Part shown: positions 1 through 64,000 of the stretch, piece after piece
Layout of the letters: every line of letters begins with the position of its first letter
Position numbering within the stretch: the stretch's first letter is position 1
Origin: an uncultured archaeon
GTDB taxonomy: Archaea; Thermoproteota; Nitrososphaeria; Nitrososphaerales; Gagatemarchaeaceae
Direction: 5' to 3'
NCBI GenBank assembly: GCA_963799775.1
Contig: CAWCYD010000003.1
Span: forward strand, 928,001 to 992,000
Length of the DNA stretch: 64,000 nt
The notes under the pieces: model-generated
What the model saw: only the letters and a program-made list of their open reading frames with translations
The model's database searches: none
Told to the model about the DNA's origin: nothing
Position numbers and translations under genes: made by a program

Positions 1-315
1 CTCTCCATCCAACCCGAAGAGTCGTTGTATTCGTTTCGCCACTTTCGCATTAAAAGGAGAAAGGTCGATACCGACTGACAAGCTAACGTCCTCTGCGATT
101 CTCTTGAAATCCACGCCTGTGCCTACCCCGATTTCAAGCATACTGTTTGCTCCAGTGATGTGCCTCAGGAACCACCTCTCCATCTTTGGGGTGTCAGCGT
201 AACGTGTACGTTCATATTCGATGAAGGAGCTTTTGAGCGTCTCGTCTGAAGTCAGGTCTAGAACTTCAAACCCGTTTGCCTTGCCAGTCCAGTATTCGAG
301 AGTCTGAACGCTCAA
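1..315 (-). CDS. Class I SAM-dependent methyltransferase (5' part; runs off the window)
   Basis: Manual minus-strand translation from TTG at 315: MSVQTLEYWTGK...SMLEIGVGTGVDF...SVGIDLS (SAM motif I and post-I). Confidence 0.8.
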   Translation of the reverse strand, partial: MSVQTLEYWTGKANGFEVLDLTSDETLKSSFIEYERTRYADTPKMERWFLRHITGANSMLEIGVGTGVDFKRIAEDVSLSVGIDLSPFNAKVAKRIQRLFGLDGE

Positions 316-675
316 CGAGCCTCAGAAATGTCCTCTTGCTTTAAGGTCTGCGACTATCCCGAAGCGGCTTCCCGTGCGCATTGAGGATAAACATCTTCGG
401 GCTGCTTCGATCTTGGGCCAAAAGGCCTTCAGCTTGGGTTTGCTCTTGGAGTTCTACGCGGGAGGCGATCCAGAATTTGAAAGCGGGGCATGCTTGCACA
501 CCTCTGTCAGATCTGCTCGCCTCTCGAAGTCAGGGCAGAGCAAACCCATGTCGGAACCATTGAGCATCAATCTAGAGAATCATCAATGACACAGTTTCGC
601 GACCCTGAAATGAAACGTGGGCGCGTTCTAGTTCATTACGCTTTATTAACGACATGTGGCGGCTTGAAAGCATAG

Positions 676-1881
676 ATGCTCCTTCCTCAGAGCGATAGCC
701 CCGAGCCCCCCTATTCTCAGCACAATCTTCGAGGACTGAGAGTTCTATATCTGGGTGCTGGTTGGGACGAGATTAACCGGGTATTCGATACTCTCACGAC
801 GAAATTGAGATGGGTCACCGTGGCAGGTGAAGTCGACGGCGACTCCGCTGTAAGCGTGTCTTTCCGGGGCAAAAAGAAGGTGACGCGGTGGCAAGGACCG
901 CGAGTGAGGAATCCTGGACAGCGGAACTTGTTTCGATACGTCGTCATCTTAGCAATGAATGCACTACTGCTCTTGCAGTTGTCAGTGATTAGAAGCATCC
1001 CGTCGGACATTGCGATTTGCCAATCGCCTCTCTATGTCCTAATGATGAAGCCTTTCCGCGAGTTGGGAATAGTGAAAAGGATTGTCTTCTATACCGGCGA
1101 TTACTTTCCTCCTACCAACGATGGCAGTTTTCTTGAAAGAAACATGCCTCGATTGTCTTCAAGAATCGATGAGCTTGCTTGGGACTGGTCCGATGACATA
1201 TGGTGTTACAATCATTTTCTAAGGAGAAGGATTTCGAAGAGGAATCCGGCTCTTGCAACAAAGGTTGTTCCTCCGTTATACTTCCCCGTGCGTGACCAGG
1301 CCCCAGACATGCGCACTCCATCGATTGTGTTTGCGGGCTCCATTAGACTTGACGCCGGTCTTGACATCGTCATGAAGGCAATGTCGAAGCTTACGGATCT
1401 TGAGAACGCGCCGCGGCTACTGATATTTGGAAGGCCACTCAACGAATCCGTGAATCAATCCATCATTGAGCTCGCGAGTAATCTCGGACTAGGCAACAGA
1501 GTTATCTTGAAAGGGTACACGCCCATTCAAGAGTTGCAGCGCGAATTCCAAAAAGCCTTGTGCGGTGTCGCTATCTTTCCAGGCGGCGAGTCAAACTATT
1601 CAAATTTCGCCTATCCAAACAAGATAAAGTCATATTTGGAGAATGGCATCCCGGCAATTATCGGTCGGTCGTCCGCCTTGCGAGAACATGCCGAGCTTCA
1701 AGAATCGTGTATTTTTGTTGAAGAGACGCCTGAGGCTCTAGCGAATGTCTTTCACACACTCATAACGAATCCTCGCATTGCCGAACGAATGGGGGCTGCT
1801 GGTTTCAAGTATGCATGCCAACAGAGATTATCACCAATTCTGTTCGAGTCATTACAGGACGTCGCTTCCCAGATTCGCTAG
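676..1881 (+). CDS. Glycosyltransferase family 4 (GT-B)
   Basis: IVFAGSIRLDAGLD, YPNKIKSYLENGIPAI C-terminal GT4-type motifs. Confidence 0.85.
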   Translation: MLLPQSDSPEPPYSQHNLRGLRVLYLGAGWDEINRVFDTLTTKLRWVTVAGEVDGDSAVSVSFRGKKKVTRWQGPRVRNPGQRNLFRYVVILAMNALLLLQLSVIRSIPSDIAICQSPLYVLMMKPFRELGIVKRIVFYTGDYFPPTNDGSFLERNMPRLSSRIDELAWDWSDDIWCYNHFLRRRISKRNPALATKVVPPLYFPVRDQAPDMRTPSIVFAGSIRLDAGLDIVMKAMSKLTDLENAPRLLIFGRPLNESVNQSIIELASNLGLGNRVILKGYTPIQELQREFQKALCGVAIFPGGESNYSNFAYPNKIKSYLENGIPAIIGRSSALREHAELQESCIFVEETPEALANVFHTLITNPRIAERMGAAGFKYACQQRLSPILFESLQDVASQIR

Positions 1882-2170
1882 CTGGTAAACATGCCAGTAG
1901 AAGGTCCGACAACAAGTTTACCGGTCTGAACTTATCTGATATCAAAACTCTGCGTATGGTACCCGAACCTGAACCTCGCACGTTGTCAAGACTGACTAGC
2001 AATCCAAAGAGTTGGATGCCTTCCAAAACAAAAAGACTTTTGAAAAGGACATGGAAGAGTTTGCTCTGCGATGTTGGCAGGCTATGACCCTCAAGAGGAT
2101 TGCACATCTATAATACAAAGAGCAGCACGTCGGCGGCGTTCTTGTAAGTGAAGCGTGGAGAGAACACGGA

Positions 2171-3338
2171 ATGAAAAGTGTAGCGGTGATAGGCGCAGGA
2201 ATCTTCGGCGCGTCAAGTGCCTTGGTCCTGAGTGAGCACTTCAATGTGACTCTCTTCGAACAAGACGAGACAATACTTGCGGGGGCTTCCTATGGTAACC
2301 AGAACAGATTCCACTACGGATACCACTATCCGAGAAGCCTACAGACGGGAAGAGACTGTCTTAGCGCAATTCCAGCTTTCAAGTCAATTTATGGAGACTC
2401 ACTAATCGAGGACTTTCAGAACTACTATTGCGTCGCGAAGGATGGTTCGAAGGTATCAAAGTCTGATTACTTGAAGTTCTGCGAGGCCCTGGACCTTCCG
2501 TATAGAGAAGAGTGGCCCGCAGCAGATCTTGTCTCACGGGACCGACTCTGCCTATCGATTCGGGGCCCCGGAACCGATATTCGACCATTCTCGGCTGAAG
2601 GCAATCATCGCACGAGACCTCAAATCCTCAAAAGTAACGCTCAGAATGAGGAGGCGAGTTGTGGACGGAGAAATCACAAGAGAAGGGAAAAAGAAAGTCG
2701 TAACGAATGGCGATGGGAAAACCGAGGAACAAGATTTCGACTATCTGGTTCTTGCGACATACTCCACTCTCAATCAGATTTCTCGAATGTTCGGCTTCCA
2801 AACGCGAGAATTCCAATTCGAACTTGTCGAGGCCCCAGTCATAAAACTTCAGTACGCGCGAAGGGTAGGAATAACGATAATGGATGGAGACTTTTGTTCT
2901 ATTTTACCATTCGGAGACTCTGAATATTCTCTACTATATCATGCCTCCAAGTCGGTATTGGATAAATCAATCTCGACCGACTTCGCCGCAAGAAAATGCT
3001 TCTCTACTAATTGGCAGGAAATCCTACAAGGGAGTGCTGAGTACATTCCTGCAGTAACGGACTCCAAGTACCACAATTCAATAATTGTTACTAGGGTGGT
3101 AGATCCAAAGTCGGAAAACGATGATGCAAGAAGGTCGGAGATAATTAGCCACGGGTTCGGTTGCTGGTCTATCTTTTCGGGAAAGATTGCAACGGCTCGC
3201 GTGATGGCCGACAATCTTACAGCGACTATACTGGCCGAGAGCCGAAACGCAGTCCCGTCAAGTCCGAATTTGCCTGTAAAGGATCAGGGACTAGCCTTGC
3301 CCCAAAGGAAAGACCATTCCAATCGGTCGGTCGCGTGA
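2171..3338 (+). CDS. FAD-dependent oxidoreductase (DAO-like), frameshift near 2565
   Basis: VAVIGAGIFG dinucleotide motif, GAS.GNQNRFHYGYHYPRS; the second ORF continues PEPIFD...SIFSGKI. Confidence 0.8.
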
Positions 3339-4553
3339 ATGTCGCAGGGATCCCACGAGGGGGTCATGTACCCAAACATCCTCATCATAGGGCAATCAAA
3401 GACGAGCAGAACAGAGACCTTTCGAGACTATTTTGAAGCCAGATCAAGCTATGTGGAGACTTTCTGCTGTGGCGGAATTCGACAAATGCGTTCTGGAGAA
3501 GTCACTAGGACATTCGAAGGCGACCGCGTCTCTAGCGAATCGCTTTGGCATTTTGCGAGCCAGAACGAGGCACCGTCGTTGTTGATTCCCTATTTTCTTG
3601 GGCAAATCTTCCGCACCTTTACCAAGTCACTGAGCAGTCCATTTCTCCGTAGAGGCAGATTTGATCTGGCGATCGGAATAAGCCCTATCTACGCGGTCAC
3701 TTGCATAATCCTGAAGAAGTTAGGCATTGTACGCCAAGTCGGATACTATTGCATTGATTATTACCCTAAACCGACTGGGATGGTGTCGAGACTAATCTAC
3801 TCTGTCTTTAGAATGGTAGATCTGATTTGCGTCAACCAAAGCGACTATGTTTGGGATCTGACTTCGGCAATTACTAGTTTGCGACTTCAGTCCTTTGGTC
3901 AAAAGGTCCAAAAGGAGCCGACGGTTCTGCCACTGACATATTCGAGTAAGATGTTAAACGATTGCCCTGAGGTACCATCAGGCCATTCGATAGTCTACGT
4001 TGGGACTCTAGAGAAACTGACAGGTTTAGATCTCACCATTGATACGGCACCAACGATCGTCAAGACGTTTCCAGATTTCAGGTGCCACATCATTGGCAAC
4101 GGTCCATACCGCAAACCCCTGATTGATCACATACGCAGCTTGCATATGGAGAATTATTTCACATTCTATGGATTCGTCGAGGATGCGGGCGCCTTCGACA
4201 TCATGTCAAGGTGCAGAGCGGGACTAGCCACGTACATACCATCAGGAGAGAATAACGTGATGGTAGCTGACCCCGGTAAACCCAAGCTCTATGCTTTCAG
4301 AGCGCTGCCGGCTATCGTAACAAAGTATCGAGCTGGATTGCAGTTGGCTGCATCTGGAGCTGGAATAGCCATCGAATACGACAAGGAAAGCCTTGCCGAG
4401 GCAATCACTAGACTCTTCGAGTCTGACGTGCTCGTGCGGGAGATGCAGCAGAAGGCTCGGGCATATGCAAAAAGGTTCGTCACGGAGGACGTCTTCGACT
4501 CTGTTCTCACGAATAGTAGATATACTTCAAGAGGCGAGCGTCACCAAAATTGA
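3339..4553 (+). CDS. Glycosyltransferase family 4
   Basis: IVYVGTLEKLTGLD, IIGNGP, DPGKPKLY; similar to 676..1881. Confidence 0.85.
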   Translation: MSQGSHEGVMYPNILIIGQSKTSRTETFRDYFEARSSYVETFCCGGIRQMRSGEVTRTFEGDRVSSESLWHFASQNEAPSLLIPYFLGQIFRTFTKSLSSPFLRRGRFDLAIGISPIYAVTCIILKKLGIVRQVGYYCIDYYPKPTGMVSRLIYSVFRMVDLICVNQSDYVWDLTSAITSLRLQSFGQKVQKEPTVLPLTYSSKMLNDCPEVPSGHSIVYVGTLEKLTGLDLTIDTAPTIVKTFPDFRCHIIGNGPYRKPLIDHIRSLHMENYFTFYGFVEDAGAFDIMSRCRAGLATYIPSGENNVMVADPGKPKLYAFRALPAIVTKYRAGLQLAASGAGIAIEYDKESLAEAITRLFESDVLVREMQQKARAYAKRFVTEDVFDSVLTNSRYTSRGERHQN

Positions 4554-5620
4554 AGTTGCTCGTGACCGGCTCAAGCGGCTTGGTCGGCTTCGAATGCTGT
4601 CGCCTCTTCCGAGAGAAGGGTTGGAGTGTCATAGGTGTTGATAACTACATGCGGGCGAGAATCTTTGGCCAGGACGGCGACACAAGTTCAAATACAAAGA
4701 CCTTGGTTTCTGAGTATGGGATAGAGTATCACCAGCTAGACTACAGGGACGCCAAAGTTACAGAGATGCTGAAAGACGCTGATGCCGTAATACACGCCGC
4801 CTCACAGCCATCCCATCCTCGATCAATTCAAATTCCTGCAGAAGACTTCGAGATAAACGCCAGCGGAACCTTCTATCTACTTGAGAATCTTCGAAGATAC
4901 AATAAAGACTGTGTTTTTGTTTTCTGCTCGACGCATAAGGTGTACGGTGAGAACCCGAACTTCTTCTCTTACAAGAGAGTGGGCAAGAGGTTCGAACCGG
5001 TTGACCCGTCCCTGTTCGACGGATTCAGTGAGAATCTTCGAATCGACCAAGCGATGCACACACCCTTTGGCGTGTCCAAACTTACCGGAGATATGTACAC
5101 GCAGGAGTATGCAAAACTTTATGGTCTGAAAACTGGCAGCTTTAGGATGAGCTGCATCACGGGCGGAGCATCTCGTGCTGTGGAGGAGCAAAATTGGGAA
5201 CCGTATTTCATAAAAAAGGCGCTCGCAGGGGAGAAGGTTACCATATTCGGCTATCAGGGGTACCAGGTAAGGGACGTGATACACGCCAACGACCTAGCCC
5301 GTCTCTTCTATGAGTTCATATTGAATCCGCGGCCAGGCGAAGTCTACAATATTGGTGGAGGTAGAGACAACGCGCTATCTCTCTTGGAATCATTGGATCT
5401 TATCGAAGAGGTGAGCGGCAAGCGGCTCGCATACGAGGATGGCCCGCAGCGTGAAGCGGATTACGCGTGGTGGATAACTAACATCAACAAGGTCAGTGCT
5501 CATTATCCAAACTGGAAGCAGAAACACAATCTCAAGTCAATCTTTTCTGAGATTACGGAGGCCCTCAAGGAAAACAAGGAATTGATACCAACTCGCCGTC
5601 ATATTGTCGCAAATGATTGA
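4550..5620 (+). CDS. NAD-dependent epimerase/dehydratase (CDP-paratose 2-epimerase-like)
   Basis: LLVTGSSGLVG, HTPFGVSK, GYQVRDVIH, YNIGGG. Confidence 0.85.
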   Translation: MKLLVTGSSGLVGFECCRLFREKGWSVIGVDNYMRARIFGQDGDTSSNTKTLVSEYGIEYHQLDYRDAKVTEMLKDADAVIHAASQPSHPRSIQIPAEDFEINASGTFYLLENLRRYNKDCVFVFCSTHKVYGENPNFFSYKRVGKRFEPVDPSLFDGFSENLRIDQAMHTPFGVSKLTGDMYTQEYAKLYGLKTGSFRMSCITGGASRAVEEQNWEPYFIKKALAGEKVTIFGYQGYQVRDVIHANDLARLFYEFILNPRPGEVYNIGGGRDNALSLLESLDLIEEVSGKRLAYEDGPQREADYAWWITNINKVSAHYPNWKQKHNLKSIFSEITEALKENKELIPTRRHIVAND

Positions 5621-6719
5621 TACGGAGCAAGACGCAACCGCTCACCCACTAGTAAGCGTAATAATCGTAAGCCTCAAAGGAAGGAAGCTCCTAGAACAGT
5701 TCCTCCCATCCGTCCTCGGAATGAAGTATCGGCCCATGGAGGTAATTCTCGTCGACAACGCTTCCAACGACGGAAGCGTAGAGTTCGTCCGGGACAGGTA
5801 CCCGCAAGTCAAGATTGTAGTCAATGAGGAAAACCTCGGCACCGCTGAAGGTGGGAACTCTGGACTGCCTGCAGCCAAGGGAAAGTATGTGTTTTGGATC
5901 AGCAATGACATGGAAATGGACCCCGACATGCTCACCTATCTCGTTGAGACGGCCTCATCAAATCCAACAATCGGGATATGCACTTGCAAAATGCGTCGGA
6001 TTCTGCCAGACGGAACAAAGTTGAATGTAATAGACAGTGTGGGAGCAAGCATGGATATTTTCGGAACTCCGGCAGCCAGAGGGATAAACGAAGTCGATAA
6101 GGGCCAATGGGACTTCCCGGCTGACGTATTCTTTTCCTTCGGCGGCGCTCTCCTTATCAAGCGGTCAGTTCTCGAACAGATCAAAGGCTATGACCCCCGA
6201 ATCTTTACTCTCGGCGACGATATTGACATATGCTGGAGGGTGCTGTTACTCGGCTATCGTGTTGTGGCCGATCCAAGAGCCGTTCTTTATCATCGCGTCT
6301 CGGTGACGCTTGGCAAATATTTCAGCAGGAGCAACAAGCGGTTCTTAGCTGAACGGGGAGCCTGGATAGGTATGCTCAAGAATTACTCAGGGAGAACTCT
6401 TGCATTCGTTGTGCCTAGCTACTTGGTGATTCTAACTGGGGAAGTTGTCTTTCTGATTCTCGCAGGTAAGGGAGAAATGGGAAAAGCCTCAATCAAAGCG
6501 GTTATTTGGAATCTTAGAAACCTGCCTGAAACCATTATTGATCGACGTGTCGTAAAAGCTAACAGGAGAGTAACCGACCGAGAACTCAGACGATTGATGT
6601 TGCCGGGCTGCCAGAAGATCAGGGTCTTTCAGGATTATTTGGCCAATAGAAACAACGAAGAGTGGAGAAACTATTTCGGCACGAAGACGACAATCACCGA
6701 AACAATCAGAAGATCATAG
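5604..6719 (+). CDS. Glycosyltransferase family 2
   Basis: VSVIIV, VDNASNDGS, DDIDICWR. Confidence 0.9.
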   Translation: MSQMIDTEQDATAHPLVSVIIVSLKGRKLLEQFLPSVLGMKYRPMEVILVDNASNDGSVEFVRDRYPQVKIVVNEENLGTAEGGNSGLPAAKGKYVFWISNDMEMDPDMLTYLVETASSNPTIGICTCKMRRILPDGTKLNVIDSVGASMDIFGTPAARGINEVDKGQWDFPADVFFSFGGALLIKRSVLEQIKGYDPRIFTLGDDIDICWRVLLLGYRVVADPRAVLYHRVSVTLGKYFSRSNKRFLAERGAWIGMLKNYSGRTLAFVVPSYLVILTGEVVFLILAGKGEMGKASIKAVIWNLRNLPETIIDRRVVKANRRVTDRELRRLMLPGCQKIRVFQDYLANRNNEEWRNYFGTKTTITETIRRS

Positions 6720-6759
6720 ATTCCAGAAAAGTTTGACTTGCCAAGCGGCAGCGTCCGCA

Positions 6760-7689
6760 TCAAAAGTGACCTCTTCGGGCCGTCTCGATTTGGACGTTGA
6801 GACCATCTTCAATCTTCGTAGCCGGAGAATACCCGAGAGTTCGCTTTGCTAGGTCAATATCGAACGTTTGGTCGTAATATTCCTTTATCCTTGGTCTGAT
6901 TTCCGGGTGGAGCTGTCTGGATTCCATCTTTCTCAGTATGATGTCCAGTACTTTCCTTACGCTGATGCCTTTTCCGCTCCCGATGTTCAGCGTCTTGTCC
7001 GGATGTCTACGTAACGCTTCGATAGTGACAGAAGAGACATCGTCTAAGTACACGTAGTCTCGGAGTTCGGACCCGTCGCCAAAGAGAGTAGGCGGTTTCC
7101 CTTGCAAGATCCGGGAGATGAAACTTGGGATTGCCTTGATTCTTGGTTCGCCTGGGCCATACACTTGCGAATATCTTAGGACCGTCAAAGGAATCTTCTT
7201 GCTCTTGCAATATACCCCCAAGTATCGTTCAGCCGATAGCTTGCTCGCCCCATAGTAGGAGGATGGAATCGTAGGATGTTTCTCGTCAATTGGATTGTAT
7301 TCAGGCAATCCATACACATCAATAGTACTAGAGTAGACGAATGACTGCACTGTTGCAGGTAGGTTTCTCAAGAGCGCAATGGTTCCGAGCAGGTTCACTC
7401 CCAAACTTTCCTCCACATCATCTCTCCCCGAGGCGCCCGGGATGCTGGCAGCGAGATGCAGAACGTAGTCGACGTCCCTTATTCGACTCTTGATGCCGTT
7501 TACTGAATGTTGAGAGGAAAGGTCGCACTGGATGTTCTCGAGGTTAGAGGCGTCCTTGCCGTCGGACGAGCGACTCAGGATTCTTAGTTCTATGTTCTTG
7601 TTCTTGCGCAGCTTTCTCACAACGTCGCTGCCGATGAAGCCGGTTCCACCAGTAACTAGAATCGTCTTTCCTTCGAGACTCTCTTCCAA
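6760..7689 (-). CDS. NAD-dependent epimerase/dehydratase
   Basis: VTGGTGFIG, YGASK, RDYVY. Confidence 0.9.
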   Translation of the reverse strand: MEESLEGKTILVTGGTGFIGSDVVRKLRKNKNIELRILSRSSDGKDASNLENIQCDLSSQHSVNGIKSRIRDVDYVLHLAASIPGASGRDDVEESLGVNLLGTIALLRNLPATVQSFVYSSTIDVYGLPEYNPIDEKHPTIPSSYYGASKLSAERYLGVYCKSKKIPLTVLRYSQVYGPGEPRIKAIPSFISRILQGKPPTLFGDGSELRDYVYLDDVSSVTIEALRRHPDKTLNIGSGKGISVRKVLDIILRKMESRQLHPEIRPRIKEYYDQTFDIDLAKRTLGYSPATKIEDGLNVQIETARRGHF

Positions 7690-8762
7690 TTTCTACTCCG
7701 AAGTCTTGTGAGGCTTCGCCGGTATTTCTCAATTTGATTAATTGTGGTCAAAACAGGCTCCGTGTCCATCCCGCGTACCCAAGCTAGCCCCTCTGGGAGC
7801 GGGTTGATCTTCTTCTTTATCTTCGGCAGCTTCTCCCCGAAGGCCAACTTGATCAAGATGTAGGGCAGATTCAAACCTGCCCGGGTGAAAAAAAGATGTG
7901 TCGTGAAGAAGCGCCCGATGTTTATTTCGGTCGGGTTAGGAACCCCTTCTTTGTCATATGTCATGTCGACCGACCATATGCCGTTCGGTTCAGCATCGAT
8001 GGCATGGATTGCGGCCTGAGCAATCTCGTCAACCTCCTGATTTGAAACCGTCACTCCAGTTCCTGTTACTCCGGTTATGCCGGACACTGCTCTGTTCCCG
8101 AGCTCCCAATATAGCCTCTCGCGACCTTGAGCGACGACAAGCTCCCCGCGGTTCCATATCGATGTCCAGGTGACTGACCTTGGCGTGAGGGCCTGAGCCG
8201 CTGTGAATTTTCCCCATCCGGAGAACGAGTCAATCCAGATCTTCGCGAGTTGAAAATTGCTCGTGGGAAGCGACCCAGCTCCACCGCCTCCTCTGGTCGC
8301 TCGAAACCACAAGTCCTTGCCAAGTTGGGCGAACGCATCCTCAAGATCCTTTTCTGTCCTGACTAGAATCGTTGGCGGCACTTTGAGTCCTGCCTTCGCC
8401 CATTTCTCGTAGGTCTTCATTTTGTCGACGCAAGTTACCACTGATTCGTGACTAGGGAGAAACGTCTTGACACCCAACCCTGCTATCTTGCCTCGGTGCT
8501 CTGAGACCGCCTGGACCTCAAAATCGTGCTGCACGTGCAAGAAATCAGGACTCTCCAGTTCGATGATTCGTTCCAGCACGCGGAAATAGTCTGGTTCTTG
8601 TGCCTGCGGGTCGACATATTTTGCGTCCGTCTTGGCCTTGGCCAAGTCGTAAGGGTTACTTGTCATTCCAACGATGCGGAACTTCTCGGGAGATTCTCTC
8701 AAAGATTCGATAAATCCGTTTGATGGGGCACCTCCAGCCCCGCCGACAAGAATGCATTTCAC
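7656..8762 (-). CDS. ATP-grasp (carboxylate-amine ligase-like) protein
   Basis: CVDKMKTY, GGGGAGS loop, PTEINIGRF. Confidence 0.8.
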   Translation of the reverse strand: MKCILVGGAGGAPSNGFIESLRESPEKFRIVGMTSNPYDLAKAKTDAKYVDPQAQEPDYFRVLERIIELESPDFLHVQHDFEVQAVSEHRGKIAGLGVKTFLPSHESVVTCVDKMKTYEKWAKAGLKVPPTILVRTEKDLEDAFAQLGKDLWFRATRGGGGAGSLPTSNFQLAKIWIDSFSGWGKFTAAQALTPRSVTWTSIWNRGELVVAQGRERLYWELGNRAVSGITGVTGTGVTVSNQEVDEIAQAAIHAIDAEPNGIWSVDMTYDKEGVPNPTEINIGRFFTTHLFFTRAGLNLPYILIKLAFGEKLPKIKKKINPLPEGLAWVRGMDTEPVLTTINQIEKYRRSLTRLRSRNWKRVSKERRF

Positions 8763-8963
8763 CTCTGCAGCTCTTCTCCGGCTTTAGTTCAAGAGTTGCT
8801 CTTGGCTATTTGAAGATTCCATCAGATGAATTCGCGGCAAAACTGCTAGGTCCGTTTTAAGCTGAATCTAACGCTTCGGAGTCGTCTGAGATCGCCCAGC
8901 CACATGGGTCGTTCAATGTCTGCGTGGCCTTAAATCGTATCGACGCGCAATTCTTCGCATCAA

Positions 8964-9719
8964 TTGGGCACCGCGCGGGGCAGACGGAGAGGTCACTTAA
9001 TCAAGGAACTTGGTCGTCCTGTGGGCCTTGTTGTCTTCGACTTGGATGATACGCTAACTGACAACAGGCGGGTCGATTATGCTTCATACGTGTATCTTCA
9101 CGATAGGTATGGTCTCCCGCTGCTTGGCCGACGGACGTTCGTGCGTCTTCGCCTCCGCCACTGGCGCAGTCGCACCATAATCAGTCGTCTGGCCAGGAAA
9201 GTGGGCATGCAGAAACGAGTGGATGAGCTGCTACGAGAAAGGCTGAATTTCTACGATTCCAGCGCGTCGTTATATGAGCTAAAGCAAGGCGCGAAAACAG
9301 CACTCAAACGGCTAAGTGTCGCCGGTTACACGGTGGCGATTGCGACCGGGATACGGCGGCGAATAACCGCAATTCGACTACTGGAGAGTCTTGAAATCAA
9401 TCCTTATGTTGATCAGTCCTGCGTATATTGCATCGAGGATATTGCGAAAATTCAGAGGAAGGAGTCTGCATTCAAAGAGACCTTATACCTCAAGATTCTC
9501 AAAGAACTTGGCAAGGACTTTCCGTCTTTCCACATTGTCGGTAATCGGGCTTCTGATTTGGCATCGGCCAAGAAATTGGGCTTCCTTCCAATTGGAGTCC
9601 CGGGAAGCTACTACATTCAACCAGGTCTCGATCGCATTGCGCCGATTGCAAATGATTTTTCATCAGTAGTTACTCTAATAGGAGTCCCCTCCAGGAAGAA
9701 TGGCCTGACACAAAAATAA
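8964..9719 (+). CDS. HAD-family hydrolase
   Basis: VVFDLDDTL motif I, IATG, VGNRASDL. Confidence 0.8.
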   Translation: MGTARGRRRGHLIKELGRPVGLVVFDLDDTLTDNRRVDYASYVYLHDRYGLPLLGRRTFVRLRLRHWRSRTIISRLARKVGMQKRVDELLRERLNFYDSSASLYELKQGAKTALKRLSVAGYTVAIATGIRRRITAIRLLESLEINPYVDQSCVYCIEDIAKIQRKESAFKETLYLKILKELGKDFPSFHIVGNRASDLASAKKLGFLPIGVPGSYYIQPGLDRIAPIANDFSSVVTLIGVPSRKNGLTQK

Positions 9720-9727
9720 ACGACCGT

Positions 9728-11227
9728 CTAGCTTGATGTTGCCGTGAGAGAGTCCGATTCTCTCATCTCGCTTCCGCTGGCAAAGTCCTTGAGGTGGCCA
9801 TAGACATAATCTATTCCTCTCTTGGCAAATCTCAAGTCGTCCTTCGAGCGGATTCCCAAGACCTTCCTCGCCATATATTTCGGAGCCAAGAACACCTTGT
9901 AGAGTTCCTGGGTGAGTTCCTTCACTTGCTCGTTAGTAAGCTCGCTTTTCATGACTGCCTCTCGCATGTCATATCTGTCATAGTCCTCGGTAAGCAACCA
10001 GCCGTTCTCCTTGCACTGGTGCCACAGCATTGTCCCGGGGTAGGGAATCACGATCGTTGCTTGCAGAGTCTCTGCATAGCCAGCGCTGAAGACTTTCTTC
10101 GCGAAATTGACCGTGTTTCGGGCGTCTTGGTAAGTCTCCCAGGGATAACCCATCATTATCGTCAGGTGAGGATCCATCCCATACTTGCTTGCCCATCGGC
10201 AAGTCTCCCAAGCCTGCTGGTTCGTTGTGCCCTTTTGAAGCTTGTCGAGCGTCTTCTGGTTGGCGGACTCGAGCCCGTAAAGGATAAACCTGAATCCTGC
10301 CTTTCCCATCAGCTTGTAATCGTCCTCTTTGAGAGCTCCGAATCGCATGTTGCAGCCTATTCTTATCTTGAAGGCCAGGTCTCTCTCGACCATCCCTTTG
10401 CAGAATGTCGTTAACCACACCCCAGCGGGGAAAGTCCCGGTGTCGTCGAAAATCTCACGGATTCCGTACCGCTTGTGGAGCATTTCCACTTCCTCGAGCA
10501 AGCTCTCAGGAGTTCTCACCTGATACTTCTTGTAGGTCATCGTCCATGAGCAGAAAGTGCATCCGCCGCCGTTCCTCCACCAGCAGTCTCTGCCGACCAT
10601 CGTGTAAGTGCCCGGCTCGTATTTGAAATTACCGTTCTTGACGTAAAGCCACCACTTGGTCAGGCCCCTGTCAATGAGTGGGAGGGTATTGACGTCACTG
10701 TTCTGCTGGTAGACGCCAGTGTTCTTCGTCGTCCCGTCCTTTTCTCTCCACCAGAAGCCAGGATCGAGTGGAGTCCCCTTCGATATGTGATTGGCAAGGG
10801 AGAGGAGCTGAAAGTCGTAGTCTCCGCCCGCAATAACATAGTCCACGGGCGAGTTCTGGAGGGATTCCTCAGGGAAGGCGGTGACGTGGTCGCCCATCAA
10901 GACGATGGCAGTTTGGGGCCAGCGCGCCTTGAACTCCCTGATATACCGCCAGAACGTCTTGACTGTTGGAGCCTTTGTCTCGATTGCGATGAGGTCAGGG
11001 CTCTGGAAGTCTTGCCGCTTGAGGTACTCATCGAACGACATCCGTTCGGCTATTCCATCATCCCAAGTGACATCGTACCCGTTCTCATCCAAAAGTGTGG
11101 CCGCGTAGGCCGGAATGACTGGGTAAATGTAGGTGGGCTGGTTGAAATACTGAAACTGCCGGTTCTGTGAGAGCAGCGGAACTCCTTTCGGAGTCTCGAT
11201 CGGCGGGTACGATATGCTGATTCTCAT
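9728..11227 (-). CDS. Cobalamin-binding radical SAM protein (class B methylase-like)
   Basis: N-terminal B12 domain (MGDHVT), CWWRNGGGCTFC cluster motif, YGLESAN, PYPGT. Confidence 0.85.
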   Translation of the reverse strand: MRISISYPPIETPKGVPLLSQNRQFQYFNQPTYIYPVIPAYAATLLDENGYDVTWDDGIAERMSFDEYLKRQDFQSPDLIAIETKAPTVKTFWRYIREFKARWPQTAIVLMGDHVTAFPEESLQNSPVDYVIAGGDYDFQLLSLANHISKGTPLDPGFWWREKDGTTKNTGVYQQNSDVNTLPLIDRGLTKWWLYVKNGNFKYEPGTYTMVGRDCWWRNGGGCTFCSWTMTYKKYQVRTPESLLEEVEMLHKRYGIREIFDDTGTFPAGVWLTTFCKGMVERDLAFKIRIGCNMRFGALKEDDYKLMGKAGFRFILYGLESANQKTLDKLQKGTTNQQAWETCRWASKYGMDPHLTIMMGYPWETYQDARNTVNFAKKVFSAGYAETLQATIVIPYPGTMLWHQCKENGWLLTEDYDRYDMREAVMKSELTNEQVKELTQELYKVFLAPKYMARKVLGIRSKDDLRFAKRGIDYVYGHLKDFASGSEMRESDSLTATSS

Positions 11228-12168
11228 CTTGCTAGCCTCTGCGTGAGCAACCCCCGCGCAAAGCTTAGCCCGTACACAAGGTGGGTCAGAGGGACTCCTA
11301 TTAGTATCACGGGGGCAAGCCCACCGTCATTTCTCAGGCATAATAAGAGAATTGGTATGGCGTAAACAGACAAGCCGACGAGGAGGACGAGAAGGAACAG
11401 GGGGTTTACGAAGCAAAGAGCCACTAGGAATCCAAGACCCAGGACGAGAAAAGTGGGGGCGAAATACTGAAGCCTTCTCGAGGTGTCGGGGAAACGCTTC
11501 GCGAAGAATCCCCTGTGAGTTCCATAGTTCGCAATCTGCTGAAGGTACCCTTTGAGTGTGGGTCGTCGATGATGATAGACCACGACGTCGGGTGCGAGCA
11601 ACTGCTTGAACCCCGCTTTCTTGATGTTTAGGCACAACAGGGTGTCCTCTCCAGGCCAGTAGTGCTCGTCCCATCCGCCGGCTCTTTCGACAACTTCCCG
11701 CCAAGCAATGAAGTTGACCGAGTGTATGTCGTCGGTCTCAACCAACCGCGACTCTTTGTAGCGATTGGCCAGCCCTCCGACTAGATGGGAGGAGAGCATG
11801 GAATCCTGAACTGCTGCGAATGCACCATCGCCAGGAGGAGTAAGCCCAGGGCCTCCGACAGCACCCACTCCGTCTTCTTGAAGGTATCCCACAGCTTTGG
11901 AGAGCCAATCAGACTTCGGATAGGCATCCGAATCGATGTATGCGAGAATTTCGCCCTTCCCTATAGACGCCGCAATGTTTCGCTTTTCCCCTGGAGTGAC
12001 CGGACCTGTCGGAACGACATTTGCACCTTCCACAGTAGCCGGCAGATCTGGCACCAATACAACCTCGAAGTTGGGGTAATCCATTTCGCGGCATGCCTTC
12101 AGGCATTCCATAGTCATCTTGTCGATTCGCCGGCACGGGATGATGACGGTCACCAATGGCGTTTCCAT
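11224..12168 (-). CDS. Glycosyltransferase family 2 with C-terminal TM helices
   Basis: VTVIIP, YIDSDAYP, GEDTLL, VYHHRR. Confidence 0.9.
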   Translation of the reverse strand: METPLVTVIIPCRRIDKMTMECLKACREMDYPNFEVVLVPDLPATVEGANVVPTGPVTPGEKRNIAASIGKGEILAYIDSDAYPKSDWLSKAVGYLQEDGVGAVGGPGLTPPGDGAFAAVQDSMLSSHLVGGLANRYKESRLVETDDIHSVNFIAWREVVERAGGWDEHYWPGEDTLLCLNIKKAGFKQLLAPDVVVYHHRRPTLKGYLQQIANYGTHRGFFAKRFPDTSRRLQYFAPTFLVLGLGFLVALCFVNPLFLLVLLVGLSVYAIPILLLCLRNDGGLAPVILIGVPLTHLVYGLSFARGLLTQRLAR

Positions 12169-12175
12169 CTTCGAG

Positions 12176-12415
12176 TCAACCGCCTGGTTCGTAGATCGAT
12201 CTCAGTTTTGAGCTCAACTTTCTTGTTTCGCCAATATCGAATCTTGGCCCGATGGCATTCAGTCTCCGGTCGAACTCCTTGGCTTCAAGAATCAAGACCT
12301 CATTCGAGGTGCCTTTGGGCGCAAACTTCAGGAATCGCTTCACTTGAAGAACCAGGTCGCGGTATCGCATCCTTTCCTGGGCAATTGTCACAGCAGTATC
12401 CTTCGAATCGCTCAT
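12176..12415 (-). CDS. Small hypothetical protein
   Basis: 79-aa ATG ORF filling the gap in a co-directional operon. Confidence 0.5.
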   Translation of the reverse strand: MSDSKDTAVTIAQERMRYRDLVLQVKRFLKFAPKGTSNEVLILEAKEFDRRLNAIGPRFDIGETRKLSSKLRSIYEPGG

Positions 12416-12460
12416 GAAGATTCAGTCTTCGACTAGCATCGATGCAGGGCCGTCATGAGG

Positions 12461-13264
12461 TCAAATGGGGATTACGGGCTTGTAACTTAGCGACGGATTG
12501 TTCAAGTTCTTTTGGTACCATTTCAGAACTCGCAGCCTATAGACTATGCCTAACAAGTCAACTATCATGTACATTATTGCCCGCTTGCTGAAGGCCGAGG
12601 TCTGCTCTATCTTGACTGGAAACTCGGCAACTCGCAGCCTTAGGAGGTCGGCCACCGCAAGTATCTCGACGTCATAGGCGTACCTCTTTACCGAAATCAC
12701 CCCCATGATGCGTCTAAAGTGCTCGCCGCGCATCGCCTTCAGGCCTGTCTGAGAGTCAGTGAACCTGATTCCCGTTAGCAGTCTCATCGTTTTATTGAAG
12801 CTCACGCTCAGAAACTTTCTCATGAGGGGTGCCCTGTAAACAGAATCAGGATGCCGTTTTGATGCGATGCATATGTCGTAGTTTCTCAGCGCTTCTACGT
12901 ATTGCCTGACATGCGAAGGGTCGATATCCAGGTCTCCGTCCATAACAATAACAGCTCCACCGCGAACTTTCTCCGCTGCTTTCTTCACGGCATTGCCCTT
13001 TCCTCGGTTGATCGGTATTCTCACGGCGACGACCGAAGGGTTCTCTTTTGCCAGTGACCGCAATCGCCGATAGGTATCGTCCGTCGAGCCGTCATCGACC
13101 ACGACTATCTCGAAAGACTCCACCGCCTTGGACGCAGCCTCCGAAATCTTCTGCAAGGTAGCCGAGATGGTATCTCCCTCGTTGTACGCCGGGATTACTA
13201 TCGAAAGCTCTGGGCGCTCCCTGCTTGAGCCATGGACGAGTTCCTTCGTGACAGGCTGCATCAT
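12461..13264 (-). CDS. GT2, dolichol-phosphate glycosyltransferase-like
   Basis: IPAYNEG, VDDGSTD, MDGDLD, DSQTGLK. Confidence 0.9.
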   Translation of the reverse strand: MMQPVTKELVHGSSRERPELSIVIPAYNEGDTISATLQKISEAASKAVESFEIVVVDDGSTDDTYRRLRSLAKENPSVVAVRIPINRGKGNAVKKAAEKVRGGAVIVMDGDLDIDPSHVRQYVEALRNYDICIASKRHPDSVYRAPLMRKFLSVSFNKTMRLLTGIRFTDSQTGLKAMRGEHFRRIMGVISVKRYAYDVEILAVADLLRLRVAEFPVKIEQTSAFSKRAIMYMIVDLLGIVYRLRVLKWYQKNLNNPSLSYKPVIPI

Positions 13265-14277
13265 TCGACGATTAGACTCCGTCTAAAGTATTCTATTGTG
13301 TGTTTCATTCCCTCTTGCAGGCCTACGGTGGGCTCCCATCCGAGCTTGCGGATCCTGGAAATATCAGGGCACCTTCGATGTGGATCGTCTTCACGAGGGT
13401 CCGAATAGACAAGCTTCGACACGCTTTTGGTTGCGCGCATGATCTCTTGCGCCAGTGCCATGACGGAAATCTCGTTGGGATTCCCTATATTCGCGATCAT
13501 CCCATCGGCATCTGCCGCAGCGAGCATCATCAGGCCCCTCACTGTATCTGTGACGTAACAGAAGCTCCGCGTCTGCATGCCCTTGCCGTGAATCGTGACG
13601 GGGGCATTGGTCAGGGCCTGAATAATGAATCTGGGCACTACTCTTGCGTAGATTCCGTCAGACCTGATGCGAGGACCGTATGTGTTGAAAATTCGAGGTA
13701 TTCTCACCTTCGACTTGTATTGCCTGAAGTAGGCCATGCAGAGAGCCTCACCGAACCGCTTTGCCTCGTCATAGCAGGATCTGACGCCGACAGAACTGAC
13801 ATTCCCGAAGTAGGATTCAGATGTCGGAACCTGCACGGCATCTCCGTAGACCTCGGAAGTTGACGCGAAGAGCAGTGTCCCATTGCATCGCCTTGTTAGC
13901 TCCAGCATCCGAGATGTACCAGCTGAATTTGCCATTAGAGTTTCGAGAGGAAACTTCTGGTATTCCTCGGGAGAAGCGCGACTTGCCAAATGAAAGATGT
14001 AATCATACTTGCCTTCGAAGGTCGCAGACTCGACGTCGGCGCGAATCAATGTGATTTTGTCTCGGACTTGGCTAATATTTTCCATCAAGCCGGTGGAGAA
14101 GTTGTCCAGACAATCAACCGATGCCCCGCACTCGACGAGGGAATTTACCAACCAGCTCCCGACAAACCCCGCTCCGCCAGTTACGAGGATTCGAGATTGC
14201 GAGTAAACAGGGCTGAACTGCTTTGCCAGCTCCCGGATGATCCGAGATTCGCTTTCTTCAATCACATTCCAAGACAT
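13261..14277 (-). CDS. UDP-glucuronate decarboxylase-like SDR
   Basis: VTGGAGFVG, HLASRASP, RSCYDEAKR, RIFNTYGPR, DDPHRRCPDI. Confidence 0.9.
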   Translation of the reverse strand: MSWNVIEESESRIIRELAKQFSPVYSQSRILVTGGAGFVGSWLVNSLVECGASVDCLDNFSTGLMENISQVRDKITLIRADVESATFEGKYDYIFHLASRASPEEYQKFPLETLMANSAGTSRMLELTRRCNGTLLFASTSEVYGDAVQVPTSESYFGNVSSVGVRSCYDEAKRFGEALCMAYFRQYKSKVRIPRIFNTYGPRIRSDGIYARVVPRFIIQALTNAPVTIHGKGMQTRSFCYVTDTVRGLMMLAAADADGMIANIGNPNEISVMALAQEIMRATKSVSKLVYSDPREDDPHRRCPDISRIRKLGWEPTVGLQEGMKHTIEYFRRSLIVE

Positions 14278-14481
14278 CCATTGTCGCGCCGCAATCTAGA
14301 ATCCGCTCGCGGTCAGCACGAACATCAACCGCTGAAGCGAACAGCGACAATCCGCCGATTGTTGGCGAATCGTTCGTATATGAAAGCTTTTCACCCGATT
14401 TTTCATGAATAGTTCCTGAACACGGCAATTCGAGCATAAATTTCGGTGCTTCGAAACCGCGTTCATGCATTTTCTCAGTTG

Positions 14482-15631
14482 TCAGGAGTGCTCACTAACC
14501 ACGAGTCGATATAAGCTCTCCACGCTTTCTGTAACTCGGTCCCAGTCGTTCGCCTCGGCAAAATGCCTCGCCTCAATTCCCATCCGCTTCCTCGCTTGAT
14601 CGTCCCGGAACAACTCGACGATGGCCCTCGCGAGGTCACCTTGGCTCATTGGGTTGGACCAGAATCCCCGTCTTGTGGTCCGAGATTACATCTACGATGC
14701 CTCCAACTCGGGAACCGATAACAGGCCTGCCTGTTGACATCGCCTCGAGCAGCGCAAGTCCGTATCCCTCGGAACTGTCCTGACTGGGAAGCACGAACAA
14801 ATCACACGCTGCATAATACTTCGGAAGCATCTCTTCAGAAACGCTCCCGATGAAGGAGACCATTCGCTCAATTCCCAGGTCCGTGGCCAGTTTCTTGTTG
14901 TAATCTGCAAGCTCTCCACCCCCCACTACAATCAGGTGAGAATCGGGGATTTCACGGCTTGCCACTTCAAAGGCCCTAATCAAATTATCCAAACCTTTGT
15001 AGGCGTGCCACCGCGTGAGCGCCCCGACGAACAGAACAACCTTCTTGCCGGAAAGTCCGTGCAATGCTCTAATCGATTGTCCGTCAACAGACGGATTGAA
15101 TCGGCTGGTGTCGACGCCATTGGAGATTACTACCACCTTCTCAGAATGACTTTGGAGAATAGGAGAGTTTCTTGCATACGCTGCAGTCGTGGCGATGATT
15201 CTCTGATACTGGCTCAGATACAATGGAGCGAACACATCGTGGATTCGCACCAGCACTCCAGCCGCGGAGGTGACCCGCGGCAGATCGTTGTGCCATGTTA
15301 GGATGGCCGGAATCCTGCGCACTCTGCTAAGAAAGGCAAACATCGCCGAGAGATATGGGCTTGGGAAATTGCAATGGATGACATCATAATTCTCGAAGAA
15401 CAAGTTCAACGGCGACACCGCGATTGGAGTCCCATACAGCCTAATCGGCGCTCGCATTCTCCTCACTCGGACTCCAGCTTCAATGGTCTCGCCGACAGGT
15501 AGGGGATTGTGGGCACAGTAGACTGTGACGTCATGCCCGCGCTTGGCTAGACGGCGAGAAAGACTGCTCACATAAGTCTCCGCCCCCCCTATCCAAGGAG
15601 GATAGAAGCTATTGACGATGCAAATCCTCAT
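14482..15631 (-). CDS. Glycosyltransferase family 4 (frameshift near 14640)
   Basis: YPPWIGGAE, EGYGLALLEAM; C-terminus continues in another frame (DLARAIVELF...EHS*). Confidence 0.85.
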
Positions 15632-15673
15632 TTGGGGCCCGTGACTTCGATTCTCTAGGCGTCATCAGCCGGG

Positions 15674-17243
15674 TCATGAACCTTTACTGAGTTGAAGAAC
15701 TCTTCTCTCGAAACCAAGAAAGGCTTCGAAGACCCTTCGCAGCGGACCCAGTGTCTCGACCGCGATGGACAGTCGAACAAGGTCATCATTATTCAGGCCT
15801 CTGAAGAGCGGGACGGCCACGAGATACACTGGCAAGAAGACGACAGCCGCAAAAACGACCCCCCAGATTGACGAGAAGCCGCCAAGGGGAATCAGCGCGA
15901 CTGCAATCCACGCGACGAGCCCCGCCAAGAATATGCCAACCAGAGGGAGTGGAGCAAGTCGCACGTCCAGATATTTCATCGCCAACGCCAGGCCTGGAGT
16001 CACAATGGCGAGATTCGAGACAAGCAGAGCTATCATCAGCCCCTGAGCTCCTAGGCCAAGGCCAAGGATGAGGACCAGACTTGCGAGAACGAATGCCACA
16101 GCACTTGTAATCGATATCACCAGTGTAAAACGACTCTTTCCAACTCCGTTCATGAAGGAGGGGATTACCGTGAGCCCGGCCGCAATCGGAAGGTTCGAAA
16201 CCGCGACAAGTTTTAGCAGGACTATGCCACCCGAATAGGCGTGGCTGTAAAAAAGGTCGAAGAGGGGCGAGGCAGCCGCCAAGATGAAGAAGATGATCGG
16301 CGTCAGTATTAGGGAGACGTACTTCACCGAGTATGAGAAAGCCAAGGAGATATCCTCCTTGAGCCCGTGAAGTTCCGCGAAGGAGCGAAAGAGTGAATTC
16401 GCGACTGCCCCCGAAATCACGCCCACGGGCGTAATGACGTTAGCAGCCGCCTGATAGTAGCCGACCACAGTGTCGCTCACGGCAGAAGCGAGTATAACCA
16501 CTGAGTATTGAGCGGCTAGCCCAAGGATGATGCTTCCCACGAAGAGAGGAAAGCCGTACTTGACCATCGCCTTCAGGTTCCTCCAGGAAGTGACTCACGG
16601 CTCCGATTGGAACCCGAATTCGGAGAACGTAAATCGCGATGCACGCGACGGCACCTTGTATAATATACGATGCGACGTGGCCCACCACCGCCCCGTATAC
16701 CCCGAATCCCGCCAAGACTAGACCCGCTCCAACCGTCAGCTTTAGCAGAGCCTGAAGAATCGCATAGAGACTCACCTGCGTCATGGAGTTCCATCCGATG
16801 AGAGCTGAAGTCGCGGTCTGGGCCACGGTTACCGCCGCAACGTAGATGGACGAAACCCAGACATACTGGATAAGCTCTGGCCTGTGGAGAAACGCGCTCA
16901 CAAAGTACGGAGCTGCGAGGAAGTTTAATCCGGACAGTGCAAGCCCGAACATCAGAGTGAATAGAATAGCCGTTCTCGTCATGCTCGCAGCCTTCTCTCG
17001 CTCTCCAGTCGAAAGGGAGAAGGCAACATATCGTGTCACGGCGGTCCCCACGCCAAGACCGACGAAGAGAGTGAGAATCGACGGAGCCAAGAAGACAAGG
17101 GTGTAAGCCCCATAGCCGGGTGGCCCGAGCAGTCTTGCTATCACAATTGTCGCAATCGTGAGTATGCCCGTCGAAACGAAGTTGCCCGCGAAGAGAATGA
17201 AACTTCCCCGCGAGGTCGCCTGAGCGACGCTGGTAGACGACAA
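15674..17243 (-). CDS. Oligosaccharide flippase (Wzx/MOP family), frameshift near 16575
   Basis: Two overlapping polytopic ORFs; IARLLGPPGYG, VGYYQAA. Confidence 0.85.
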
Positions 17244-17301
17244 ACGATTACTCCCGCCTTGAGCTCGTATATTTGCTCACAAAAACCAGATACCCTTCGG
17301 C

Positions 17302-18183
17302 CTAGTCCGCGCCTTTGCGGAGGACAGTCGAGAGAGTGAAGAGGATGATCCCGGTGAAGAAAGTGAAGAGGCCGAAGATGCCGATGGAGAATCCCGTCAA
17401 TGCGTAAGTGATTACCAAGTTGGTGAGGAGACCCTGTCCGAGGAAAAGGAGGTAGGCGTGGACGACGAAGTAGAATCCAAGAATCGTGATCAGCATGCCC
17501 GGTATGCCATAGAAGGTCATCGGGTGCCTAATTGAAGTCAGCTTTATCGCGCTGGTCAGAACGTCGATTGTGTGATAGATTGGGTTGTGGGTGGATGTCT
17601 TGCCAATGCCGTACCTCACGGAGATCGGCACTTCCATGATCTTCATGCCCTGCCTGGACGCGTCCATCAAAATCTCGGAGTCGACGCCCATTCCCGTCTC
17701 GGAGGGTCGCAGCGACTGGATTGCCTTCTTGTTGTACGCCCTGAACCCGGATTGAGTATCGGAAATCCCGGATATGGTGACTGCATTCAGTAGTCTATTC
17801 CCCACGCGCCTGTGAGTTGGAATCCCCACGTTGCTGTCGTGAAATCGGGCTCCAATCACTATGTCAGCTTCCCCCCTCATCAATGGCTCGACAAGCTGGG
17901 GTATCTCGGCGGGCTCGTGCTGGTCGTCACCATCCAACGTTACCATGATGTCGGCCCCCATCGTCCTGCATTCGGCGAACAAGGAACGAAAAGCCTCTCC
18001 CTTGCCCATGTTCTGCTCGTGGCGTATCACCTTTGCACCCAGCTTCTCCGCGATGTCAGCGGTCATATCCTTGGATCCATCGTCGCAAACGAGCACCTGG
18101 TCAACGTAATCCTGCGCCCTAACCACGACCTTTCCGATAGTCCTCTCTTCATTGAACGCGGGGATGCATGCTACCTTAATCAA
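17302..18183 (-). CDS. GT2 (DPM1-like) with C-terminal TM helices
   Basis: IPAFNEE, DDGSKD, LDGDDQH, DTQSGFRAY. Confidence 0.9.
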   Translation of the reverse strand: MIKVACIPAFNEERTIGKVVVRAQDYVDQVLVCDDGSKDMTADIAEKLGAKVIRHEQNMGKGEAFRSLFAECRTMGADIMVTLDGDDQHEPAEIPQLVEPLMRGEADIVIGARFHDSNVGIPTHRRVGNRLLNAVTISGISDTQSGFRAYNKKAIQSLRPSETGMGVDSEILMDASRQGMKIMEVPISVRYGIGKTSTHNPIYHTIDVLTSAIKLTSIRHPMTFYGIPGMLITILGFYFVVHAYLLFLGQGLLTNLVITYALTGFSIGIFGLFTFFTGIILFTLSTVLRKGAD

Positions 18184-19456
18184 GTGCGGGCACCAATCAG
18201 ACAGTTCTTACCTCAAGCTTCTTCCAAAGTCTTTAAGTCTTATCGTAGCGAACACAAGAATCACGTCTCTTCCGCAGAGAGCAAGAAGCTACTTCAGGAC
18301 AAACTGGGGATCGCCCTTCGTCATCGCCTTCATCGTCCTCCTCTTGATTTCCGCAGCGGAACTGGCGGCCGGACTCACGAACGCAGCAGACTCGGACGCT
18401 GTGTACGCGTTCTCCGCCCTAATCGTTGGAGTCGCGCTGCAGATAGCCTCATACGTGAAATATGGTGAAACGGGCCTGCCCCAGACTTTCATACCTGCGC
18501 CCCCTGCCCCCCCATCTCATGGCGGGTTCTCAGGGAGAACCAAGCTAGCGGCGCTCATCATAGTAATTTTGGTCCTCGTGGGAGGAATCTTCATAGGATA
18601 TCCCACGCTGTTCCCTGGAGCTCCGTCCCCAACCTTGACGGGGCATTCGAGCACAGCGACCTCGGCCTCAGGCTCCTCAGGCTGCTCAGGAAGCTCGGAT
18701 GATGGGACGATCTTCGTATCCTCCGGCATCTCCTTGTCCATCGAGATTTGTGGGCGCAGTTATCAAGTGACCGCCGGGGCAGGAGGAGGGCTGACCTACC
18801 AATTCGATGCAGGGCCTGCAACGTTCGTCGCCCCCCAGTCTGTTGACGGCAGTCAGTTCGAGTTTTGGTATGTCCTCCTAGCTGGAAGCACGCCGCAGCG
18901 TTTGAACGATTCGATGATGACTTTGAACCTGCCCGGCGGCCTCTCTTCGCAAAGCTCCTTGATCGAGCTATTCTACTCGGCACCTCCGACGAGCGTAACA
19001 AACTCCACGACCTACAGTTCCACGACTTCGAGCTCATCGTCGCAATCCTTCTCATCGGTCACAACTTCTTCCCCGACTGTAACGGGCACCTCGACCAATA
19101 TCTCAACGGGGACGAACAGCACAACCAGTTCGACAAGTACATCGACGTCGGTATCGACAATCAATGCCTGCGGGGGGACAGACGGGACGTTCTACATCTC
19201 GACCAATCTAGCTCAGTCTGTCCCTCTTTCCATCTGCGGACAGGAGATTCAGGTCATGCAAGGCGGTCTCGACATTCAGTATCAGGCGGGTCAGATCCCT
19301 CTTGTGGCGCCATCAACCGCCGGTGGTCTCACTTTCCAGTACTGGTCGTTCATTCTCGGCCCTAACCAGTACACGGAGACGACTGCCCAGATCACTCTCC
19401 CTCTGAGCGCTGGGTACACCCCTCAGCAGGTAACCGTGGAAGCGTTCTATGGTTAA
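18152..19456 (+). CDS. Membrane protein with two copies of an unrecognised extracellular domain (true start uncertain)
   Basis: N-terminal TM helices (NWGSPFVIAF...), Ser/Thr linker, two alignable Cys-containing domains. Confidence 0.7.
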   Translation: MNAGMHATLIKCGHQSDSSYLKLLPKSLSLIVANTRITSLPQRARSYFRTNWGSPFVIAFIVLLLISAAELAAGLTNAADSDAVYAFSALIVGVALQIASYVKYGETGLPQTFIPAPPAPPSHGGFSGRTKLAALIIVILVLVGGIFIGYPTLFPGAPSPTLTGHSSTATSASGSSGCSGSSDDGTIFVSSGISLSIEICGRSYQVTAGAGGGLTYQFDAGPATFVAPQSVDGSQFEFWYVLLAGSTPQRLNDSMMTLNLPGGLSSQSSLIELFYSAPPTSVTNSTTYSSTTSSSSSQSFSSVTTSSPTVTGTSTNISTGTNSTTSSTSTSTSVSTINACGGTDGTFYISTNLAQSVPLSICGQEIQVMQGGLDIQYQAGQIPLVAPSTAGGLTFQYWSFILGPNQYTETTAQITLPLSAGYTPQQVTVEAFYG

Positions 19457-19467
19457 GGTCGGCCCGC

Positions 19468-20403
19468 TTAATTGTCGAGTCTAAATCTCAGACCATCGAT
19501 TGTTCCCTTTAGGAAGCTAGCCGCGGTCTTTGTCCTTCCATCCGTCGTGCTCAGAGGGTGATGTACCAAGTAGTATGCGGAGATGAACGGGAGTATGCAG
19601 AAAGAATAGAAGGCTAAGTCCCGCTTCTTGTAGTATCTCTTCAGGACGATGATCCTATTCCTCTCAGTGTAGTAGGCTCTCGTGCTGTCGATGTGCACCA
19701 GCGACCACCCTAGGTCGTGCCAGTCTTTCGCGGAGGGGTTGACCATTGCCACGTAACCCGCATTGCTCAGCTTGTGCGCAAAGTCCACCTCGCTGAACCT
19801 GATGGGAAGGTTCGCGCAGTCGAAGCCGTGAAGCTGCTCGAAGACCTCGCGTTTCACCACGAACGAATTGTGAAATGAGAAAGTGCGCGCCTCCGCGCTC
19901 GGAACGTCTGTGTGAAGCGTGTAGAAGCCCGGGAGCCTGCCTCTCGAGATGGTCGAGGTCCAGACGGTCGAAGGTCGTGCGAGATAGTAAATCATCGGGG
20001 CGGCGACTGCAGTGCGGGTCGAATTCCCTAGTGTCTCCACGAGCAGGCGGATCGCGTCCGGGGCGACGACGTTGTCATCGTCGAGGAAGAAGAGGTAGCT
20101 GCCCTTGGAGGCTGCCGCGCCGATGTTCCTGGAGCAGGAGAGCAGCATCCTCCTTTCGTTGCGGATGAACCTGGCGGAGGGGAACCTTGCTGAAAGAGCC
20201 GGTTCGACGGGCTCCGTTGACGCGTCGTCGACTACTATGACTTCGAGGTCTCGATGGTCGCTCGCGTAGACCGATTCGAGGCAGCGCGTCAGCTTGTCGT
20301 TCCTGTTCCGCGTTGGGATGATGACCGATACGAGCCTGCCCGCGGGATTCGCGCCTGTCGCCGAAGGCCGCTCCACGGCCGGCGTCTTGGATTCACTTGC
20401 CAA
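19468..20403 (-). CDS. Glycosyltransferase family 2
   Basis: VSVIIPTRNR, VDDAS, FLDDDN. Confidence 0.9.
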   Translation of the reverse strand: MASESKTPAVERPSATGANPAGRLVSVIIPTRNRNDKLTRCLESVYASDHRDLEVIVVDDASTEPVEPALSARFPSARFIRNERRMLLSCSRNIGAAASKGSYLFFLDDDNVVAPDAIRLLVETLGNSTRTAVAAPMIYYLARPSTVWTSTISRGRLPGFYTLHTDVPSAEARTFSFHNSFVVKREVFEQLHGFDCANLPIRFSEVDFAHKLSNAGYVAMVNPSAKDWHDLGWSLVHIDSTRAYYTERNRIIVLKRYYKKRDLAFYSFCILPFISAYYLVHHPLSTTDGRTKTAASFLKGTIDGLRFRLDN

Positions 20404-20773
20404 GCGAGAGCGTCAAGGTCTCCTTCGGCCCGTCAAGGTTCGCGACCATGGTTCTGAGCGCCTCCCTCCCCAGAAGCCTTCCGTGAAGGTGAGGCGAGGA
20501 GTGCACTCGTGTGGAGATGCGCACGGAGTCGATCGTCACGTCTGACAGCGCGGTGTAGACAACAATCCTCCTAGAGTCTGGCAAGACCGCGGCGTAGCTC
20601 TCGGGCACAAGCCTGCTCGTCAAGCCCAGAGACTGAAAGACGGCGAAGGGCAGAAGGACGCCTCCAGAGAAGCCCGTGTCCACGGCGAGCTCCATGGTGA
20701 AAGCGCCAATCGTCGCCTTGACCACGGGCGCGCTGGGTTCATGCTCCCTGCTGTATTTCCAGGTCAGGTCCAA
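20393..20773 (-). CDS. Clan AA (retropepsin-like) aspartic protease, copy 1
   Basis: TTG at 20773: MDLTWKYSREHEPSAPVV...AVDTGFSG...LLGREAL. Confidence 0.8.
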   Translation of the reverse strand: MDLTWKYSREHEPSAPVVKATIGAFTMELAVDTGFSGGVLLPFAVFQSLGLTSRLVPESYAAVLPDSRRIVVYTALSDVTIDSVRISTRVHSSPHLHGRLLGREALRTMVANLDGPKETLTLSLGK

Positions 20774-21128
20774 GGAATATCTCCCTCTGGGCGGGACGGC
20801 CGTCGACCACGAAGGTGAGGGCGAGGCGGAACCTCGAAGCAAACTTGCAGGCGCGGTCGTATGACTCGAAGACCCCCTGCAACCGCCCAAGACTGACGAC
20901 CACGGCCTTTCCACGGTGGGGCTCGAACTCCTCCTTCCACCTTCTTCGCACGAGCTCAAGGTTGGTCTGGTGCTCCCTCGCCATGGCGACCTCCGCCTCA
21001 CCCTCCGTCCACCTTGCAAGGGCCTCGCTCACTGCCCGGCCCATCGAGATGCCTTCGAGCGCCGCAATCGCCTTGGCCCGGCGATATGCTTCGGCGTCCA
21101 CCCCCTTTATCATGACGTCCTTTGGCAT
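20739..21128 (-). CDS. RHH + DUF5678-like protein, partner of protease 1
   Basis: VMIKGVDAEAYRRAKAIAALEGISMGRAVSEAL (RHH); HRGKAVVVSLGRLQGVFESYDRA. Confidence 0.7.
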   Translation of the reverse strand: MPKDVMIKGVDAEAYRRAKAIAALEGISMGRAVSEALARWTEGEAEVAMAREHQTNLELVRRRWKEEFEPHRGKAVVVSLGRLQGVFESYDRACKFASRFRLALTFVVDGRPAQREIFLGPDLEIQQGA

Positions 21129-21140
21129 GGGCGGATTATA

Positions 21141-21515
21141 CTAGTTAGACATGTTATATAAGGATAACCTGTGGCCAATTGGAAACTCGAGCAGGCCACT
21201 CTGACTCGCTGCACGCCCTTGGCGTCGGGCGACGCCTCTCGTCACTTGACTGAGGTATCGAGAAAGACTTTCGTTCAATGCCGCCTCCGCTTCCTGCACT
21301 CGAGGTCTGATCTTCTTCATGTCCTTGGAGAAATTGTCGAAGGCCCCTCGCACCTTCTCTCTGTCGGCTCTCGCGCCTGCGACCTTCTTGATCATGATCG
21401 AATCATCAGGAGATTCCTCGAACACGACCGCGTCCCCTGGTCGAATCCCTGTTCTCTCGGCAAGCCTCTTCGGTATTGTGACGTGCATCTTTCGCCTCGC
21501 CCGATATTGCCTCAA
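21141..21515 (-). CDS. AbrB/MazE-family antitoxin; C-terminus probably read-through into a toxin remnant
   Basis: HVTIPKRLAERTGIRPGDAVVF. Confidence 0.8.
   Translation of the reverse strand: MRQYRARRKMHVTIPKRLAERTGIRPGDAVVFEESPDDSIMIKKVAGARADREKVRGAFDNFSKDMKKIRPRVQEAEAALNESLSRYLSQVTRGVARRQGRAASQSGLLEFPIGHRLSLYNMSN
21242..21274 (-). pseudogene. N-terminal remnant of a PIN/VapC toxin
   Basis: Alternative frame reads TKVFLDTSVK* exactly where a vapC start would overlap the antitoxin end. Confidence 0.5.
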
Positions 21516-21670
21516 GTCCTACTTTCTTGCTTTACGCGCCAATAAAAGGATGAGTGACCGATCAGTCCGCGCTTGATCATGATTGAGGCTTGTGACGTCG
21601 GTTTCACCGATTGTGATATCAACCCGGCAGTTCACTGGCCACGGGAGACCGATGAATTGCACGCACACGC

Positions 21671-22231
21671 TTAGATTGGGTCACTGCCACCGACGCGCTT
21701 CTCCACGAGTTTCGCTAGGTTGTCGACGGCCCTCGTGAGTTCTTTCCTTGTCTCGACCGACTCCTTCTCCAGCGTCTCAAGGACGCTGGTCAGCTTTTGA
21801 GAGATCTCGCCATACTTGTGGTCGAGAGTTCTGAAGTTCTGGTCGGTCCTCTCGGCGAACCCCGTAAAATCGCTTCGATAACTGCTGAATTCTCCTCTGT
21901 AATCCCGGAATTCCGTCTGCATCGCCCCAAACCCCTCTTGGAGCTCTTCTGGTACGCTCCCGAACCGTATTTCGAAGAATTTGAGTCTCTGCTCAGGCCT
22001 TGCTGCATGTTGCTTTAGTTCCTTTGTCCGGGCCGGAGGCGGTGGGTTTCTTGCCGCTTCCACGAAGTTGCGCACAGCCGACTCTTCACCCTGGACGAAT
22101 ATTGTCACCGAGCCGTCTTTCTCATTCCTTACGTAGCCGGTCAGGTTCCCCTGCTGGGCCATCTCCCGAAGGTATCTCCGATAGCCCACAGCCTGAACCC
22201 TCCCACCCACATTCAACTTCAAGGCCTTCAT
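21671..22231 (-). CDS. Acylphosphatase with C-terminal coiled-coil extension
   Basis: GRVQAVGYR, GYVRNEKDGSV; about 90-aa heptad-like tail. Confidence 0.85.
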   Translation of the reverse strand: MKALKLNVGGRVQAVGYRRYLREMAQQGNLTGYVRNEKDGSVTIFVQGEESAVRNFVEAARNPPPPARTKELKQHAARPEQRLKFFEIRFGSVPEELQEGFGAMQTEFRDYRGEFSSYRSDFTGFAERTDQNFRTLDHKYGEISQKLTSVLETLEKESVETRKELTRAVDNLAKLVEKRVGGSDPI

Positions 22232-22529
22232 GCAGTAAGACCCATCTTCATACCAAAGAGCAAGAGTCGCTATTTAAGCACCCAGAGACGCGAGACGCGG
22301 GCGCGCCACTTGATTGCCACAGAAAATTCGGGACGAACCTGCTATGCCACTCCTCATCTCACCGACGTCCTGGAGAAAGTGACGGATGTCTTGAACAATG
22401 TCCTGGAGAGCAAGTAGCTCCGAAATGCTGATTCAAATCTCCCGGCTGAGGAACAAGAGGCTTCAGAGAGTCGCGCCGGGAAAGCAAGCCCCCACCCGCC
22501 GCGCCAATGTGCGGGTCTCGCGTCTGAAG

Positions 22530-23459
22530 CTACCCTGACTGAGCGGCCACCTGCTTCTTCAATCCGTCGGTCAGCGGGGTGACCGGCTCGTAGCCTAGGT
22601 CGGCTCTCATCCTCGTGATGTCGGCCGAGGTGTCCTTGACGTCGCCCGGTGCCTTGCGAAGGTGCTTGATCCTGGCTTTCTTGCCCATGACGGATTCGAT
22701 CGTCGAGATCACGTGGTTGAGCGAGGTCGAGCCTCCTGTGCCGACGTTGTAGAGGCTGCCGGGCTTGGCCTGCGAGGCCAGGATTGTGCCCGCGACCGTG
22801 TCGCCCACGAAAGTGAAATCGCGCCTCTGCTCCCCGTCGCCGTAGACCTCGATCGGCTCACCGCGGGATATCCTCGAGATGAAGATGTTGAACGCCATGT
22901 CCGGCCTCTGGCGAGGCCCGTAGACGGTGAAGTATCTCAGGGTGACGACAGGCACGTCGTAGTTGCGAAGATAGACGTGGCAGAGGCTCTCCCCCGCGAG
23001 CTTGGTGGCCCCGTAGGGCGAGACGGGCCGAGGCGTGGCCTCCTCGGGCGTGGGCATCCGCTCCGAGTCTCCATAGATGCTCGACGAAGAAGCGAAGATG
23101 AACTTCTTAATCGGGGCGTCCTTTACAGCCTCGAGGAGCCGCTGGGTGGCGATGATGTTGTCCCTGACGTAGTGCGAGAACGTCCTTCCCCAGCTCGCGC
23201 GAACCCCCGGCTGAGCCGCTAGGTGGAACACCGCCTCCACGCCTCTGACGACCCCCGCCAGGCTGGCGGAAGCAAGGTCAGCCTCACTGAATTCAAACCC
23301 TTCGTTCTTGCGAAGACGGGAGAGGTTCGCGACCTTGAGCTTCTTCGGGTAGTAGTCGGTGAAGCAGTCTACACCTCGCACGGTGTGGCCCTCGGCAAGC
23401 AGCGCCTCTGAGAGGGTCGAGCCGATGAAGCCGGCACATCCTGTCACGAGGCATCTCAT
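22530..23459 (-). CDS. UDP-glucose/glucuronate 4-epimerase-like SDR
   Basis: MRCLVTGCAGFIG, HLAAQPGVRASW, YGATK, RQRPDMAF. Confidence 0.9.
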   Translation of the reverse strand: MRCLVTGCAGFIGSTLSEALLAEGHTVRGVDCFTDYYPKKLKVANLSRLRKNEGFEFSEADLASASLAGVVRGVEAVFHLAAQPGVRASWGRTFSHYVRDNIIATQRLLEAVKDAPIKKFIFASSSSIYGDSERMPTPEEATPRPVSPYGATKLAGESLCHVYLRNYDVPVVTLRYFTVYGPRQRPDMAFNIFISRISRGEPIEVYGDGEQRRDFTFVGDTVAGTILASQAKPGSLYNVGTGGSTSLNHVISTIESVMGKKARIKHLRKAPGDVKDTSADITRMRADLGYEPVTPLTDGLKKQVAAQSG

Positions 23460-24797
23460 TTCGCGCTGGCTTCTCCCAGTCCCACCGCGGCGTAGTCGAG
23501 CGCCTTTGAATAGACGACGGGGTCGTAGATCCTCCTTGCATCTATCAGCACAGGAGTCCTCATCAGCTTGGCATAGTCGGACGGCTTGAGCGCTCTGAAC
23601 TGCCTCCACGCGGTCATCGTGATGGCCACCTCAGCACCTTCCAGGCACTCCTTCGCCGAAGGAGAATAAGTGACGCTTTGGCCCAATGCCGGCTTCGCTG
23701 CCTTCATCGCCACGGGGTCATAGACGCGGACCTTTGCCCCCCGAGCAAGCAGCCCCAGCACCAGCGGGATCGACCTTGAGCCCCGCACGTCGTCGGTCTC
23801 GGCCTTGAAGGCAAGGCCCAGCACCGCCACCTGCTTCCCCAGGAGAGAGCCGACCCTCTTCTCCGCTAACCCGATGATGTGCCGCGGCTGGAACTCGTTG
23901 ACCGCGAGCACTCCCTCGAGCATCGAGCGGTCTATCGCTTGTTGCTTGAGGTATGCGCTGAAGGCGCGAAGGCTTCTTCTCGAAACAAGAACCGCCGAAC
24001 CCGGGTCCGGCCTGCAGGAAGAGGTGGCCGATGCGCGGGTCTAGCCCGATGCCCCTCGCCACATCGTTCACGTCGGTCCCAGGGTAGAGCTCGCAAACGA
24101 TCGAGACGAGATTGATGAAGCTGATCTTGGTTGTGAGCAGGGAGTTGCTACCGTACTTGATGAGCTCGGCGCCCTCTGGAGAAGTCTCGACGATAGGCGG
24201 CACGTTCTTCCCGTAAAACTTACGGTAGAGAGAGCCCGCCGCGAGGAGGGATCCTGCGTCCATGCCTCCTATGACTATCCTCTGGGGGCTGAGCGAGTCC
24301 TGGATAGCGGTCCCTTCCCTAAGGAATTCCGGGTTGGAGCACAAGTCGAACCCCTCGCCGCACCTCTTCCCAGACCCGGTCTCCAGGATCCGGTTCACGA
24401 GCCCCCTCGTCGTTCCAGGAATGACGGTGCTCCTCACGAGGATGAGAGGCTTGTTGCTCGAGCCCTTGATGAGAGAAGCGACGTCGGCGGAGGCTCCCCT
24501 CACTTGGGAGAGGTCAATCGAGCCGTCCTCCACGCTTGGCGTGCCGACGGCGACGAAGATCGCGTCCGCACCCTGGAGCGCGCGAACGCCGACCGAGAAA
24601 TCCAGCCGCTTCGTGCGCTGGCCGCTCGCCAGTAGGCCCTCTAGTCTCTTTTCGTGAATTGGGACCGCGCCGTTCTTGAGCTGCGCGACCCTCAAGGCGT
24701 TGTTGTCGACCACGGTGACTTGGAACTTGGTCGCGAGACAGGCTGCAGTCGAGAGGCCGACGTAACCTGCCCCGATTACTCCGACCTTCATCATCAC
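23456..24797 (-). CDS. ugd: UDP-glucose 6-dehydrogenase (frameshift near 23980)
   Basis: VIGAGYVG, NPEFLREG, GPGFGGSCF, LGLAFKAETDDVR. Confidence 0.9.
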
Positions 24798-24909
24798 GGC
24801 CTCCGATGGGCTGGTTTGTAATCTATTGCCTTTCTTTCTTCATCGTGAATAACCCTCGAGTTTCTGTCTGATGTCGACCCTCGAACGAAGTCACATGGGT
24901 GGTTAAATA

Positions 24910-24940
24910 GTGGGACAAACTATTGGAAACGTGGGACAAA
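24910..24940 (+). promoter_or_regulatory. Putative antitoxin operator: GTGGGACAAA direct repeat x2 just downstream of a TTAAATA box
   Basis: Exact 10-bp repeats at 24910 and 24931, immediately before ATG 24941. Confidence 0.55.
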
Positions 24941-25186
24941 ATGACCGTGCAAGCGCCAATTAAAATGGACTCGAAGCGGCGAATCGTGCTAGGCAAGAGG
25001 ATACGCAGGGCGTCCGGAATAGGGCCTGACGACGACTTGGTCGCATTCGCCTTCCACGGTGGGATCCTGATCACTTCGACGAAGGGGAAGCATTTTGCGG
25101 GGAGTCTGACCGGTTTCCACTTTGAGGAGGAGAAGCACGATGCGACCAAGTACCTAGAGATGAGGCTCAAGGATGCCAGTACTTGA
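24923..25186 (+). CDS. AbrB-family antitoxin (VapB-like; likely start 24941)
   Basis: KMDSKRRIVLGKRIRRASGIGPDD. Confidence 0.8.
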   Translation: METWDKMTVQAPIKMDSKRRIVLGKRIRRASGIGPDDDLVAFAFHGGILITSTKGKHFAGSLTGFHFEEEKHDATKYLEMRLKDAST

Positions 25187-25616
25187 CACGGCGGTCCTCT
25201 TTGCAGCGGCTGATGCGTCGGACAGGTTTCACGTTGATTCCATCGATTGCCTGCGCGGGCTCTCTGAAAGGATCCTCCTTGGAGCCTCGGCACTGCTTGA
25301 GTTTGACCTCGTGCTAAAGAGCAGAGGGACCAGCGTGGAGCGGCGCTCGGACCTCATGGTCCTTCTCCTCAGCGACTTTCCACGAGCGGGCTCCGCGGTT
25401 CACCCAATCTCTCCTTCTACCCTGGCCATGGCGGGGCAGCTCGAGACGAGGTTCGAGTTGGACTACTTCGACGCGCTGCTTGCGAGCGAGGCCCTCGAGC
25501 ACGACGGCGAGGTCGTCTCAAGCGACCGCCAGTTTGACAAGATTCCCGGCCTGAGAAGAGTCACCCTGGTCTCGCACGAGAGACCCTCCAACTTGACGAA
25601 TGACCACGGTCACTAG
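25173..25616 (+). CDS. PIN-domain toxin (VapC-like)
   Basis: VLDTAVL, LLEF, LDYFDALL, SSDRQFD. Confidence 0.9.
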   Translation: MPVLDTAVLFAAADASDRFHVDSIDCLRGLSERILLGASALLEFDLVLKSRGTSVERRSDLMVLLLSDFPRAGSAVHPISPSTLAMAGQLETRFELDYFDALLASEALEHDGEVVSSDRQFDKIPGLRRVTLVSHERPSNLTNDHGH

Positions 25617-25685
25617 GAACTTGGTCGCGAGGGACGCTGCGGTCAAGAGGCCCACATTCCCGGCGCCGATTACCCCGACCTTCAT
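25602..25685 (-). repeat. Diverged orphan copy of the first 28 codons of ugd (matches 24708..24791)
   Basis: MKVGVIGAGNVGLLTAASLATKFLVTVV vs MKVGVIGAGYVGLSTAACLATKFQVTVV; 14/84 mismatches by hand count. Confidence 0.9.
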
Positions 25686-25872
25686 CGTCCATGCCACCCT
25701 CGGGCGAATAGCATGCCTTACTTAACCCCCCCTAAGCACTTGACCCCCGAGTCATAAGACCTTCTGAGGCGCGGGCCTGGTCGAGAGACCCACGCATCCT
25801 GCCCCGACAGCCCCTATGCTAATCGTCCGTGCTACCCCTGAGGTGGTTTGTATTCTATCGTTTCGGCCCCTC

Positions 25873-26268
25873 TCATCCGGAAAATGCCTCGAGCTTCACT
25901 CGCATCGAGCAATAGTCGAGGAGCGTCCTGGTGCGAATAAGCGCTTCGACTCCGACCAGCACCTCCATCACCCCTTCGTAGGTCTCGATGAACCCATCCG
26001 CTGAGACCGAGCCATCGCTCGCGTCAAATGACCCGTAGGCGCCTTCGGAGCCCAAGACTTCGCCGTTGGCCGTTATCAGGGTCCTCTTCTCCAACTCCAT
26101 GCGGTCCAGCTCAAGAGACTCGAAGATGTCCCTTGGACAGGCGATGAACCCGTCGTATCCCGTATCTATCACTGCCAGGACGTTCCCTTTTTCAGGAAAG
26201 ATCTTTCTGAACAGGGGATTTCTGAGGACGACATTCAAGGCAGGCGTGAGCCCGACGAACTCGCTCAT
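25873..26268 (-). CDS. Clan AA aspartic protease, copy 2
   Basis: LAVIDTGYDGF, LITANG, VLVGVEAL. Confidence 0.8.
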   Translation of the reverse strand: MSEFVGLTPALNVVLRNPLFRKIFPEKGNVLAVIDTGYDGFIACPRDIFESLELDRMELEKRTLITANGEVLGSEGAYGSFDASDGSVSADGFIETYEGVMEVLVGVEALIRTRTLLDYCSMRVKLEAFSG

Positions 26269-26591
26269 TGCCTCGAACCACGCAGGCCGACCCTCAACAT
26301 CTTGCGCAGAGGGGTCGAGGAGACGATCCTCACGGACCTGGGGTCGACATCCAGCTGGCGTAGCTTGCTGGCGAGTTCGTCCAAGGTGGCCCCCGTCCCC
26401 ACCTTGAGCTTGCCCTCGAACGCCGTGAACGTCAGCGGCTGCCTGACCTTGGTCTCGGAGGACATCCTATCCTCAAGCGCCTCTCTCACTAGGCCCGATA
26501 TTGCGCCCTTCTTGCCACCGTATCGCTCTGCTACCAGTCTTCTCAGCCTGTCCACTGTCTCTTTTGGGAGGCTGACGGTGAGGTTTACCAT
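26265..26591 (-). CDS. RHH + DUF5678-like protein, partner of protease 2
   Basis: NLTVSLPKETVDRLRRL...AISGLVREAL; FTAFEGKLKVGTGATLDEL; ATGA overlap with the protease. Confidence 0.7.
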   Translation of the reverse strand: MVNLTVSLPKETVDRLRRLVAERYGGKKGAISGLVREALEDRMSSETKVRQPLTFTAFEGKLKVGTGATLDELASKLRQLDVDPRSVRIVSSTPLRKMLRVGLRGSRQ

Positions 26592-26749
26592 GTGCCTCTT
26601 GATTACGTAATGTCTATTTAAACGCCACGTAAACCAAGGAATACCTGCCTGACGGCATGGGTCTCTAAGGCGCTTGGATTCTGGTCGCGAAGTCATTGCC
26701 AAGAACAAAGTTCATTCAACTGCTTAAGCTCGGCGACAAAGCTCAAGCT

Positions 26750-27031
26750 ATGCAAGTGATGGAGCCTCGTACCAGGCAGGAGGCCCAGATTAGGACGCAG
26801 GATAGGCAAACCCATCCTTCTCTGATTGACCAACTCCTCGTGACGCTTCTCGCCGAGCATGCCGGATGGATAAAGTGCCCAACACATGGCTATGTCCACC
26901 AGCCCGTCCTTTCGGGATACCACGGCAGTTTCTACTTCAGGCGGTGTCCGGTGGGACCTTTCGGGCATTACGGGGTGGATTTACCGGGGGCAGGGCCCGC
27001 ATGGCAGGGCCTTAGTCTCCGACCTCTATGA
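26750..27031 (+). CDS. Small Cys/His protein, copy A
   Basis: MQVMEP...WIKCPTHGYVHQPVLSGYHGSFYFRRCPVGPFGH; paralogue of 28504..28764. Confidence 0.7.
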   Translation: MQVMEPRTRQEAQIRTQDRQTHPSLIDQLLVTLLAEHAGWIKCPTHGYVHQPVLSGYHGSFYFRRCPVGPFGHYGVDLPGAGPAWQGLSLRPL

Positions 27032-27362
27032 CCAGCCTGTTTTGTTCGGAGGGATAGATGACCACGGGAAGGTCCTTCTTGATCTTGAGCGAGTTGGCGA
27101 TGTCCTTCGGGATCCGGATTACGAGCGAATTCCCCGATTTGGCTACGCGGCCCCTCCTCTCCAGACCGAACAGCCCCCTCTTCTTGACTTCTGCCTCGAT
27201 TTCACTCATCAAGTCCTGTGAGAGGTACTCGGAACCGCACTCGGCGCACACTTCTGCTTCCTTCATGCCGAAGTCGATTCCGAAGAACTCCACCTCCGTG
27301 GTGGTCTTCTTGAGTTTCCCGCCGCACCGGCATCTGATGTCCAAGATGGCCTCTGCCGTCAA
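27012..27362 (-). CDS. YgiT/MqsA-type zinc ribbon fused to an AbrB domain (antitoxin)
   Basis: CRCGG...CAECGSEY; KSGNSLVIRIPKDIA. Confidence 0.8.
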   Translation of the reverse strand: MTAEAILDIRCRCGGKLKKTTTEVEFFGIDFGMKEAEVCAECGSEYLSQDLMSEIEAEVKKRGLFGLERRGRVAKSGNSLVIRIPKDIANSLKIKKDLPVVIYPSEQNRLVIEVGD

Positions 27363-27598
27363 GGCACCTTCACCGTCACGGGAAAGACCTTCCTGATGTT
27401 CGAGTTTCGGTAGAACCTTTCGTCGTAGACCACCAAATAGCGCTTGAACAGAGCCTGCACCAGACCTGTCTCCCGCTGTATGGATTTCTTCCCTTTGGTT
27501 ATCGTCTCTTCAACGTCCTTCACGGACACTCCTCTCAACCACATCCGCTCTATCGCGTGCTTCACCCGCTTGTGCTCCCAGTTGATCTTTAGCCGCAC
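27359..27598 (-). CDS. DUF4258/RelE-like putative toxin
   Basis: KHAIERMWLRGVSVKDVEETI...LVVY...VTV; overlaps the antitoxin start. Confidence 0.7.
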   Translation of the reverse strand: MRLKINWEHKRVKHAIERMWLRGVSVKDVEETITKGKKSIQRETGLVQALFKRYLVVYDERFYRNSNIRKVFPVTVKVP

Positions 27599-27794
27599 AA
27601 CCAGTTATGTAATACACGTAGTATTAAGGATTACCCGGCCTCGTGGGCCGTCGGGACGCTCACACTTAGAGTTCCAACCATTCTTTTCCGTTGATTCGAG
27701 CGAGGTACGCGCGTGGGGGGCGGATGACCCAGCGGCGGAGGCAGGAAAGACCCCGAAATGCGCATATACGACCATACGTATGCGCTGCTTTGAC

Positions 27795-28076
27795 ATGGGC
27801 AAAGTCAAGGTGACGCTCTCCGTGGATGACGAGCTACTGAGCGAGTCCAGGTCGTACCTGGCGGGGAAAAAACTCACAATCAGCGGCACGCTCGAGGATG
27901 CGCTCTCGGAGATATCTATGAATGACGTAGTTGAAAAAATAGCTGCCAGGATAGGCGCCAATCTGGAATACGTCAGCTTCGAGGAGGTCGCACGGAGACG
28001 TCCAAAAGGCAAAGATGCCGCAAAAGCCGTGAGGGAAGCGAGAGATGCCAGGGCAGAAGAAGTATCTCGATACTAG
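27795..28076 (+). CDS. RHH-type antitoxin (VapB-like)
   Basis: KVKVTLSVDDELL...; C-terminal DAAKAVREARD. Confidence 0.75.
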   Translation: MGKVKVTLSVDDELLSESRSYLAGKKLTISGTLEDALSEISMNDVVEKIAARIGANLEYVSFEEVARRRPKGKDAAKAVREARDARAEEVSRY

Positions 28077-28352
28077 CGCCTTGGCGAAGCGGTATGTGCA
28101 GGAACAAGGCTCCGCCGCGGTTTCTCGCTGAGATGAAAAGGCTCGGGAAGGCGAGGGCGCCCGAAGTGGTCCCCGTGTCGGGTCATTGATGGCTGATGCG
28201 ATAGGATTCACCCTCGCGCACCATATCGTGTCGCGGAAGCGCTCCAGATTGCATCCTGCAAGACTGTGCCTGGTGCCGGGTTCATCTCGGCAGACAAACG
28301 CCTGGCCCGGGTAGCGAGAGACGAGGGTCTTGCCGCTTCGTTGACGTCTTGA
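28045..28352 (+). pseudogene. Disrupted PIN/VapC toxin
   Basis: MPGQKKYLDTSALAKRYVQEQGS...stop near 28130; C-terminal ALQIAS...FISADKRLARVARDEGL; middle section shortened. Confidence 0.75.
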
Positions 28353-28503
28353 CCTCTAATTGCGGCGGAGGCGACCAACGAACAAGCACCTCAGCAACAC
28401 CCGTCGCTGGCTGCTAACGACCGATAGATCGACCAGGTCACGTAGTCGTCGCCTGGAAGCGAGTTACTCTACCCGAATAGGTCAGTAGGGAAAACAACGC
28501 GGC

Positions 28504-28764
28504 ATGCAAACGATGGAGCCTCCGACTGAGAGAGGGCGACAGTCCCAAACACAGACGGAGAGGAAGCAAGAGCATCTTTCAGCGACTGACCAAATCCTCG
28601 TTAAACTGCTGGGAGAGCATCGTGGATGGATCAGGTGCCCGGTGCATGGTTACGTCCACCAGCCAATCCTCTCGGGATACCACGGCAGTCTCTACTTTCG
28701 AAGATGCCCCGATGGACAGTTCGGACACTTTTGGGTCGACACTGCCTCGTATAAAAGTGCCTGA
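28504..28764 (+). CDS. Small Cys/His protein, copy B
   Basis: MQTMEP...WIRCPVHGYVHQPILSGYHGSLYFRRCPDGQFGH. Confidence 0.75.
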   Translation: MQTMEPPTERGRQSQTQTERKQEHLSATDQILVKLLGEHRGWIRCPVHGYVHQPILSGYHGSLYFRRCPDGQFGHFWVDTASYKSA

Positions 28765-28783
28765 GAACGGGTCGAGGAATCGT

Positions 28784-29368
28784 CTAGGGCTCTAGGACCG
28801 TGATCACACCCCGCATCCACGCTGGGTGCCACATGCAGTAGTAGTCGTATGTGCCTGGGACTGTGAAAGTGTAGGTGAACGTCTCGTTCGTGCCCAGTAT
28901 CAGGTCGACTTGGCCAGCCCCTGCTGGCACGACGTTGGTCACCACGGTGTGCTGGCTCAGGTTGTCCTGGTTTATCCACGTGACCGTATTGTTGACACCT
29001 ACCACAAGCTTGAGATGCGAGGGCACGAAGTTCAGGCTCTGGTTCTCGGCAATTCCCTTGGGTATGATGACGAGTGTGTCGTTGAAGAAAAGCCCGAGCT
29101 TGTAGCCTGGGGTAGTCGTAGTAACTGTGACGGTCTGCAAAGACGTCTCGGTCCCCGCTACGGTGAAGAGTGTTTGGGTCAGGGTGCTCAGGATGGTGGA
29201 GCTTTGGGTTATCGTCGTCGGCGATATCAATTGGCTCACGACGGTGGTCAGGTTGGCCCCGGACTGGTTCAAGGCGTTCAGAAAGTATGTGCCTTCTGCG
29301 AGGGACGCGACGAGCAGCACAACCACCACGCCCACAAAGACCCTCGTGGAGATTGCTCGCCTTTTCAA
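28784..29368 (-). CDS. Membrane-anchored type 1 cupredoxin (plastocyanin/azurin family)
   Basis: VTWINQD..HTV, YYCMWHPAWM ligands. Confidence 0.9.
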   Translation of the reverse strand: MKRRAISTRVFVGVVVVLLVASLAEGTYFLNALNQSGANLTTVVSQLISPTTITQSSTILSTLTQTLFTVAGTETSLQTVTVTTTTPGYKLGLFFNDTLVIIPKGIAENQSLNFVPSHLKLVVGVNNTVTWINQDNLSQHTVVTNVVPAGAGQVDLILGTNETFTYTFTVPGTYDYYCMWHPAWMRGVITVLEP

Positions 29369-29506
29369 GGTAGGTAGTTTCGGCCTCGCGCCGTATTAAA
29401 GCCCTTTTCCAAATCTATCGCCTGTCGATGCATGCCGCCTGTTGAGCCACAAGGTAGACGAGACAATCGCGTGTGCGGTTAAATAACATACCACTCTGAT
29501 ATTCTG

Positions 29507-30808
29507 TTGGTTCTCGCGAGAAAATCCATCAAGCAGAACTTCGAGCCCACCCCCCGAATCCACGTGCTCATGGAAGATTTCAGGCAGATGACCAATGATT
29601 GTATCAGAATAGGGCTAGAATTCGAGGAAAGGAATGCAGGCAGGACGCCATCGATGAAGAAGCTCTCCCTTCTAGCATACAATGACCTGAGGACTCGTTA
29701 TGGGGGCTTCGCTCAATACACACTCTGTGCGATATCGAAAGCAGCAGGCATACTATCGGCCCGAAGAAAATCGATTAAGCGAGGACATACGACGAAGAGA
29801 CCCTATCCGTCAAACCCGATGCTTGTTTCTTGCTATGGATTCAAGGTCTCAGGGAATTGCGATGGCCTGATTGTTCATCTTGATGCCAAGACATTCGAAA
29901 CTATCCCATTGAATGACCACACACGGTCGATGTTGATGCCGCGTGGTTCCTCGGTTAGGGTCCGCTCATTTACTCTGACCCCAGAATCGATATCGCTCTG
30001 TATCGCCAAAGAGACGGATTCGAGGGAAAGGAACGAGGTCGTCGCTGCAGTCGGAATCGACAGAAATCTCAAAAACGTAGCTGTCGGCAATGAGAGCTTG
30101 GTCACGCTCTATGATTTGACCAAGGTTCTAGAGATAGGAGAGAATACGAGAAGCGTAATCAAGTCATTCAAGAGAAATGATGTAAGAATAAGAAAGAAGA
30201 TCGCATCAAAGTATGGGAATGGGAGGAAGCGTAGGGTAAGGCAGATACTGAATCGATTGTCAAAGGAAATAGTGATACAAGCAAAGAAGAACAAGCAGCT
30301 GGTCGTCTTTGAGGACATGAGAGATATCCGAAAACTGTACAGGAAGGGGAACTACCAAGGCAGGTCTTTCAGAGATAAGATGAACAGCTCTTTCCCGTAC
30401 GGTGAGCTAAAACGAGAGGTAGACTACAAATCAGCATGGGATGGCGAAGTACCGGTGATGACTCTCACAAAGGGTGAGACCAAAGGAACGACTATGGATT
30501 GTCCACGATGCGGGGAGAGACTCCAAGTGGCATCCAGAAACGACACCGTGCACTACAGACAGCTGTGGTGTCCAAAATGTGAGAGATGGACGGACAGGGA
30601 CGTGGTCGCTGTCATGAACATCTCTCACAGGGGGCTGCTGAGGTTCCGCAGTTCAACAATCAAAGGCGAGGCAATTGAAGCAATGAATGGGAACCCGAAG
30701 GAGGGATGGAGCTCTTACAAAGAGCCGGTAAACCTACGAGTCGATGCCTCGAAGTTAGGTCTGACTGAACGTGCTCCTGGCAAGAAGAAGCATGCCCAGA
30801 GGATCTGA
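29507..30808 (+). mobile_element. tnpB: Stand-alone TnpB RNA-guided nuclease (IS200/IS605/IS607-related, no tnpA)
   Basis: RuvC D (GIDRN), E (FEDM), D (DRDVVAVMNI); CPRC/CPKC zinc finger; visibly more AT-rich than its flanks. Confidence 0.9.
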
Positions 30809-31119
30809 CAGAACCAGCCACAATCCTTTAACGGAAATAAGTTCGCGAAGACCTTCGACGCGGTCCGATGCGCTGAAGGCCTGGCGTCGTTGTAGCATAG
30901 ATTGACCAAAACTCCATCGTATATCTCTAATAGCATCCTGAAACCATGAAAAGAGTCAAGGTTCAGAGTAGCTCTCCTGCGGCACTCCATCCCCCTGTAT
31001 GCGTGAATCATCAGAAAACAGCTTGACCGACCCTCGGTTTGCGAATCCCCCCTTGAATCGCGACATGGGACGCTATTTGAGCCACAATCTTTAACTTTTG
31101 ATTCGAGCTTCTTTGTGCG

Positions 31120-31926
31120 ATGCTCGGGTTCGCTGAAACCTTCGGAGCTATCCTCGGGTCTTTCCTCATTCCCACTCTCGTCGGCCTTCTCCTGGTGTCT
31201 CTGGCGGCGCGTTCGGTCCCAGCGAGATATCTGGCGGCCTTCGCGGTGGGCTTGTATCTATGGTTCTTCTCGGATACGATAGGCGATGCCAACCTGCTCG
31301 GCGTCAGCGAGGGCTTCACGGGAGGTGTCTGGCATGTCGTGCTCTGGGTCATGTTTGCCATCGGCTTGATCGTGTTCTTCTCGGCCGACAGAGACATGTT
31401 TGCCTCAGGCTCTGAAGGGGAGCGCTTCGGCTTTGCCATCCCAATCCTCGTGGCGCTGGCTGTGGGTATCCATGGCTTTGGAGAGGGAGCGGCCGTCGGG
31501 GCCACCGCAGCCACATCTCCGAGCACGAGCCTCCTCGATGCGTTCGGCGGACTGTCAGCGGCAGCTTCGTTCCTGATCCACAAGGGCCTTGAGCCCATGA
31601 TGGTCGGCGCAGCCTATTGGGTCTATGCCAAGGACCACGCTACGGACACGGCCGGAAGGGTGCGGGACATCATCATCCTATTGCTTGCCTTCACGCTCCC
31701 CGGAATAGTCGGAGGCTCTGTGGCCTACTACCTAGTTCAAGCGTATCCTAGCGCGGACTTCACCTACGTCTTCGCGCTGGGGCTGGGGCATTCCATCTAT
31801 GCGGCGTTCAGGCTCGTGCGGCCAGTCTTCACAGGTTTGGGCGGAGACGCAGAGTCCCTGAAGACAGCGCTCGTGGTCATCCTCGGGTTCCTATGCCTTT
31901 ATCTGGCCGCGTCGCTTCACTCGTAG
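31120..31926 (+). CDS. ZIP-like divalent metal transporter
   Basis: About 8 TM helices, GIHGFGEG and LIHKGLE motifs. Confidence 0.65.
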   Translation: MLGFAETFGAILGSFLIPTLVGLLLVSLAARSVPARYLAAFAVGLYLWFFSDTIGDANLLGVSEGFTGGVWHVVLWVMFAIGLIVFFSADRDMFASGSEGERFGFAIPILVALAVGIHGFGEGAAVGATAATSPSTSLLDAFGGLSAAASFLIHKGLEPMMVGAAYWVYAKDHATDTAGRVRDIIILLLAFTLPGIVGGSVAYYLVQAYPSADFTYVFALGLGHSIYAAFRLVRPVFTGLGGDAESLKTALVVILGFLCLYLAASLHS

Positions 31927-31933
31927 CGATTCG

Positions 31934-32393
31934 TTGAACTCGAACCAGAAGATTGCGCTAGTCGTGGTCGTGGTGGCCCTTGTCGGAGGCAGCCTGACCG
32001 CGGGCCTCTTCTTGTTGAGCAAGTCACCGGGCCAGTTCCAGGCCACTCCCTCCTGGTTGCGTAAAGCCTCAGGGAGGCTTCCTCATTATCGCGAGCAACC
32101 TAGGCTACAACGACAGCATCACGCACGGGGCGCCTGAAAAGAACTGGCCGGTCATCACGGTGAAGGAGGGGCAGACCATCAACATCACTGTGTGCAACAT
32201 CGACGTCCAGTCTCACGGCTTCCAGATAACCCACTACTACGATAGCAGTGTGACCACCGTCGAGCCGGGTCAGGTGCTCAAAGTCCCGACGTTCGTCGCC
32301 TCCCAAACAGGGACCTTCCAAATCTACTGCGAGATCTTCTGCTCCATACACATCTACATGCAGAGCGGCCAGTTGATAGTCAGCCCTGCGTGA
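31934..32393 (+). CDS. Cupredoxin with a CuA-like motif (frameshifted)
   Basis: N-terminal TM; SHGF, YCEIFCSIHIYM. Confidence 0.75.
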
Positions 32394-32453
32394 AGCTTCG
32401 TGAAATCTTGAAATCAAGCAGGGCCCTTCGACCTCTTTAGAGGGAAAAGACGC

Positions 32454-32941
32454 ATGTTTTCAACTCGAAAGATTCTATTGATAGCACTCCTTGTCAGTCT
32501 CATGGGCGCCCCACCACACTCGGCCCAATCGGCGTCGTCTGTCTTTGTAAGCATTCCAAATGGGACGGCTTCAGGAGGAGTCGGGCCTGGCTATTCACCT
32601 TCGGCAATCACCATAGTCATAGGTGTGAACAACACCGTGACTTGGACAAACAACGACGACACAGCGCACACTGTGACGCCTAGCGAGACTCCCTCGCCGG
32701 GAAGTTGGTCGTTTGGCTCGGGGAACATGAATCCAGGCGAGGTGTACTCTTTCACTTTCACCGTCCCCGGGAACTACACGTACACGTGCGCTTACCATTC
32801 CTTCATGTTCGCGAGCATCACTGTAAAGTCCAGCGGTTCCCCAGCCCCTGAGTTCAGCCAGGCCCGATAGGACTGACTCTCTTGGTCGCAATGGCCTCCG
32901 CAGTTCTCCTCAGAAGAGCTCTGCGATTGCCCAGGCCCTAG
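32454..32941 (+). CDS. Type 1 cupredoxin with PEF-CTERM-like tail (frameshift near 32865)
   Basis: VTWTNND.AHTV, YTCAYHSFM; PEF then, in another frame, PIGLTLLVAMASAVLLRR. Confidence 0.8.
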
Positions 32942-33050
32942 TCGATCTTGCGACTTTGCGGAGTGGCGGGCATCCTCGTGGGGATATTCCAGGAATTCTC
33001 CAAGGGCTGAGCAGTCAGTACAAAAGCCTCCCTAGCTCACGCTAGGCTGT

Positions 33051-33068
33051 TAAAAAAAGGAAAGGGGG
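33051..33068 (-). terminator. Oligo-T archaeal terminator after the S-layer operon
   Basis: Minus strand reads CCCCCTTTCCTTTTTTT about 15-30 nt after the stop. Confidence 0.5.
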
Positions 33069-33081
33069 AAGCGTCCCTAGC

Positions 33082-34205
33082 TTAGGACAGCTTCCTTACT
33101 AATATTGCTAGTTCGAGGACTAGAGTGATTGCTGCGAGTGCAGCAACTACCAGAACGTATGTCTGGTTGTTGTTGACGGAGTTGGTGAGTGTTGTGAGTT
33201 GGCCGCTGATTCCAGCGACTTGCCCAATGCCTGTAGAGAATGTGCCTAGTGTGTTGGTGATGCCGGTTACTCCAGTGGAGATCCCGTTGACGGTTGTCTG
33301 GACTGCTGAGAGTGTTGTGCTGATGCCGCTGAGCTGTGTTTGGATTGCTGCCAGCGCCGCTGCGTCAGGGCTTGACCCCGAGCTGGTAGCTGTGACGGTC
33401 TGTGTCACTGTAGTTGTTGTTCCTGGGCCCGAGCCGCCTGAAGAGGCCGGCTGGACGGTGAATGTGCCCAAGCCTTCGCCAGTGACGCCGTTGGCGTCAG
33501 TGGTTCCAGCGTGGACTCCGTAGAGCCCTTGGAGCGCTGTTGCTGGTAGGGTGAAGTTCACGTAGTAGTATCCCGTGTGGACTCTCGTGTACGTCCCTAG
33601 GCATACGGCTCCCGCGGCTGTTCCGGGGTTGCAGATGTTGTGTAGTGTGCCATCTGGGTAGTGGATGTGGAAGGGTGACCAAGTCGCGACATCGTCCAAC
33701 GTTCCCGTTGGAGAGGACGTCAGGATGGAAATCCCCACATAGCCAGTACTCGCGATGTAGGTAGCCTGGATGTTGACGGTCATGAAGTAGTTGGATGGGC
33801 CGCCAGATCCCTGGGTTCCGGTCGCTGTGTACTGGAACGTGGATGTGGCTGTTGCTGTCGCGCCGTTGAAGCCCCAGGTCGCGTTGACGGTATAGGCCCG
33901 TGGTCCAACCCGATGCACCACCGGTGACGAAGGCGTAGTTGTACGTCCCCGTTCCGGTTGCGACTGGTTGGCTGCCGATGTCAACGGTTCCTGAATTGAC
34001 CCTTCGTCGTGATGATCACGTTCGAAGAGCCCGAGGGGGCCGGTGTCACCGTTCCCGAGACCTGGACTGTCTGCGTGCCTGCATAGCTTGACGCGCTGGT
34101 CGAGACGGTTATGGTTGAGGCAGCAAAGGCGGCCATTGGCCCTAAGACCAAGACGGCCGCGATTAGGACTGCTGCGATGGTTCTGAGTGTCTTCAAATCA
34201 ATCAC
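33082..34205 (-). CDS. SlaB-like membrane-anchored surface protein (frameshifted at about 33900-33990)
   Basis: Signal peptide, beta-rich domains, heptad stalk (IQTQLSGISTTLSAV...), C-terminal TM helix + RK. Confidence 0.65.
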
Positions 34206-34212
34206 CTGGTGA

Positions 34213-37200
34213 CTAGATTGTCACCGTTGTCGTGCTTGTCGTCGACACTGCGGTTCCTGATGTTGATGTCGTGAACAGAGTCACGGAGTAGGTGCCGGAT
34301 GGCAAGCCGAACAGCACGTTAGTTGCTGTAGCGCTCGATCCTGCGGACACCGTGATCGTTGCTGTGGAGACGTCGACTGTCTGTCCCGCGCCGTTGTGCA
34401 CGACTGCGAAGACGATGACTGTCTGTGGTGCGTTGGAGTTGTTAGTCCATACCGAGTTGACTGTCTTGTAGCCCGCAACCGAGCCGGTTGAGATAGCGCC
34501 GCTGCTTGTTGTCATGCAGCTCGTTGTCTGGCAACCAGTTGTCGTGGAGCCGACTGTGAGAGTTGGTGGCGATGCGAGTCCGATGTTACCGCTGCCCACA
34601 GGCTGCAGTTCGACTGTGTAGCCCGCACCAGAGCTGACTGGCTGTGCGCCAGAGTTGGTCTGGTAGGTGCTGGGGACTGTGAAGGTGCCGGATCCTGCTC
34701 CCTGTGCGTTGGAGAGGATAGCGCCCACTACAGTTCCGCAAGTCGAGCCGCTAACACCGCATGAGTAGGGTGCGAAGAGTACGTTGTAGCCCTTGTTCGA
34801 GTTGAGTCCGTGTGCGTTGAGGACGACGTTGTGCCCGATTGGGGCGGATGACATGTTGAGGTTCGCGCTTGCCTGCAGTTCGAACTGCGCGACACCGGTT
34901 GCAGGACCTGAGCCAAAGTTGGCTCCGGTCTGAGCGAAGATGCAGTATAGTGTACCTTGCTCAAGGCCAGTAGCCGTTGGCATGTCGTTGATAGCGACGG
35001 AAGTCCCTGATGGGACTGCTCCTCCGCTAGTAGAGGTGAAGGCGCCTGCGACTGTTGATGGCTGTCCAGCGGATGCGATAGTGCATGTCGATGGGGGTGA
35101 GCCGCCTGCCATGACAACACCGAGGTCGTACACGGTGCTGCCTGCTAGGCCAGTGCCTGAGACGGACACGCTTCCTCCTACGTTGGCTACGGTTGGCACC
35201 GCAACGAGGCTTGTGCCCTCGTTGAAGAGCATGTCACCGAAGTTCGTTTGGAGCGTTGTGCTCGTTAGGCCTGGATCAGTGTCGAGATAGTCGCCCTGTA
35301 GGTTGTCGGAGAACATCATGCTCGTTCCGATAGCAGAGGTTCTCTGGAGGTCGATGATGTGTGTGCCGCTGGTGTCAGCGGGGATGGTGAACTGGACTCC
35401 GGGCACTGGGATTCCACCAGTTGCCGTGGAAGTGAAGGTCCCTAGGACGGTCCCGGTTACTCCCGGTGACGTGGTGCCAGCGTTCCATATGATGTCATAT
35501 GCCGTGTTCGGGTAGAGTCCGTGGACTCCGAACGTGGTGCCGGTCCTGAGGATGCTTGTTGAGCCTGCAGTGCCCGCGACGCTACTTAGCGCCTGGGTTG
35601 CTGCAGTGCCTCCACCGTTGATTCTCGGGTCGAAGGTCGTCCCTGCGGTGTTCGTCACAGCTGCGCTGGTGACGCTACCTGTGACAACAATGTTCTGGGG
35701 CCATGCACCGAGGTCGGGAACTTGTCCCGCCGCTGTCGCGCAGAAGCCATTGGTTGTTGCACATGTGCCGCCGGAGACCATCGAGGCTCCGCCGACCGTC
35801 AGTGTGAGACTGTCGGTCGCGCCGAATCCGTGTCCAGATACGGTGAATGTTGAAGTTGAGTAGTCAACTGTTGAGGCGCCGTTCACTACCCATGGTGTGA
35901 TACCGAACGACGGGCTGAGGATGTTTGCAGGAGCTGTTCCTGCTTGGGTGACTGTTGGGGGGTAGCTTGCCGCTGTAGTCGGAGCTCCAGAAGTAGACCA
36001 GGCTGTGTCACCTAGACCTGCTTCGGCCAAGAATGCGCCGTTGCAGTCAGGCGACCCTGAGGTTGGGCTCGATCCTTGGAAGACGACAGGTGAGGTCGAC
36101 CAGGTCACTCCAGTTGGAGTGGCGATACTGATCGCTCCGCCTGCTGCTCCGCCACATGCCGTGGCGGGAACGAACCCGTAACCGAAGAAGCCTATCTGAT
36201 TCTGGACCGGCTTGGGGTTGCTACTTGATGCGCTGAAGCCAGTTCCTGGCTTGTAGTTGCCTGAAGATGAATCGATGTTTGCGATACCGGTGCTAGTGGA
36301 TGTCCCTGCGATAGAGGAGATGAATGCTCCTCCCCACGGGAAGTCCTTTGTAGCGCCGGCTGTGCTGATGGCCACTCCTGTGGTCACAGAGCCGAGGGCG
36401 ATGTTGCCGTTAGCATAGCTGAACGTCGATCCCTGGATCGTTACTGGCTGGTTCCCGAACGGCACGTTTGCCGTTGGCGAGAGGACCACGCCGTAGAAGG
36501 TTCCAGTGGAGCTGACGACTATGGCGTTGTGGCTTGTTCCCACACTGCCGATCGTTATGCTGTTCGACGAAATCGTGCCGGCTGCAAAGCCATGGCCCTC
36601 CACGAGTACGGAGGTTGGCGCTGTGCCGAGGAAGCTGTATGTGGTCTTGTCGGCTCCCGAATTGTAGAAGGTGACCCACGGGTTGACCGTGAACGTTGTC
36701 GTTGCGGTCAGTCCAGAGGTAGCACCTGTTGCAGTGACAGTCTTGGATCCGCCCGAGACGTCGGCAATTGAGGTGCCGACTGCGGCCTGACACGATCCCG
36801 CTCCTGTGGTTGCGCTCCCTCCTAGTGTCGTGCCTGTTGTGCACGTGAAGGAGGTTACCACGAACATGGAGGTCGCGATCGTTACCGACTCGCCTGAGCC
36901 GAATCCGGTCACTGAGATAGTTCCGCCGATTGCTTGTTCAGGGAACCCGAAGTTGGAGGTGCCAGAGGTCTTGGAGAAGGATACGGATGGTGTGATGGTG
37001 AATGGAACGCTCACAGTGTTGGTCCCGTCAGTCACGACGATGGTTTCTGGGCCACCGGGGAGTGCGGGGACTGTGAAGACGCTCTTGAAGCTGCCAACTG
37101 CTGTGGTTGTGACACAGCCGGTTGGTGAAGCAGTGTTGATGAGGCTGTCGACCCCGGTGACTCCGCCGATTGCGTTGGCGAAGGTTCCTCCGCAGTTATT

Positions 37201-37527
37201 CTGGCTTGCGGATGGATACCAAGAGGCCGTTGATGTGCCCACTGTCGTTGAGACAGCTATCGGTGCATTGGTGGCGAATCCCGTACCTGTTAGGGTAAGG
37301 GACGAGCCGACAGTGCCCGCGGTGACGCCCGTTAGTTCGGTGGGGCCACCAAGTGTCGACGACAGAGGTGATATTGTCGACAGGGTTACTGTGGCAGTCG
37401 CTGCGTGCGCGCTTTGAAACGGCAGCAGGAATACCATACCTGCTATTCCAGCGAGGAATAGCAGACCTATCGTTCCTAATGAAGCTAGTCTGTTTGTTTG
37501 TGTGATATGCGTTTGCATATTATTCAC
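34213..37527 (-). CDS. Probable major S-layer glycoprotein (SlaA-like), 1104 aa
   Basis: Signal peptide, T/S/G-rich Ig-like repeats, C-terminal TNNSNAPQ.VIVFAVVHN..GQTV...GTYSVTLF domain resembling thaumarchaeal S-layers. Confidence 0.7.
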   Translation of the reverse strand: MNNMQTHITQTNRLASLGTIGLLFLAGIAGMVFLLPFQSAHAATATVTLSTISPLSSTLGGPTELTGVTAGTVGSSLTLTGTGFATNAPIAVSTTVGTSTASWYPSASQNNCGGTFANAIGGVTGVDSLINTASPTGCVTTTAVGSFKSVFTVPALPGGPETIVVTDGTNTVSVPFTITPSVSFSKTSGTSNFGFPEQAIGGTISVTGFGSGESVTIATSMFVVTSFTCTTGTTLGGSATTGAGSCQAAVGTSIADVSGGSKTVTATGATSGLTATTTFTVNPWVTFYNSGADKTTYSFLGTAPTSVLVEGHGFAAGTISSNSITIGSVGTSHNAIVVSSTGTFYGVVLSPTANVPFGNQPVTIQGSTFSYANGNIALGSVTTGVAISTAGATKDFPWGGAFISSIAGTSTSTGIANIDSSSGNYKPGTGFSASSSNPKPVQNQIGFFGYGFVPATACGGAAGGAISIATPTGVTWSTSPVVFQGSSPTSGSPDCNGAFLAEAGLGDTAWSTSGAPTTAASYPPTVTQAGTAPANILSPSFGITPWVVNGASTVDYSTSTFTVSGHGFGATDSLTLTVGGASMVSGGTCATTNGFCATAAGQVPDLGAWPQNIVVTGSVTSAAVTNTAGTTFDPRINGGGTAATQALSSVAGTAGSTSILRTGTTFGVHGLYPNTAYDIIWNAGTTSPGVTGTVLGTFTSTATGGIPVPGVQFTIPADTSGTHIIDLQRTSAIGTSMMFSDNLQGDYLDTDPGLTSTTLQTNFGDMLFNEGTSLVAVPTVANVGGSVSVSGTGLAGSTVYDLGVVMAGGSPPSTCTIASAGQPSTVAGAFTSTSGGAVPSGTSVAINDMPTATGLEQGTLYCIFAQTGANFGSGPATGVAQFELQASANLNMSSAPIGHNVVLNAHGLNSNKGYNVLFAPYSCGVSGSTCGTVVGAILSNAQGAGSGTFTVPSTYQTNSGAQPVSSGAGYTVELQPVGSGNIGLASPPTLTVGSTTTGCQTTSCMTTSSGAISTGSVAGYKTVNSVWTNNSNAPQTVIVFAVVHNGAGQTVDVSTATITVSAGSSATATNVLFGLPSGTYSVTLFTTSTSGTAVSTTSTTTVTI

Positions 37528-37809
37528 TAATTTTCGTAACTTATTGCCTTGGAAGATTCGCTTATAACACTTGTGGATGATTGGTCACCTAGAAGGAAGA
37601 TACATACTTTGATTCCATAGAATGAGGTTGGAGCTGCTTTTTTGGGCGAAAGGGACGCGTTTTGGGCTAATTTTCACGCACGATTTCGGCCTCCGATGGT
37701 CGTTACCATAAAATTGGTAGACGGGCCTGGGTGAGGCACGCCAGATTCGGCGCGGAAACTCGTCAAGTTCAAGGCTTTCTGGGACCAATGCACCCTGAAA
37801 CGGCCGAAT

Positions 37810-39111
37810 CTAAGTTTGAACGCTTGACACTTCAAGCGGGGGATAGGCCGCGTCGCCCGCAGGGCGCGGCGGAGGATTCTGGAACATCGTGACCGAGTAC
37901 TGGTTGCCAAAGTCAGTCCTCCACTTCCCCCCATAGACGTCGTATGTGCTGACGTGGATCTGGTTGTTGTCGGTGTCGAAGTTCAGGATGGTTATCGTCG
38001 CCCCGCCGACCTTGTCCGTGTCGCTCGTGGCCGCGTCCGAGTCGTCGATGCCCCTCCCCGTCAGGTCTGTCGGAATGTCGCAGCAGTCCTGCCTGTCGAA
38101 CATCAGTTGGTTTCTGCCCCGGACAGGGCTCGGCGTGAAGTATCCCGCGTCGGTCCCAAAGTGGCCGTTCAAGGTGAGGAACACGCTCGGGTGCCTGTTC
38201 ACCATTGGGACAAAATCCCTCAAAAAGTCCGCCATCGTCGGGCCTTGGCTGGGGTCAAAGTCCTGCCCTTCCGCGTTCACGTAGGCGTGCGGCGCGAGTA
38301 TCGCATAGTAGCCTGCGAACCGCGGGTCGCTGAGGATCTCCTCGGCCCACCCTATCACGGGCCCCAAGGCGTTCCACTCGACGTTGATCACGAGGAAGTT
38401 CAGCCCGTTGGCGGCGAAGGCCAGGGCCGTGTCCATCCCGTTGTGAAAGTCCCCCACCCATTCCGCATATTGGATGCCGTTCACGAAGGCGCTCATGGTT
38501 GTCGGGTCGAACGCAGGCGCGCCCCAGACGTTGCCCTTCCACCCGGAGGTGGGGTCGCCCAAGACCAGGTCGTCGTGGTTCCCCGCGCACCAGGTGTAGG
38601 GTATGCCGTTCGAGGTCAGGACGTTCATCGCGTCGTTCGCGTGCTCCCACTCCCGCTCCACGCTGCCGGTCTCCACCATGTCCCCAGTGTGGATCACGAG
38701 CTTCCCGTTGTAGGCGGCCCAGTGCTTGGCTATCCAGTTCGTCATCATCTTGAAGAGGGCGGGGTTCCTCTCCGAGAGGAACTGCGTGTCGGTTATCCAG
38801 AATATCGAGAAGCTGTTGGGCGCCGGCGGCGTCCCGAGCGCGGCGGCATCAGGCAGGAACTCAGAGTCCAACCCGTTAACAGGCCTCGAGCCGCCTCTCT
38901 TGGCCAGCGCTCCGGTCGCGGACGAGGAGATGTTCTTCTCTTGCTTCAACATGCCTCCTGCCAGAGTCCCGACCTGGGAGACCACCGCGCCCGCGACCGC
39001 GACACTTCCGGCGAGTCTTAGGAATCGACGCCTCGAGAGCTTGCTCTCGCTCTCGACGTCGGGAGAGCCCACGCACTGGGCTGAATTCTGTCCACTAGAT
39101 AAGCGGCGCAC
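37810..39111 (-). CDS. Tat-exported calcineurin-like metallophosphoesterase
   Basis: SRRRFLR; TDTQ, HTGD, GNHD, NGH. Confidence 0.85.
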   Translation of the reverse strand: MRRLSSGQNSAQCVGSPDVESESKLSRRRFLRLAGSVAVAGAVVSQVGTLAGGMLKQEKNISSSATGALAKRGGSRPVNGLDSEFLPDAAALGTPPAPNSFSIFWITDTQFLSERNPALFKMMTNWIAKHWAAYNGKLVIHTGDMVETGSVEREWEHANDAMNVLTSNGIPYTWCAGNHDDLVLGDPTSGWKGNVWGAPAFDPTTMSAFVNGIQYAEWVGDFHNGMDTALAFAANGLNFLVINVEWNALGPVIGWAEEILSDPRFAGYYAILAPHAYVNAEGQDFDPSQGPTMADFLRDFVPMVNRHPSVFLTLNGHFGTDAGYFTPSPVRGRNQLMFDRQDCCDIPTDLTGRGIDDSDAATSDTDKVGGATITILNFDTDNNQIHVSTYDVYGGKWRTDFGNQYSVTMFQNPPPRPAGDAAYPPLEVSSVQT

Positions 39112-39156
39112 GCTTCGAAATGCGGGGAAAATTGTTTAGCCAATTCACGAAGAAGC

Positions 39157-39209
39157 TCAGGGTTTGAGCTTGAAAATGGCCACTTCGGACTGGTCGTAGA
39201 CCATCTGGA
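39157..39209 (-). repeat. Diverged orphan copy of the last 53 bp of the 594-aa membrane gene (matches 41673..41725)
   Basis: QMVYDQSEVAIFKLKP* vs QMVYNQSGVAIFKLKP*; 6/53 mismatches by hand count. Confidence 0.9.
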
Positions 39210-39320
39210 GACACCTATGTCCGCGGTGGAAGAGACACGCCCTTCCAGACAAAGTTCGAAGGGGACGCAAACGATCTTCTTGAAAGGGCAGGCAAGGCAC
39301 TTCGCGGAAGATTTCAGACT

Positions 39321-39744
39321 CTAGCTCAGCACTCTTGCCCCGAGCTTCTTCCAATCATCGACGTTGTCCGTCAGAATCGTGTGAAGTCCAGCATTCTGCA
39401 TCTTTAGCCATATCATTGCATCCCCCGAGTCATGGTGGCCAACCTCGACGAGTGCGTAGAGCTTCGTCATATCAGCGGATGAGAAGGACGCCGAGGAAAC
39501 CTCCACTTCCAAGTCCTTGAGAAGCACCGGGAACCTCCGGCGGAGTGCCTCCAACATCTCCAGCCTGGCCCTTTTTCCGCCGGCCCTGGCCTTACCTATC
39601 TCATCTTCCATCACTTTCATGAACTCGAACACCATCAGGTCGAGGGTCGAGAGGGTCCATCCCTCCTTCGACCAAGGCCCTCAGCTTCTTGGTGCCGGAG
39701 AAGAAGGCCGAGGTGTCAAGCACCACGACGTCGCTCGACGACAT
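39321..39744 (-). CDS. PIN-domain toxin (frameshift near 39655)
   Basis: MSSSDVVVLDTSAFF...VFEF...DSGDAMI...LTDNVDDW. Confidence 0.75.
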
Positions 39745-39752
39745 CCGAAAAT

Positions 39753-40052
39753 TCACCGCCCGGCTTTGACCCTTCTCGCCAGCATCTCATCTATCTCCTT
39801 CGACGACAAGGCCGATAGACCTGCGGAGGAGACGAGCCTCTCCCATTCATCAAGCGCCGTCCGCTTGCGTCGGGCCTCCAGTGTCCGGAGCAGTTCGCCC
39901 AGCTTCCGCGCTATCTCTTCGTTCGCCGCGATGATGGCAGAATCCTCGGAAGCTAGGACCACGACATCATTGCCAGCCTCTAGGTCGACCAAATCGGGTA
40001 TCGTCACTCTTCTCTTCGCGTCTAGCCTTCTTCTCGTGACGTGGATCGGCAT
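39753..40052 (-). CDS. AbrB-like antitoxin
   Basis: RRRLDAKRRVTIPD..DLEAGNDVVV. Confidence 0.75.
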   Translation of the reverse strand: MPIHVTRRRLDAKRRVTIPDLVDLEAGNDVVVLASEDSAIIAANEEIARKLGELLRTLEARRKRTALDEWERLVSSAGLSALSSKEIDEMLARRVKAGR

Positions 40053-40272
40053 GGATATTCTCCCACTCTTGTCATGGCCAGTGTGGGATTTAAGGCTTGG
40101 CAGGATTCCCACCGAGAATTATTTTCAGCGCGCGGACTCATGGGCGTCGGATTGAGATCGGACCCGACTTGGCAGCATCGCACAAGGAATAGCCCGACGG
40201 CTCCCGTCCAAGAGATAGAGCTTCCGGGAACGTGGGTCAGCTCAGCGATTGCTCGACACGTCGGCCTCAATC

Positions 40273-40767
40273 TCACCGAGCGCCCTGAAGCCGAACTCGT
40301 GCCGCCTTGCGCTCTCCCTCTGAGAGCAACCCCCAGTAGCCGTTTCCTTTGACAAGTCCGGAGTGCTTGGCGAAGCTCCTCAGGTCGAAGGTCAATAGGT
40401 TCTCGATGCGCAGGCTCTGGAGCAAGAGCGTGGTCACGGCGTCCGTGAGGCTGAGCGACCGCTCACGCTGGAACAGCTTCAATGCCTCGGCGTGGAGCGC
40501 CCCGTCCACGATCTGCTCTTTTATTCCGGACCCGACGATGAGGTCGGGGAGAGCCCTCGCTGTCGCGGGGCCGCGCCTCGCGGCGAGCAGGAGTGTGGTC
40601 TCGAGGACGATGTAGTTCGTCGTGAAGACTGCGCCCCACCTTCCATCCAAGGCGTGGAGGAGGACCGCCAAGGAGTCTTCGTGGTGCGAGTCACTCGTGT
40701 CGTAGATCGCGTACAGCACGCCGGTGTCGACAAGAGCACCCGTCTTGACCTTCCCCCGCTCGCTCCG
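40273..40767 (-). CDS. PIN-domain toxin (start codon unclear)
   Basis: ALVDTGVLYA, IVLET, LSLTDA, TFDLRSF. Confidence 0.8.
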   Translation of the reverse strand, partial: RSERGKVKTGALVDTGVLYAIYDTSDSHHEDSLAVLLHALDGRWGAVFTTNYIVLETTLLLAARRGPATARALPDLIVGSGIKEQIVDGALHAEALKLFQRERSLSLTDAVTTLLLQSLRIENLLTFDLRSFAKHSGLVKGNGYWGLLSEGERKAARVRLQGAR

Positions 40768-41037
40768 CTACGACCTTTCTTGAGAGATGAACTTTCCTAG
40801 TTCGTCGTCGACATTCTCGGAGACGCTGACCTTCTTCTTGCTCGATGGTCCAGCGAATCGCAAAGTCTCGACTAGGGCGACGGTGTTGCCGCGGAACCTC
40901 TCGTTCTCCTTCTCGGCGCTCTCAAGGGCGAACCTGAAGGCCTCCGTCAGCGTCTTCGAGCTCGTCCTCTTAGCGAGCCTCTCGAGCCTCAGCTTGTCGT
41001 CCCTCGAGATCCGGATTGTCGTGCTCATCTCTTCCAT
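40768..41037 (-). CDS. RHH-type antitoxin
   Basis: STTIRISRDDKLRLERLAKR..SKTLTEAFRFAL; C-terminal SENVDDEL. Confidence 0.75.
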   Translation of the reverse strand: MEEMSTTIRISRDDKLRLERLAKRTSSKTLTEAFRFALESAEKENERFRGNTVALVETLRFAGPSSKKKVSVSENVDDELGKFISQERS

Positions 41038-41041
41038 GCCC

Positions 41042-41061
41042 TATATCTACATGTAGATATA
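41042..41061. promoter_or_regulatory. Perfect 20-bp palindrome TATATCTACATGTAGATATA (putative TA operator overlapping the TATA region)
   Basis: Exact reverse-complement symmetry just upstream of the antitoxin ATG. Confidence 0.65.
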
Positions 41062-41195
41062 TAAACGCCTCTACAGCCTCTCGGACGCAAATCCGAGCAT
41101 CACGGCTTGACCGTGAATATCGCCGCGCAGGACTGATTGCAGGCCGTCGAGCAGGTGTTGGCGCTTTTATATCGGGATGCCATGTGACTCTCTAG

Positions 41196-41618
41196 ATGTC
41201 CGCCAGAGTCAGGGGAGCTGCCGGCGCCGTGGAGAGGATCCTGCTCCCTCGACTCAACAGCATCGAGGGCGAGTTAAAGTCCATCAACACGCGAATCGAC
41301 TCCGTGAACGCAAGGATCGACGGCGAACTAAAGTCCATCAACGGTCGCATCGACTCCGTGAACGCCAAGATCGATTCATCGACTGGTGAGCTTCGGTCCG
41401 AGATCAAGGTTGTGGACACAAAGCTCGTCGAGATGGACAAGCGCATGGAAGTAAAGTTCGATGCTGCATCCGCCCAGATCGAGTCTGTCAGGAGCGAGGT
41501 ACGCGCCCAGGTCGAATCCGTCCGGAACGAGGTTCGCTCGCTTGGCGAGAAGGTGGACCTCGTGAAGGACATGGAAAAGCTCAAAGTCGAAGTCGCCGAG
41601 CTGAAGAAAGCGCGCTAG
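41196..41618 (+). CDS. Coiled-coil protein with an internal 18-aa tandem repeat
   Basis: I[ED]GELKSIN.RIDSVNA[RK] x2; 54-bp unit at 41262..41375. Confidence 0.75.
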   Translation: MSARVRGAAGAVERILLPRLNSIEGELKSINTRIDSVNARIDGELKSINGRIDSVNAKIDSSTGELRSEIKVVDTKLVEMDKRMEVKFDAASAQIESVRSEVRAQVESVRNEVRSLGEKVDLVKDMEKLKVEVAELKKAR

Positions 41619-41672
41619 GCTTGGGCTTCTGAGCACCAAATAGGGCATCTTCGAGCTGTCGGGTTGGAGTCA

Positions 41673-43457
41673 TCACGGCTTTAGCTTGAAAATCGCCACT
41701 CCGGACTGGTTGTAGACCATCTGGAAGCGGGAGTCGTTGGGATAGAGGGAGAACGGGTTCTGGCTCGCATTGGCGAGGACCACCGTCCCGACCCTCGTGA
41801 GCACGACGTAGGTCGGCGAGGTGCTGTTCCCAGAGGCCGCGACGACATCGCTCGGGGCGGCGAGGGGGGCGTATCCGGACGGCCGATTATAGAGGAGCTG
41901 GTAGAAGTTGAAGTAGTCGCTGGTGACCGAGACGACGAGGCTTCCCTGCGGGGTGTTGGCGTTCATCCACCCCATGGCGTCCAGGATCCCATGCTGGGTC
42001 TGGTTGTTCGCGGCCCCGTTCGACGCGGCGTCGCCCAGGAGCTGCCAGCTCCAGGAGTTCACGACGAGAAGCAGGAAGATTATCCCCACGGCGGCGTAGC
42101 GGGCCCGCGTCCAGTCCGTCCTGTAGCGCAGCTTGCTCCTCTGCTTCATCGCCCTCTCCTCGGGCCGAGGGATGAGCGCCTCGAAGGCGATGGAGGCGAA
42201 GACCAGGAGGGGTAGGAGCGTCATGTAGGAGAAGCGCCAGGCCCCTTCAGTGAAGGGGGCGACGGCGAGGAGCGCGACCAGCCAGACGAGGAGCATCCAC
42301 ACGACCGGGTTCTTGCTCCGGATCCCGAGGTAGGCCCCGGCGACGGCGAGCGCGAGCGCGAGCAAGGCCCCAGAGTCGTCGGCTATCTCTATCACCGCGT
42401 AGCGGAGGACCGGCCAGCCCGCGAACAAGCCCGAGATCGAGGTGTCCCCCGGTAGGTTCCCCCCTCCCGAGGACTGGGCGAACTGGAGTAGGAGGGTGAC
42501 GAGGCCGGGCATGACGGCGGCCGCTACAGCCGCGGGCACGAGCACCACCGCCGCGACGGCGACGCTCGGCAGGTTCACCTTCCTTTCGACTAGGAGTAAC
42601 GCCACGGGCAGGGCGACCAGGGCAGGGATCACTGTCACGAAGGAGTAGTGCGACATGTATCCGCTCGCCACGGCCAACACAAGGGCGACCCAGACCCCGG
42701 GGCTCCGCGGCTGCTTGAGCACCATCGGCACGAGCGCGAAGAGGAGGAGTATCGAGAGTATCCCGTAGAAGTTCGCGTAGAGGCCCGCGTCGAAGACGCT
42801 CCCGAACCAGACGAAGCCCGTGAAGACGTAGAGGATCGCGGCGACGAGGCCCACGCGCTTCGACCCCGTGATCGAGTCCACAGCGAAGAAGACGAGGAGG
42901 GGCGAGAGGGCCACGAGTATCCCCATCGCATACTGGGTCGCGAGGAGGACGAGGTCGCCCGAGAGCGCGACGAGCGAGCCCATCAGGAGGTGGGCGCCAT
43001 AGTAGAGGACGCCCCCGGGGAGGAACGAGATGTTGCCGGCCTGGAGGTCCGTCGTTATCTGGACGTGCTGGGTAAAGTCGACGCTCTGGAACTGGGGGAA
43101 TACCGGGTACTTGTAAAAGTGCACCGCGACGAGGACGGCCTGCGCTACGACGAGCCCGAGCACGTAGAGGTCGTAGCGCGAGAGCGTAGCGAAGGAGGCC
43201 GCCTTGCGCCTCAGGGCGACGGGCACGACGAACGCCACGAGGGAGACGGCGAGCAGGGCCCCGAGCGTCGTCGTGTCTATCCCCCTCCCCAGGGTCGTCT
43301 TGACCGCGAGGACGAGCACGTCGACTGCCATGGAGAGGCCGAAGGCGAGGCCCAGGCGCTCCGCGAGGGAGAGCTCAGGCCCGAGATTGAAGACCTCGAC
43401 GACGGCAAGGCCCGGGAGGAATAGGAGGGCGATGAACTCGAGGTAGCCCAGGAGCAT
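41673..43457 (-). CDS. Polytopic membrane protein, GT-C-like glycosyltransferase candidate
   Basis: More than 12 TM helices, SVDFTQH loop, YYGAH, C-terminal AMGWMNANTP..S.VVS domain. Confidence 0.6.
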   Translation of the reverse strand: MLLGYLEFIALLFLPGLAVVEVFNLGPELSLAERLGLAFGLSMAVDVLVLAVKTTLGRGIDTTTLGALLAVSLVAFVVPVALRRKAASFATLSRYDLYVLGLVVAQAVLVAVHFYKYPVFPQFQSVDFTQHVQITTDLQAGNISFLPGGVLYYGAHLLMGSLVALSGDLVLLATQYAMGILVALSPLLVFFAVDSITGSKRVGLVAAILYVFTGFVWFGSVFDAGLYANFYGILSILLLFALVPMVLKQPRSPGVWVALVLAVASGYMSHYSFVTVIPALVALPVALLLVERKVNLPSVAVAAVVLVPAAVAAAVMPGLVTLLLQFAQSSGGGNLPGDTSISGLFAGWPVLRYAVIEIADDSGALLALALAVAGAYLGIRSKNPVVWMLLVWLVALLAVAPFTEGAWRFSYMTLLPLLVFASIAFEALIPRPEERAMKQRSKLRYRTDWTRARYAAVGIIFLLLVVNSWSWQLLGDAASNGAANNQTQHGILDAMGWMNANTPQGSLVVSVTSDYFNFYQLLYNRPSGYAPLAAPSDVVAASGNSTSPTYVVLTRVGTVVLANASQNPFSLYPNDSRFQMVYNQSGVAIFKLKP

Positions 43458-43514
43458 CAGTCGACCGGTTGGTTTGCACCTCTATAAAGCCGGAACGAAG
43501 GTTCACCGTCTGGT

Positions 43515-43944
43515 TCAGGCGCGTTCCGAGAGCGTAGCCTTGCCGATGCAGAGCCGCTCGCCCCTGTGAAGAAGGGTCGTGAACTCCTTCGCAGTCCTCC
43601 TCCCTATCAGCACCTTGCCCGGGCCGCTCACCGGAGTGACGACCTCGGCGGTCAGGGCAGCTCCCTCCCAGGGCCACCTTCGCGACGCTGGAGCGGAAAA
43701 TGACCGTCCCTCCGAACGTCCTGTACGCCGGGAACTGGCTCTCGGGCCTCTCGGAGAGCCCCAGCTTCAACGCCTCGTAGCTAGCAGAGTCGACCATCAG
43801 CTCGCCGTGGAAACCCGTGTCGAGGGTCGCCTTCAGCGAGATGTGGTCACCAGTGACGACGTTCGTGACCTCCACGCCGATCTCGAGGCCCTCTTCCCCC
43901 TTGAAGCACTCATGCTCTTCGAAGGCTACCCGCAAGCCAATCAC
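43515..43944 (-). CDS. Clan AA aspartic protease, copy 3 (frameshift in a G-run near 43665)
   Basis: ATLDTGFHGEL, YRTFGG; shifted frame gives KVLIGRRTA. Confidence 0.75.
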
Positions 43945-44335
43945 GCTCCTCGCGCACTTCACCGACCTTCCCGATTATGGCATGCAGGAAGGGCCTTTTC
44001 TTGTATGCCTTGGCCATCTCACCCGCGACTTGGGCCTCGCTGTCCCCCAGGATGACGACCGAGCCTCGCGCGACACCCACCCACCTCCCCTTCATGGAGG
44101 GGTCGGACTCGGCCTTCCGAAAGGCGACGTTGTCCTCATCCTCTATCGTGAGGATGGCTTCCGCCTTCTTCCCCACCGGACCGCTGTTGGCGCCGACCAG
44201 GTACTCGGCCAAGGCTTCGTTGAGGATGCTGTAGACGGGCTGCCCCCTCTCTGCCGCCATCGCCTTGAGCCTCCTGTACGCCTGCCTGTCGATCTTCTTG
44301 AGGTAGATCCCTTCCGCTTGCATGATGTTATCCAA
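43910..44335 (-). CDS. RHH + DUF5678-like protein, partner of protease 3
   Basis: IYLKKIDRQAYRRLKAMAAERGQPVYSILNEAL; MKGRWVGVARGSVVILGDSEAQV. Confidence 0.75.
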   Translation of the reverse strand: MDNIMQAEGIYLKKIDRQAYRRLKAMAAERGQPVYSILNEALAEYLVGANSGPVGKKAEAILTIEDEDNVAFRKAESDPSMKGRWVGVARGSVVILGDSEAQVAGEMAKAYKKRPFLHAIIGKVGEVREERDWLAGSLRRA

Positions 44336-44378
44336 TATATCTAAGGATATAAATATATTTAAGCGCCCATCTCCCGGA

Positions 44379-45676
44379 GGCTTTGGGACGTAATTATTTT
44401 CAGAACCTCATCTTCTTGATGAGGTCTGGCTCCAGGTAACACAGGTACGAGTACTGCCTGATGTTGTGGACGTCCCTCCTCAGGAACGACTCCACGTCCT
44501 TCCTCCAAGCGAGCCTCTTCTTCAGCTTCCACGGGAACCTCCTCTTGTCCATCGAGTTGGCCGTCTCCGATATCGAGCGCATGTGGTACTGCCTTAGCCA
44601 CTGTTGAGTGTCTTCGACAAACGAGTGCATCATCTCCTTCCAGGACGGGACTCCGTGGCTCAGGTAGATCGAGTTGACCTTGGGGAAGAAGTATGGCCTC
44701 GCACCTGCTGCTGCGACCATCGAGCATGCTGGCCTCGTCGAGTAGAGCCCATCACCGAGCACTTCCTTGATGTCAGGGCAGTTGATCCGCGTCTGCGAGA
44801 GGACCGACGGGAACATCAGGAGCTCGCCCACCGAGTAGCCATCTGTCGAGACGGAGCCTCCGAAGATCTTCGTGTGGACGCCCACCGACGACTCCGAGTA
44901 CTGGAACACGTGCTGCCTCCTCGACGACGACGGCGACGGCCAGGAACCCGTCGGGTCGTCATCACCGTCCTCCTTCCTCTTCTGCTCCGAACGGACCGTC
45001 TCGTAGTTGACCTTCGTCGACGTGGGCTCGCCAGTCCCGTCGAAGGAGAAGGTGTCCTCGTTCGCGTTCCCGTACTCGTTGGTGAGCCTGAAGACCTCCT
45101 GGAGTATCTTGGTGACGGGGCCCGGGTCGTACGCCCTCTCTATCGTCTTGTAGGAGAACGTATCGGCGAGGCGGAGCTTCTCCTTGAAGACTAGCGCGAG
45201 CCCTGCGGCCACCCGGTTCGAGACGCCGAAGTAAGACTGCATCAGGAGGACCTTCGCGACGTCTCCAGGGGAGTAGGTGGGAGGCCTCCCAACGCGCCCT
45301 TTCCTCTCCAGGTCTTCGACGGGTATCCGGTTGACCGCCTCGTCGACCAGTTTCGTGATGTTGTAGAGCATGTCCGCGAGCTCGTATGCCTGCGCCTCCG
45401 TGTAGGAGGACCAGTCGAGCGATCTCCTCGGCCTCTCGTCGTACTCGAACTCTCCCGACCTGACGGATTTGACGAGACCCCTCAGCTCGTCTACGGTGCG
45501 CCGATGATGGTCCTTGTCCTCCTGCTCGCCCAACGCCCCATGGAACGCAAAGGCCTCCTTTTAATCAGCGGTGTAGCAACAGATTCTCAACGCGGTGACG
45601 GAGTCTGGTCCCAGACCCATAATTCAAAGCCTTGACAGCTATCCAACAAGGGTGCGGTTAATTACGTCCCAAAGCC
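44379..45676 (-). mobile_element. Complete insertion sequence, 1298 bp
   Basis: Perfect 18-bp TIRs GGCTTTGGGACGTAATTA (44379..44396, 45659..45676); 9-bp target duplication TCTCCCGGA (44370..44378, 45677..45685). Confidence 0.95.
44400..45533 (-). CDS. DDE transposase (IS4/IS5-like YREK signature)
   Basis: SFDGTG, LGDGLY, YHMRSISETANSMDK. Confidence 0.9.
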   Translation of the reverse strand: MGEQEDKDHHRRTVDELRGLVKSVRSGEFEYDERPRRSLDWSSYTEAQAYELADMLYNITKLVDEAVNRIPVEDLERKGRVGRPPTYSPGDVAKVLLMQSYFGVSNRVAAGLALVFKEKLRLADTFSYKTIERAYDPGPVTKILQEVFRLTNEYGNANEDTFSFDGTGEPTSTKVNYETVRSEQKRKEDGDDDPTGSWPSPSSSRRQHVFQYSESSVGVHTKIFGGSVSTDGYSVGELLMFPSVLSQTRINCPDIKEVLGDGLYSTRPACSMVAAAGARPYFFPKVNSIYLSHGVPSWKEMMHSFVEDTQQWLRQYHMRSISETANSMDKRRFPWKLKKRLAWRKDVESFLRRDVHNIRQYSYLCYLEPDLIKKMRF

Positions 45677-45887
45677 TCTCCCGGATGCGGCAGCACCAAC
45701 GTCTGGAATCCCAGACGCCTTATCCAGGCGAGAGTCATCGAAAGTAGCGTGCCTCTCTCTGGAGCTTCATGGACGAGCTTCGCAGGAGGAGCGTCGCTCT
45801 CAAGTATTCCATTGCCGACGCAGAGTCTGAGATAGAAAGAGCGCTCGGACGAAATAAAGGACAGACACGATCCAGCTGAGGAGCTCT

Positions 45888-48390
45888 CTAGCCGGGAGGA
45901 CCCCGGCGCTTGAGCAGGGCAGACGCGGCGGCAGCCCCTACGAGGGTAACAATCAGGACCGGCGCGACACCTAGCGGGAACTCGGGCACTGTCGAGGTCG
46001 TCCTCGAAGAGGAGCTCGTGACGGCGGTGGTCGATGTTGACGTCGAGGTCGTTGTGAAGGTGGGCGTCGTCACACTGATGGTGACCGTGCCGCTGTTGCT
46101 CGATGCGCTCGTGCTAGACGCCGTGCTCGAGGTCGTGCTGGTGGTCGAGCCGGACGAGGTCGTCGACGTGGAGCTCGAGGTCACCGAGGTCGTAGTCGAA
46201 GTGGACCCTCCTACACCTGCTTGGTATTCGAGCAGCCTGTTGTTGCTGTTGTCCGCGACCCAGAGGTTCCCCGAAGCGTCGAAGGCCAGCCCGAGAGGGT
46301 TGGCCATCCCCGTGGCGCTCGTCGTGGGCACATTCGAAGTAAAGCCCGACTGGCCGAGGACGAGCGAGGCCGACATCGAGTTGGAGAACGGCTTTGCGAA
46401 CTCGAGGACCCTGTTGTTGGCCTCGTCCCCTACCCAGAGGTTGCCGGAGCGGTCGAAGGCGAGCGAGGAGGGGGTGTCGAGCCCTGTCTGCGTGATCGCA
46501 CGGGCGTTCGACGTGAAGAAGGACTGCCCGATCACGAGCGAGGCGGACTCGCCTATCGTGAAGGGCGGGGCGAAGACGAGCACGCGGTTGTTGAGGGCGT
46601 CGGCCACCCAGAGGTTCCCAGAGGAGTCGAAGGCGAGGTCGACTGGGGCGGCGAGCTCAGAGGCTGACGTGCCCGCGGTCGAGCTCCCGAAGCTCAGCTG
46701 GCCCAAGACCAGCGACGCCGACATCCCGCTGGTGAACGGGGCCTTGAACTCGAGGATCCTGCTGTTGAAGGCGTCCGCGACCCAGAGGTTCCCGGAGGAG
46801 TCGAACGCGAGCCCCGCGGGGTAGTATAGGCCCGAGGGCGTGGTCTGCGCGGCGCCGGTGGAGAGGGTGAGCTGCCCCAGCACGAGGGAGGCGCTCATCC
46901 CCGTCGTGAAGGGAGGGGCGTACTCCAGGGCCCTGTTGTTCCCAGAGTCGCTCACCCAAAGGTCGCCGGAGGCGTCGAACGTCACGTAGAACGGCAGGTC
47001 GAGGCCCGCAGCTGACGTCGCGGATTGGCTCCGTGTCAGGTTGGAGTGTCCCAGGGCTATGGAGGCGCTCATCCCCGTGGCCAAGGGCGGAGAGTACTCG
47101 ACGACGCGGTTGTTGTTGGTGTCCACGGCCCAGAGGTTGCCCGAGGAGTCGAAGGCGACGGACTCTGGCGCGTAGAGAGCGGCTGCGCCCCCGTAGATGC
47201 TCGACGCGTAGCTGGTCTGTCCCAGCTCCTCGTTCGCCCCCGACCCGCTCGCGAACGGAGGGGAGAACTCCAGGAGCCTGTTGTTGTAAGAGTCGGCCAC
47301 CCAGAGGTTGCCGCCAGGCCCGAAGGAGACCTGGCTCGGGTTGTTCATCCCGGACTGCGAAGTGCTCGTTGATCCTGTCGTGAAGTTCTGCTGCCCAAGG
47401 ACCGCGGAGGCCTGCATCCCGGTGGAGAAGGGCGCCGTGAACTCGAGCACCCGGTTGTTTCCGGCGCCGGCGACCCAGAGGTCCCCGGAGGAGTCGAAGG
47501 CGAGGCCGTCGGGGAAGTATAGGCTGGAGCTGGTCGTCCCGGAGGAGCCCGAGGTGAGCGAGGTCTGCCCCAGCGCGATAGAGGCGTTCATCCCGCTCGT
47601 GAAGGGGGCCTTGTACTCGAGGACGCGGCTGTTGCCGCTGTCGGCGACCCAGAGGCTCACCGGAGGAGTCGAAGGTCGCCCACGTGGGATAGCGCAGGCC
47701 GTTCGCCGAGGAGCTGTACGCGTCAGAGGTGAAGGAGCTCTGCCCGAGGACGAGGGACGCGGCCATCCCGCTGCTCAGGGGCGCGGCGTACTCGAGGACC
47801 CTGTTGTTGTTCCCGTCCGTTACCCAGAGGTTCCCCGCGGAGTCGAAGAGGACGTCGCCGGGCGTGTCGAGGCCCGTCGGGGAGATCGCCGAGACGGATG
47901 AGGTGAATATCAGCTGCCCGATGACTGTGGCCGCGGCCTCCCCCGTGGAGAAGGGCTTGGGGTACTCGAGCACCCTGTTGTTGCTCGTGTCGGCGACCCA
48001 GAGGTTCCCGGAGGAGTCGAAGGTCATGCCCGAGGGGTTGTAGATCCCCGTGCGGGTTATCTCCGGGAGGCCGGTGGTGACGCTCGACTGCCCCAGGACG
48101 AGGAGGGGGGTCGGGACGCCGGCGCTGGAGGCGGGCTCCTCGAGAATCCTGTTGTTCCCAGAGTCGGCGACCCAGAGGTTCCCCGAGGAGTCGAATACAA
48201 AGTTGCTCGGGACCTTGAGCGCGTTCGAGGGGTAGACGCTCGAGGCGAGGTCAGGCGCCCCTATCGCGACCGAGGCGCTCTGGCTGGTTGCGAACGCGTG
48301 GGCAGGGCGAAGGCCCGCAGAGAGAAAGCTCATGCTCAGGACTGCCATGATCGCGATTGGCAGCCACCACGCCACACGGCCCGGGCCCAT
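45888..48390 (-). CDS. NHL-repeat beta-propeller surface protein with PEF-CTERM (frameshift near 47657)
   Basis: More than 10 FDSSGNLWVAD..NNR repeats, S/T linker, VPEFP-TM-KRR. Confidence 0.9.
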
Positions 48391-48552
48391 GTTGGCGCAC
48401 CGCTCGGCTCTCGCGATATAAGGCCTCGGGCCGTCGCGTTCCCCGGTTGCCCGCAGGTAGAAACCTATGAGGCCATGTGCTGGAAGTTTCTATCAGAGCA
48501 CGGCTCTGTAAACGTCGCTGGCTACTCATGTTAGCTGACTATCCATCATGTT

Positions 48553-49431
48553 TTGGCCTCTTTGATGCTCCAGAGTAGATTCCGGAATGGGAATTGGTCG
48601 TGGGCGATAGTCCTGCTCGCGACGCTGTGCCTCGTCGCCCTTGGGAGGCCCGTGACAGGCGCCGCGGCATCAGCGGCCGTATCGATATCCCCGACCCACG
48701 GGATCGCGGGGACCGAGGCGAAGCTCAACGGGAGCGGGTTCGCCCCGACGGCGATAATCATAGTTGACTGGGGCGGCTCACCCTACACCTATGGCCAGAC
48801 CAACCCCTCGGGGGTCTTCATCGAGTACTTCGCGGTGCCCGGCGACCCCGCGGGCGCCTACAACGTCACTGTGACCGACAACAAGGGTGACGCAGCATCC
48901 ACGGGCTTCGTCATCGACGCCTCGGCGGCCAGCTCGACGTCGAGCTCGACCTCTACCTCGACCACGGCCACGACGACGAGCACGACGACCTCCTCGACGA
49001 CGAGCCCGTCGACGACCTCTTCTTCGACTTCTTCATCGACCACGGACAACGGGGGCTCCAAGCCGTCCACTCGCACTGTGACGAGCACCGAGTTCTCGAA
49101 TGAGACCACGACAGTCGTCTCCACCGAGACCGTCACCCAGCAAGGCCCGACGACGACATCCACGGCGTCGGTGGTGGTCCCCACCACGGTCCCCGGGACG
49201 ACCCTGACGACTACCACGACGCAGACCGAACCGGCTTCCACCGTCACCGTGACGGCCACGGACCAGAGAGGGGGCGCTGGGGGAGCGACCGCACCCCAGC
49301 TGCTGGGCGGGGCGAGCGACCCCGTTCTCTACGTCCTAGCGGGGATAGGGATACTGGTCTGCGCCATCGTGGCGGGTGTCGCGGCGTTTCGCCGGAGGGC
49401 CAGCGACGACTTTCAGGACTTGAAGCGCTGA
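48553..49431 (+). CDS. Secreted Ig-like/Thr-rich membrane-anchored protein
   Basis: Signal peptide, GSGF...FAVP domain, T/S stalk, C-terminal TM + RRR. Confidence 0.7.
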   Translation: MASLMLQSRFRNGNWSWAIVLLATLCLVALGRPVTGAAASAAVSISPTHGIAGTEAKLNGSGFAPTAIIIVDWGGSPYTYGQTNPSGVFIEYFAVPGDPAGAYNVTVTDNKGDAASTGFVIDASAASSTSSSTSTSTTATTTSTTTSSTTSPSTTSSSTSSSTTDNGGSKPSTRTVTSTEFSNETTTVVSTETVTQQGPTTTSTASVVVPTTVPGTTLTTTTTQTEPASTVTVTATDQRGGAGGATAPQLLGGASDPVLYVLAGIGILVCAIVAGVAAFRRRASDDFQDLKR

Positions 49432-49439
49432 GGCCCGGC

Positions 49440-50882
49440 TCAGACGGGGGTCTTCTTCCTGAGGACCAGCACAAAGCCGCCGACCACAAGGCCCACAGAA
49501 GCGGCGCCAGCGACCGCCAGCCCGCTGACCACTAGGCCCGGCGGCGAATACTGTAGAGACTCGCCCGAGACCCCCTTTGGCAGAGGCCCCAACACCGTCC
49601 CGTTTGCGTACTGGAGGGGGAACTCGTTCGGGAGGAAATGCCCGGGTAGCACGAGAGGCTGACGCGTCGCCTGGGAAAAGTCAAACGCCTCCAACAGGTC
49701 GCTCGCCTTTGCGTCCCTCGTCCCCATCGACGGGACGTGGAAGACGGTCTCGATGAGCTTCAGGGTGGAGGCGTCCTCGCTCAGGGTGTGGTCAATCATG
49801 CCTTGCTTGGCGTAGGGCGAGATCAACATGGCTGGCGCGCGGAAGCCGAACCCGTATTGGTCGACCTGGGGCGGAGCGGCGTTGTCATACCAGCCCCCGT
49901 AATCGTCCCAAGTGAGGATAATCGCGCTCGAGGACCAGTACTGGCTGTTCATGATGTCGTTTATCTCCGAGACGACGCTCAGCTCCCCAGTGGTCACGTT
50001 GTAGGGCGGGTGCTCGCTCGTCTGGTCTGTCTCGGGCATGAGCCAAGCCACGGAGGGGAAGCCGGGCTTCGCGATGTCCAGCGGGAAGTCGTAGGTCTCC
50101 TTGAGACCCTGGAGGTTCGGGTGGGTCTGCAGGTATGGGATGTCCGCGGGCAGTGGGTTCCAGCCGTTGACGAAGGTGTGGTCGCCCGCGTAGTAGGTCC
50201 ACGAGACGTTCGCGGCGTCGAGCTCGTTAACTATCGTCGGGAAGGTGAACTTGTAGCTGATGTTGTTGTTGACTATGCCGCCGCCCTGCCCCGCGAGGAG
50301 GTAGATGTGGTTCGGGAGGCTGGGACCGAGGTAGGGCGTGAACCAGTTGTCGAAGAGGACGTACTGGTAGGCGTAGTCCCAGTAGTAGGGGATGAGGTCG
50401 GGGTTGAAGTATCCCATCGTGATGTTGCTGTTCTCGCCGTTCTTCGTGAGGAACCCGTCCATCTTCCCGCTGTCGTAGTCCGCCTGCGCGCACTGGGAGA
50501 AGTGGCAGAGAAGGGTGGGCGAGTTGGGGAGCACGGCCGAGTTCAGCTCGAAGGGAGCGACGGGCTGCGAGTCGTTGGGATTGATCTGAGGGACGGCGTG
50601 CGATATCCCGTTGACCCCGGGATATGCGCCGAAGTAGTTGTCGAAGGAGTGGTTCTCCTGGACGATGATGAAGATGTGCTTTATCGCGGAGTATCCCGCC
50701 GACGTGGTGGTGTCCGCGTAGGTGGAAGGGAAGGGCGAGAGGAGCAGCAACGCGAGCAGGAGGATCGGTAGGGCGCGTCGCCGCGGGCTCAAACTTCGAG
50801 GAATGCGAGGCCCGGGTGTATTTAGCGCCTGCCTCCAGAGGGTCAATTCAGGCCCCGGGGACGCTTTTACATAACAAAACAC
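49440..50882 (-). CDS. Phosphoesterase (phospholipase C/acid phosphatase family), membrane-anchored
   Basis: IKHIFIIVQENHSFDNYFG, SLPNH, SEHP, TWDDYGGWYD, GFRAP. Confidence 0.9.
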   Translation of the reverse strand: MFCYVKASPGPELTLWRQALNTPGPRIPRSLSPRRRALPILLLALLLLSPFPSTYADTTTSAGYSAIKHIFIIVQENHSFDNYFGAYPGVNGISHAVPQINPNDSQPVAPFELNSAVLPNSPTLLCHFSQCAQADYDSGKMDGFLTKNGENSNITMGYFNPDLIPYYWDYAYQYVLFDNWFTPYLGPSLPNHIYLLAGQGGGIVNNNISYKFTFPTIVNELDAANVSWTYYAGDHTFVNGWNPLPADIPYLQTHPNLQGLKETYDFPLDIAKPGFPSVAWLMPETDQTSEHPPYNVTTGELSVVSEINDIMNSQYWSSSAIILTWDDYGGWYDNAAPPQVDQYGFGFRAPAMLISPYAKQGMIDHTLSEDASTLKLIETVFHVPSMGTRDAKASDLLEAFDFSQATRQPLVLPGHFLPNEFPLQYANGTVLGPLPKGVSGESLQYSPPGLVVSGLAVAGAASVGLVVGGFVLVLRKKTPV

Positions 50883-50941
50883 GTATCAGATTTCCATCAA
50901 GGATAAATATATCATGAAATTATTTCACACAGGTTTTCAAT

Positions 50942-51418
50942 TTGGGGAGACTAGACGAGATTGACATGAAGATACTGGGGGCCCTTCACAGGGACGCCTC
51001 GATATCGATCCCCAAGTTGAGTAGCGACCTGGGCCTCAACCTCTCGGTGACCTACAGCAGGATCAAGCGGCTCATCAGGAGGGGGATCATCCAGCGCTAC
51101 ACCTTGGAGATCAACGAGAGCAAGCTCGGGCTGCCCGCGGGGGTGGTCGTCGGGCTCAACCTCGACCCGAAGCAGAGGGAGCAGGCGATCGGCGAGCTGA
51201 TGAAGCTCCCGCAGGCCAGGGACCTGACGGAGGTGACGGGGAGGTTCGACGCGTTCCTCACGCTGAGGGGCCGCACCATCGAGGAGCTGCACAAGATGAC
51301 GTCGGACGTCATCGGCAGGATCCCCGGGGTCACGCACTCGGAGACCTTCGTCGAGGTCGCGGAGAGGCAGCCAGAGGTCAGCTTCAACCTCGCGCCCGCG
51401 CCAGAGATAAAGGCCTGA
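50942..51418 (+). CDS. Lrp/AsnC transcriptional regulator
   Basis: LDEIDMKIL...RIKRL..GII; EVTGRFD. Confidence 0.9.
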   Translation: MGRLDEIDMKILGALHRDASISIPKLSSDLGLNLSVTYSRIKRLIRRGIIQRYTLEINESKLGLPAGVVVGLNLDPKQREQAIGELMKLPQARDLTEVTGRFDAFLTLRGRTIEELHKMTSDVIGRIPGVTHSETFVEVAERQPEVSFNLAPAPEIKA

Positions 51419-51447
51419 CATCCTGTCCGAATCTTCGGACTTCCAGG

Positions 51448-52284
51448 TCATAGCCAATCAGCGGTAGCGGACTGCCAATCCGCGCGCGAAAAAAGGAATC
51501 CGATTATCAGGGTTGGAATAGGCGCGAGCCCAAAGAATAATCCGGTCAAGAATGGAGGTAGCGAGAAAGTAGCCCCTGTCAGGATGAGGGTGACGTTGAT
51601 TGCCCCATAGCTTAGAGCCTCGACGAGACTGAGAATGACCATCTTGCGTCTCGACCTGATACTCGAGGAGAAATAGATGAAGAAGACTAAAGGTGCGACC
51701 CAAAGGCCGTAAAAAAAGAAGAAAGAAATCGATATGAACGCGCCATCTCCGATTGGACCCGGCTGCGTCAACTGACCTGAGGTCAGGACAGGAATCGCGA
51801 CTAGTGGAAGCGCTATGTTGACCCCCAGACATGCATCGCGAACGATTCGCAGTTTGGGTGAAATCGGTTCCAATCTGGTCTTCTCCGCGTACGCGAGGCC
51901 CCAACCGGTGAGGAGACACAGGGAAGGTGAGATTGCGAAGAGTTCGATGAAGAAATCAAAGCCGGGCGACAATCCGACAACACCGATTATTACGAAGAAG
52001 AAGAAGAAAAAAGGGAAGACGTAGTAGACCAAGGTGAGCAAGGCGAGAGATAGTCTGCCGCTCCACTGCTTCAGGCTCGTTTTCCAAAAATAGTAGACAA
52101 AGGCGACGGGTGGAAACAAGAAGTAAGGGTAGATGAGGTAGTGAAACACAAAGGCTCCCCAAAGGTCAAGAGTGTTTCCGATTGAGAGTTCGAATGCCGT
52201 ATACTCCAGTGCCACTATCGTCAAACCGGTGATGCCAAGACCGAGGATGAGGAAGGCTTGCGGAAGCTTCATCTCAAGTACCAT
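51448..52284 (-). CDS. Hypothetical polytopic membrane protein
   Basis: About 8 hydrophobic segments, Phe-rich, more AT-rich than its neighbours. Confidence 0.6.
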   Translation of the reverse strand: MVLEMKLPQAFLILGLGITGLTIVALEYTAFELSIGNTLDLWGAFVFHYLIYPYFLFPPVAFVYYFWKTSLKQWSGRLSLALLTLVYYVFPFFFFFFVIIGVVGLSPGFDFFIELFAISPSLCLLTGWGLAYAEKTRLEPISPKLRIVRDACLGVNIALPLVAIPVLTSGQLTQPGPIGDGAFISISFFFFYGLWVAPLVFFIYFSSSIRSRRKMVILSLVEALSYGAINVTLILTGATFSLPPFLTGLFFGLAPIPTLIIGFLFSRADWQSATADWL

Positions 52285-52505
52285 CTTATCCGCAGGTTTC
52301 TCCGAGGACCGCCCTTGGGTGGGTCATCCTTGAACCTCCGCCTTCATGTGATGCAGCTCTTTCGGTGATCTCAAGGCAACCACTATAATTGCCGCCAGGT
52401 ATGAAGCTCTTCTTGTCGCTTGCAACGTCACACATCTCGTAAATGATGTCGGAGTGCTGAAGACGCCCGCTCGATTTATAGGTCGGACAGCCGGTCGGCG
52501 CGAAC

Positions 52506-53219
52506 GTGGCAGACCCCTTCGTCGTCGTCGACCAGTTCGCCGCGCAGGGGAAGCTGAAGCCCGCTCTGGTCACGAAGCTGAAGGCCCGAGGCCCGTATCT
52601 CTTTGGCGCGATAGGCCGCGTCGAGAAGGCGACAGGCCTCAAGTATCCTCCGTTCTACGTCGACCCGACCCTCCCGCTAGCTCTCACCTCGGTGGAGTAC
52701 GGGAGCATGGGCGCTTTCTTCGCCAGGGTCATCCCGGCCCCCTTCGAGGGGAGGCTCTCTATCATCGTCCAGTTCACTGCACCTCTCATCCTCTTCGGGG
52801 GCAAGCCGACCATCGAGGCGGTCGCGGGGCACGAGTTCACCCACTACGTGGACCTCGTGAGGAGGCTGAGCAGCGGTGACGTCCTCAGCGACGAGAGGGT
52901 CAGCACGCTCTTCGAGGCGGGGCACGCCGACGAGGAGAGGCTCATCAGCCCGAAGAAGGTCTTCGCGGGCGACAAGGCCCTGGCGAAGCTCATCGACAAG
53001 AAGTTCACGCCCAACCTCACCGACCCAAAGCTCGACGAGAAGGTCAGCAAGAGCTGGATAGCAAAGGGCCTGCCCACGAAGACCGTCTCGACGGAGGACA
53101 ACGTCGCCAGGCTGGACATGGGCGTGGTCGCGAGGACGAGCTTCGACCCTTCCCTCCTCGAGAGGATCAGGGCGATGGAAGCGCCGTCCCCGCCGCAGGG
53201 CAAGCGCCCCCGGAAGTGA
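52506..53219 (+). CDS. Hypothetical protein with an HExxH motif
   Basis: VAGHEFTHY; host-like codon usage; overlaps the next gene. Confidence 0.65.
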   Translation: MADPFVVVDQFAAQGKLKPALVTKLKARGPYLFGAIGRVEKATGLKYPPFYVDPTLPLALTSVEYGSMGAFFARVIPAPFEGRLSIIVQFTAPLILFGGKPTIEAVAGHEFTHYVDLVRRLSSGDVLSDERVSTLFEAGHADEERLISPKKVFAGDKALAKLIDKKFTPNLTDPKLDEKVSKSWIAKGLPTKTVSTEDNVARLDMGVVARTSFDPSLLERIRAMEAPSPPQGKRPRK

Positions 53220-54881
53220 TTTGGCCGATGATGCTCAACCGGCTAAAGGCCGAAGAGACCAGCCAGCTTCTCGAGGTGGCTGACTCGGTCGTCGGCAGCG
53301 GGAAGGCACTCTCCGTGGCCGCCTACGGCTCGAAAGTCGCGGGGTATGCGAAGCCTGACTCGGACTACGACCTCATCGTCGTCGCGAAGAAGTTCAGGGG
53401 CGGAATAAAATACCAATACGTCCACGAGCCCGTCACCGCGGCGGCCCTGGTGGTCGAGGCGGAACTCCTCGAGAAGGACGCCGTCAGGGCCTACCTGGGC
53501 GAGTTCGTCTCCGGCAGGCTCCTCAACGTCTACGAGCCGCTCCTCAACGGCGACCTCATCAAGAGCGCGGAGGTGGAGTCGAAGAAGAGGGTCCTCGCGG
53601 AGGAGATACTCGAGATCGCCTCGGTCCAAGGCGAGTTCTCGCACGGACTCATCATCCCCCTCGAGTACTTCCTGTTCAACAAGCTCCACAAGAGGGCGAT
53701 AGTCTACCCGCCGGCCCTCTACAGCTACATCAAGACATACACGTGCCCGTCGGGGGAGGAGAACAAGGCGTTCACGCTCGAGGGGTTCGCGGAGGCCGCA
53801 ATCTCCCTCGAGAAGAGCGGGGTGCTGAGGTTCGAGCCGAGGGCGGGCGCCCCCGTCATCAGGATTCTAGGCGAGGGGCTGAGGAGCAGGGCGTTCGGGA
53901 GCGTCCTCTCCCTCTTCAACCTCACGACGAGGGGCGTGAGGCAGTACGCGGTCCACGGCTACGCGGGGCGCGTAGGGATCAACGTCTTCAAGGACGAGGC
54001 CCTCTCCAAGGTCAAGAGGATGCAGGAGAAGTCGGACCCCCCGACGGAGCTCGAGGAGCCGAAGCTGCTGATAGGGCTCGCAGAGGGGTTCGCCGTCCCG
54101 AAGACGGAGATGATGCTCGAGAGGCTGGCGAGCATCGCAGGCATGGCGGAGTACACGAAGAGGGAGAAGAACCTCGGGGAGATTTACTCGACCGCGAAGC
54201 TCCTCACGCTCAGGGGGGAGGACGGGAAGGAGGCGAGGTTCGTCCTGAAGCACTTCGCGGACATCCGCTCCGTGAAGTGGACCCTCCTGAACTTCTGGTC
54301 GCACTCGCGCAAGTTCAGCACTTCCCCGCAGGCGAGGATGCACAGGGAGTACAGCGCCACCCTGGCGCTGAGGGCGAAGGACGTCAGGGCACCGGCCATA
54401 CTGGGCGCGGTCCTCGACGACAAGGTCCTCTGCGAAGGAGTTCGTCGAGGGGGAGAGGTTCTCGGACATCGTCCAGCGGATACTGATGGGCAGGTCTGAC
54501 GACACGGCGCTCGTCGAGAGGTTCGGCGAGGCGATGGCCGCGGTCCACAAGGCGGGGTATGCGCTGGGGGACTCGAAGGCGACGAATATCATCATCCAAG
54601 AAGACGGCGGGCTGTGCTTCACGGACCTCGAGCAGGCGAGCGAGGGAGGGGACCAGGGCTGGGACATCGCGGCCTTCCTCTACTACCAGGCGAAGCTCTC
54701 CTTCAAGGAGGTCGGGATGAAGAAGGTGGCGGGTGCGTTCCTCAGGGGTTACGGGGAGTCGAACGGGCCCGAGAACATCGCGAAGGCGAAGAGCACGAAA
54801 TACATCACCCCCTTCAGGCCCCTGAGCGCCCCTCAGATGCTAAAGGTCGTCAGGGAGTCGCTCGAAGCGCAGTCGCGCTAG
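53216..54881 (+). CDS. Nucleotidyltransferase + C-terminal kinase-like fusion (frameshift near 54430)
   Basis: YGSKVAGYAKPDSDYDL; VLK, LGDSKATN, FTDLEQA, GWDIA. Confidence 0.7.
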
Positions 54882-54901
54882 ACAGACCCTGGACCCGTCC
54901 A

Positions 54902-55516
54902 TCACTCAAAGCGGGTATAGGCCAGCAGCACAAGCTGTCCGTTGTAGGCAGTCGGGGGCGACTGGACGTATACCGTGAAGGTCCACTGGACCGACCCAGT
55001 GCCGAACCCCGCGGTGTAGTTGCCCATGATGGGGAGGGAAGGGCTCACCTGGACGACAGTGAAGCCGGGAGTGAGGGCCGTGACGTTCGTGACAAAGACC
55101 GGGCAGGACACGCATGCGCTGTAGCCTATCTGGAAGAGGACAGGAACGTCGCTCCCCGGGGTCCCTCCCAACCAGAGCGTGTCACCGAAGATGCTCGTGT
55201 CGTTCGTCGCGAGGCGGTTGTCAGCAGGGCCGTCGACGTCCCCTACCACGTTGAAGATCGCCAGTTGAGGGACGTCACACGGCGATACCGGGCACGTGCT
55301 AGTAGAGTTCGTCGACACCGTCGTCGAGTTTGAGGCCGCAGCGGTCGACGAGCTGGAGTTTGAAGTGGTCTTCACCAGAGTGGAAGAGCTCTCAGTGACC
55401 GGGAGCGTGCTAGTCGTGTTGAGACTTGTGGCGGCCGGTGGATTCCTCAGCGAAACTGAGATCTCGAACGTGACCGCGGCAACTGAGACGAAGACTAGGA
55501 TGGCCACGATCGCCAT
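54902..55516 (-). CDS. Hypothetical secreted/anchored protein
   Basis: N-terminal hydrophobic helix, S/T linker, Cys pairs. Confidence 0.6.
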   Translation of the reverse strand: MAIVAILVFVSVAAVTFEISVSLRNPPAATSLNTTSTLPVTESSSTLVKTTSNSSSSTAAASNSTTVSTNSTSTCPVSPCDVPQLAIFNVVGDVDGPADNRLATNDTSIFGDTLWLGGTPGSDVPVLFQIGYSACVSCPVFVTNVTALTPGFTVVQVSPSLPIMGNYTAGFGTGSVQWTFTVYVQSPPTAYNGQLVLLAYTRFE

Positions 55517-55634
55517 GAAGGTCCTTTCCTACCGCAAACCGCCTGCCTTGGGGCTGCAACACCCGGCAGTGGCGGAAGCGCGATTATTATCTTTTATCGT
55601 AAAGTTATGAATAACTCTACTGTCGGAGGCCGAA

Positions 55635-55922
55635 CTATACCTTCGGATTCTTAAAAGTCGTGTAGCCGCAGTTGCCGCAGGACAGCCTGTCCTTGTGCTC
55701 TGCCATGAAGTACCCCTTGCCGCACCTCGGGCACTCCTTCTTCAGCCTCTGGACCGTCTCCCCGCTGACCTTGTAGAGCTTCCAGACCTGGACGTTTGCG
55801 CGGGGCTTTCGCTCCTTTCGGACCTTCCGGACCTTCGGTGCCTCCGCAGGCTCTGCGCCCGGAGCTGGAGGCGGCGCCGCTGGGGCCGCTGGTGGTGGGG
55901 CCGGAGGAGGTGCCTTGGACAA
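55635..55922 (-). CDS. rps27ae: 30S ribosomal protein S27ae (eS31)
   Basis: CPRCG..YFMAEH.DR..CGNCGYT. Confidence 0.95.
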
Positions 55923-56282
55923 TTACTTCTTCTTGGCTCCCTTTTGCTGCTTTGCCTGGACGGCCGCCTGATCTGCCTTCTTCTTTGCCTCCTTGGCTGC
56001 GGCCCTCTCTTCCTTCGTCATCAATCGTTCCCTGAGGTAGGTCGGCGAGACGCTCTTGAGCGCCGCGTCGGAGTCATAGATCCTGAAAGAGCCCAGCACG
56101 TCCCTCTTGCCCGAGCCCGACGCGAGCTTGAGCAGGGCGACCCTGTTCTCCTCGACCTTCATCGACTGGGCGACCTCGTTGACCGCGTCCCTCCTCGAGA
56201 TGCTTCCCGCCTTGTCCGGGAAGAGGACGTCAACGTCGGTCCTCTTCAGGAGCTTCGACTCCTTCTTCTCTAATATCTGCAA
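55923..56282 (-). CDS. rps24e: 30S ribosomal protein S24e
   Basis: KLLKR, GKRDVLG..RIYDS; conserved position before S27ae. Confidence 0.85.
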   Translation of the reverse strand: MQILEKKESKLLKRTDVDVLFPDKAGSISRRDAVNEVAQSMKVEENRVALLKLASGSGKRDVLGSFRIYDSDAALKSVSPTYLRERLMTKEERAAAKEAKKKADQAAVQAKQQKGAKKK

Positions 56283-56352
56283 GCGATTTTCCTAGCGACC
56301 CGCAAGGAGGGGTGATTAAAGCCCTTTCGGGCGCGAGAGCACGGATTCGAGT

Positions 56353-56921
56353 CTATCTCACCACTGATATCCCTTCAGGCCCCACCCTAAGCTGCGAGGG
56401 GAAGAGGCCGCGTATCGCGATGACGTTCTTGTCGTCGTGCGCCCCCGAGAAGAGGATGAAGATCGCCATGACGCGCCTCCCGCTTATCACCTCGCCAGCC
56501 TCCTTCAGGAACTTGTAGCACGCTGGGAACCCGGAGAAGATCATCATGTCCGATATGCTGTCGAAGATTATGGCCGTGGGCTCGGTGGTGGAGGACAGCG
56601 TCCTATCGAGCACGTCGAGAAGTACCCCGAGTCGAAGAGCGGGACGTTGACCTCGTCGGGGTTGGTGGGGGAGGGCGAGACGTATCTGGCGGACTCTGAC
56701 ATCGTGTAAAGCTTGACCCCAGTGACCGAGGAGAAGGCCGAATGGAGCCGGCTGCCCTTCCCCGAGATCAGGAATACGCCCCGCTTCTCGGCTTGGAAGT
56801 CCTTCACCAACGCCTCGAGAGACGCTTCATATCTCGCCGAGGTGTCGACCTCGATGAGTGTGAGCTCGCCGTCCTCGAGACGGATCACGTCTCCGTCAGT
56901 GGCGCGGGCCTCAGACGCCAC
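56353..56921 (-). CDS. DUF835-like inactive RecA-fold domain (frameshift near 56620)
   Basis: AIIFDSISDMMIFSG, GAHDDK. Confidence 0.55.
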
Positions 56922-57721
56922 GCCTCGCCCGCGCCCGAGGCCGTCGGGGTCGCAGGGTTGACGAAGCCGGAGTAGATCGCGGCGTTCCTAAAGTTCCGGG
57001 CTATCAGCCCGAAGAAGACGCTGAGTATCACGTATGCGATGGCGGTGAGGTCGATCGCGAAGTTGTAGAGGGAGACCGCTGACATGAGGTAGATCGCCGA
57101 GCTCCCGGCCCAGCCGATCGCCAGCCCGTACTGGGCGCGCCTCATCTGCGGGTTCTGCACCTTCCGGGCCGAGACCGCGAGCAACCCCACGGGATAGACG
57201 AGGAAGAGGACGAAGAGGAGGCCCACGGAGATCGCGAAGGTCGTGGAGTAGGAGGCCGCAAGGACCGTCCCACCGGCAAAGTCCTGCGCCGTGATGGTGG
57301 AGAATGGCCTGACGAAAGCCAGGTAGGCCTCCGCGCTGCTCGTCCCGAGGACGAAGATCAGGAACATGACAAAGTGCTTGGGACGGGAGCGCAGGTCGGA
57401 GAGCAGGAGGGAGTAGGTCGACCCGTTGGGCCTCAGATACGTCCCCACCGCCGCCAAGAAGAGGAGGATCGACTCTAGGAAGCCGAGGCCGAAGGGGAGG
57501 AGGGGGTAGACGTAGAGGAGCGCGGGGCTTCCCGTGAGGATCCTCGCAAGGTCTGCCAGCATCAGGAACAAGATGACGATGTAGACCTCGACCAGAAAGT
57601 CCCGGATCAGCTGGTACGAGGTCAGGCGCTGCCTGAAGGTGAGGTATCCGGAGAACAGGGTTATCGAGATGGCGACGAGGTAGAGAGCGACGTTGACGAC
57701 GAGAGAGAGACCTGAGATCAA
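56885..57721 (-). CDS. Multi-TM membrane protein (sensor-like)
   Basis: TTG at 57721 overlaps the DPCK stop; about 7 hydrophobic helices. Confidence 0.6.
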   Translation of the reverse strand: MISGLSLVVNVALYLVAISITLFSGYLTFRQRLTSYQLIRDFLVEVYIVILFLMLADLARILTGSPALLYVYPLLPFGLGFLESILLFLAAVGTYLRPNGSTYSLLLSDLRSRPKHFVMFLIFVLGTSSAEAYLAFVRPFSTITAQDFAGGTVLAASYSTTFAISVGLLFVLFLVYPVGLLAVSARKVQNPQMRRAQYGLAIGWAGSSAIYLMSAVSLYNFAIDLTAIAYVILSVFFGLIARNFRNAAIYSGFVNPATPTASGAGEAWRLRPAPLTET

Positions 57722-58261
57722 ACAGACATCTGCCGGAGGATCTCTCGCGCGCGCTCCTTGGACCTCTCGTTGACCTCGACGGCCACCACCCCCTCGAGAG
57801 GCTGCCCATAGAAGACCACGGCCCCGGTCGGGGCCTCGATCACCGCGGGGATCGTGAGGAGGTCCATCCTCCCCGTCTATCAGGACCATGGCCGGCTTCA
57901 GGCCCGCGAAGGCCTTTTTCATCACCGTGAGGGAGGCACCCGTGATCCGGCCCGCGGGGTTCTTGGCCTTGAGGGTGGAGGCGTGCGCTATCTGGGGCAC
58001 CTCTCGCACTGCCCTCCTCTCGAGGCCGTCTACCACGAACACATCGGGGGAGCGGCCCATCGTCTCCTGGAGGGTCTCGGTCACCCTGTCGCCCACTGTG
58101 ACCACGAACTTCGCCTGCGCGGCGAGGCCGAGGAACTCCTCCCCCCTCACGTCGACGGCGGGGAACAGCCGTCCGAGGGGCCGCTTCAGTCTTCTGCGGA
58201 GAGCGGGCGTGAGGAGGCGGTCGCCCTTTGTCGGTTTCTTGCCGCCCCTGGCCGCCTTCAA
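57718..58261 (-). CDS. GTP-dependent dephospho-CoA kinase (DUF359), frameshift near 57868
   Basis: LKRPLGRL, TVGDRVT, NPAGRIT, IDGE(E)DLL, YGQP.EG; syntenic after spt4. Confidence 0.85.
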
Positions 58262-58265
58262 GACG

Positions 58266-58454
58266 CTAGCTTACCTTGAGAGCGTAACGGCCGGGGACCG
58301 TTATGCCGAGGGTCTGAGCCACGTTGGAGTGGTTTACGTCGAGCACAATCACCAGGCCGGACCACTCGTTGCTCAGCTCGTTCGACTTGTCGTTGGGGCA
58401 GACCTTGTCGTGGGTGAGCATGTGGCACTTTCTGCATGCTTGCTCTCGCGCCAT
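58266..58454 (-). CDS. spt4: Transcription elongation factor Spt4 (RpoE'')
   Basis: ACRKC...CPND..LSNEWSG...PGRYALKV. Confidence 0.95.
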   Translation of the reverse strand: MAREQACRKCHMLTHDKVCPNDKSNELSNEWSGLVIVLDVNHSNVAQTLGITVPGRYALKVS

Positions 58455-58482
58455 TCTCTATCTCGACTCTCCTCAGACTTCT

Positions 58483-59065
58483 CTAGGCGGCCCTTGCAGC
58501 GGCCTTCGCCTGCTTCTGGACCTTCTGGACCTCTTCCTCGACCCATTCCAGGGCGCCTAGGAACGGCTGCCTGCAGGTCACTCCTATCTTGCCCATCGAG
58601 ATGCCGTGCCCGAGGCTCACCGCGGTTATCCTCACGCGGACCTTGCTCCCGACCTTGAGCGTCCTCTTGCTCTGCGAGGCCGTGATGACTCCCGACTTTA
58701 CGTCGCTGGTCAGGTAGTCGTCCATTATCTGGCTCAGGTGGAGGAGGGCGTCCGTGGGGCCTATCCTCACGAAGGCCCCAAAGTCTGTGATCTCCACTAT
58801 CTCTCCCTCGACTATCTCCTGCTTGAGCGGGAAGAACGAGATGAACCTGGAACCTGACCTTATGGTAGGTCGCCCCGTCTCCCGGGATTATCTTCCCTAT
58901 CTTGTCGACCTTGACGTTCGTCACAAGGACGAGGTAGCCGTTCTCCGGGCTGATGGTGCTCTCGTACTTTTGCTTGAGCAGCTCTAGCGCTACGTTCTCG
59001 AGGTTCCCGCCGAAACGGTCTGGGGGCACCCGCACGACATCTTCAAGTTCGACTAGTTGAAACAT
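58483..59065 (-). CDS. rpoE: RNA polymerase subunit E (Rpo7), frameshift near 58840
   Basis: DVVRVPP, GDGATYH, FGAFVRIGPTDALLHLSQI, CRQPFLG. Confidence 0.95.
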
Positions 59066-59203
59066 GATATACCCTAGGGAGAGTTGCGCCTTTTTGGAAC
59101 CCTAATAAAAGATTTCCCCGAAATTTCAGGGTTCTCCTCCATGGAAACTAGCTTTCGCCCCTTCAGTGAAAACGAAGCATGAAATGGCTGAAACCATCCG
59201 TCT

Positions 59204-59638
59204 TCAGGCCCAAACGCGCCCTCCCCTGAGGGAGACCACGGTCTTCACGTGAGAGGCCCGGAGCCTTTCGGCGAGCTCGGAGTCGATGGTGGCCGCAGCC
59301 GCGCCCTCCTTCAGCGCGAAGGACACGATCTCGTCGTCGGGCTTTCCGCCGCCATCGTCCTGCAGGGAGAAGAATCCGTCGCGGATGAGCTCCAGTGCGA
59401 GCGAGGCGAACCTTGCTTTCTTGACCTTGGTCGCCGCAAGCCGCTCCAACTCCTCGCGGACAGACTCGAGCACCACAGGTGTGAAGGCGCCGAGCTTCTC
59501 GAGCATGTCCTCTCGCCAAGGTGTCGGATGCTCCATGACCGAGATGAGGAAGCTGCTGTCGAAGACGACGGTCTTTCGCGGCTTTGTGAAAGCGGAAGCT
59601 CGGTGGGTTGCCGACTTACTTGATGAGGCCGGACCCAA
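59204..59638 (-). CDS. PIN-domain protein (Fcf1/Utp24-like)
   Basis: VVFDSSFL, V.EEL, DDEI, ATID.EL; syntenic after eIF2gamma. Confidence 0.8.
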   Translation of the reverse strand: MGPASSSKSATHRASAFTKPRKTVVFDSSFLISVMEHPTPWREDMLEKLGAFTPVVLESVREELERLAATKVKKARFASLALELIRDGFFSLQDDGGGKPDDEIVSFALKEGAAAATIDSELAERLRASHVKTVVSLRGGRVWA

Positions 59639-62600
59639 TCAGGCGCCACCTCTCTGCGATTCTCCTGCTGATAGCGACGCGCGCTCCCTCCTCGGCGACG
59701 ACGGGCTTCTTGAGGTCAAGCTCGGCGACTGTCTCCCGGGCGGATGTGACCGTCCCCAGCGTGGAGGCGGTCCCCACGTTGAGCCTCAATGTCTCCTGGA
59801 CCTTGACCTTGTCCACCTTGATCAGGGCGGAGGAGCCCACGGCCTGGTCGAAGAGCTGCAGGTCGAGCGTGATGTGAGTCCTGATCGGCGGCAGGCTACC
59901 GGACTTGCCTACGAGGTTGCCCACGAGGACGTCTCCCTTTGTGAGACGCGGGTCTAGCGTGGTCCCCAGAGCGATCAGGCCGCCAGGCCCCACCTTCTCG
60001 GTCATGCCTGCTCCCGTCCCGAGGCTGGCCACCTTGGTGCTTATCGGCGTGTACTTGCCGCTCCTCTCCTCGACGAGGCCCGGGGAGATCTCTATCTCGT
60101 CGCCGACCCTTATCTCGCCGCTCACAAGGCTGCCTCCAAGGACCCCTCCCACGAGCGACTTTACGTCGGCCCCTGGCCTGTTAACGTCGAAGCTCCTGAG
60201 GATATACATCTTAGGGGCGGCGCTCATGTCGTGCTTCGGGGTGGGGATGTTCTCCTCTATCGCCTCGATCAGGGCGTCGATGTTTATCCTGTTCTGCGCC
60301 GAGACAGGGATGACCGGCGCGTCTGCCCCGACGGTGTTGGCGAGGAACTGCTTGATCGCCTCGTAGTTCTTCCTCGCGCCGTCGGCGTCGACCCTGTCTA
60401 TCTTGTTCTGGACGACGACCATCTTCTTCATCCCGAGCATCTGGAGCGCGAGCATGTGCTCACGGGTCTGAGGCATCGGGACGGGCTCGTTCGCGGTGAT
60501 GACCAGGATCACCCCGTCCATGAGCGCCGCTCCGGCGAGCATGTTGGTCATGAGGCTCTCGTGGCCGGGGCAGTCGACGAAGCTCATGGCCCTGAGAAAG
60601 TGAGTATCCTTCCCGCATACCGGGCAGACGGGGGAGGTGGAGTAGGCTTCGGGCGGAGGGGTGACAGGACACTTGTACAAGGCCGCGTCCGCGTAGCCGA
60701 CCTTTATCGTGATTCCCCGCTTCAGCTCCTCGCTGTGGGCGCTGGCCCAGACGCCCGTGATGGCCTGGACAAGACTGGTGTTGTGGCAGACTGTAGCCCC
60801 CTTCCCTGCAAGAAAGTTGGCGTGGTCCGGTACTGTCATGTCGAACACCGGACCATCGTGGTCTTCCGCCCTGATAGTGACTATTCTATCGAACTCCAGA
60901 GATGGCGAAGCCAGCCTTCTGAACTGCTCAAGGGCCTGATTGCCGTAGCGCAATACTCCCCTTGTTTCTCCCTTGAGTTTCCTAGCTACCATGAGGAGCT
61001 CCTTGCTCGAGCCCGATCGTAAGATGCGGGTCAGCCACTTTCTGCTATGTCCGAACTCTCCGCTGACCTCTTGGAGCGACATTCCGATGAGGGAAGAATG
61101 AGCTCTCAGCTTGGCGCCGTCAGTCCCCATTCTGGACTGTGAAGATTCCACGTCTCGAAGCTGATCTTCGACCGCCCTTATCACTAGAAGGAGCTTTGTC
61201 CGGGATAGGCGACCCTTTCGGATTGCATCCTGATACGCCTTGTACCAATCCGACTCCTTCATGACTTTCTGAGCAGGCAACCTAGGGAAGGCTTCTCTCA
61301 TGACGCCGCTCTCTTTGAACAAGACTTGGAGCACCTTCGCATTGATCGGGATACTTCGGTCGGTCTCTTTCGAGTCGAGCCTTATGCTCTTCAGATATGA
61401 GAGTAACCTGTCTTGGACCCTGGAATCTTCGAACCCGATGCTTTCCGCGAATGCCCTGAGGTCTTTTCTCCCTGAGACGATTATGCGACCGTAGACCTTC
61501 CTTCCCTTCTTCGTTGGGCTCCACTTCGTTCCAAACTTCGGGACGATTCCAAAGGAATGAAGCAAGTAGCCGATAATGGCTATGTTGTGGTCATTGAGCT
61601 GCGTCACACATATTTGTCCGTGGTCGTTGAACTCTCCATCCAGAGTGAAGAACCATCGGAGGAACAGCGCCTTTTGTTTTCTCGGCAGTTTGCAGACCCA
61701 ATCAGCCATTCCGCAGACAGATTCGTTTCCAGGGACAAAGTTGAATCTTGAACTCAGATAGTCGACGAACGCTTTGTTGTGGATAGCGTAGCGGTCGTCG
61801 TAGCACCTGGTCTCTTGCTTCAATCTTTCCTGAGTGATCTTCAGGAATTCAGCGAGCATCCCTTGCTGGACAGACTGCGTGATGTCGACTCTGTGCGGGT
61901 CGCTCGAACCTTCTGACCATACAAATGCGAACCACTTTACAATCTCATCGTCAAGTGACATTTCCACCAATCTTCGGATAATCCTTCTATTGCCGCGCAT
62001 CTGCTCAGCGAGGAATTCATTCGGCCCTAGCGTAATGGGGCAACCGCTCTTGAATGCCTTGATTATTCTGTCCCTTTGACTGATACTTGCCGCCTTCTCT
62101 TGTCTCACGATACGGGCGTATGTCTTTGGATCAATCCTGGCGAGTCGCATGAAGGTAGTCTTGTTCAGTCCCAAGATCATCCTTGTGTTCTCGAATCGGT
62201 CTACGCCGAGAGCGCCATAGTCTGTGAAGTCCGATGTGGCGGACTTGACTGATTGATAATCAGTCCAAGAGACTATCTTGTATGACTTTTGAAGATGGGG
62301 GATTGGGTCAGGAAGAGTAACTTCCTCACCAAGTGGCACCCTCGAAACGAATGAGGCATAATCGCCCAATCTGATGTCCTTCGCCTTGACCCATTGGAGC
62401 ACCCCCTGTCTGTTGATTAGCAGTGGATGCTCGGGTGTTACGCGGAGTTCTCTCCCTGACTTTCCCTTGATGGAAAACATATGTCCCTTGTAATGCTGGA
62501 CGAAGAGTAACGAAGACGCGGTGACAGGCTCGAGAGCCGAATTGAGGCTTAGGACTTTGTTGTAGGTTAGCTGGTATACCTCCTCTCCGTTGACCTGACT

Positions 62601-62801
62601 TAGCAAAACACCCTCAGTCTTGGCCCTATGGAGCAACTGCCATCCGGTCGTGGGCACGCCGTCGACCAAAACGTACGAGGAAGGGTCGAGACATTTACCG
62701 GAGTCTACATGCCCTGCGGTCCCTACGTTGACCTCCGGTTGCTTGGGGATGCGCCTCTGGGCTTCAGGGGGCGGGGCTGTCGCGGTTTGCTGTTGGGCCA
62801 T
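59616..62801 (-). CDS. eif2g: Translation initiation factor 2 gamma subunit, intein-containing
   Basis: QPEVNVGTAGHVDSGK/TSLV, HSEELKRGITIKVGYA, DCPGHE, NKID, WRLIGSG. Confidence 0.95.
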   Translation of the reverse strand: MAQQQTATAPPPEAQRRIPKQPEVNVGTAGHVDSGKCLDPSSYVLVDGVPTTGWQLLHRAKTEGVLLSQVNGEEVYQLTYNKVLSLNSALEPVTASSLLFVQHYKGHMFSIKGKSGRELRVTPEHPLLINRQGVLQWVKAKDIRLGDYASFVSRVPLGEEVTLPDPIPHLQKSYKIVSWTDYQSVKSATSDFTDYGALGVDRFENTRMILGLNKTTFMRLARIDPKTYARIVRQEKAASISQRDRIIKAFKSGCPITLGPNEFLAEQMRGNRRIIRRLVEMSLDDEIVKWFAFVWSEGSSDPHRVDITQSVQQGMLAEFLKITQERLKQETRCYDDRYAIHNKAFVDYLSSRFNFVPGNESVCGMADWVCKLPRKQKALFLRWFFTLDGEFNDHGQICVTQLNDHNIAIIGYLLHSFGIVPKFGTKWSPTKKGRKVYGRIIVSGRKDLRAFAESIGFEDSRVQDRLLSYLKSIRLDSKETDRSIPINAKVLQVLFKESGVMREAFPRLPAQKVMKESDWYKAYQDAIRKGRLSRTKLLLVIRAVEDQLRDVESSQSRMGTDGAKLRAHSSLIGMSLQEVSGEFGHSRKWLTRILRSGSSKELLMVARKLKGETRGVLRYGNQALEQFRRLASPSLEFDRIVTIRAEDHDGPVFDMTVPDHANFLAGKGATVCHNTSLVQAITGVWASAHSEELKRGITIKVGYADAALYKCPVTPPPEAYSTSPVCPVCGKDTHFLRAMSFVDCPGHESLMTNMLAGAALMDGVILVITANEPVPMPQTREHMLALQMLGMKKMVVVQNKIDRVDADGARKNYEAIKQFLANTVGADAPVIPVSAQNRINIDALIEAIEENIPTPKHDMSAAPKMYILRSFDVNRPGADVKSLVGGVLGGSLVSGEIRVGDEIEISPGLVEERSGKYTPISTKVASLGTGAGMTEKVGPGGLIALGTTLDPRLTKGDVLVGNLVGKSGSLPPIRTHITLDLQLFDQAVGSSALIKVDKVKVQETLRLNVGTASTLGTVTSARETVAELDLKKPVVAEEGARVAISRRIAERWRLIGSGLIK
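60780..62693 (-). mobile_element. 638-aa intein with a LAGLIDADG-type homing endonuclease
   Basis: Starts CLDPSS, block B VTPEHPL, FVWSEGS / FFTLDGEF, block F VFDMTV, ends VCHN then Thr. Confidence 0.95.
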
Positions 62802-62858
62802 TAGCAGAAGAATTCTGACGGCGACTGTGCGTATATTTTAAGATGATGAGGGATTCCG

Positions 62859-63200
62859 CTATTCGACCTTTATCGCATTGAGCTGATAGACCTCGTCGTT
62901 GATGAGGCCTCCCCTCACGAGCTTCCTCCTCTTCTCCCCGCTCACGGAGTTCCTGAACCCCACGCCCTCGGTGAGGAGCACGTATCTTTTCCCGCTGCCC
63001 AGGATGTCTGCGCGCATCGGGAAGCCCGCCTTGTCGCTCCCTCCGGTGATCTTGACCTTGTAGTTCTGACCCACCACGCTGAGGTCGACGGTGTCGCCTA
63101 TCCTCCTTCCCATGAAGAGCTGGGCCGTCGCGTCCTTCGCCTCGAGTACCTCGGACTTGCCCGTCTTGGTGTCGCTCAGGACGATCTTGAACGTGGCCAT
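62859..63200 (-). CDS. rps6e: 30S ribosomal protein S6e
   Basis: KITGGSDKAGFPM, GEKRRKLVRG. Confidence 0.95.
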   Translation of the reverse strand: MATFKIVLSDTKTGKSEVLEAKDATAQLFMGRRIGDTVDLSVVGQNYKVKITGGSDKAGFPMRADILGSGKRYVLLTEGVGFRNSVSGEKRRKLVRGGLINDEVYQLNAIKVE

Positions 63201-63331
63201 GTTTTCGGAGACCCCACCTCGACTCTATCTTAATAAGCGAATAGTCTTCGTCGGCTCGAAAACCAGCCGAAGCCGCTACCGCGAGGCGTGTCGTTCCGGC
63301 ACCGAGAGCCGGGCCCGCAGGTCGGCGATTT

Positions 63332-64000
63332 CTAGAAGCCGAAGAGCGGGTCCTTGGCGGAACGGATCGCGGTAATCTCCTCGAGGGCACTCCTGATCGT
63401 CGGGCGTGAGCGTCGCCGCGTACTTGCCCTTCAGGATCTTCGCGTCAGCGCTTGTGGGGTACGTGTAGAGGTCTTCGTCCTCCTTAATCGTCCTCCCCAA
63501 GGTGGGGCCCTTCACCGAGATCGCGACCTGCATCCCCTTCCTTGCCTCCGGGATGTTCTTCCCGTTCTCCTGTATCTGCTCCACTACCCCGATCTCCTCT
63601 CCGCCCTGGTTCATGAGCCTCACCTTGGCGTGCAGCCGGCCCCCGAGTATCTCGACCCCAAAGACGGCCGGGTCGTTCCTCCTGAAGAAGTTCCCCTTGA
63701 GTGCCTTGATCTTTGCGGGCATCGTCACGTTCTGGAGGGCGTTCTTCTGGTCCTCCTCCTTCTTCCTCTCGGTCCACTGGACGTAGCCCTCCACCGCGTC
63801 GTAGATCACTTCAGAGGTGATTATCTCGACCTTCTCCGCGCTCTCCTTGGCCTCGGGGAGGAGCCTTGACGTCGAAGCCGATGATGGCCCCGAGGTATGG
63901 GTCGCGTTCTGCCACAGACTGGGCCTCGACTATCTCTGCCTTTGAGATGTCCCCGATGTCTGCCAGGCGGACGGGGATGCTACGCTCCTCGAGCATCTTG
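63332..64000 (-). CDS. infB: Translation initiation factor aIF5B (3' part, frameshifted)
   Basis: ADIGDISK, FRRNDPAVFGVE, VAISVKGPT.GR, ends DPLFGF*. Confidence 0.9.

Follow-up and report, generated by a model that had tools for sequence, protein, structure and literature searches.

The window, a stretch of 64,000 nucleotides, contains three two-gene modules (M1, M2 and M3), all on the minus strand. In each module the genes are co-directional, the gene of a partner protein comes first, and the gene of a retropepsin-like protease abuts it or is overlapped by it, an order of small, overlapping or tightly coupled genes that resembles type II toxin–antitoxin (TA) operons. The M1 partner (20739..21128, minus strand; 129 aa) is composed of an N-terminal ribbon-helix-helix (RHH) region, a DUF5678-like domain (GKAVVVSLGRLQGVF...) and the conserved tail E-I-F-L-G-P-D-L-E. 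The M1 protease (20393..20773, minus strand; 126 aa from TTG 20773) harbors DTGFSGG and LLGR, and its ORF shares the last 35 nt of the partner gene in a different frame. The M2 partner (26265..26591, minus strand; 108 aa from ATG 26591) has RHH helices at residues 10-24 and 30-46, a β-hairpin/helix/strand domain at residues 55-91 and a tail from L95 to R107 with the pattern ..R.G.RG... The M2 protease (25873..26268, minus strand; 131 aa) contains D35-T36-G37 and LVGV, and its ATG lies on the partner stop codon, giving a 4-nt overlap. In the M3 partner (43910..44323, minus strand; 137 aa from ATG 44323, with the ORF open to TTG 44335), the RHH region is followed by the GRWVGVARGSVVILG domain and the tail ..RDWLAGSLRRA. 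The M3 protease (43515..43962, minus strand) is spread over two frames, with an N part that carries DTGFHGE and starts at GTG 43962 or 43944, and a C part that carries LIGR and ends at 43515.

These positions, the gene order and the motif pairs (DTGF..LLGR in M1, DTGY..LVGV in M2, DTGF..LIGR in M3) agree with the sequence-only reading, as does the strong divergence of the copies that it had noted, since BLASTP aligns the M1 and M2 proteases over 21 aa only and the M1 and M3 partners over 39 aa only. Its description of a single-ORF protease of about 130 aa in every module holds for M1 and M2 but not for M3, where a +1 frame shift at 43661-43670 (GGGAGGGAG) breaks the gene; single-frame intact relatives of this protease are L007 and L028.

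Decay extends beyond M3. Within the same genome L034 is degraded, L032 has no TTG start and L033 is also frame-broken, and in other genomes L037 is decayed and split copies occur in G293, G355 and G201. The M3 break and the state of L032-L034 speak for the window copies being mostly dead remnants, the decaying and now inactive relics of a once-mobile cassette, a reading we consider highly improbable because M1 and M2 are intact, with catalytic and interface residues conserved. Moreover, the frame breaks may be assembly errors, because another gene of this stretch, for UDP-glucose dehydrogenase, is likewise split by +1 and the genome, comprising 3 contigs, is rated 81.67% complete. One soil run contains the region around the M3 break (share 0.31) at a contig depth of about 1-3, and its reads list no indel at 43661-43670, where their cover is uncertain.

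The modules were thought to lie in or beside TA clusters, which is true of M1 and M2. An AbrB/MazE-type gene (21141..21515, minus strand; PF04014, E 2.2e-7) ends 12 nt upstream of the M1 partner; no such adjacency is seen in L036-L041, and the gene is a neighbour rather than a conserved part of the module. M2 is flanked by an AbrB-like plus PIN (VapBC-type) pair (24923..25616, plus strand; PIN E 5.9e-10, the small first ORF being without a Pfam match), and upstream by a DUF4258 plus zinc-ribbon/MazE-type pair (27012..27598, minus strand). For M3 the closest TA gene is a PIN gene about 2.8 kb off. Of 26 paired loci, 10 have a TA family within 1.5 kb, as do 7 of 9 solo loci; the TA neighbours are therefore real yet non-specific to the modules, and their enrichment was rejected as support. 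The adjoining genes differ from locus to locus and include no conserved cargo. Four more paired loci (L056 and L061, L067 and L068, each pair being near-duplicates) adjoin cas genes. Searches with PADLOC and PHROGs gave weak matches for proteases only (PDLC01133 and PDLC01052) and nothing useful for the partners. PDLC01133 (PEPT_D), matched by the M1 protease (E 9.7e-5) and the L028 protease (E 5.4e-4), represents the Saci_1895-type retropepsin accessory gene of Sulfolobales type III CRISPR systems. Both are small archaeal retropepsin-domain proteins in a defence context, with weak similarity, but the Saci_1895-type gene lies inside cas cassettes, and the available part of its source describes no RHH/DUF5678 partner (PMC3973734).

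Protease fold and partner domains

The proteases match the NCBIfam model TIGR03698 (clan_AA_DTGF) with significant E-values for M1 (44.7 bits, E 1.4e-11), M2 (50.2 bits, E 2.6e-13) and the N part of M3 (20.8 bits, E 3.5e-4), all three under the curated cut-off of 57.35 bits, which relatives L001-L005 exceed. They share with the TIGR03698/COG5550 (AF_0612) family the DTG(F/Y) motif, a length of some 110-135 aa and the absence of a signal sequence, but the family model also takes in a partner-less DTGA/DTGS branch. The two motifs of clan AA, the catalytic D-T/S-G and a second hydrophobic-hydrophobic-Gly motif, are present in M1, M2 and M3, and D35, T36 and G37 are unchanged across 22 M2-type protease sequences. 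The AF2 model of the M2 protease (pLDDT 90.1, pTM 0.83) displays a retropepsin fold similar to those of HIV protease and APRc, and its Foldseek matches at E<=1e-3 are exclusively retroviral (RSV, HIV), Ddi1 or APRc proteases. The top match (PDB 5c9f, E 6.8e-5) is APRc (RC1339) of Rickettsia conorii, also represented by 5c9d and 5c9b, which has the same prokaryotic retropepsin-like fold at about 19-21% identity. APRc is a membrane-anchored surface protease, and we know of no RHH/DUF5678 partner for it. Judged by their motifs, the absence of a signal sequence and the M2 model, the window proteases are cytoplasmic retropepsin-like aspartic proteases.

The partner is composed of an RHH domain, a DUF5678-like domain and a conserved tail. 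In the AF2 model of the M2 partner, an extended N-terminal segment precedes the two helices, as in the RHH secondary structure, followed by a β-β-α-β domain and a floppy tail; the model is a monomer, so the RHH strand is unpaired. The N-terminal RHH proposed earlier is thus seen in the model, although the Pfam scores of the window copies all stay under the gathering cut-offs: 22.1 vs 27 for M2 (RHH_6), 15.0 vs 27 for M1 (FitA-like, the top RHH match of M1-type partners) and 14.3 vs 20.5 for M3 (RHH_1). Relative L081 exceeds its cut-off (27.4 vs 27). When the PDB was searched by fold with the partner model, nothing matched at E<=1e-3, the best match being NikR (E 0.1), which has a like architecture only.

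The resemblance to DUF5678 holds through relatives only, as judged by profile matches. None of the three window partners matches Pfam PF18929 (DUF5678) even at E<=10. Paralogue L033 (17.4 bits) and the M2-type relative L067 (17.6 bits) score under the gathering cut-off of 23.2 bits, which is passed by L028 (35 bits) and L017 (49 bits; unpublished genome G132). The M3 partner shares 27% identity with the L028 partner over 136 aa (E 2e-10). Among the best 150 relatives found with the M1/M3 partner profile, 35 match DUF5678 (E<=1e-3) and 34 match FitA-like RHH; of the proteins of at least 170 aa among them, 0 of 11 contain D[TS]G[FYA], the mark sought for a fused partner–protease. The G[KR]xVxV motif attributed to all three partners is present in M3, loose in M1 and missing in M2. 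Three tail types occur (E-h-G-P-D-L, R-x-G-x-R-G and G-E-W-L-W-S-S).

Gene linkage and the predicted complex

The genome contains eight partner–protease pairs in three subtypes, three of which lie in the window, and two solo proteases. Pairing of the two genes is far beyond chance, and the linkage expected from the sequence-only reading is conserved in relatives. Of 27 protease loci in class relatives, 13 are paired, 13 solo and one is cut off. The M1 partner has 17 close relatives, and for M1-type partners, located with an alignment of M1 partners only, a protease ORF lies downstream in 8 of 8; for M2-type metagenome loci with enough upstream DNA, a partner is present in 45 of 46. In the protease tree, the six partner classes are explained by 5 changes, the possible minimum, and the solo proteases all lie on one side of a branch with an SH-aLRT of 96. 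Judging from this tree, partner subtype follows protease subtype and the two genes co-diverge. In addition, the M2 protease has 27 remoter relatives (L103-L129) that are paired with a partner of about 95 aa lacking a DNA-binding domain; the RHH domain, together with TA-style autoregulation, is therefore an add-on rather than the core of the pair. Assignment of the ~95-aa 'GKFVAIDIETG' partners to Pfam DUF5678 was rejected, since 0 of 13 sampled match at E<=0.1. The distribution is patchy, with the protease family in 17 of 151 class genomes and full-length M2 partners in 8 of 401 phylum genomes. A viral origin was rejected, as pattern scans of IMG/VR viral contigs (alignments A2 and A4) returned no relatives.

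A complex of two M2 protease copies with partner residues 50-108 was modelled in three runs with three controls. It reached an ipSAE of 0.82 in 3/3 runs, versus 0.22 for the best control. In the calibration, made on single-chain pairs unlike the modelled complex, 58 of 80 solved complexes and 2 of the 110 mismatched pairs score this high. Contacts are at least 95% alike between runs, and the partner has a pLDDT of 86. In the model, the globular domain of the partner contacts residues 18-21, 77-80 and 91-93 of one protease subunit, whereas the tail (residues 95-107) reaches both subunits at D35, G37-G40 and flap residues 62-69. Particularly, both protease copies present D35 to the same partner peptide. 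Seven of the eight invariant columns in the C-terminal half of the partner are interface residues in the model. Many complexes of retroviral proteases with peptides have been solved, and the model may have taken the peptide-in-cleft pose from these. The earlier proposal was that the protease is held in check by its RHH partner or cleaves it, and its structural half agrees with the linkage, the subtype tracking and the predicted complex with the tail in the catalytic cleft.

The lowest predicted error in the complex belongs to the globular domain on the protease flank. This feature, the strict linkage and the existence of DUF5678-like partners without RHH would suit a partner that is an adaptor or assembly factor, which folds, dimerises, localises or substrate-loads a housekeeping or stress protease, its RHH domain coupling expression to DNA or a regulon. 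Such a role seems quite improbable. The most conserved partner residues include the cleft-filling tail, which would block substrates; moreover, solo proteases in the same genome manage without a partner, and the multi-copy expansion with decay speaks against housekeeping.

According to the model, the tail in the cleft would fit a substrate and an inhibitor equally. The former possibility leads to a repressor-cleavage switch with the same anatomy, in which the RHH partner is both a repressor and the dedicated substrate of the protease, which would dock on the DUF5678-like domain and, upon a signal, cut the tail or linker and turn repression off, without needing to be toxic. The modelled tail sits in the catalytic cleft as a substrate would, and the tails of M1-type and related partners conserve a motif (h-G-P-D/E-L or L-P-S-P-E) that includes proline, the residue before which cleavage by retroviral proteases typically occurs. 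Nevertheless, we judge this switch unlikely. Conserved cargo genes are absent and neighbours vary at every locus, therefore the repressor would control only itself and its protease. The eight diverged and partly decayed copies and their patchy spread fit selfish TA-like modules better than regulators, and the partners of the 27 distant M2-protease relatives have no DNA-binding domain.

Translation starts and promoters

Comparison of M1-type junctions points to TTG 20773, within the 3' end of the partner gene, as the most likely start of the M1 protease. The TTG is at the same position in 9 of 10 junctions, with a GGAG-like stretch 8-14 nt upstream, and in 5 of 10 an in-frame stop leaves no earlier start for the protease. 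The M1 protease frame is without ATG and overlaps the partner; a programmed +1 frameshift fusing the two proteins was rejected because of the recurrent TTG behind the GGAG-like stretch and the ATG or GTG starts of the other subtypes.

The M1 promoter region (21129..21170, minus strand) contains a TATA-like cttatataa at about -34 to -26 and, after it, the box aacatgtctaac, which is conserved in M1-type promoters; the core TATC.TTAT.TA.C.TGT.TA.C is found in at least 7 of 9. The M2 promoter region (26592..26625, minus strand) has a TATA-like tttaaata (26615-26622) and the 10-nt palindrome ATTACGTAAT (26602-26611), and that of M3 (44324..44365, minus strand) an AT-rich TATA-like box and a short inverted repeat with arms at 44334-44343 and 44350-44359. 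The short promoter inverted repeats of the window do not exceed chance: the arms are 5-6 nt long and are equalled in 612 (M1), 671 (M2) and 305 (M3) of 2000 shuffles. Among paralogues outside the window, L031 has a promoter palindrome with 10-nt arms (0/2000 shuffles), followed by L035 (42/2000) and L032 (61/2000). These palindromes are a point in favor of a TA-like operon, as is the conserved M1-type core, and they would suit a cleavable repressor as well.

A candidate toxin–antitoxin-like operon

We see about an even chance that each module is a self-contained type II TA-like operon, with a pseudo-substrate RHH antitoxin and a retropepsin toxin. The first gene would supply the RHH DNA-binding domain, the small DUF5678-like domain and the conserved, subtype-specific C-terminal tail. 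The second would yield a cytoplasmic retropepsin-like aspartic protease acting as a homodimer, its translation probably coupled through a start codon placed across the end of the first gene or within it (M1 and M3), a weak TTG in M1. The DUF5678-like domain would dock on the flank of one protease subunit, and the tail would occupy the catalytic cleft beneath the flaps like a pseudo-substrate, so that the protease stays shut as long as its partner is there. Through its RHH end the partner probably also represses the promoter of its own module. If the partner is lost or no longer made, the freed protease would cut cellular proteins, which may lead to growth arrest, addiction or a defence response. 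In this scheme we infer inhibition rather than cleavage, autorepression and toxicity. Points against it are the chance-level promoter repeats of the window, TA neighbours that are no less common at solo loci, the distant pairs without an RHH domain, the lack of relatives in the IMG/VR scans and a PADLOC match that is only weak. More tentatively, and with the chances somewhat against it, the modules may form a new type II TA/abortive-defence class with a retropepsin toxin and an RHH-DUF5678 antitoxin bearing a pseudo-substrate tail, in which three tail types would insulate the eight paralogous modules from each other.

FitAB, ParDE and VapBC are type II TA systems with RHH antitoxins. The modules resemble them in that the gene in the antitoxin position comes first and overlaps the next, its product has an N-terminal RHH and a C-terminal part predicted to enter the active site of the partner enzyme, and many diverged copies per genome lie among TA loci. 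They differ in that the putative toxin is a retropepsin-fold aspartic protease and the binding part is a folded DUF5678-like domain with a tail. ImmR/ImmA and DdrO/IrrE are co-transcribed pairs of HTH repressors and COG2856 metalloproteases. The combination of a DNA-binding protein with a dedicated protease is similar, but the module protease is an aspartic retropepsin and the partner an RHH protein; the modules are not of the ImmR/ImmA type and could share its logic alone. In retroviruses, a transframe/p6* peptide lies upstream of the protease. In both systems the DTG protease is a homodimer and a peptide encoded directly before it fills the cleft, as predicted for the modules. The upstream gene of the modules, in contrast, makes a protein of its own that has a distinct fold and binds DNA through a separate domain, as predicted, and there is no polyprotein.

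In the article texts searched, no TA toxin of retropepsin fold, no published account of an RHH/DUF5678–retropepsin pair and no relevant paper on DUF5678 were found. The function of DUF5678 and of the prokaryotic single-domain clan AA retropepsins (COG5550/TIGR03698) is not established, and PMC2642776, the one paper found that deals with these peptidases, describes them as little known. The genome analysed here offers an unusually readable pair, with a gained DNA-binding domain of antitoxin type, eight diverged and partly decayed copies and a controlled complex model that places the tail in the cleft. If true, our proposal would provide a first function for DUF5678 and for archaeal TIGR03698/COG5550 proteases with such a partner, and a cellular parallel to retroviral proteases restrained by a peptide encoded just upstream. 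If the mechanism is right, HIV-type proteases would join the effectors of TA and defence systems, and the conserved tails of these modules from soil archaea would be natural peptide inhibitors, or substrates, defining the specificity of an unstudied protease family.

Three modules and the integrity of their reading frames

All three modules (M1, M2 and M3) are located on the minus strand and share the gene order claimed by the sequence-only reading, a partner gene followed by a protease gene. BLASTP alignments extend over just 21 residues for the M1 and M2 proteases and 39 for the M1 and M3 partners; such short matches indicate that the window copies are old, in line with the claim that they are too divergent for a recent duplication. 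The M2 partner (26265-26591, minus) has 108 aa counted from its ATG in an ORF open to 26708, and the ATG of the M2 protease (25873-26268, minus; 131 aa) overlaps the partner stop. The M3 partner (43910-44323, minus) starts with ATG and is open to a TTG at 44335.

The frame of the M1 protease contains no ATG. Ten M1-type junctions are available from the source genome and five other assemblies, and in nine a TTG occurs at the identical position, within the conserved E-h-G-P-D/E-L codons of the partner. This TTG has a GGAG-like stretch 8-14 nt ahead of it and is, in five of the ten, the first possible start past an in-frame stop; L032, a paralogue in the source genome, has TCG there. Because the TTG position is kept across these junctions, we assign the M1 protease to 20393-20773 (minus; 126 aa, frame end 20393), behind its partner at 20739-21128 (minus; 129 aa). 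The same nine conserved positions led us to drop a programmed frameshift joining the two M1 genes.

The single protease of about 130 aa expected in M3 is present and ends at 43515 (minus), but a +1 shift at 43661-43670 (GGGAGGGAG) breaks its ORF in two. Read through the break, it is as long as L007 and L028, relatives that are intact in a single frame. Its sole paralogue, L033, is broken too, by one extra base at another site; both breaks may be pseudogenes or assembly errors. The source genome comprises three contigs with a completeness rating of 81.67%, and the only public run holding the M3 break region has coverage too thin to tell the two apart. A +1 change in the same direction lies within 23718-23923, directly after the GGSCF motif, and divides a UDP-glucose/GDP-mannose dehydrogenase gene (23456-24797, minus) into two overlapping ORFs, either as a pseudogene or as an assembly indel. 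In genome G051, the M2-type protease L006 (about 1440-1500 on the read strand) begins MSAFIGGTP and then shifts by +1, the third such break within this protease family. That the modules are dead remnants, a reading in favour of which these breaks speak, is nonetheless very improbable in our judgement.

Folds and family relationships

The window proteases give sub-threshold Pfam matches to gag-asp_proteas (E 0.05-0.11) and match NCBIfam TIGR03698 (clan_AA_DTGF) at E values of 1.4e-11 (M1), 2.6e-13 (M2) and 3.5e-4 (N part of M3), all under its cut-off of 57.35 bits. The predicted model of the M2 protease (pLDDT 90.1, pTM 0.83) retrieves exclusively retropepsins by Foldseek at E<=1e-3 (APRc 5c9f, RSV/AMV, Ddi1, HIV-1 and FIV). 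Both searches agree with the proposed single-domain aspartic protease. A passage of a 2009 paper describes these peptidases as little known (PMC2642776), and our literature searches, with supplementary files outside their scope, found no study of the partner-protease pair.

The M2 partner model (pLDDT 72.8) has the two helices of a ribbon-helix-helix (RHH) domain (residues 10-24 and 30-46), followed at 55-91 by a small beta-beta-alpha-beta domain and then by a low-confidence tail; a fold search of this model against the PDB gave no significant match. The N-terminal RHH assignment is thus visible in the model, but the Pfam matches of the window partners (RHH_6, RHH_1 and FitA-like RHH, E 2e-4 to 0.04) are sub-threshold. 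M1 and M3 partners can be aligned end to end, and the M2 profile matches the M1/M3 profile (77.8% probability, E 1.9e-5) over the RHH domain and the first part of the next.

The suggested resemblance of the second domain to DUF5678 holds among relatives, but the DUF5678 model matches none of the three window partners. The L028 partner, 27% identical to that of M3 (E 2e-10), reaches 35 bits, above the cut-off of 23.2. The M1/M3 profile, run in a full HMMER search, yielded 860 cluster representatives at E<=1e-3; among the best 150, 35 match DUF5678 and 34 FitA-like RHH, and the D[TS]G[FYA] motif occurs in none of the 11 relatives of at least 170 aa. The DUF5678 kinship of the window partners is, at the level of sequence, through relatives only. 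Several of these 11 longer relatives have DUF5678-like domains as a tandem pair (P0175, P0180 and P0052 among them), in some cases with an RHH head in front and in P0175 with a Phd/YefM-like one instead. The DNA-binding head seems interchangeable.

Conserved linkage and genomic neighbourhood

The source genome contains ten TIGR03698 matches. Eight are located behind a partner gene: the three window copies and the paralogues L031, L032, L033, L034 (degraded) and L035, with partner and protease subtypes always matched (M1/M1, M2/M2, M3/M3). The other two, solo DTGS proteases at C3:1483650-1483952 and C3:1635059-1635370, are partner-less and lie beside housekeeping genes; one adjoins a branched-chain aminotransferase-like gene, and both belong to the solo branch.

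The protease family is present in 17 of 151 genomes of the class. Among 27 foreign loci read, 13 have a partner directly upstream (one of them, L017, from the unpublished genome G132), 13 are solo (among them L011, where the DNA upstream ends after about 220 nt) and one is cut off; L017 is the one locus behind the finding that a DUF5678-only partner (49 bits) can precede a protease. The solo loci make up a DTGA/DTGS branch, whose C-terminal motif is DP.TG.L. Eight full-length M1-partner relatives occur in GTDB genomes, all Thaumarchaeota/Nitrososphaerota MAGs, and each is followed by a protease ORF (six complete, one truncated, one at a contig end). In a sample of the phylum, 8 of 401 genomes encode a full-length M2 partner, and three genomes contain split copies. 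In metagenomes, six of 52 M2-type loci have no upstream DNA, and 45 of the other 46 carry an M2-type partner (E<=1.5e-17). The linkage expected from the window is therefore kept elsewhere.

Among more distant metagenome loci, L102 has an M3-type partner and the other 27 (L103-L129) encode a DTGFD/DTGYD protease. Most of these 27, including all 13 sampled with Pfam, lie behind another kind of partner, which has about 95 aa (conserved ..GKFVAIDIETG.YE.D....RIGSRY..) and no RHH; none of the 13 matches DUF5678 or any Pfam model at E<=0.1, and the proteins form an unmodelled partner family. On a protease tree built by a quick method from 56 rows, which excluded M3, L033, L017 and six rows whose domain was not clean, the six partner classes require five changes, the minimum possible, and a branch with an SH-aLRT support of 96 sets the solo proteases apart.

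M1 is preceded by an AbrB/MazE-type gene; M2 is flanked by an AbrB-like/PIN pair and, on the other side, a DUF4258/MazE-type pair; M3 is flanked by a membrane protein gene and, on the other side, an ORF weakly resembling a transposase. At other loci, 10 of 26 paired and 7 of 9 solo ones have a gene of a toxin-antitoxin (TA) family within 1.5 kb. The claimed placement in or beside TA clusters is real for M1 and M2, but the association is not specific. No relative was found in IMG/VR viral contigs. PADLOC gave only weak matches, one to a generic peptidase model and one to an aspartyl protease encoded in type III CRISPR operons of Sulfolobales (PMC3973734).

Some M2-type modules adjoin CRISPR genes, Csa1 at L056/L061 and Cas6 at L067/L068, each pair a near-duplicate. 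Directly upstream of M3, the ORF at 44400-45533 (minus; 377 aa) weakly resembles a PHROG transposase (E 2.8e-4) and has no Pfam match. Elsewhere in the window, the ORF at 29507-30808 (plus; 433 aa) contains a Cas12f1-like TNB domain (TnpB-type) and is likely cargo of an IS200/IS605-family element. The ORF at 34213-37527 (minus; 1104 aa) has no Pfam match at E<=1e-3 and is followed by two match-less ORFs (33981-34205 and 33082-33984). A flippase-like polysaccharide-biosynthesis ORF (15674-16567, minus) matches no more than the final third of its Pfam profile (profile positions 177-289 of 293) and looks truncated or frame-broken. Cupredoxin/plastocyanin-type copper protein genes at 28784-29368 (minus) and 32454-32870 (plus) fit a Nitrososphaerota-like organism.

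Promoters, predicted complex and function

A TATA-like box precedes each partner start codon by about 25-35 nt. The M1 promoter region is at 21129-21170 (minus), upstream of the partner, and that of M2, at 26592-26625 (minus), contains ATTACGTAAT. The short inverted repeats claimed for the window promoters do not stand out: their arms of 5-6 nt are equalled in length by 612, 671 and 305 of 2000 shuffles, and among 786 control promoters from the source genome 30% reach it as well. The L031 promoter has a palindrome with 10-nt arms (0 of 2000 shuffles), and those of L032 and L035 have 7-nt arms (61 and 42 of 2000). Moreover, at least seven of nine M1-type promoters of different genomes share the core TATC.TTAT.TA.C.TGT.TA.C. 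Because of these paralogue palindromes and this core, an operator in the module promoters is plausible. A partner that is a repressor and at the same time the substrate of the protease is a possibility to which we give about one chance in four.

The complex was predicted from two M2 protease chains and partner residues 50-108, both given as alignments. It reached an ipSAE of 0.82 in all three runs (controls 0.22, 0.00 and 0.00), with at least 95% of contacts in common and a partner pLDDT of 86. Of 80 solved complexes, 58 attain this mark, as do 2 of 110 mismatched pairs; our own alignments and three-chain set-up differ from that calibration. In the model, one partner tail serves each protease dimer: residues L95-R107 contact both subunits, at D35, at G37-G40 and along the flap hairpin (62-69). 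In addition, the folded partner domain (53, 55, 69-74, 77 and 84-91) packs against a single subunit (residues 18-21, 77-80 and 91-93), and here the predicted errors are lowest. Seven of the eight invariant columns in the C-terminal half of the partner are at the interface (L70, L73, L77, R85, I89, G102 and R104; A57 is not). The pass could reflect memory of solved complexes, and the peptide-in-cleft pose may stem from retroviral protease structures; for the flank docking, we know of no solved complex of like kind. A partner serving as adaptor or assembly factor, for which this docking is relevant, seems rather unlikely.

Outwardly, the module has every mark of a type II TA system: an RHH-first order, translational coupling (in M1 through a TTG, a weak start), numerous copies that have diverged and in part decayed, patchy genome spread, and a conserved partner tail predicted to fill the active site. 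The leading reading, to which we give even odds, is that the partner would be a pseudo-substrate antitoxin holding a protease toxin.
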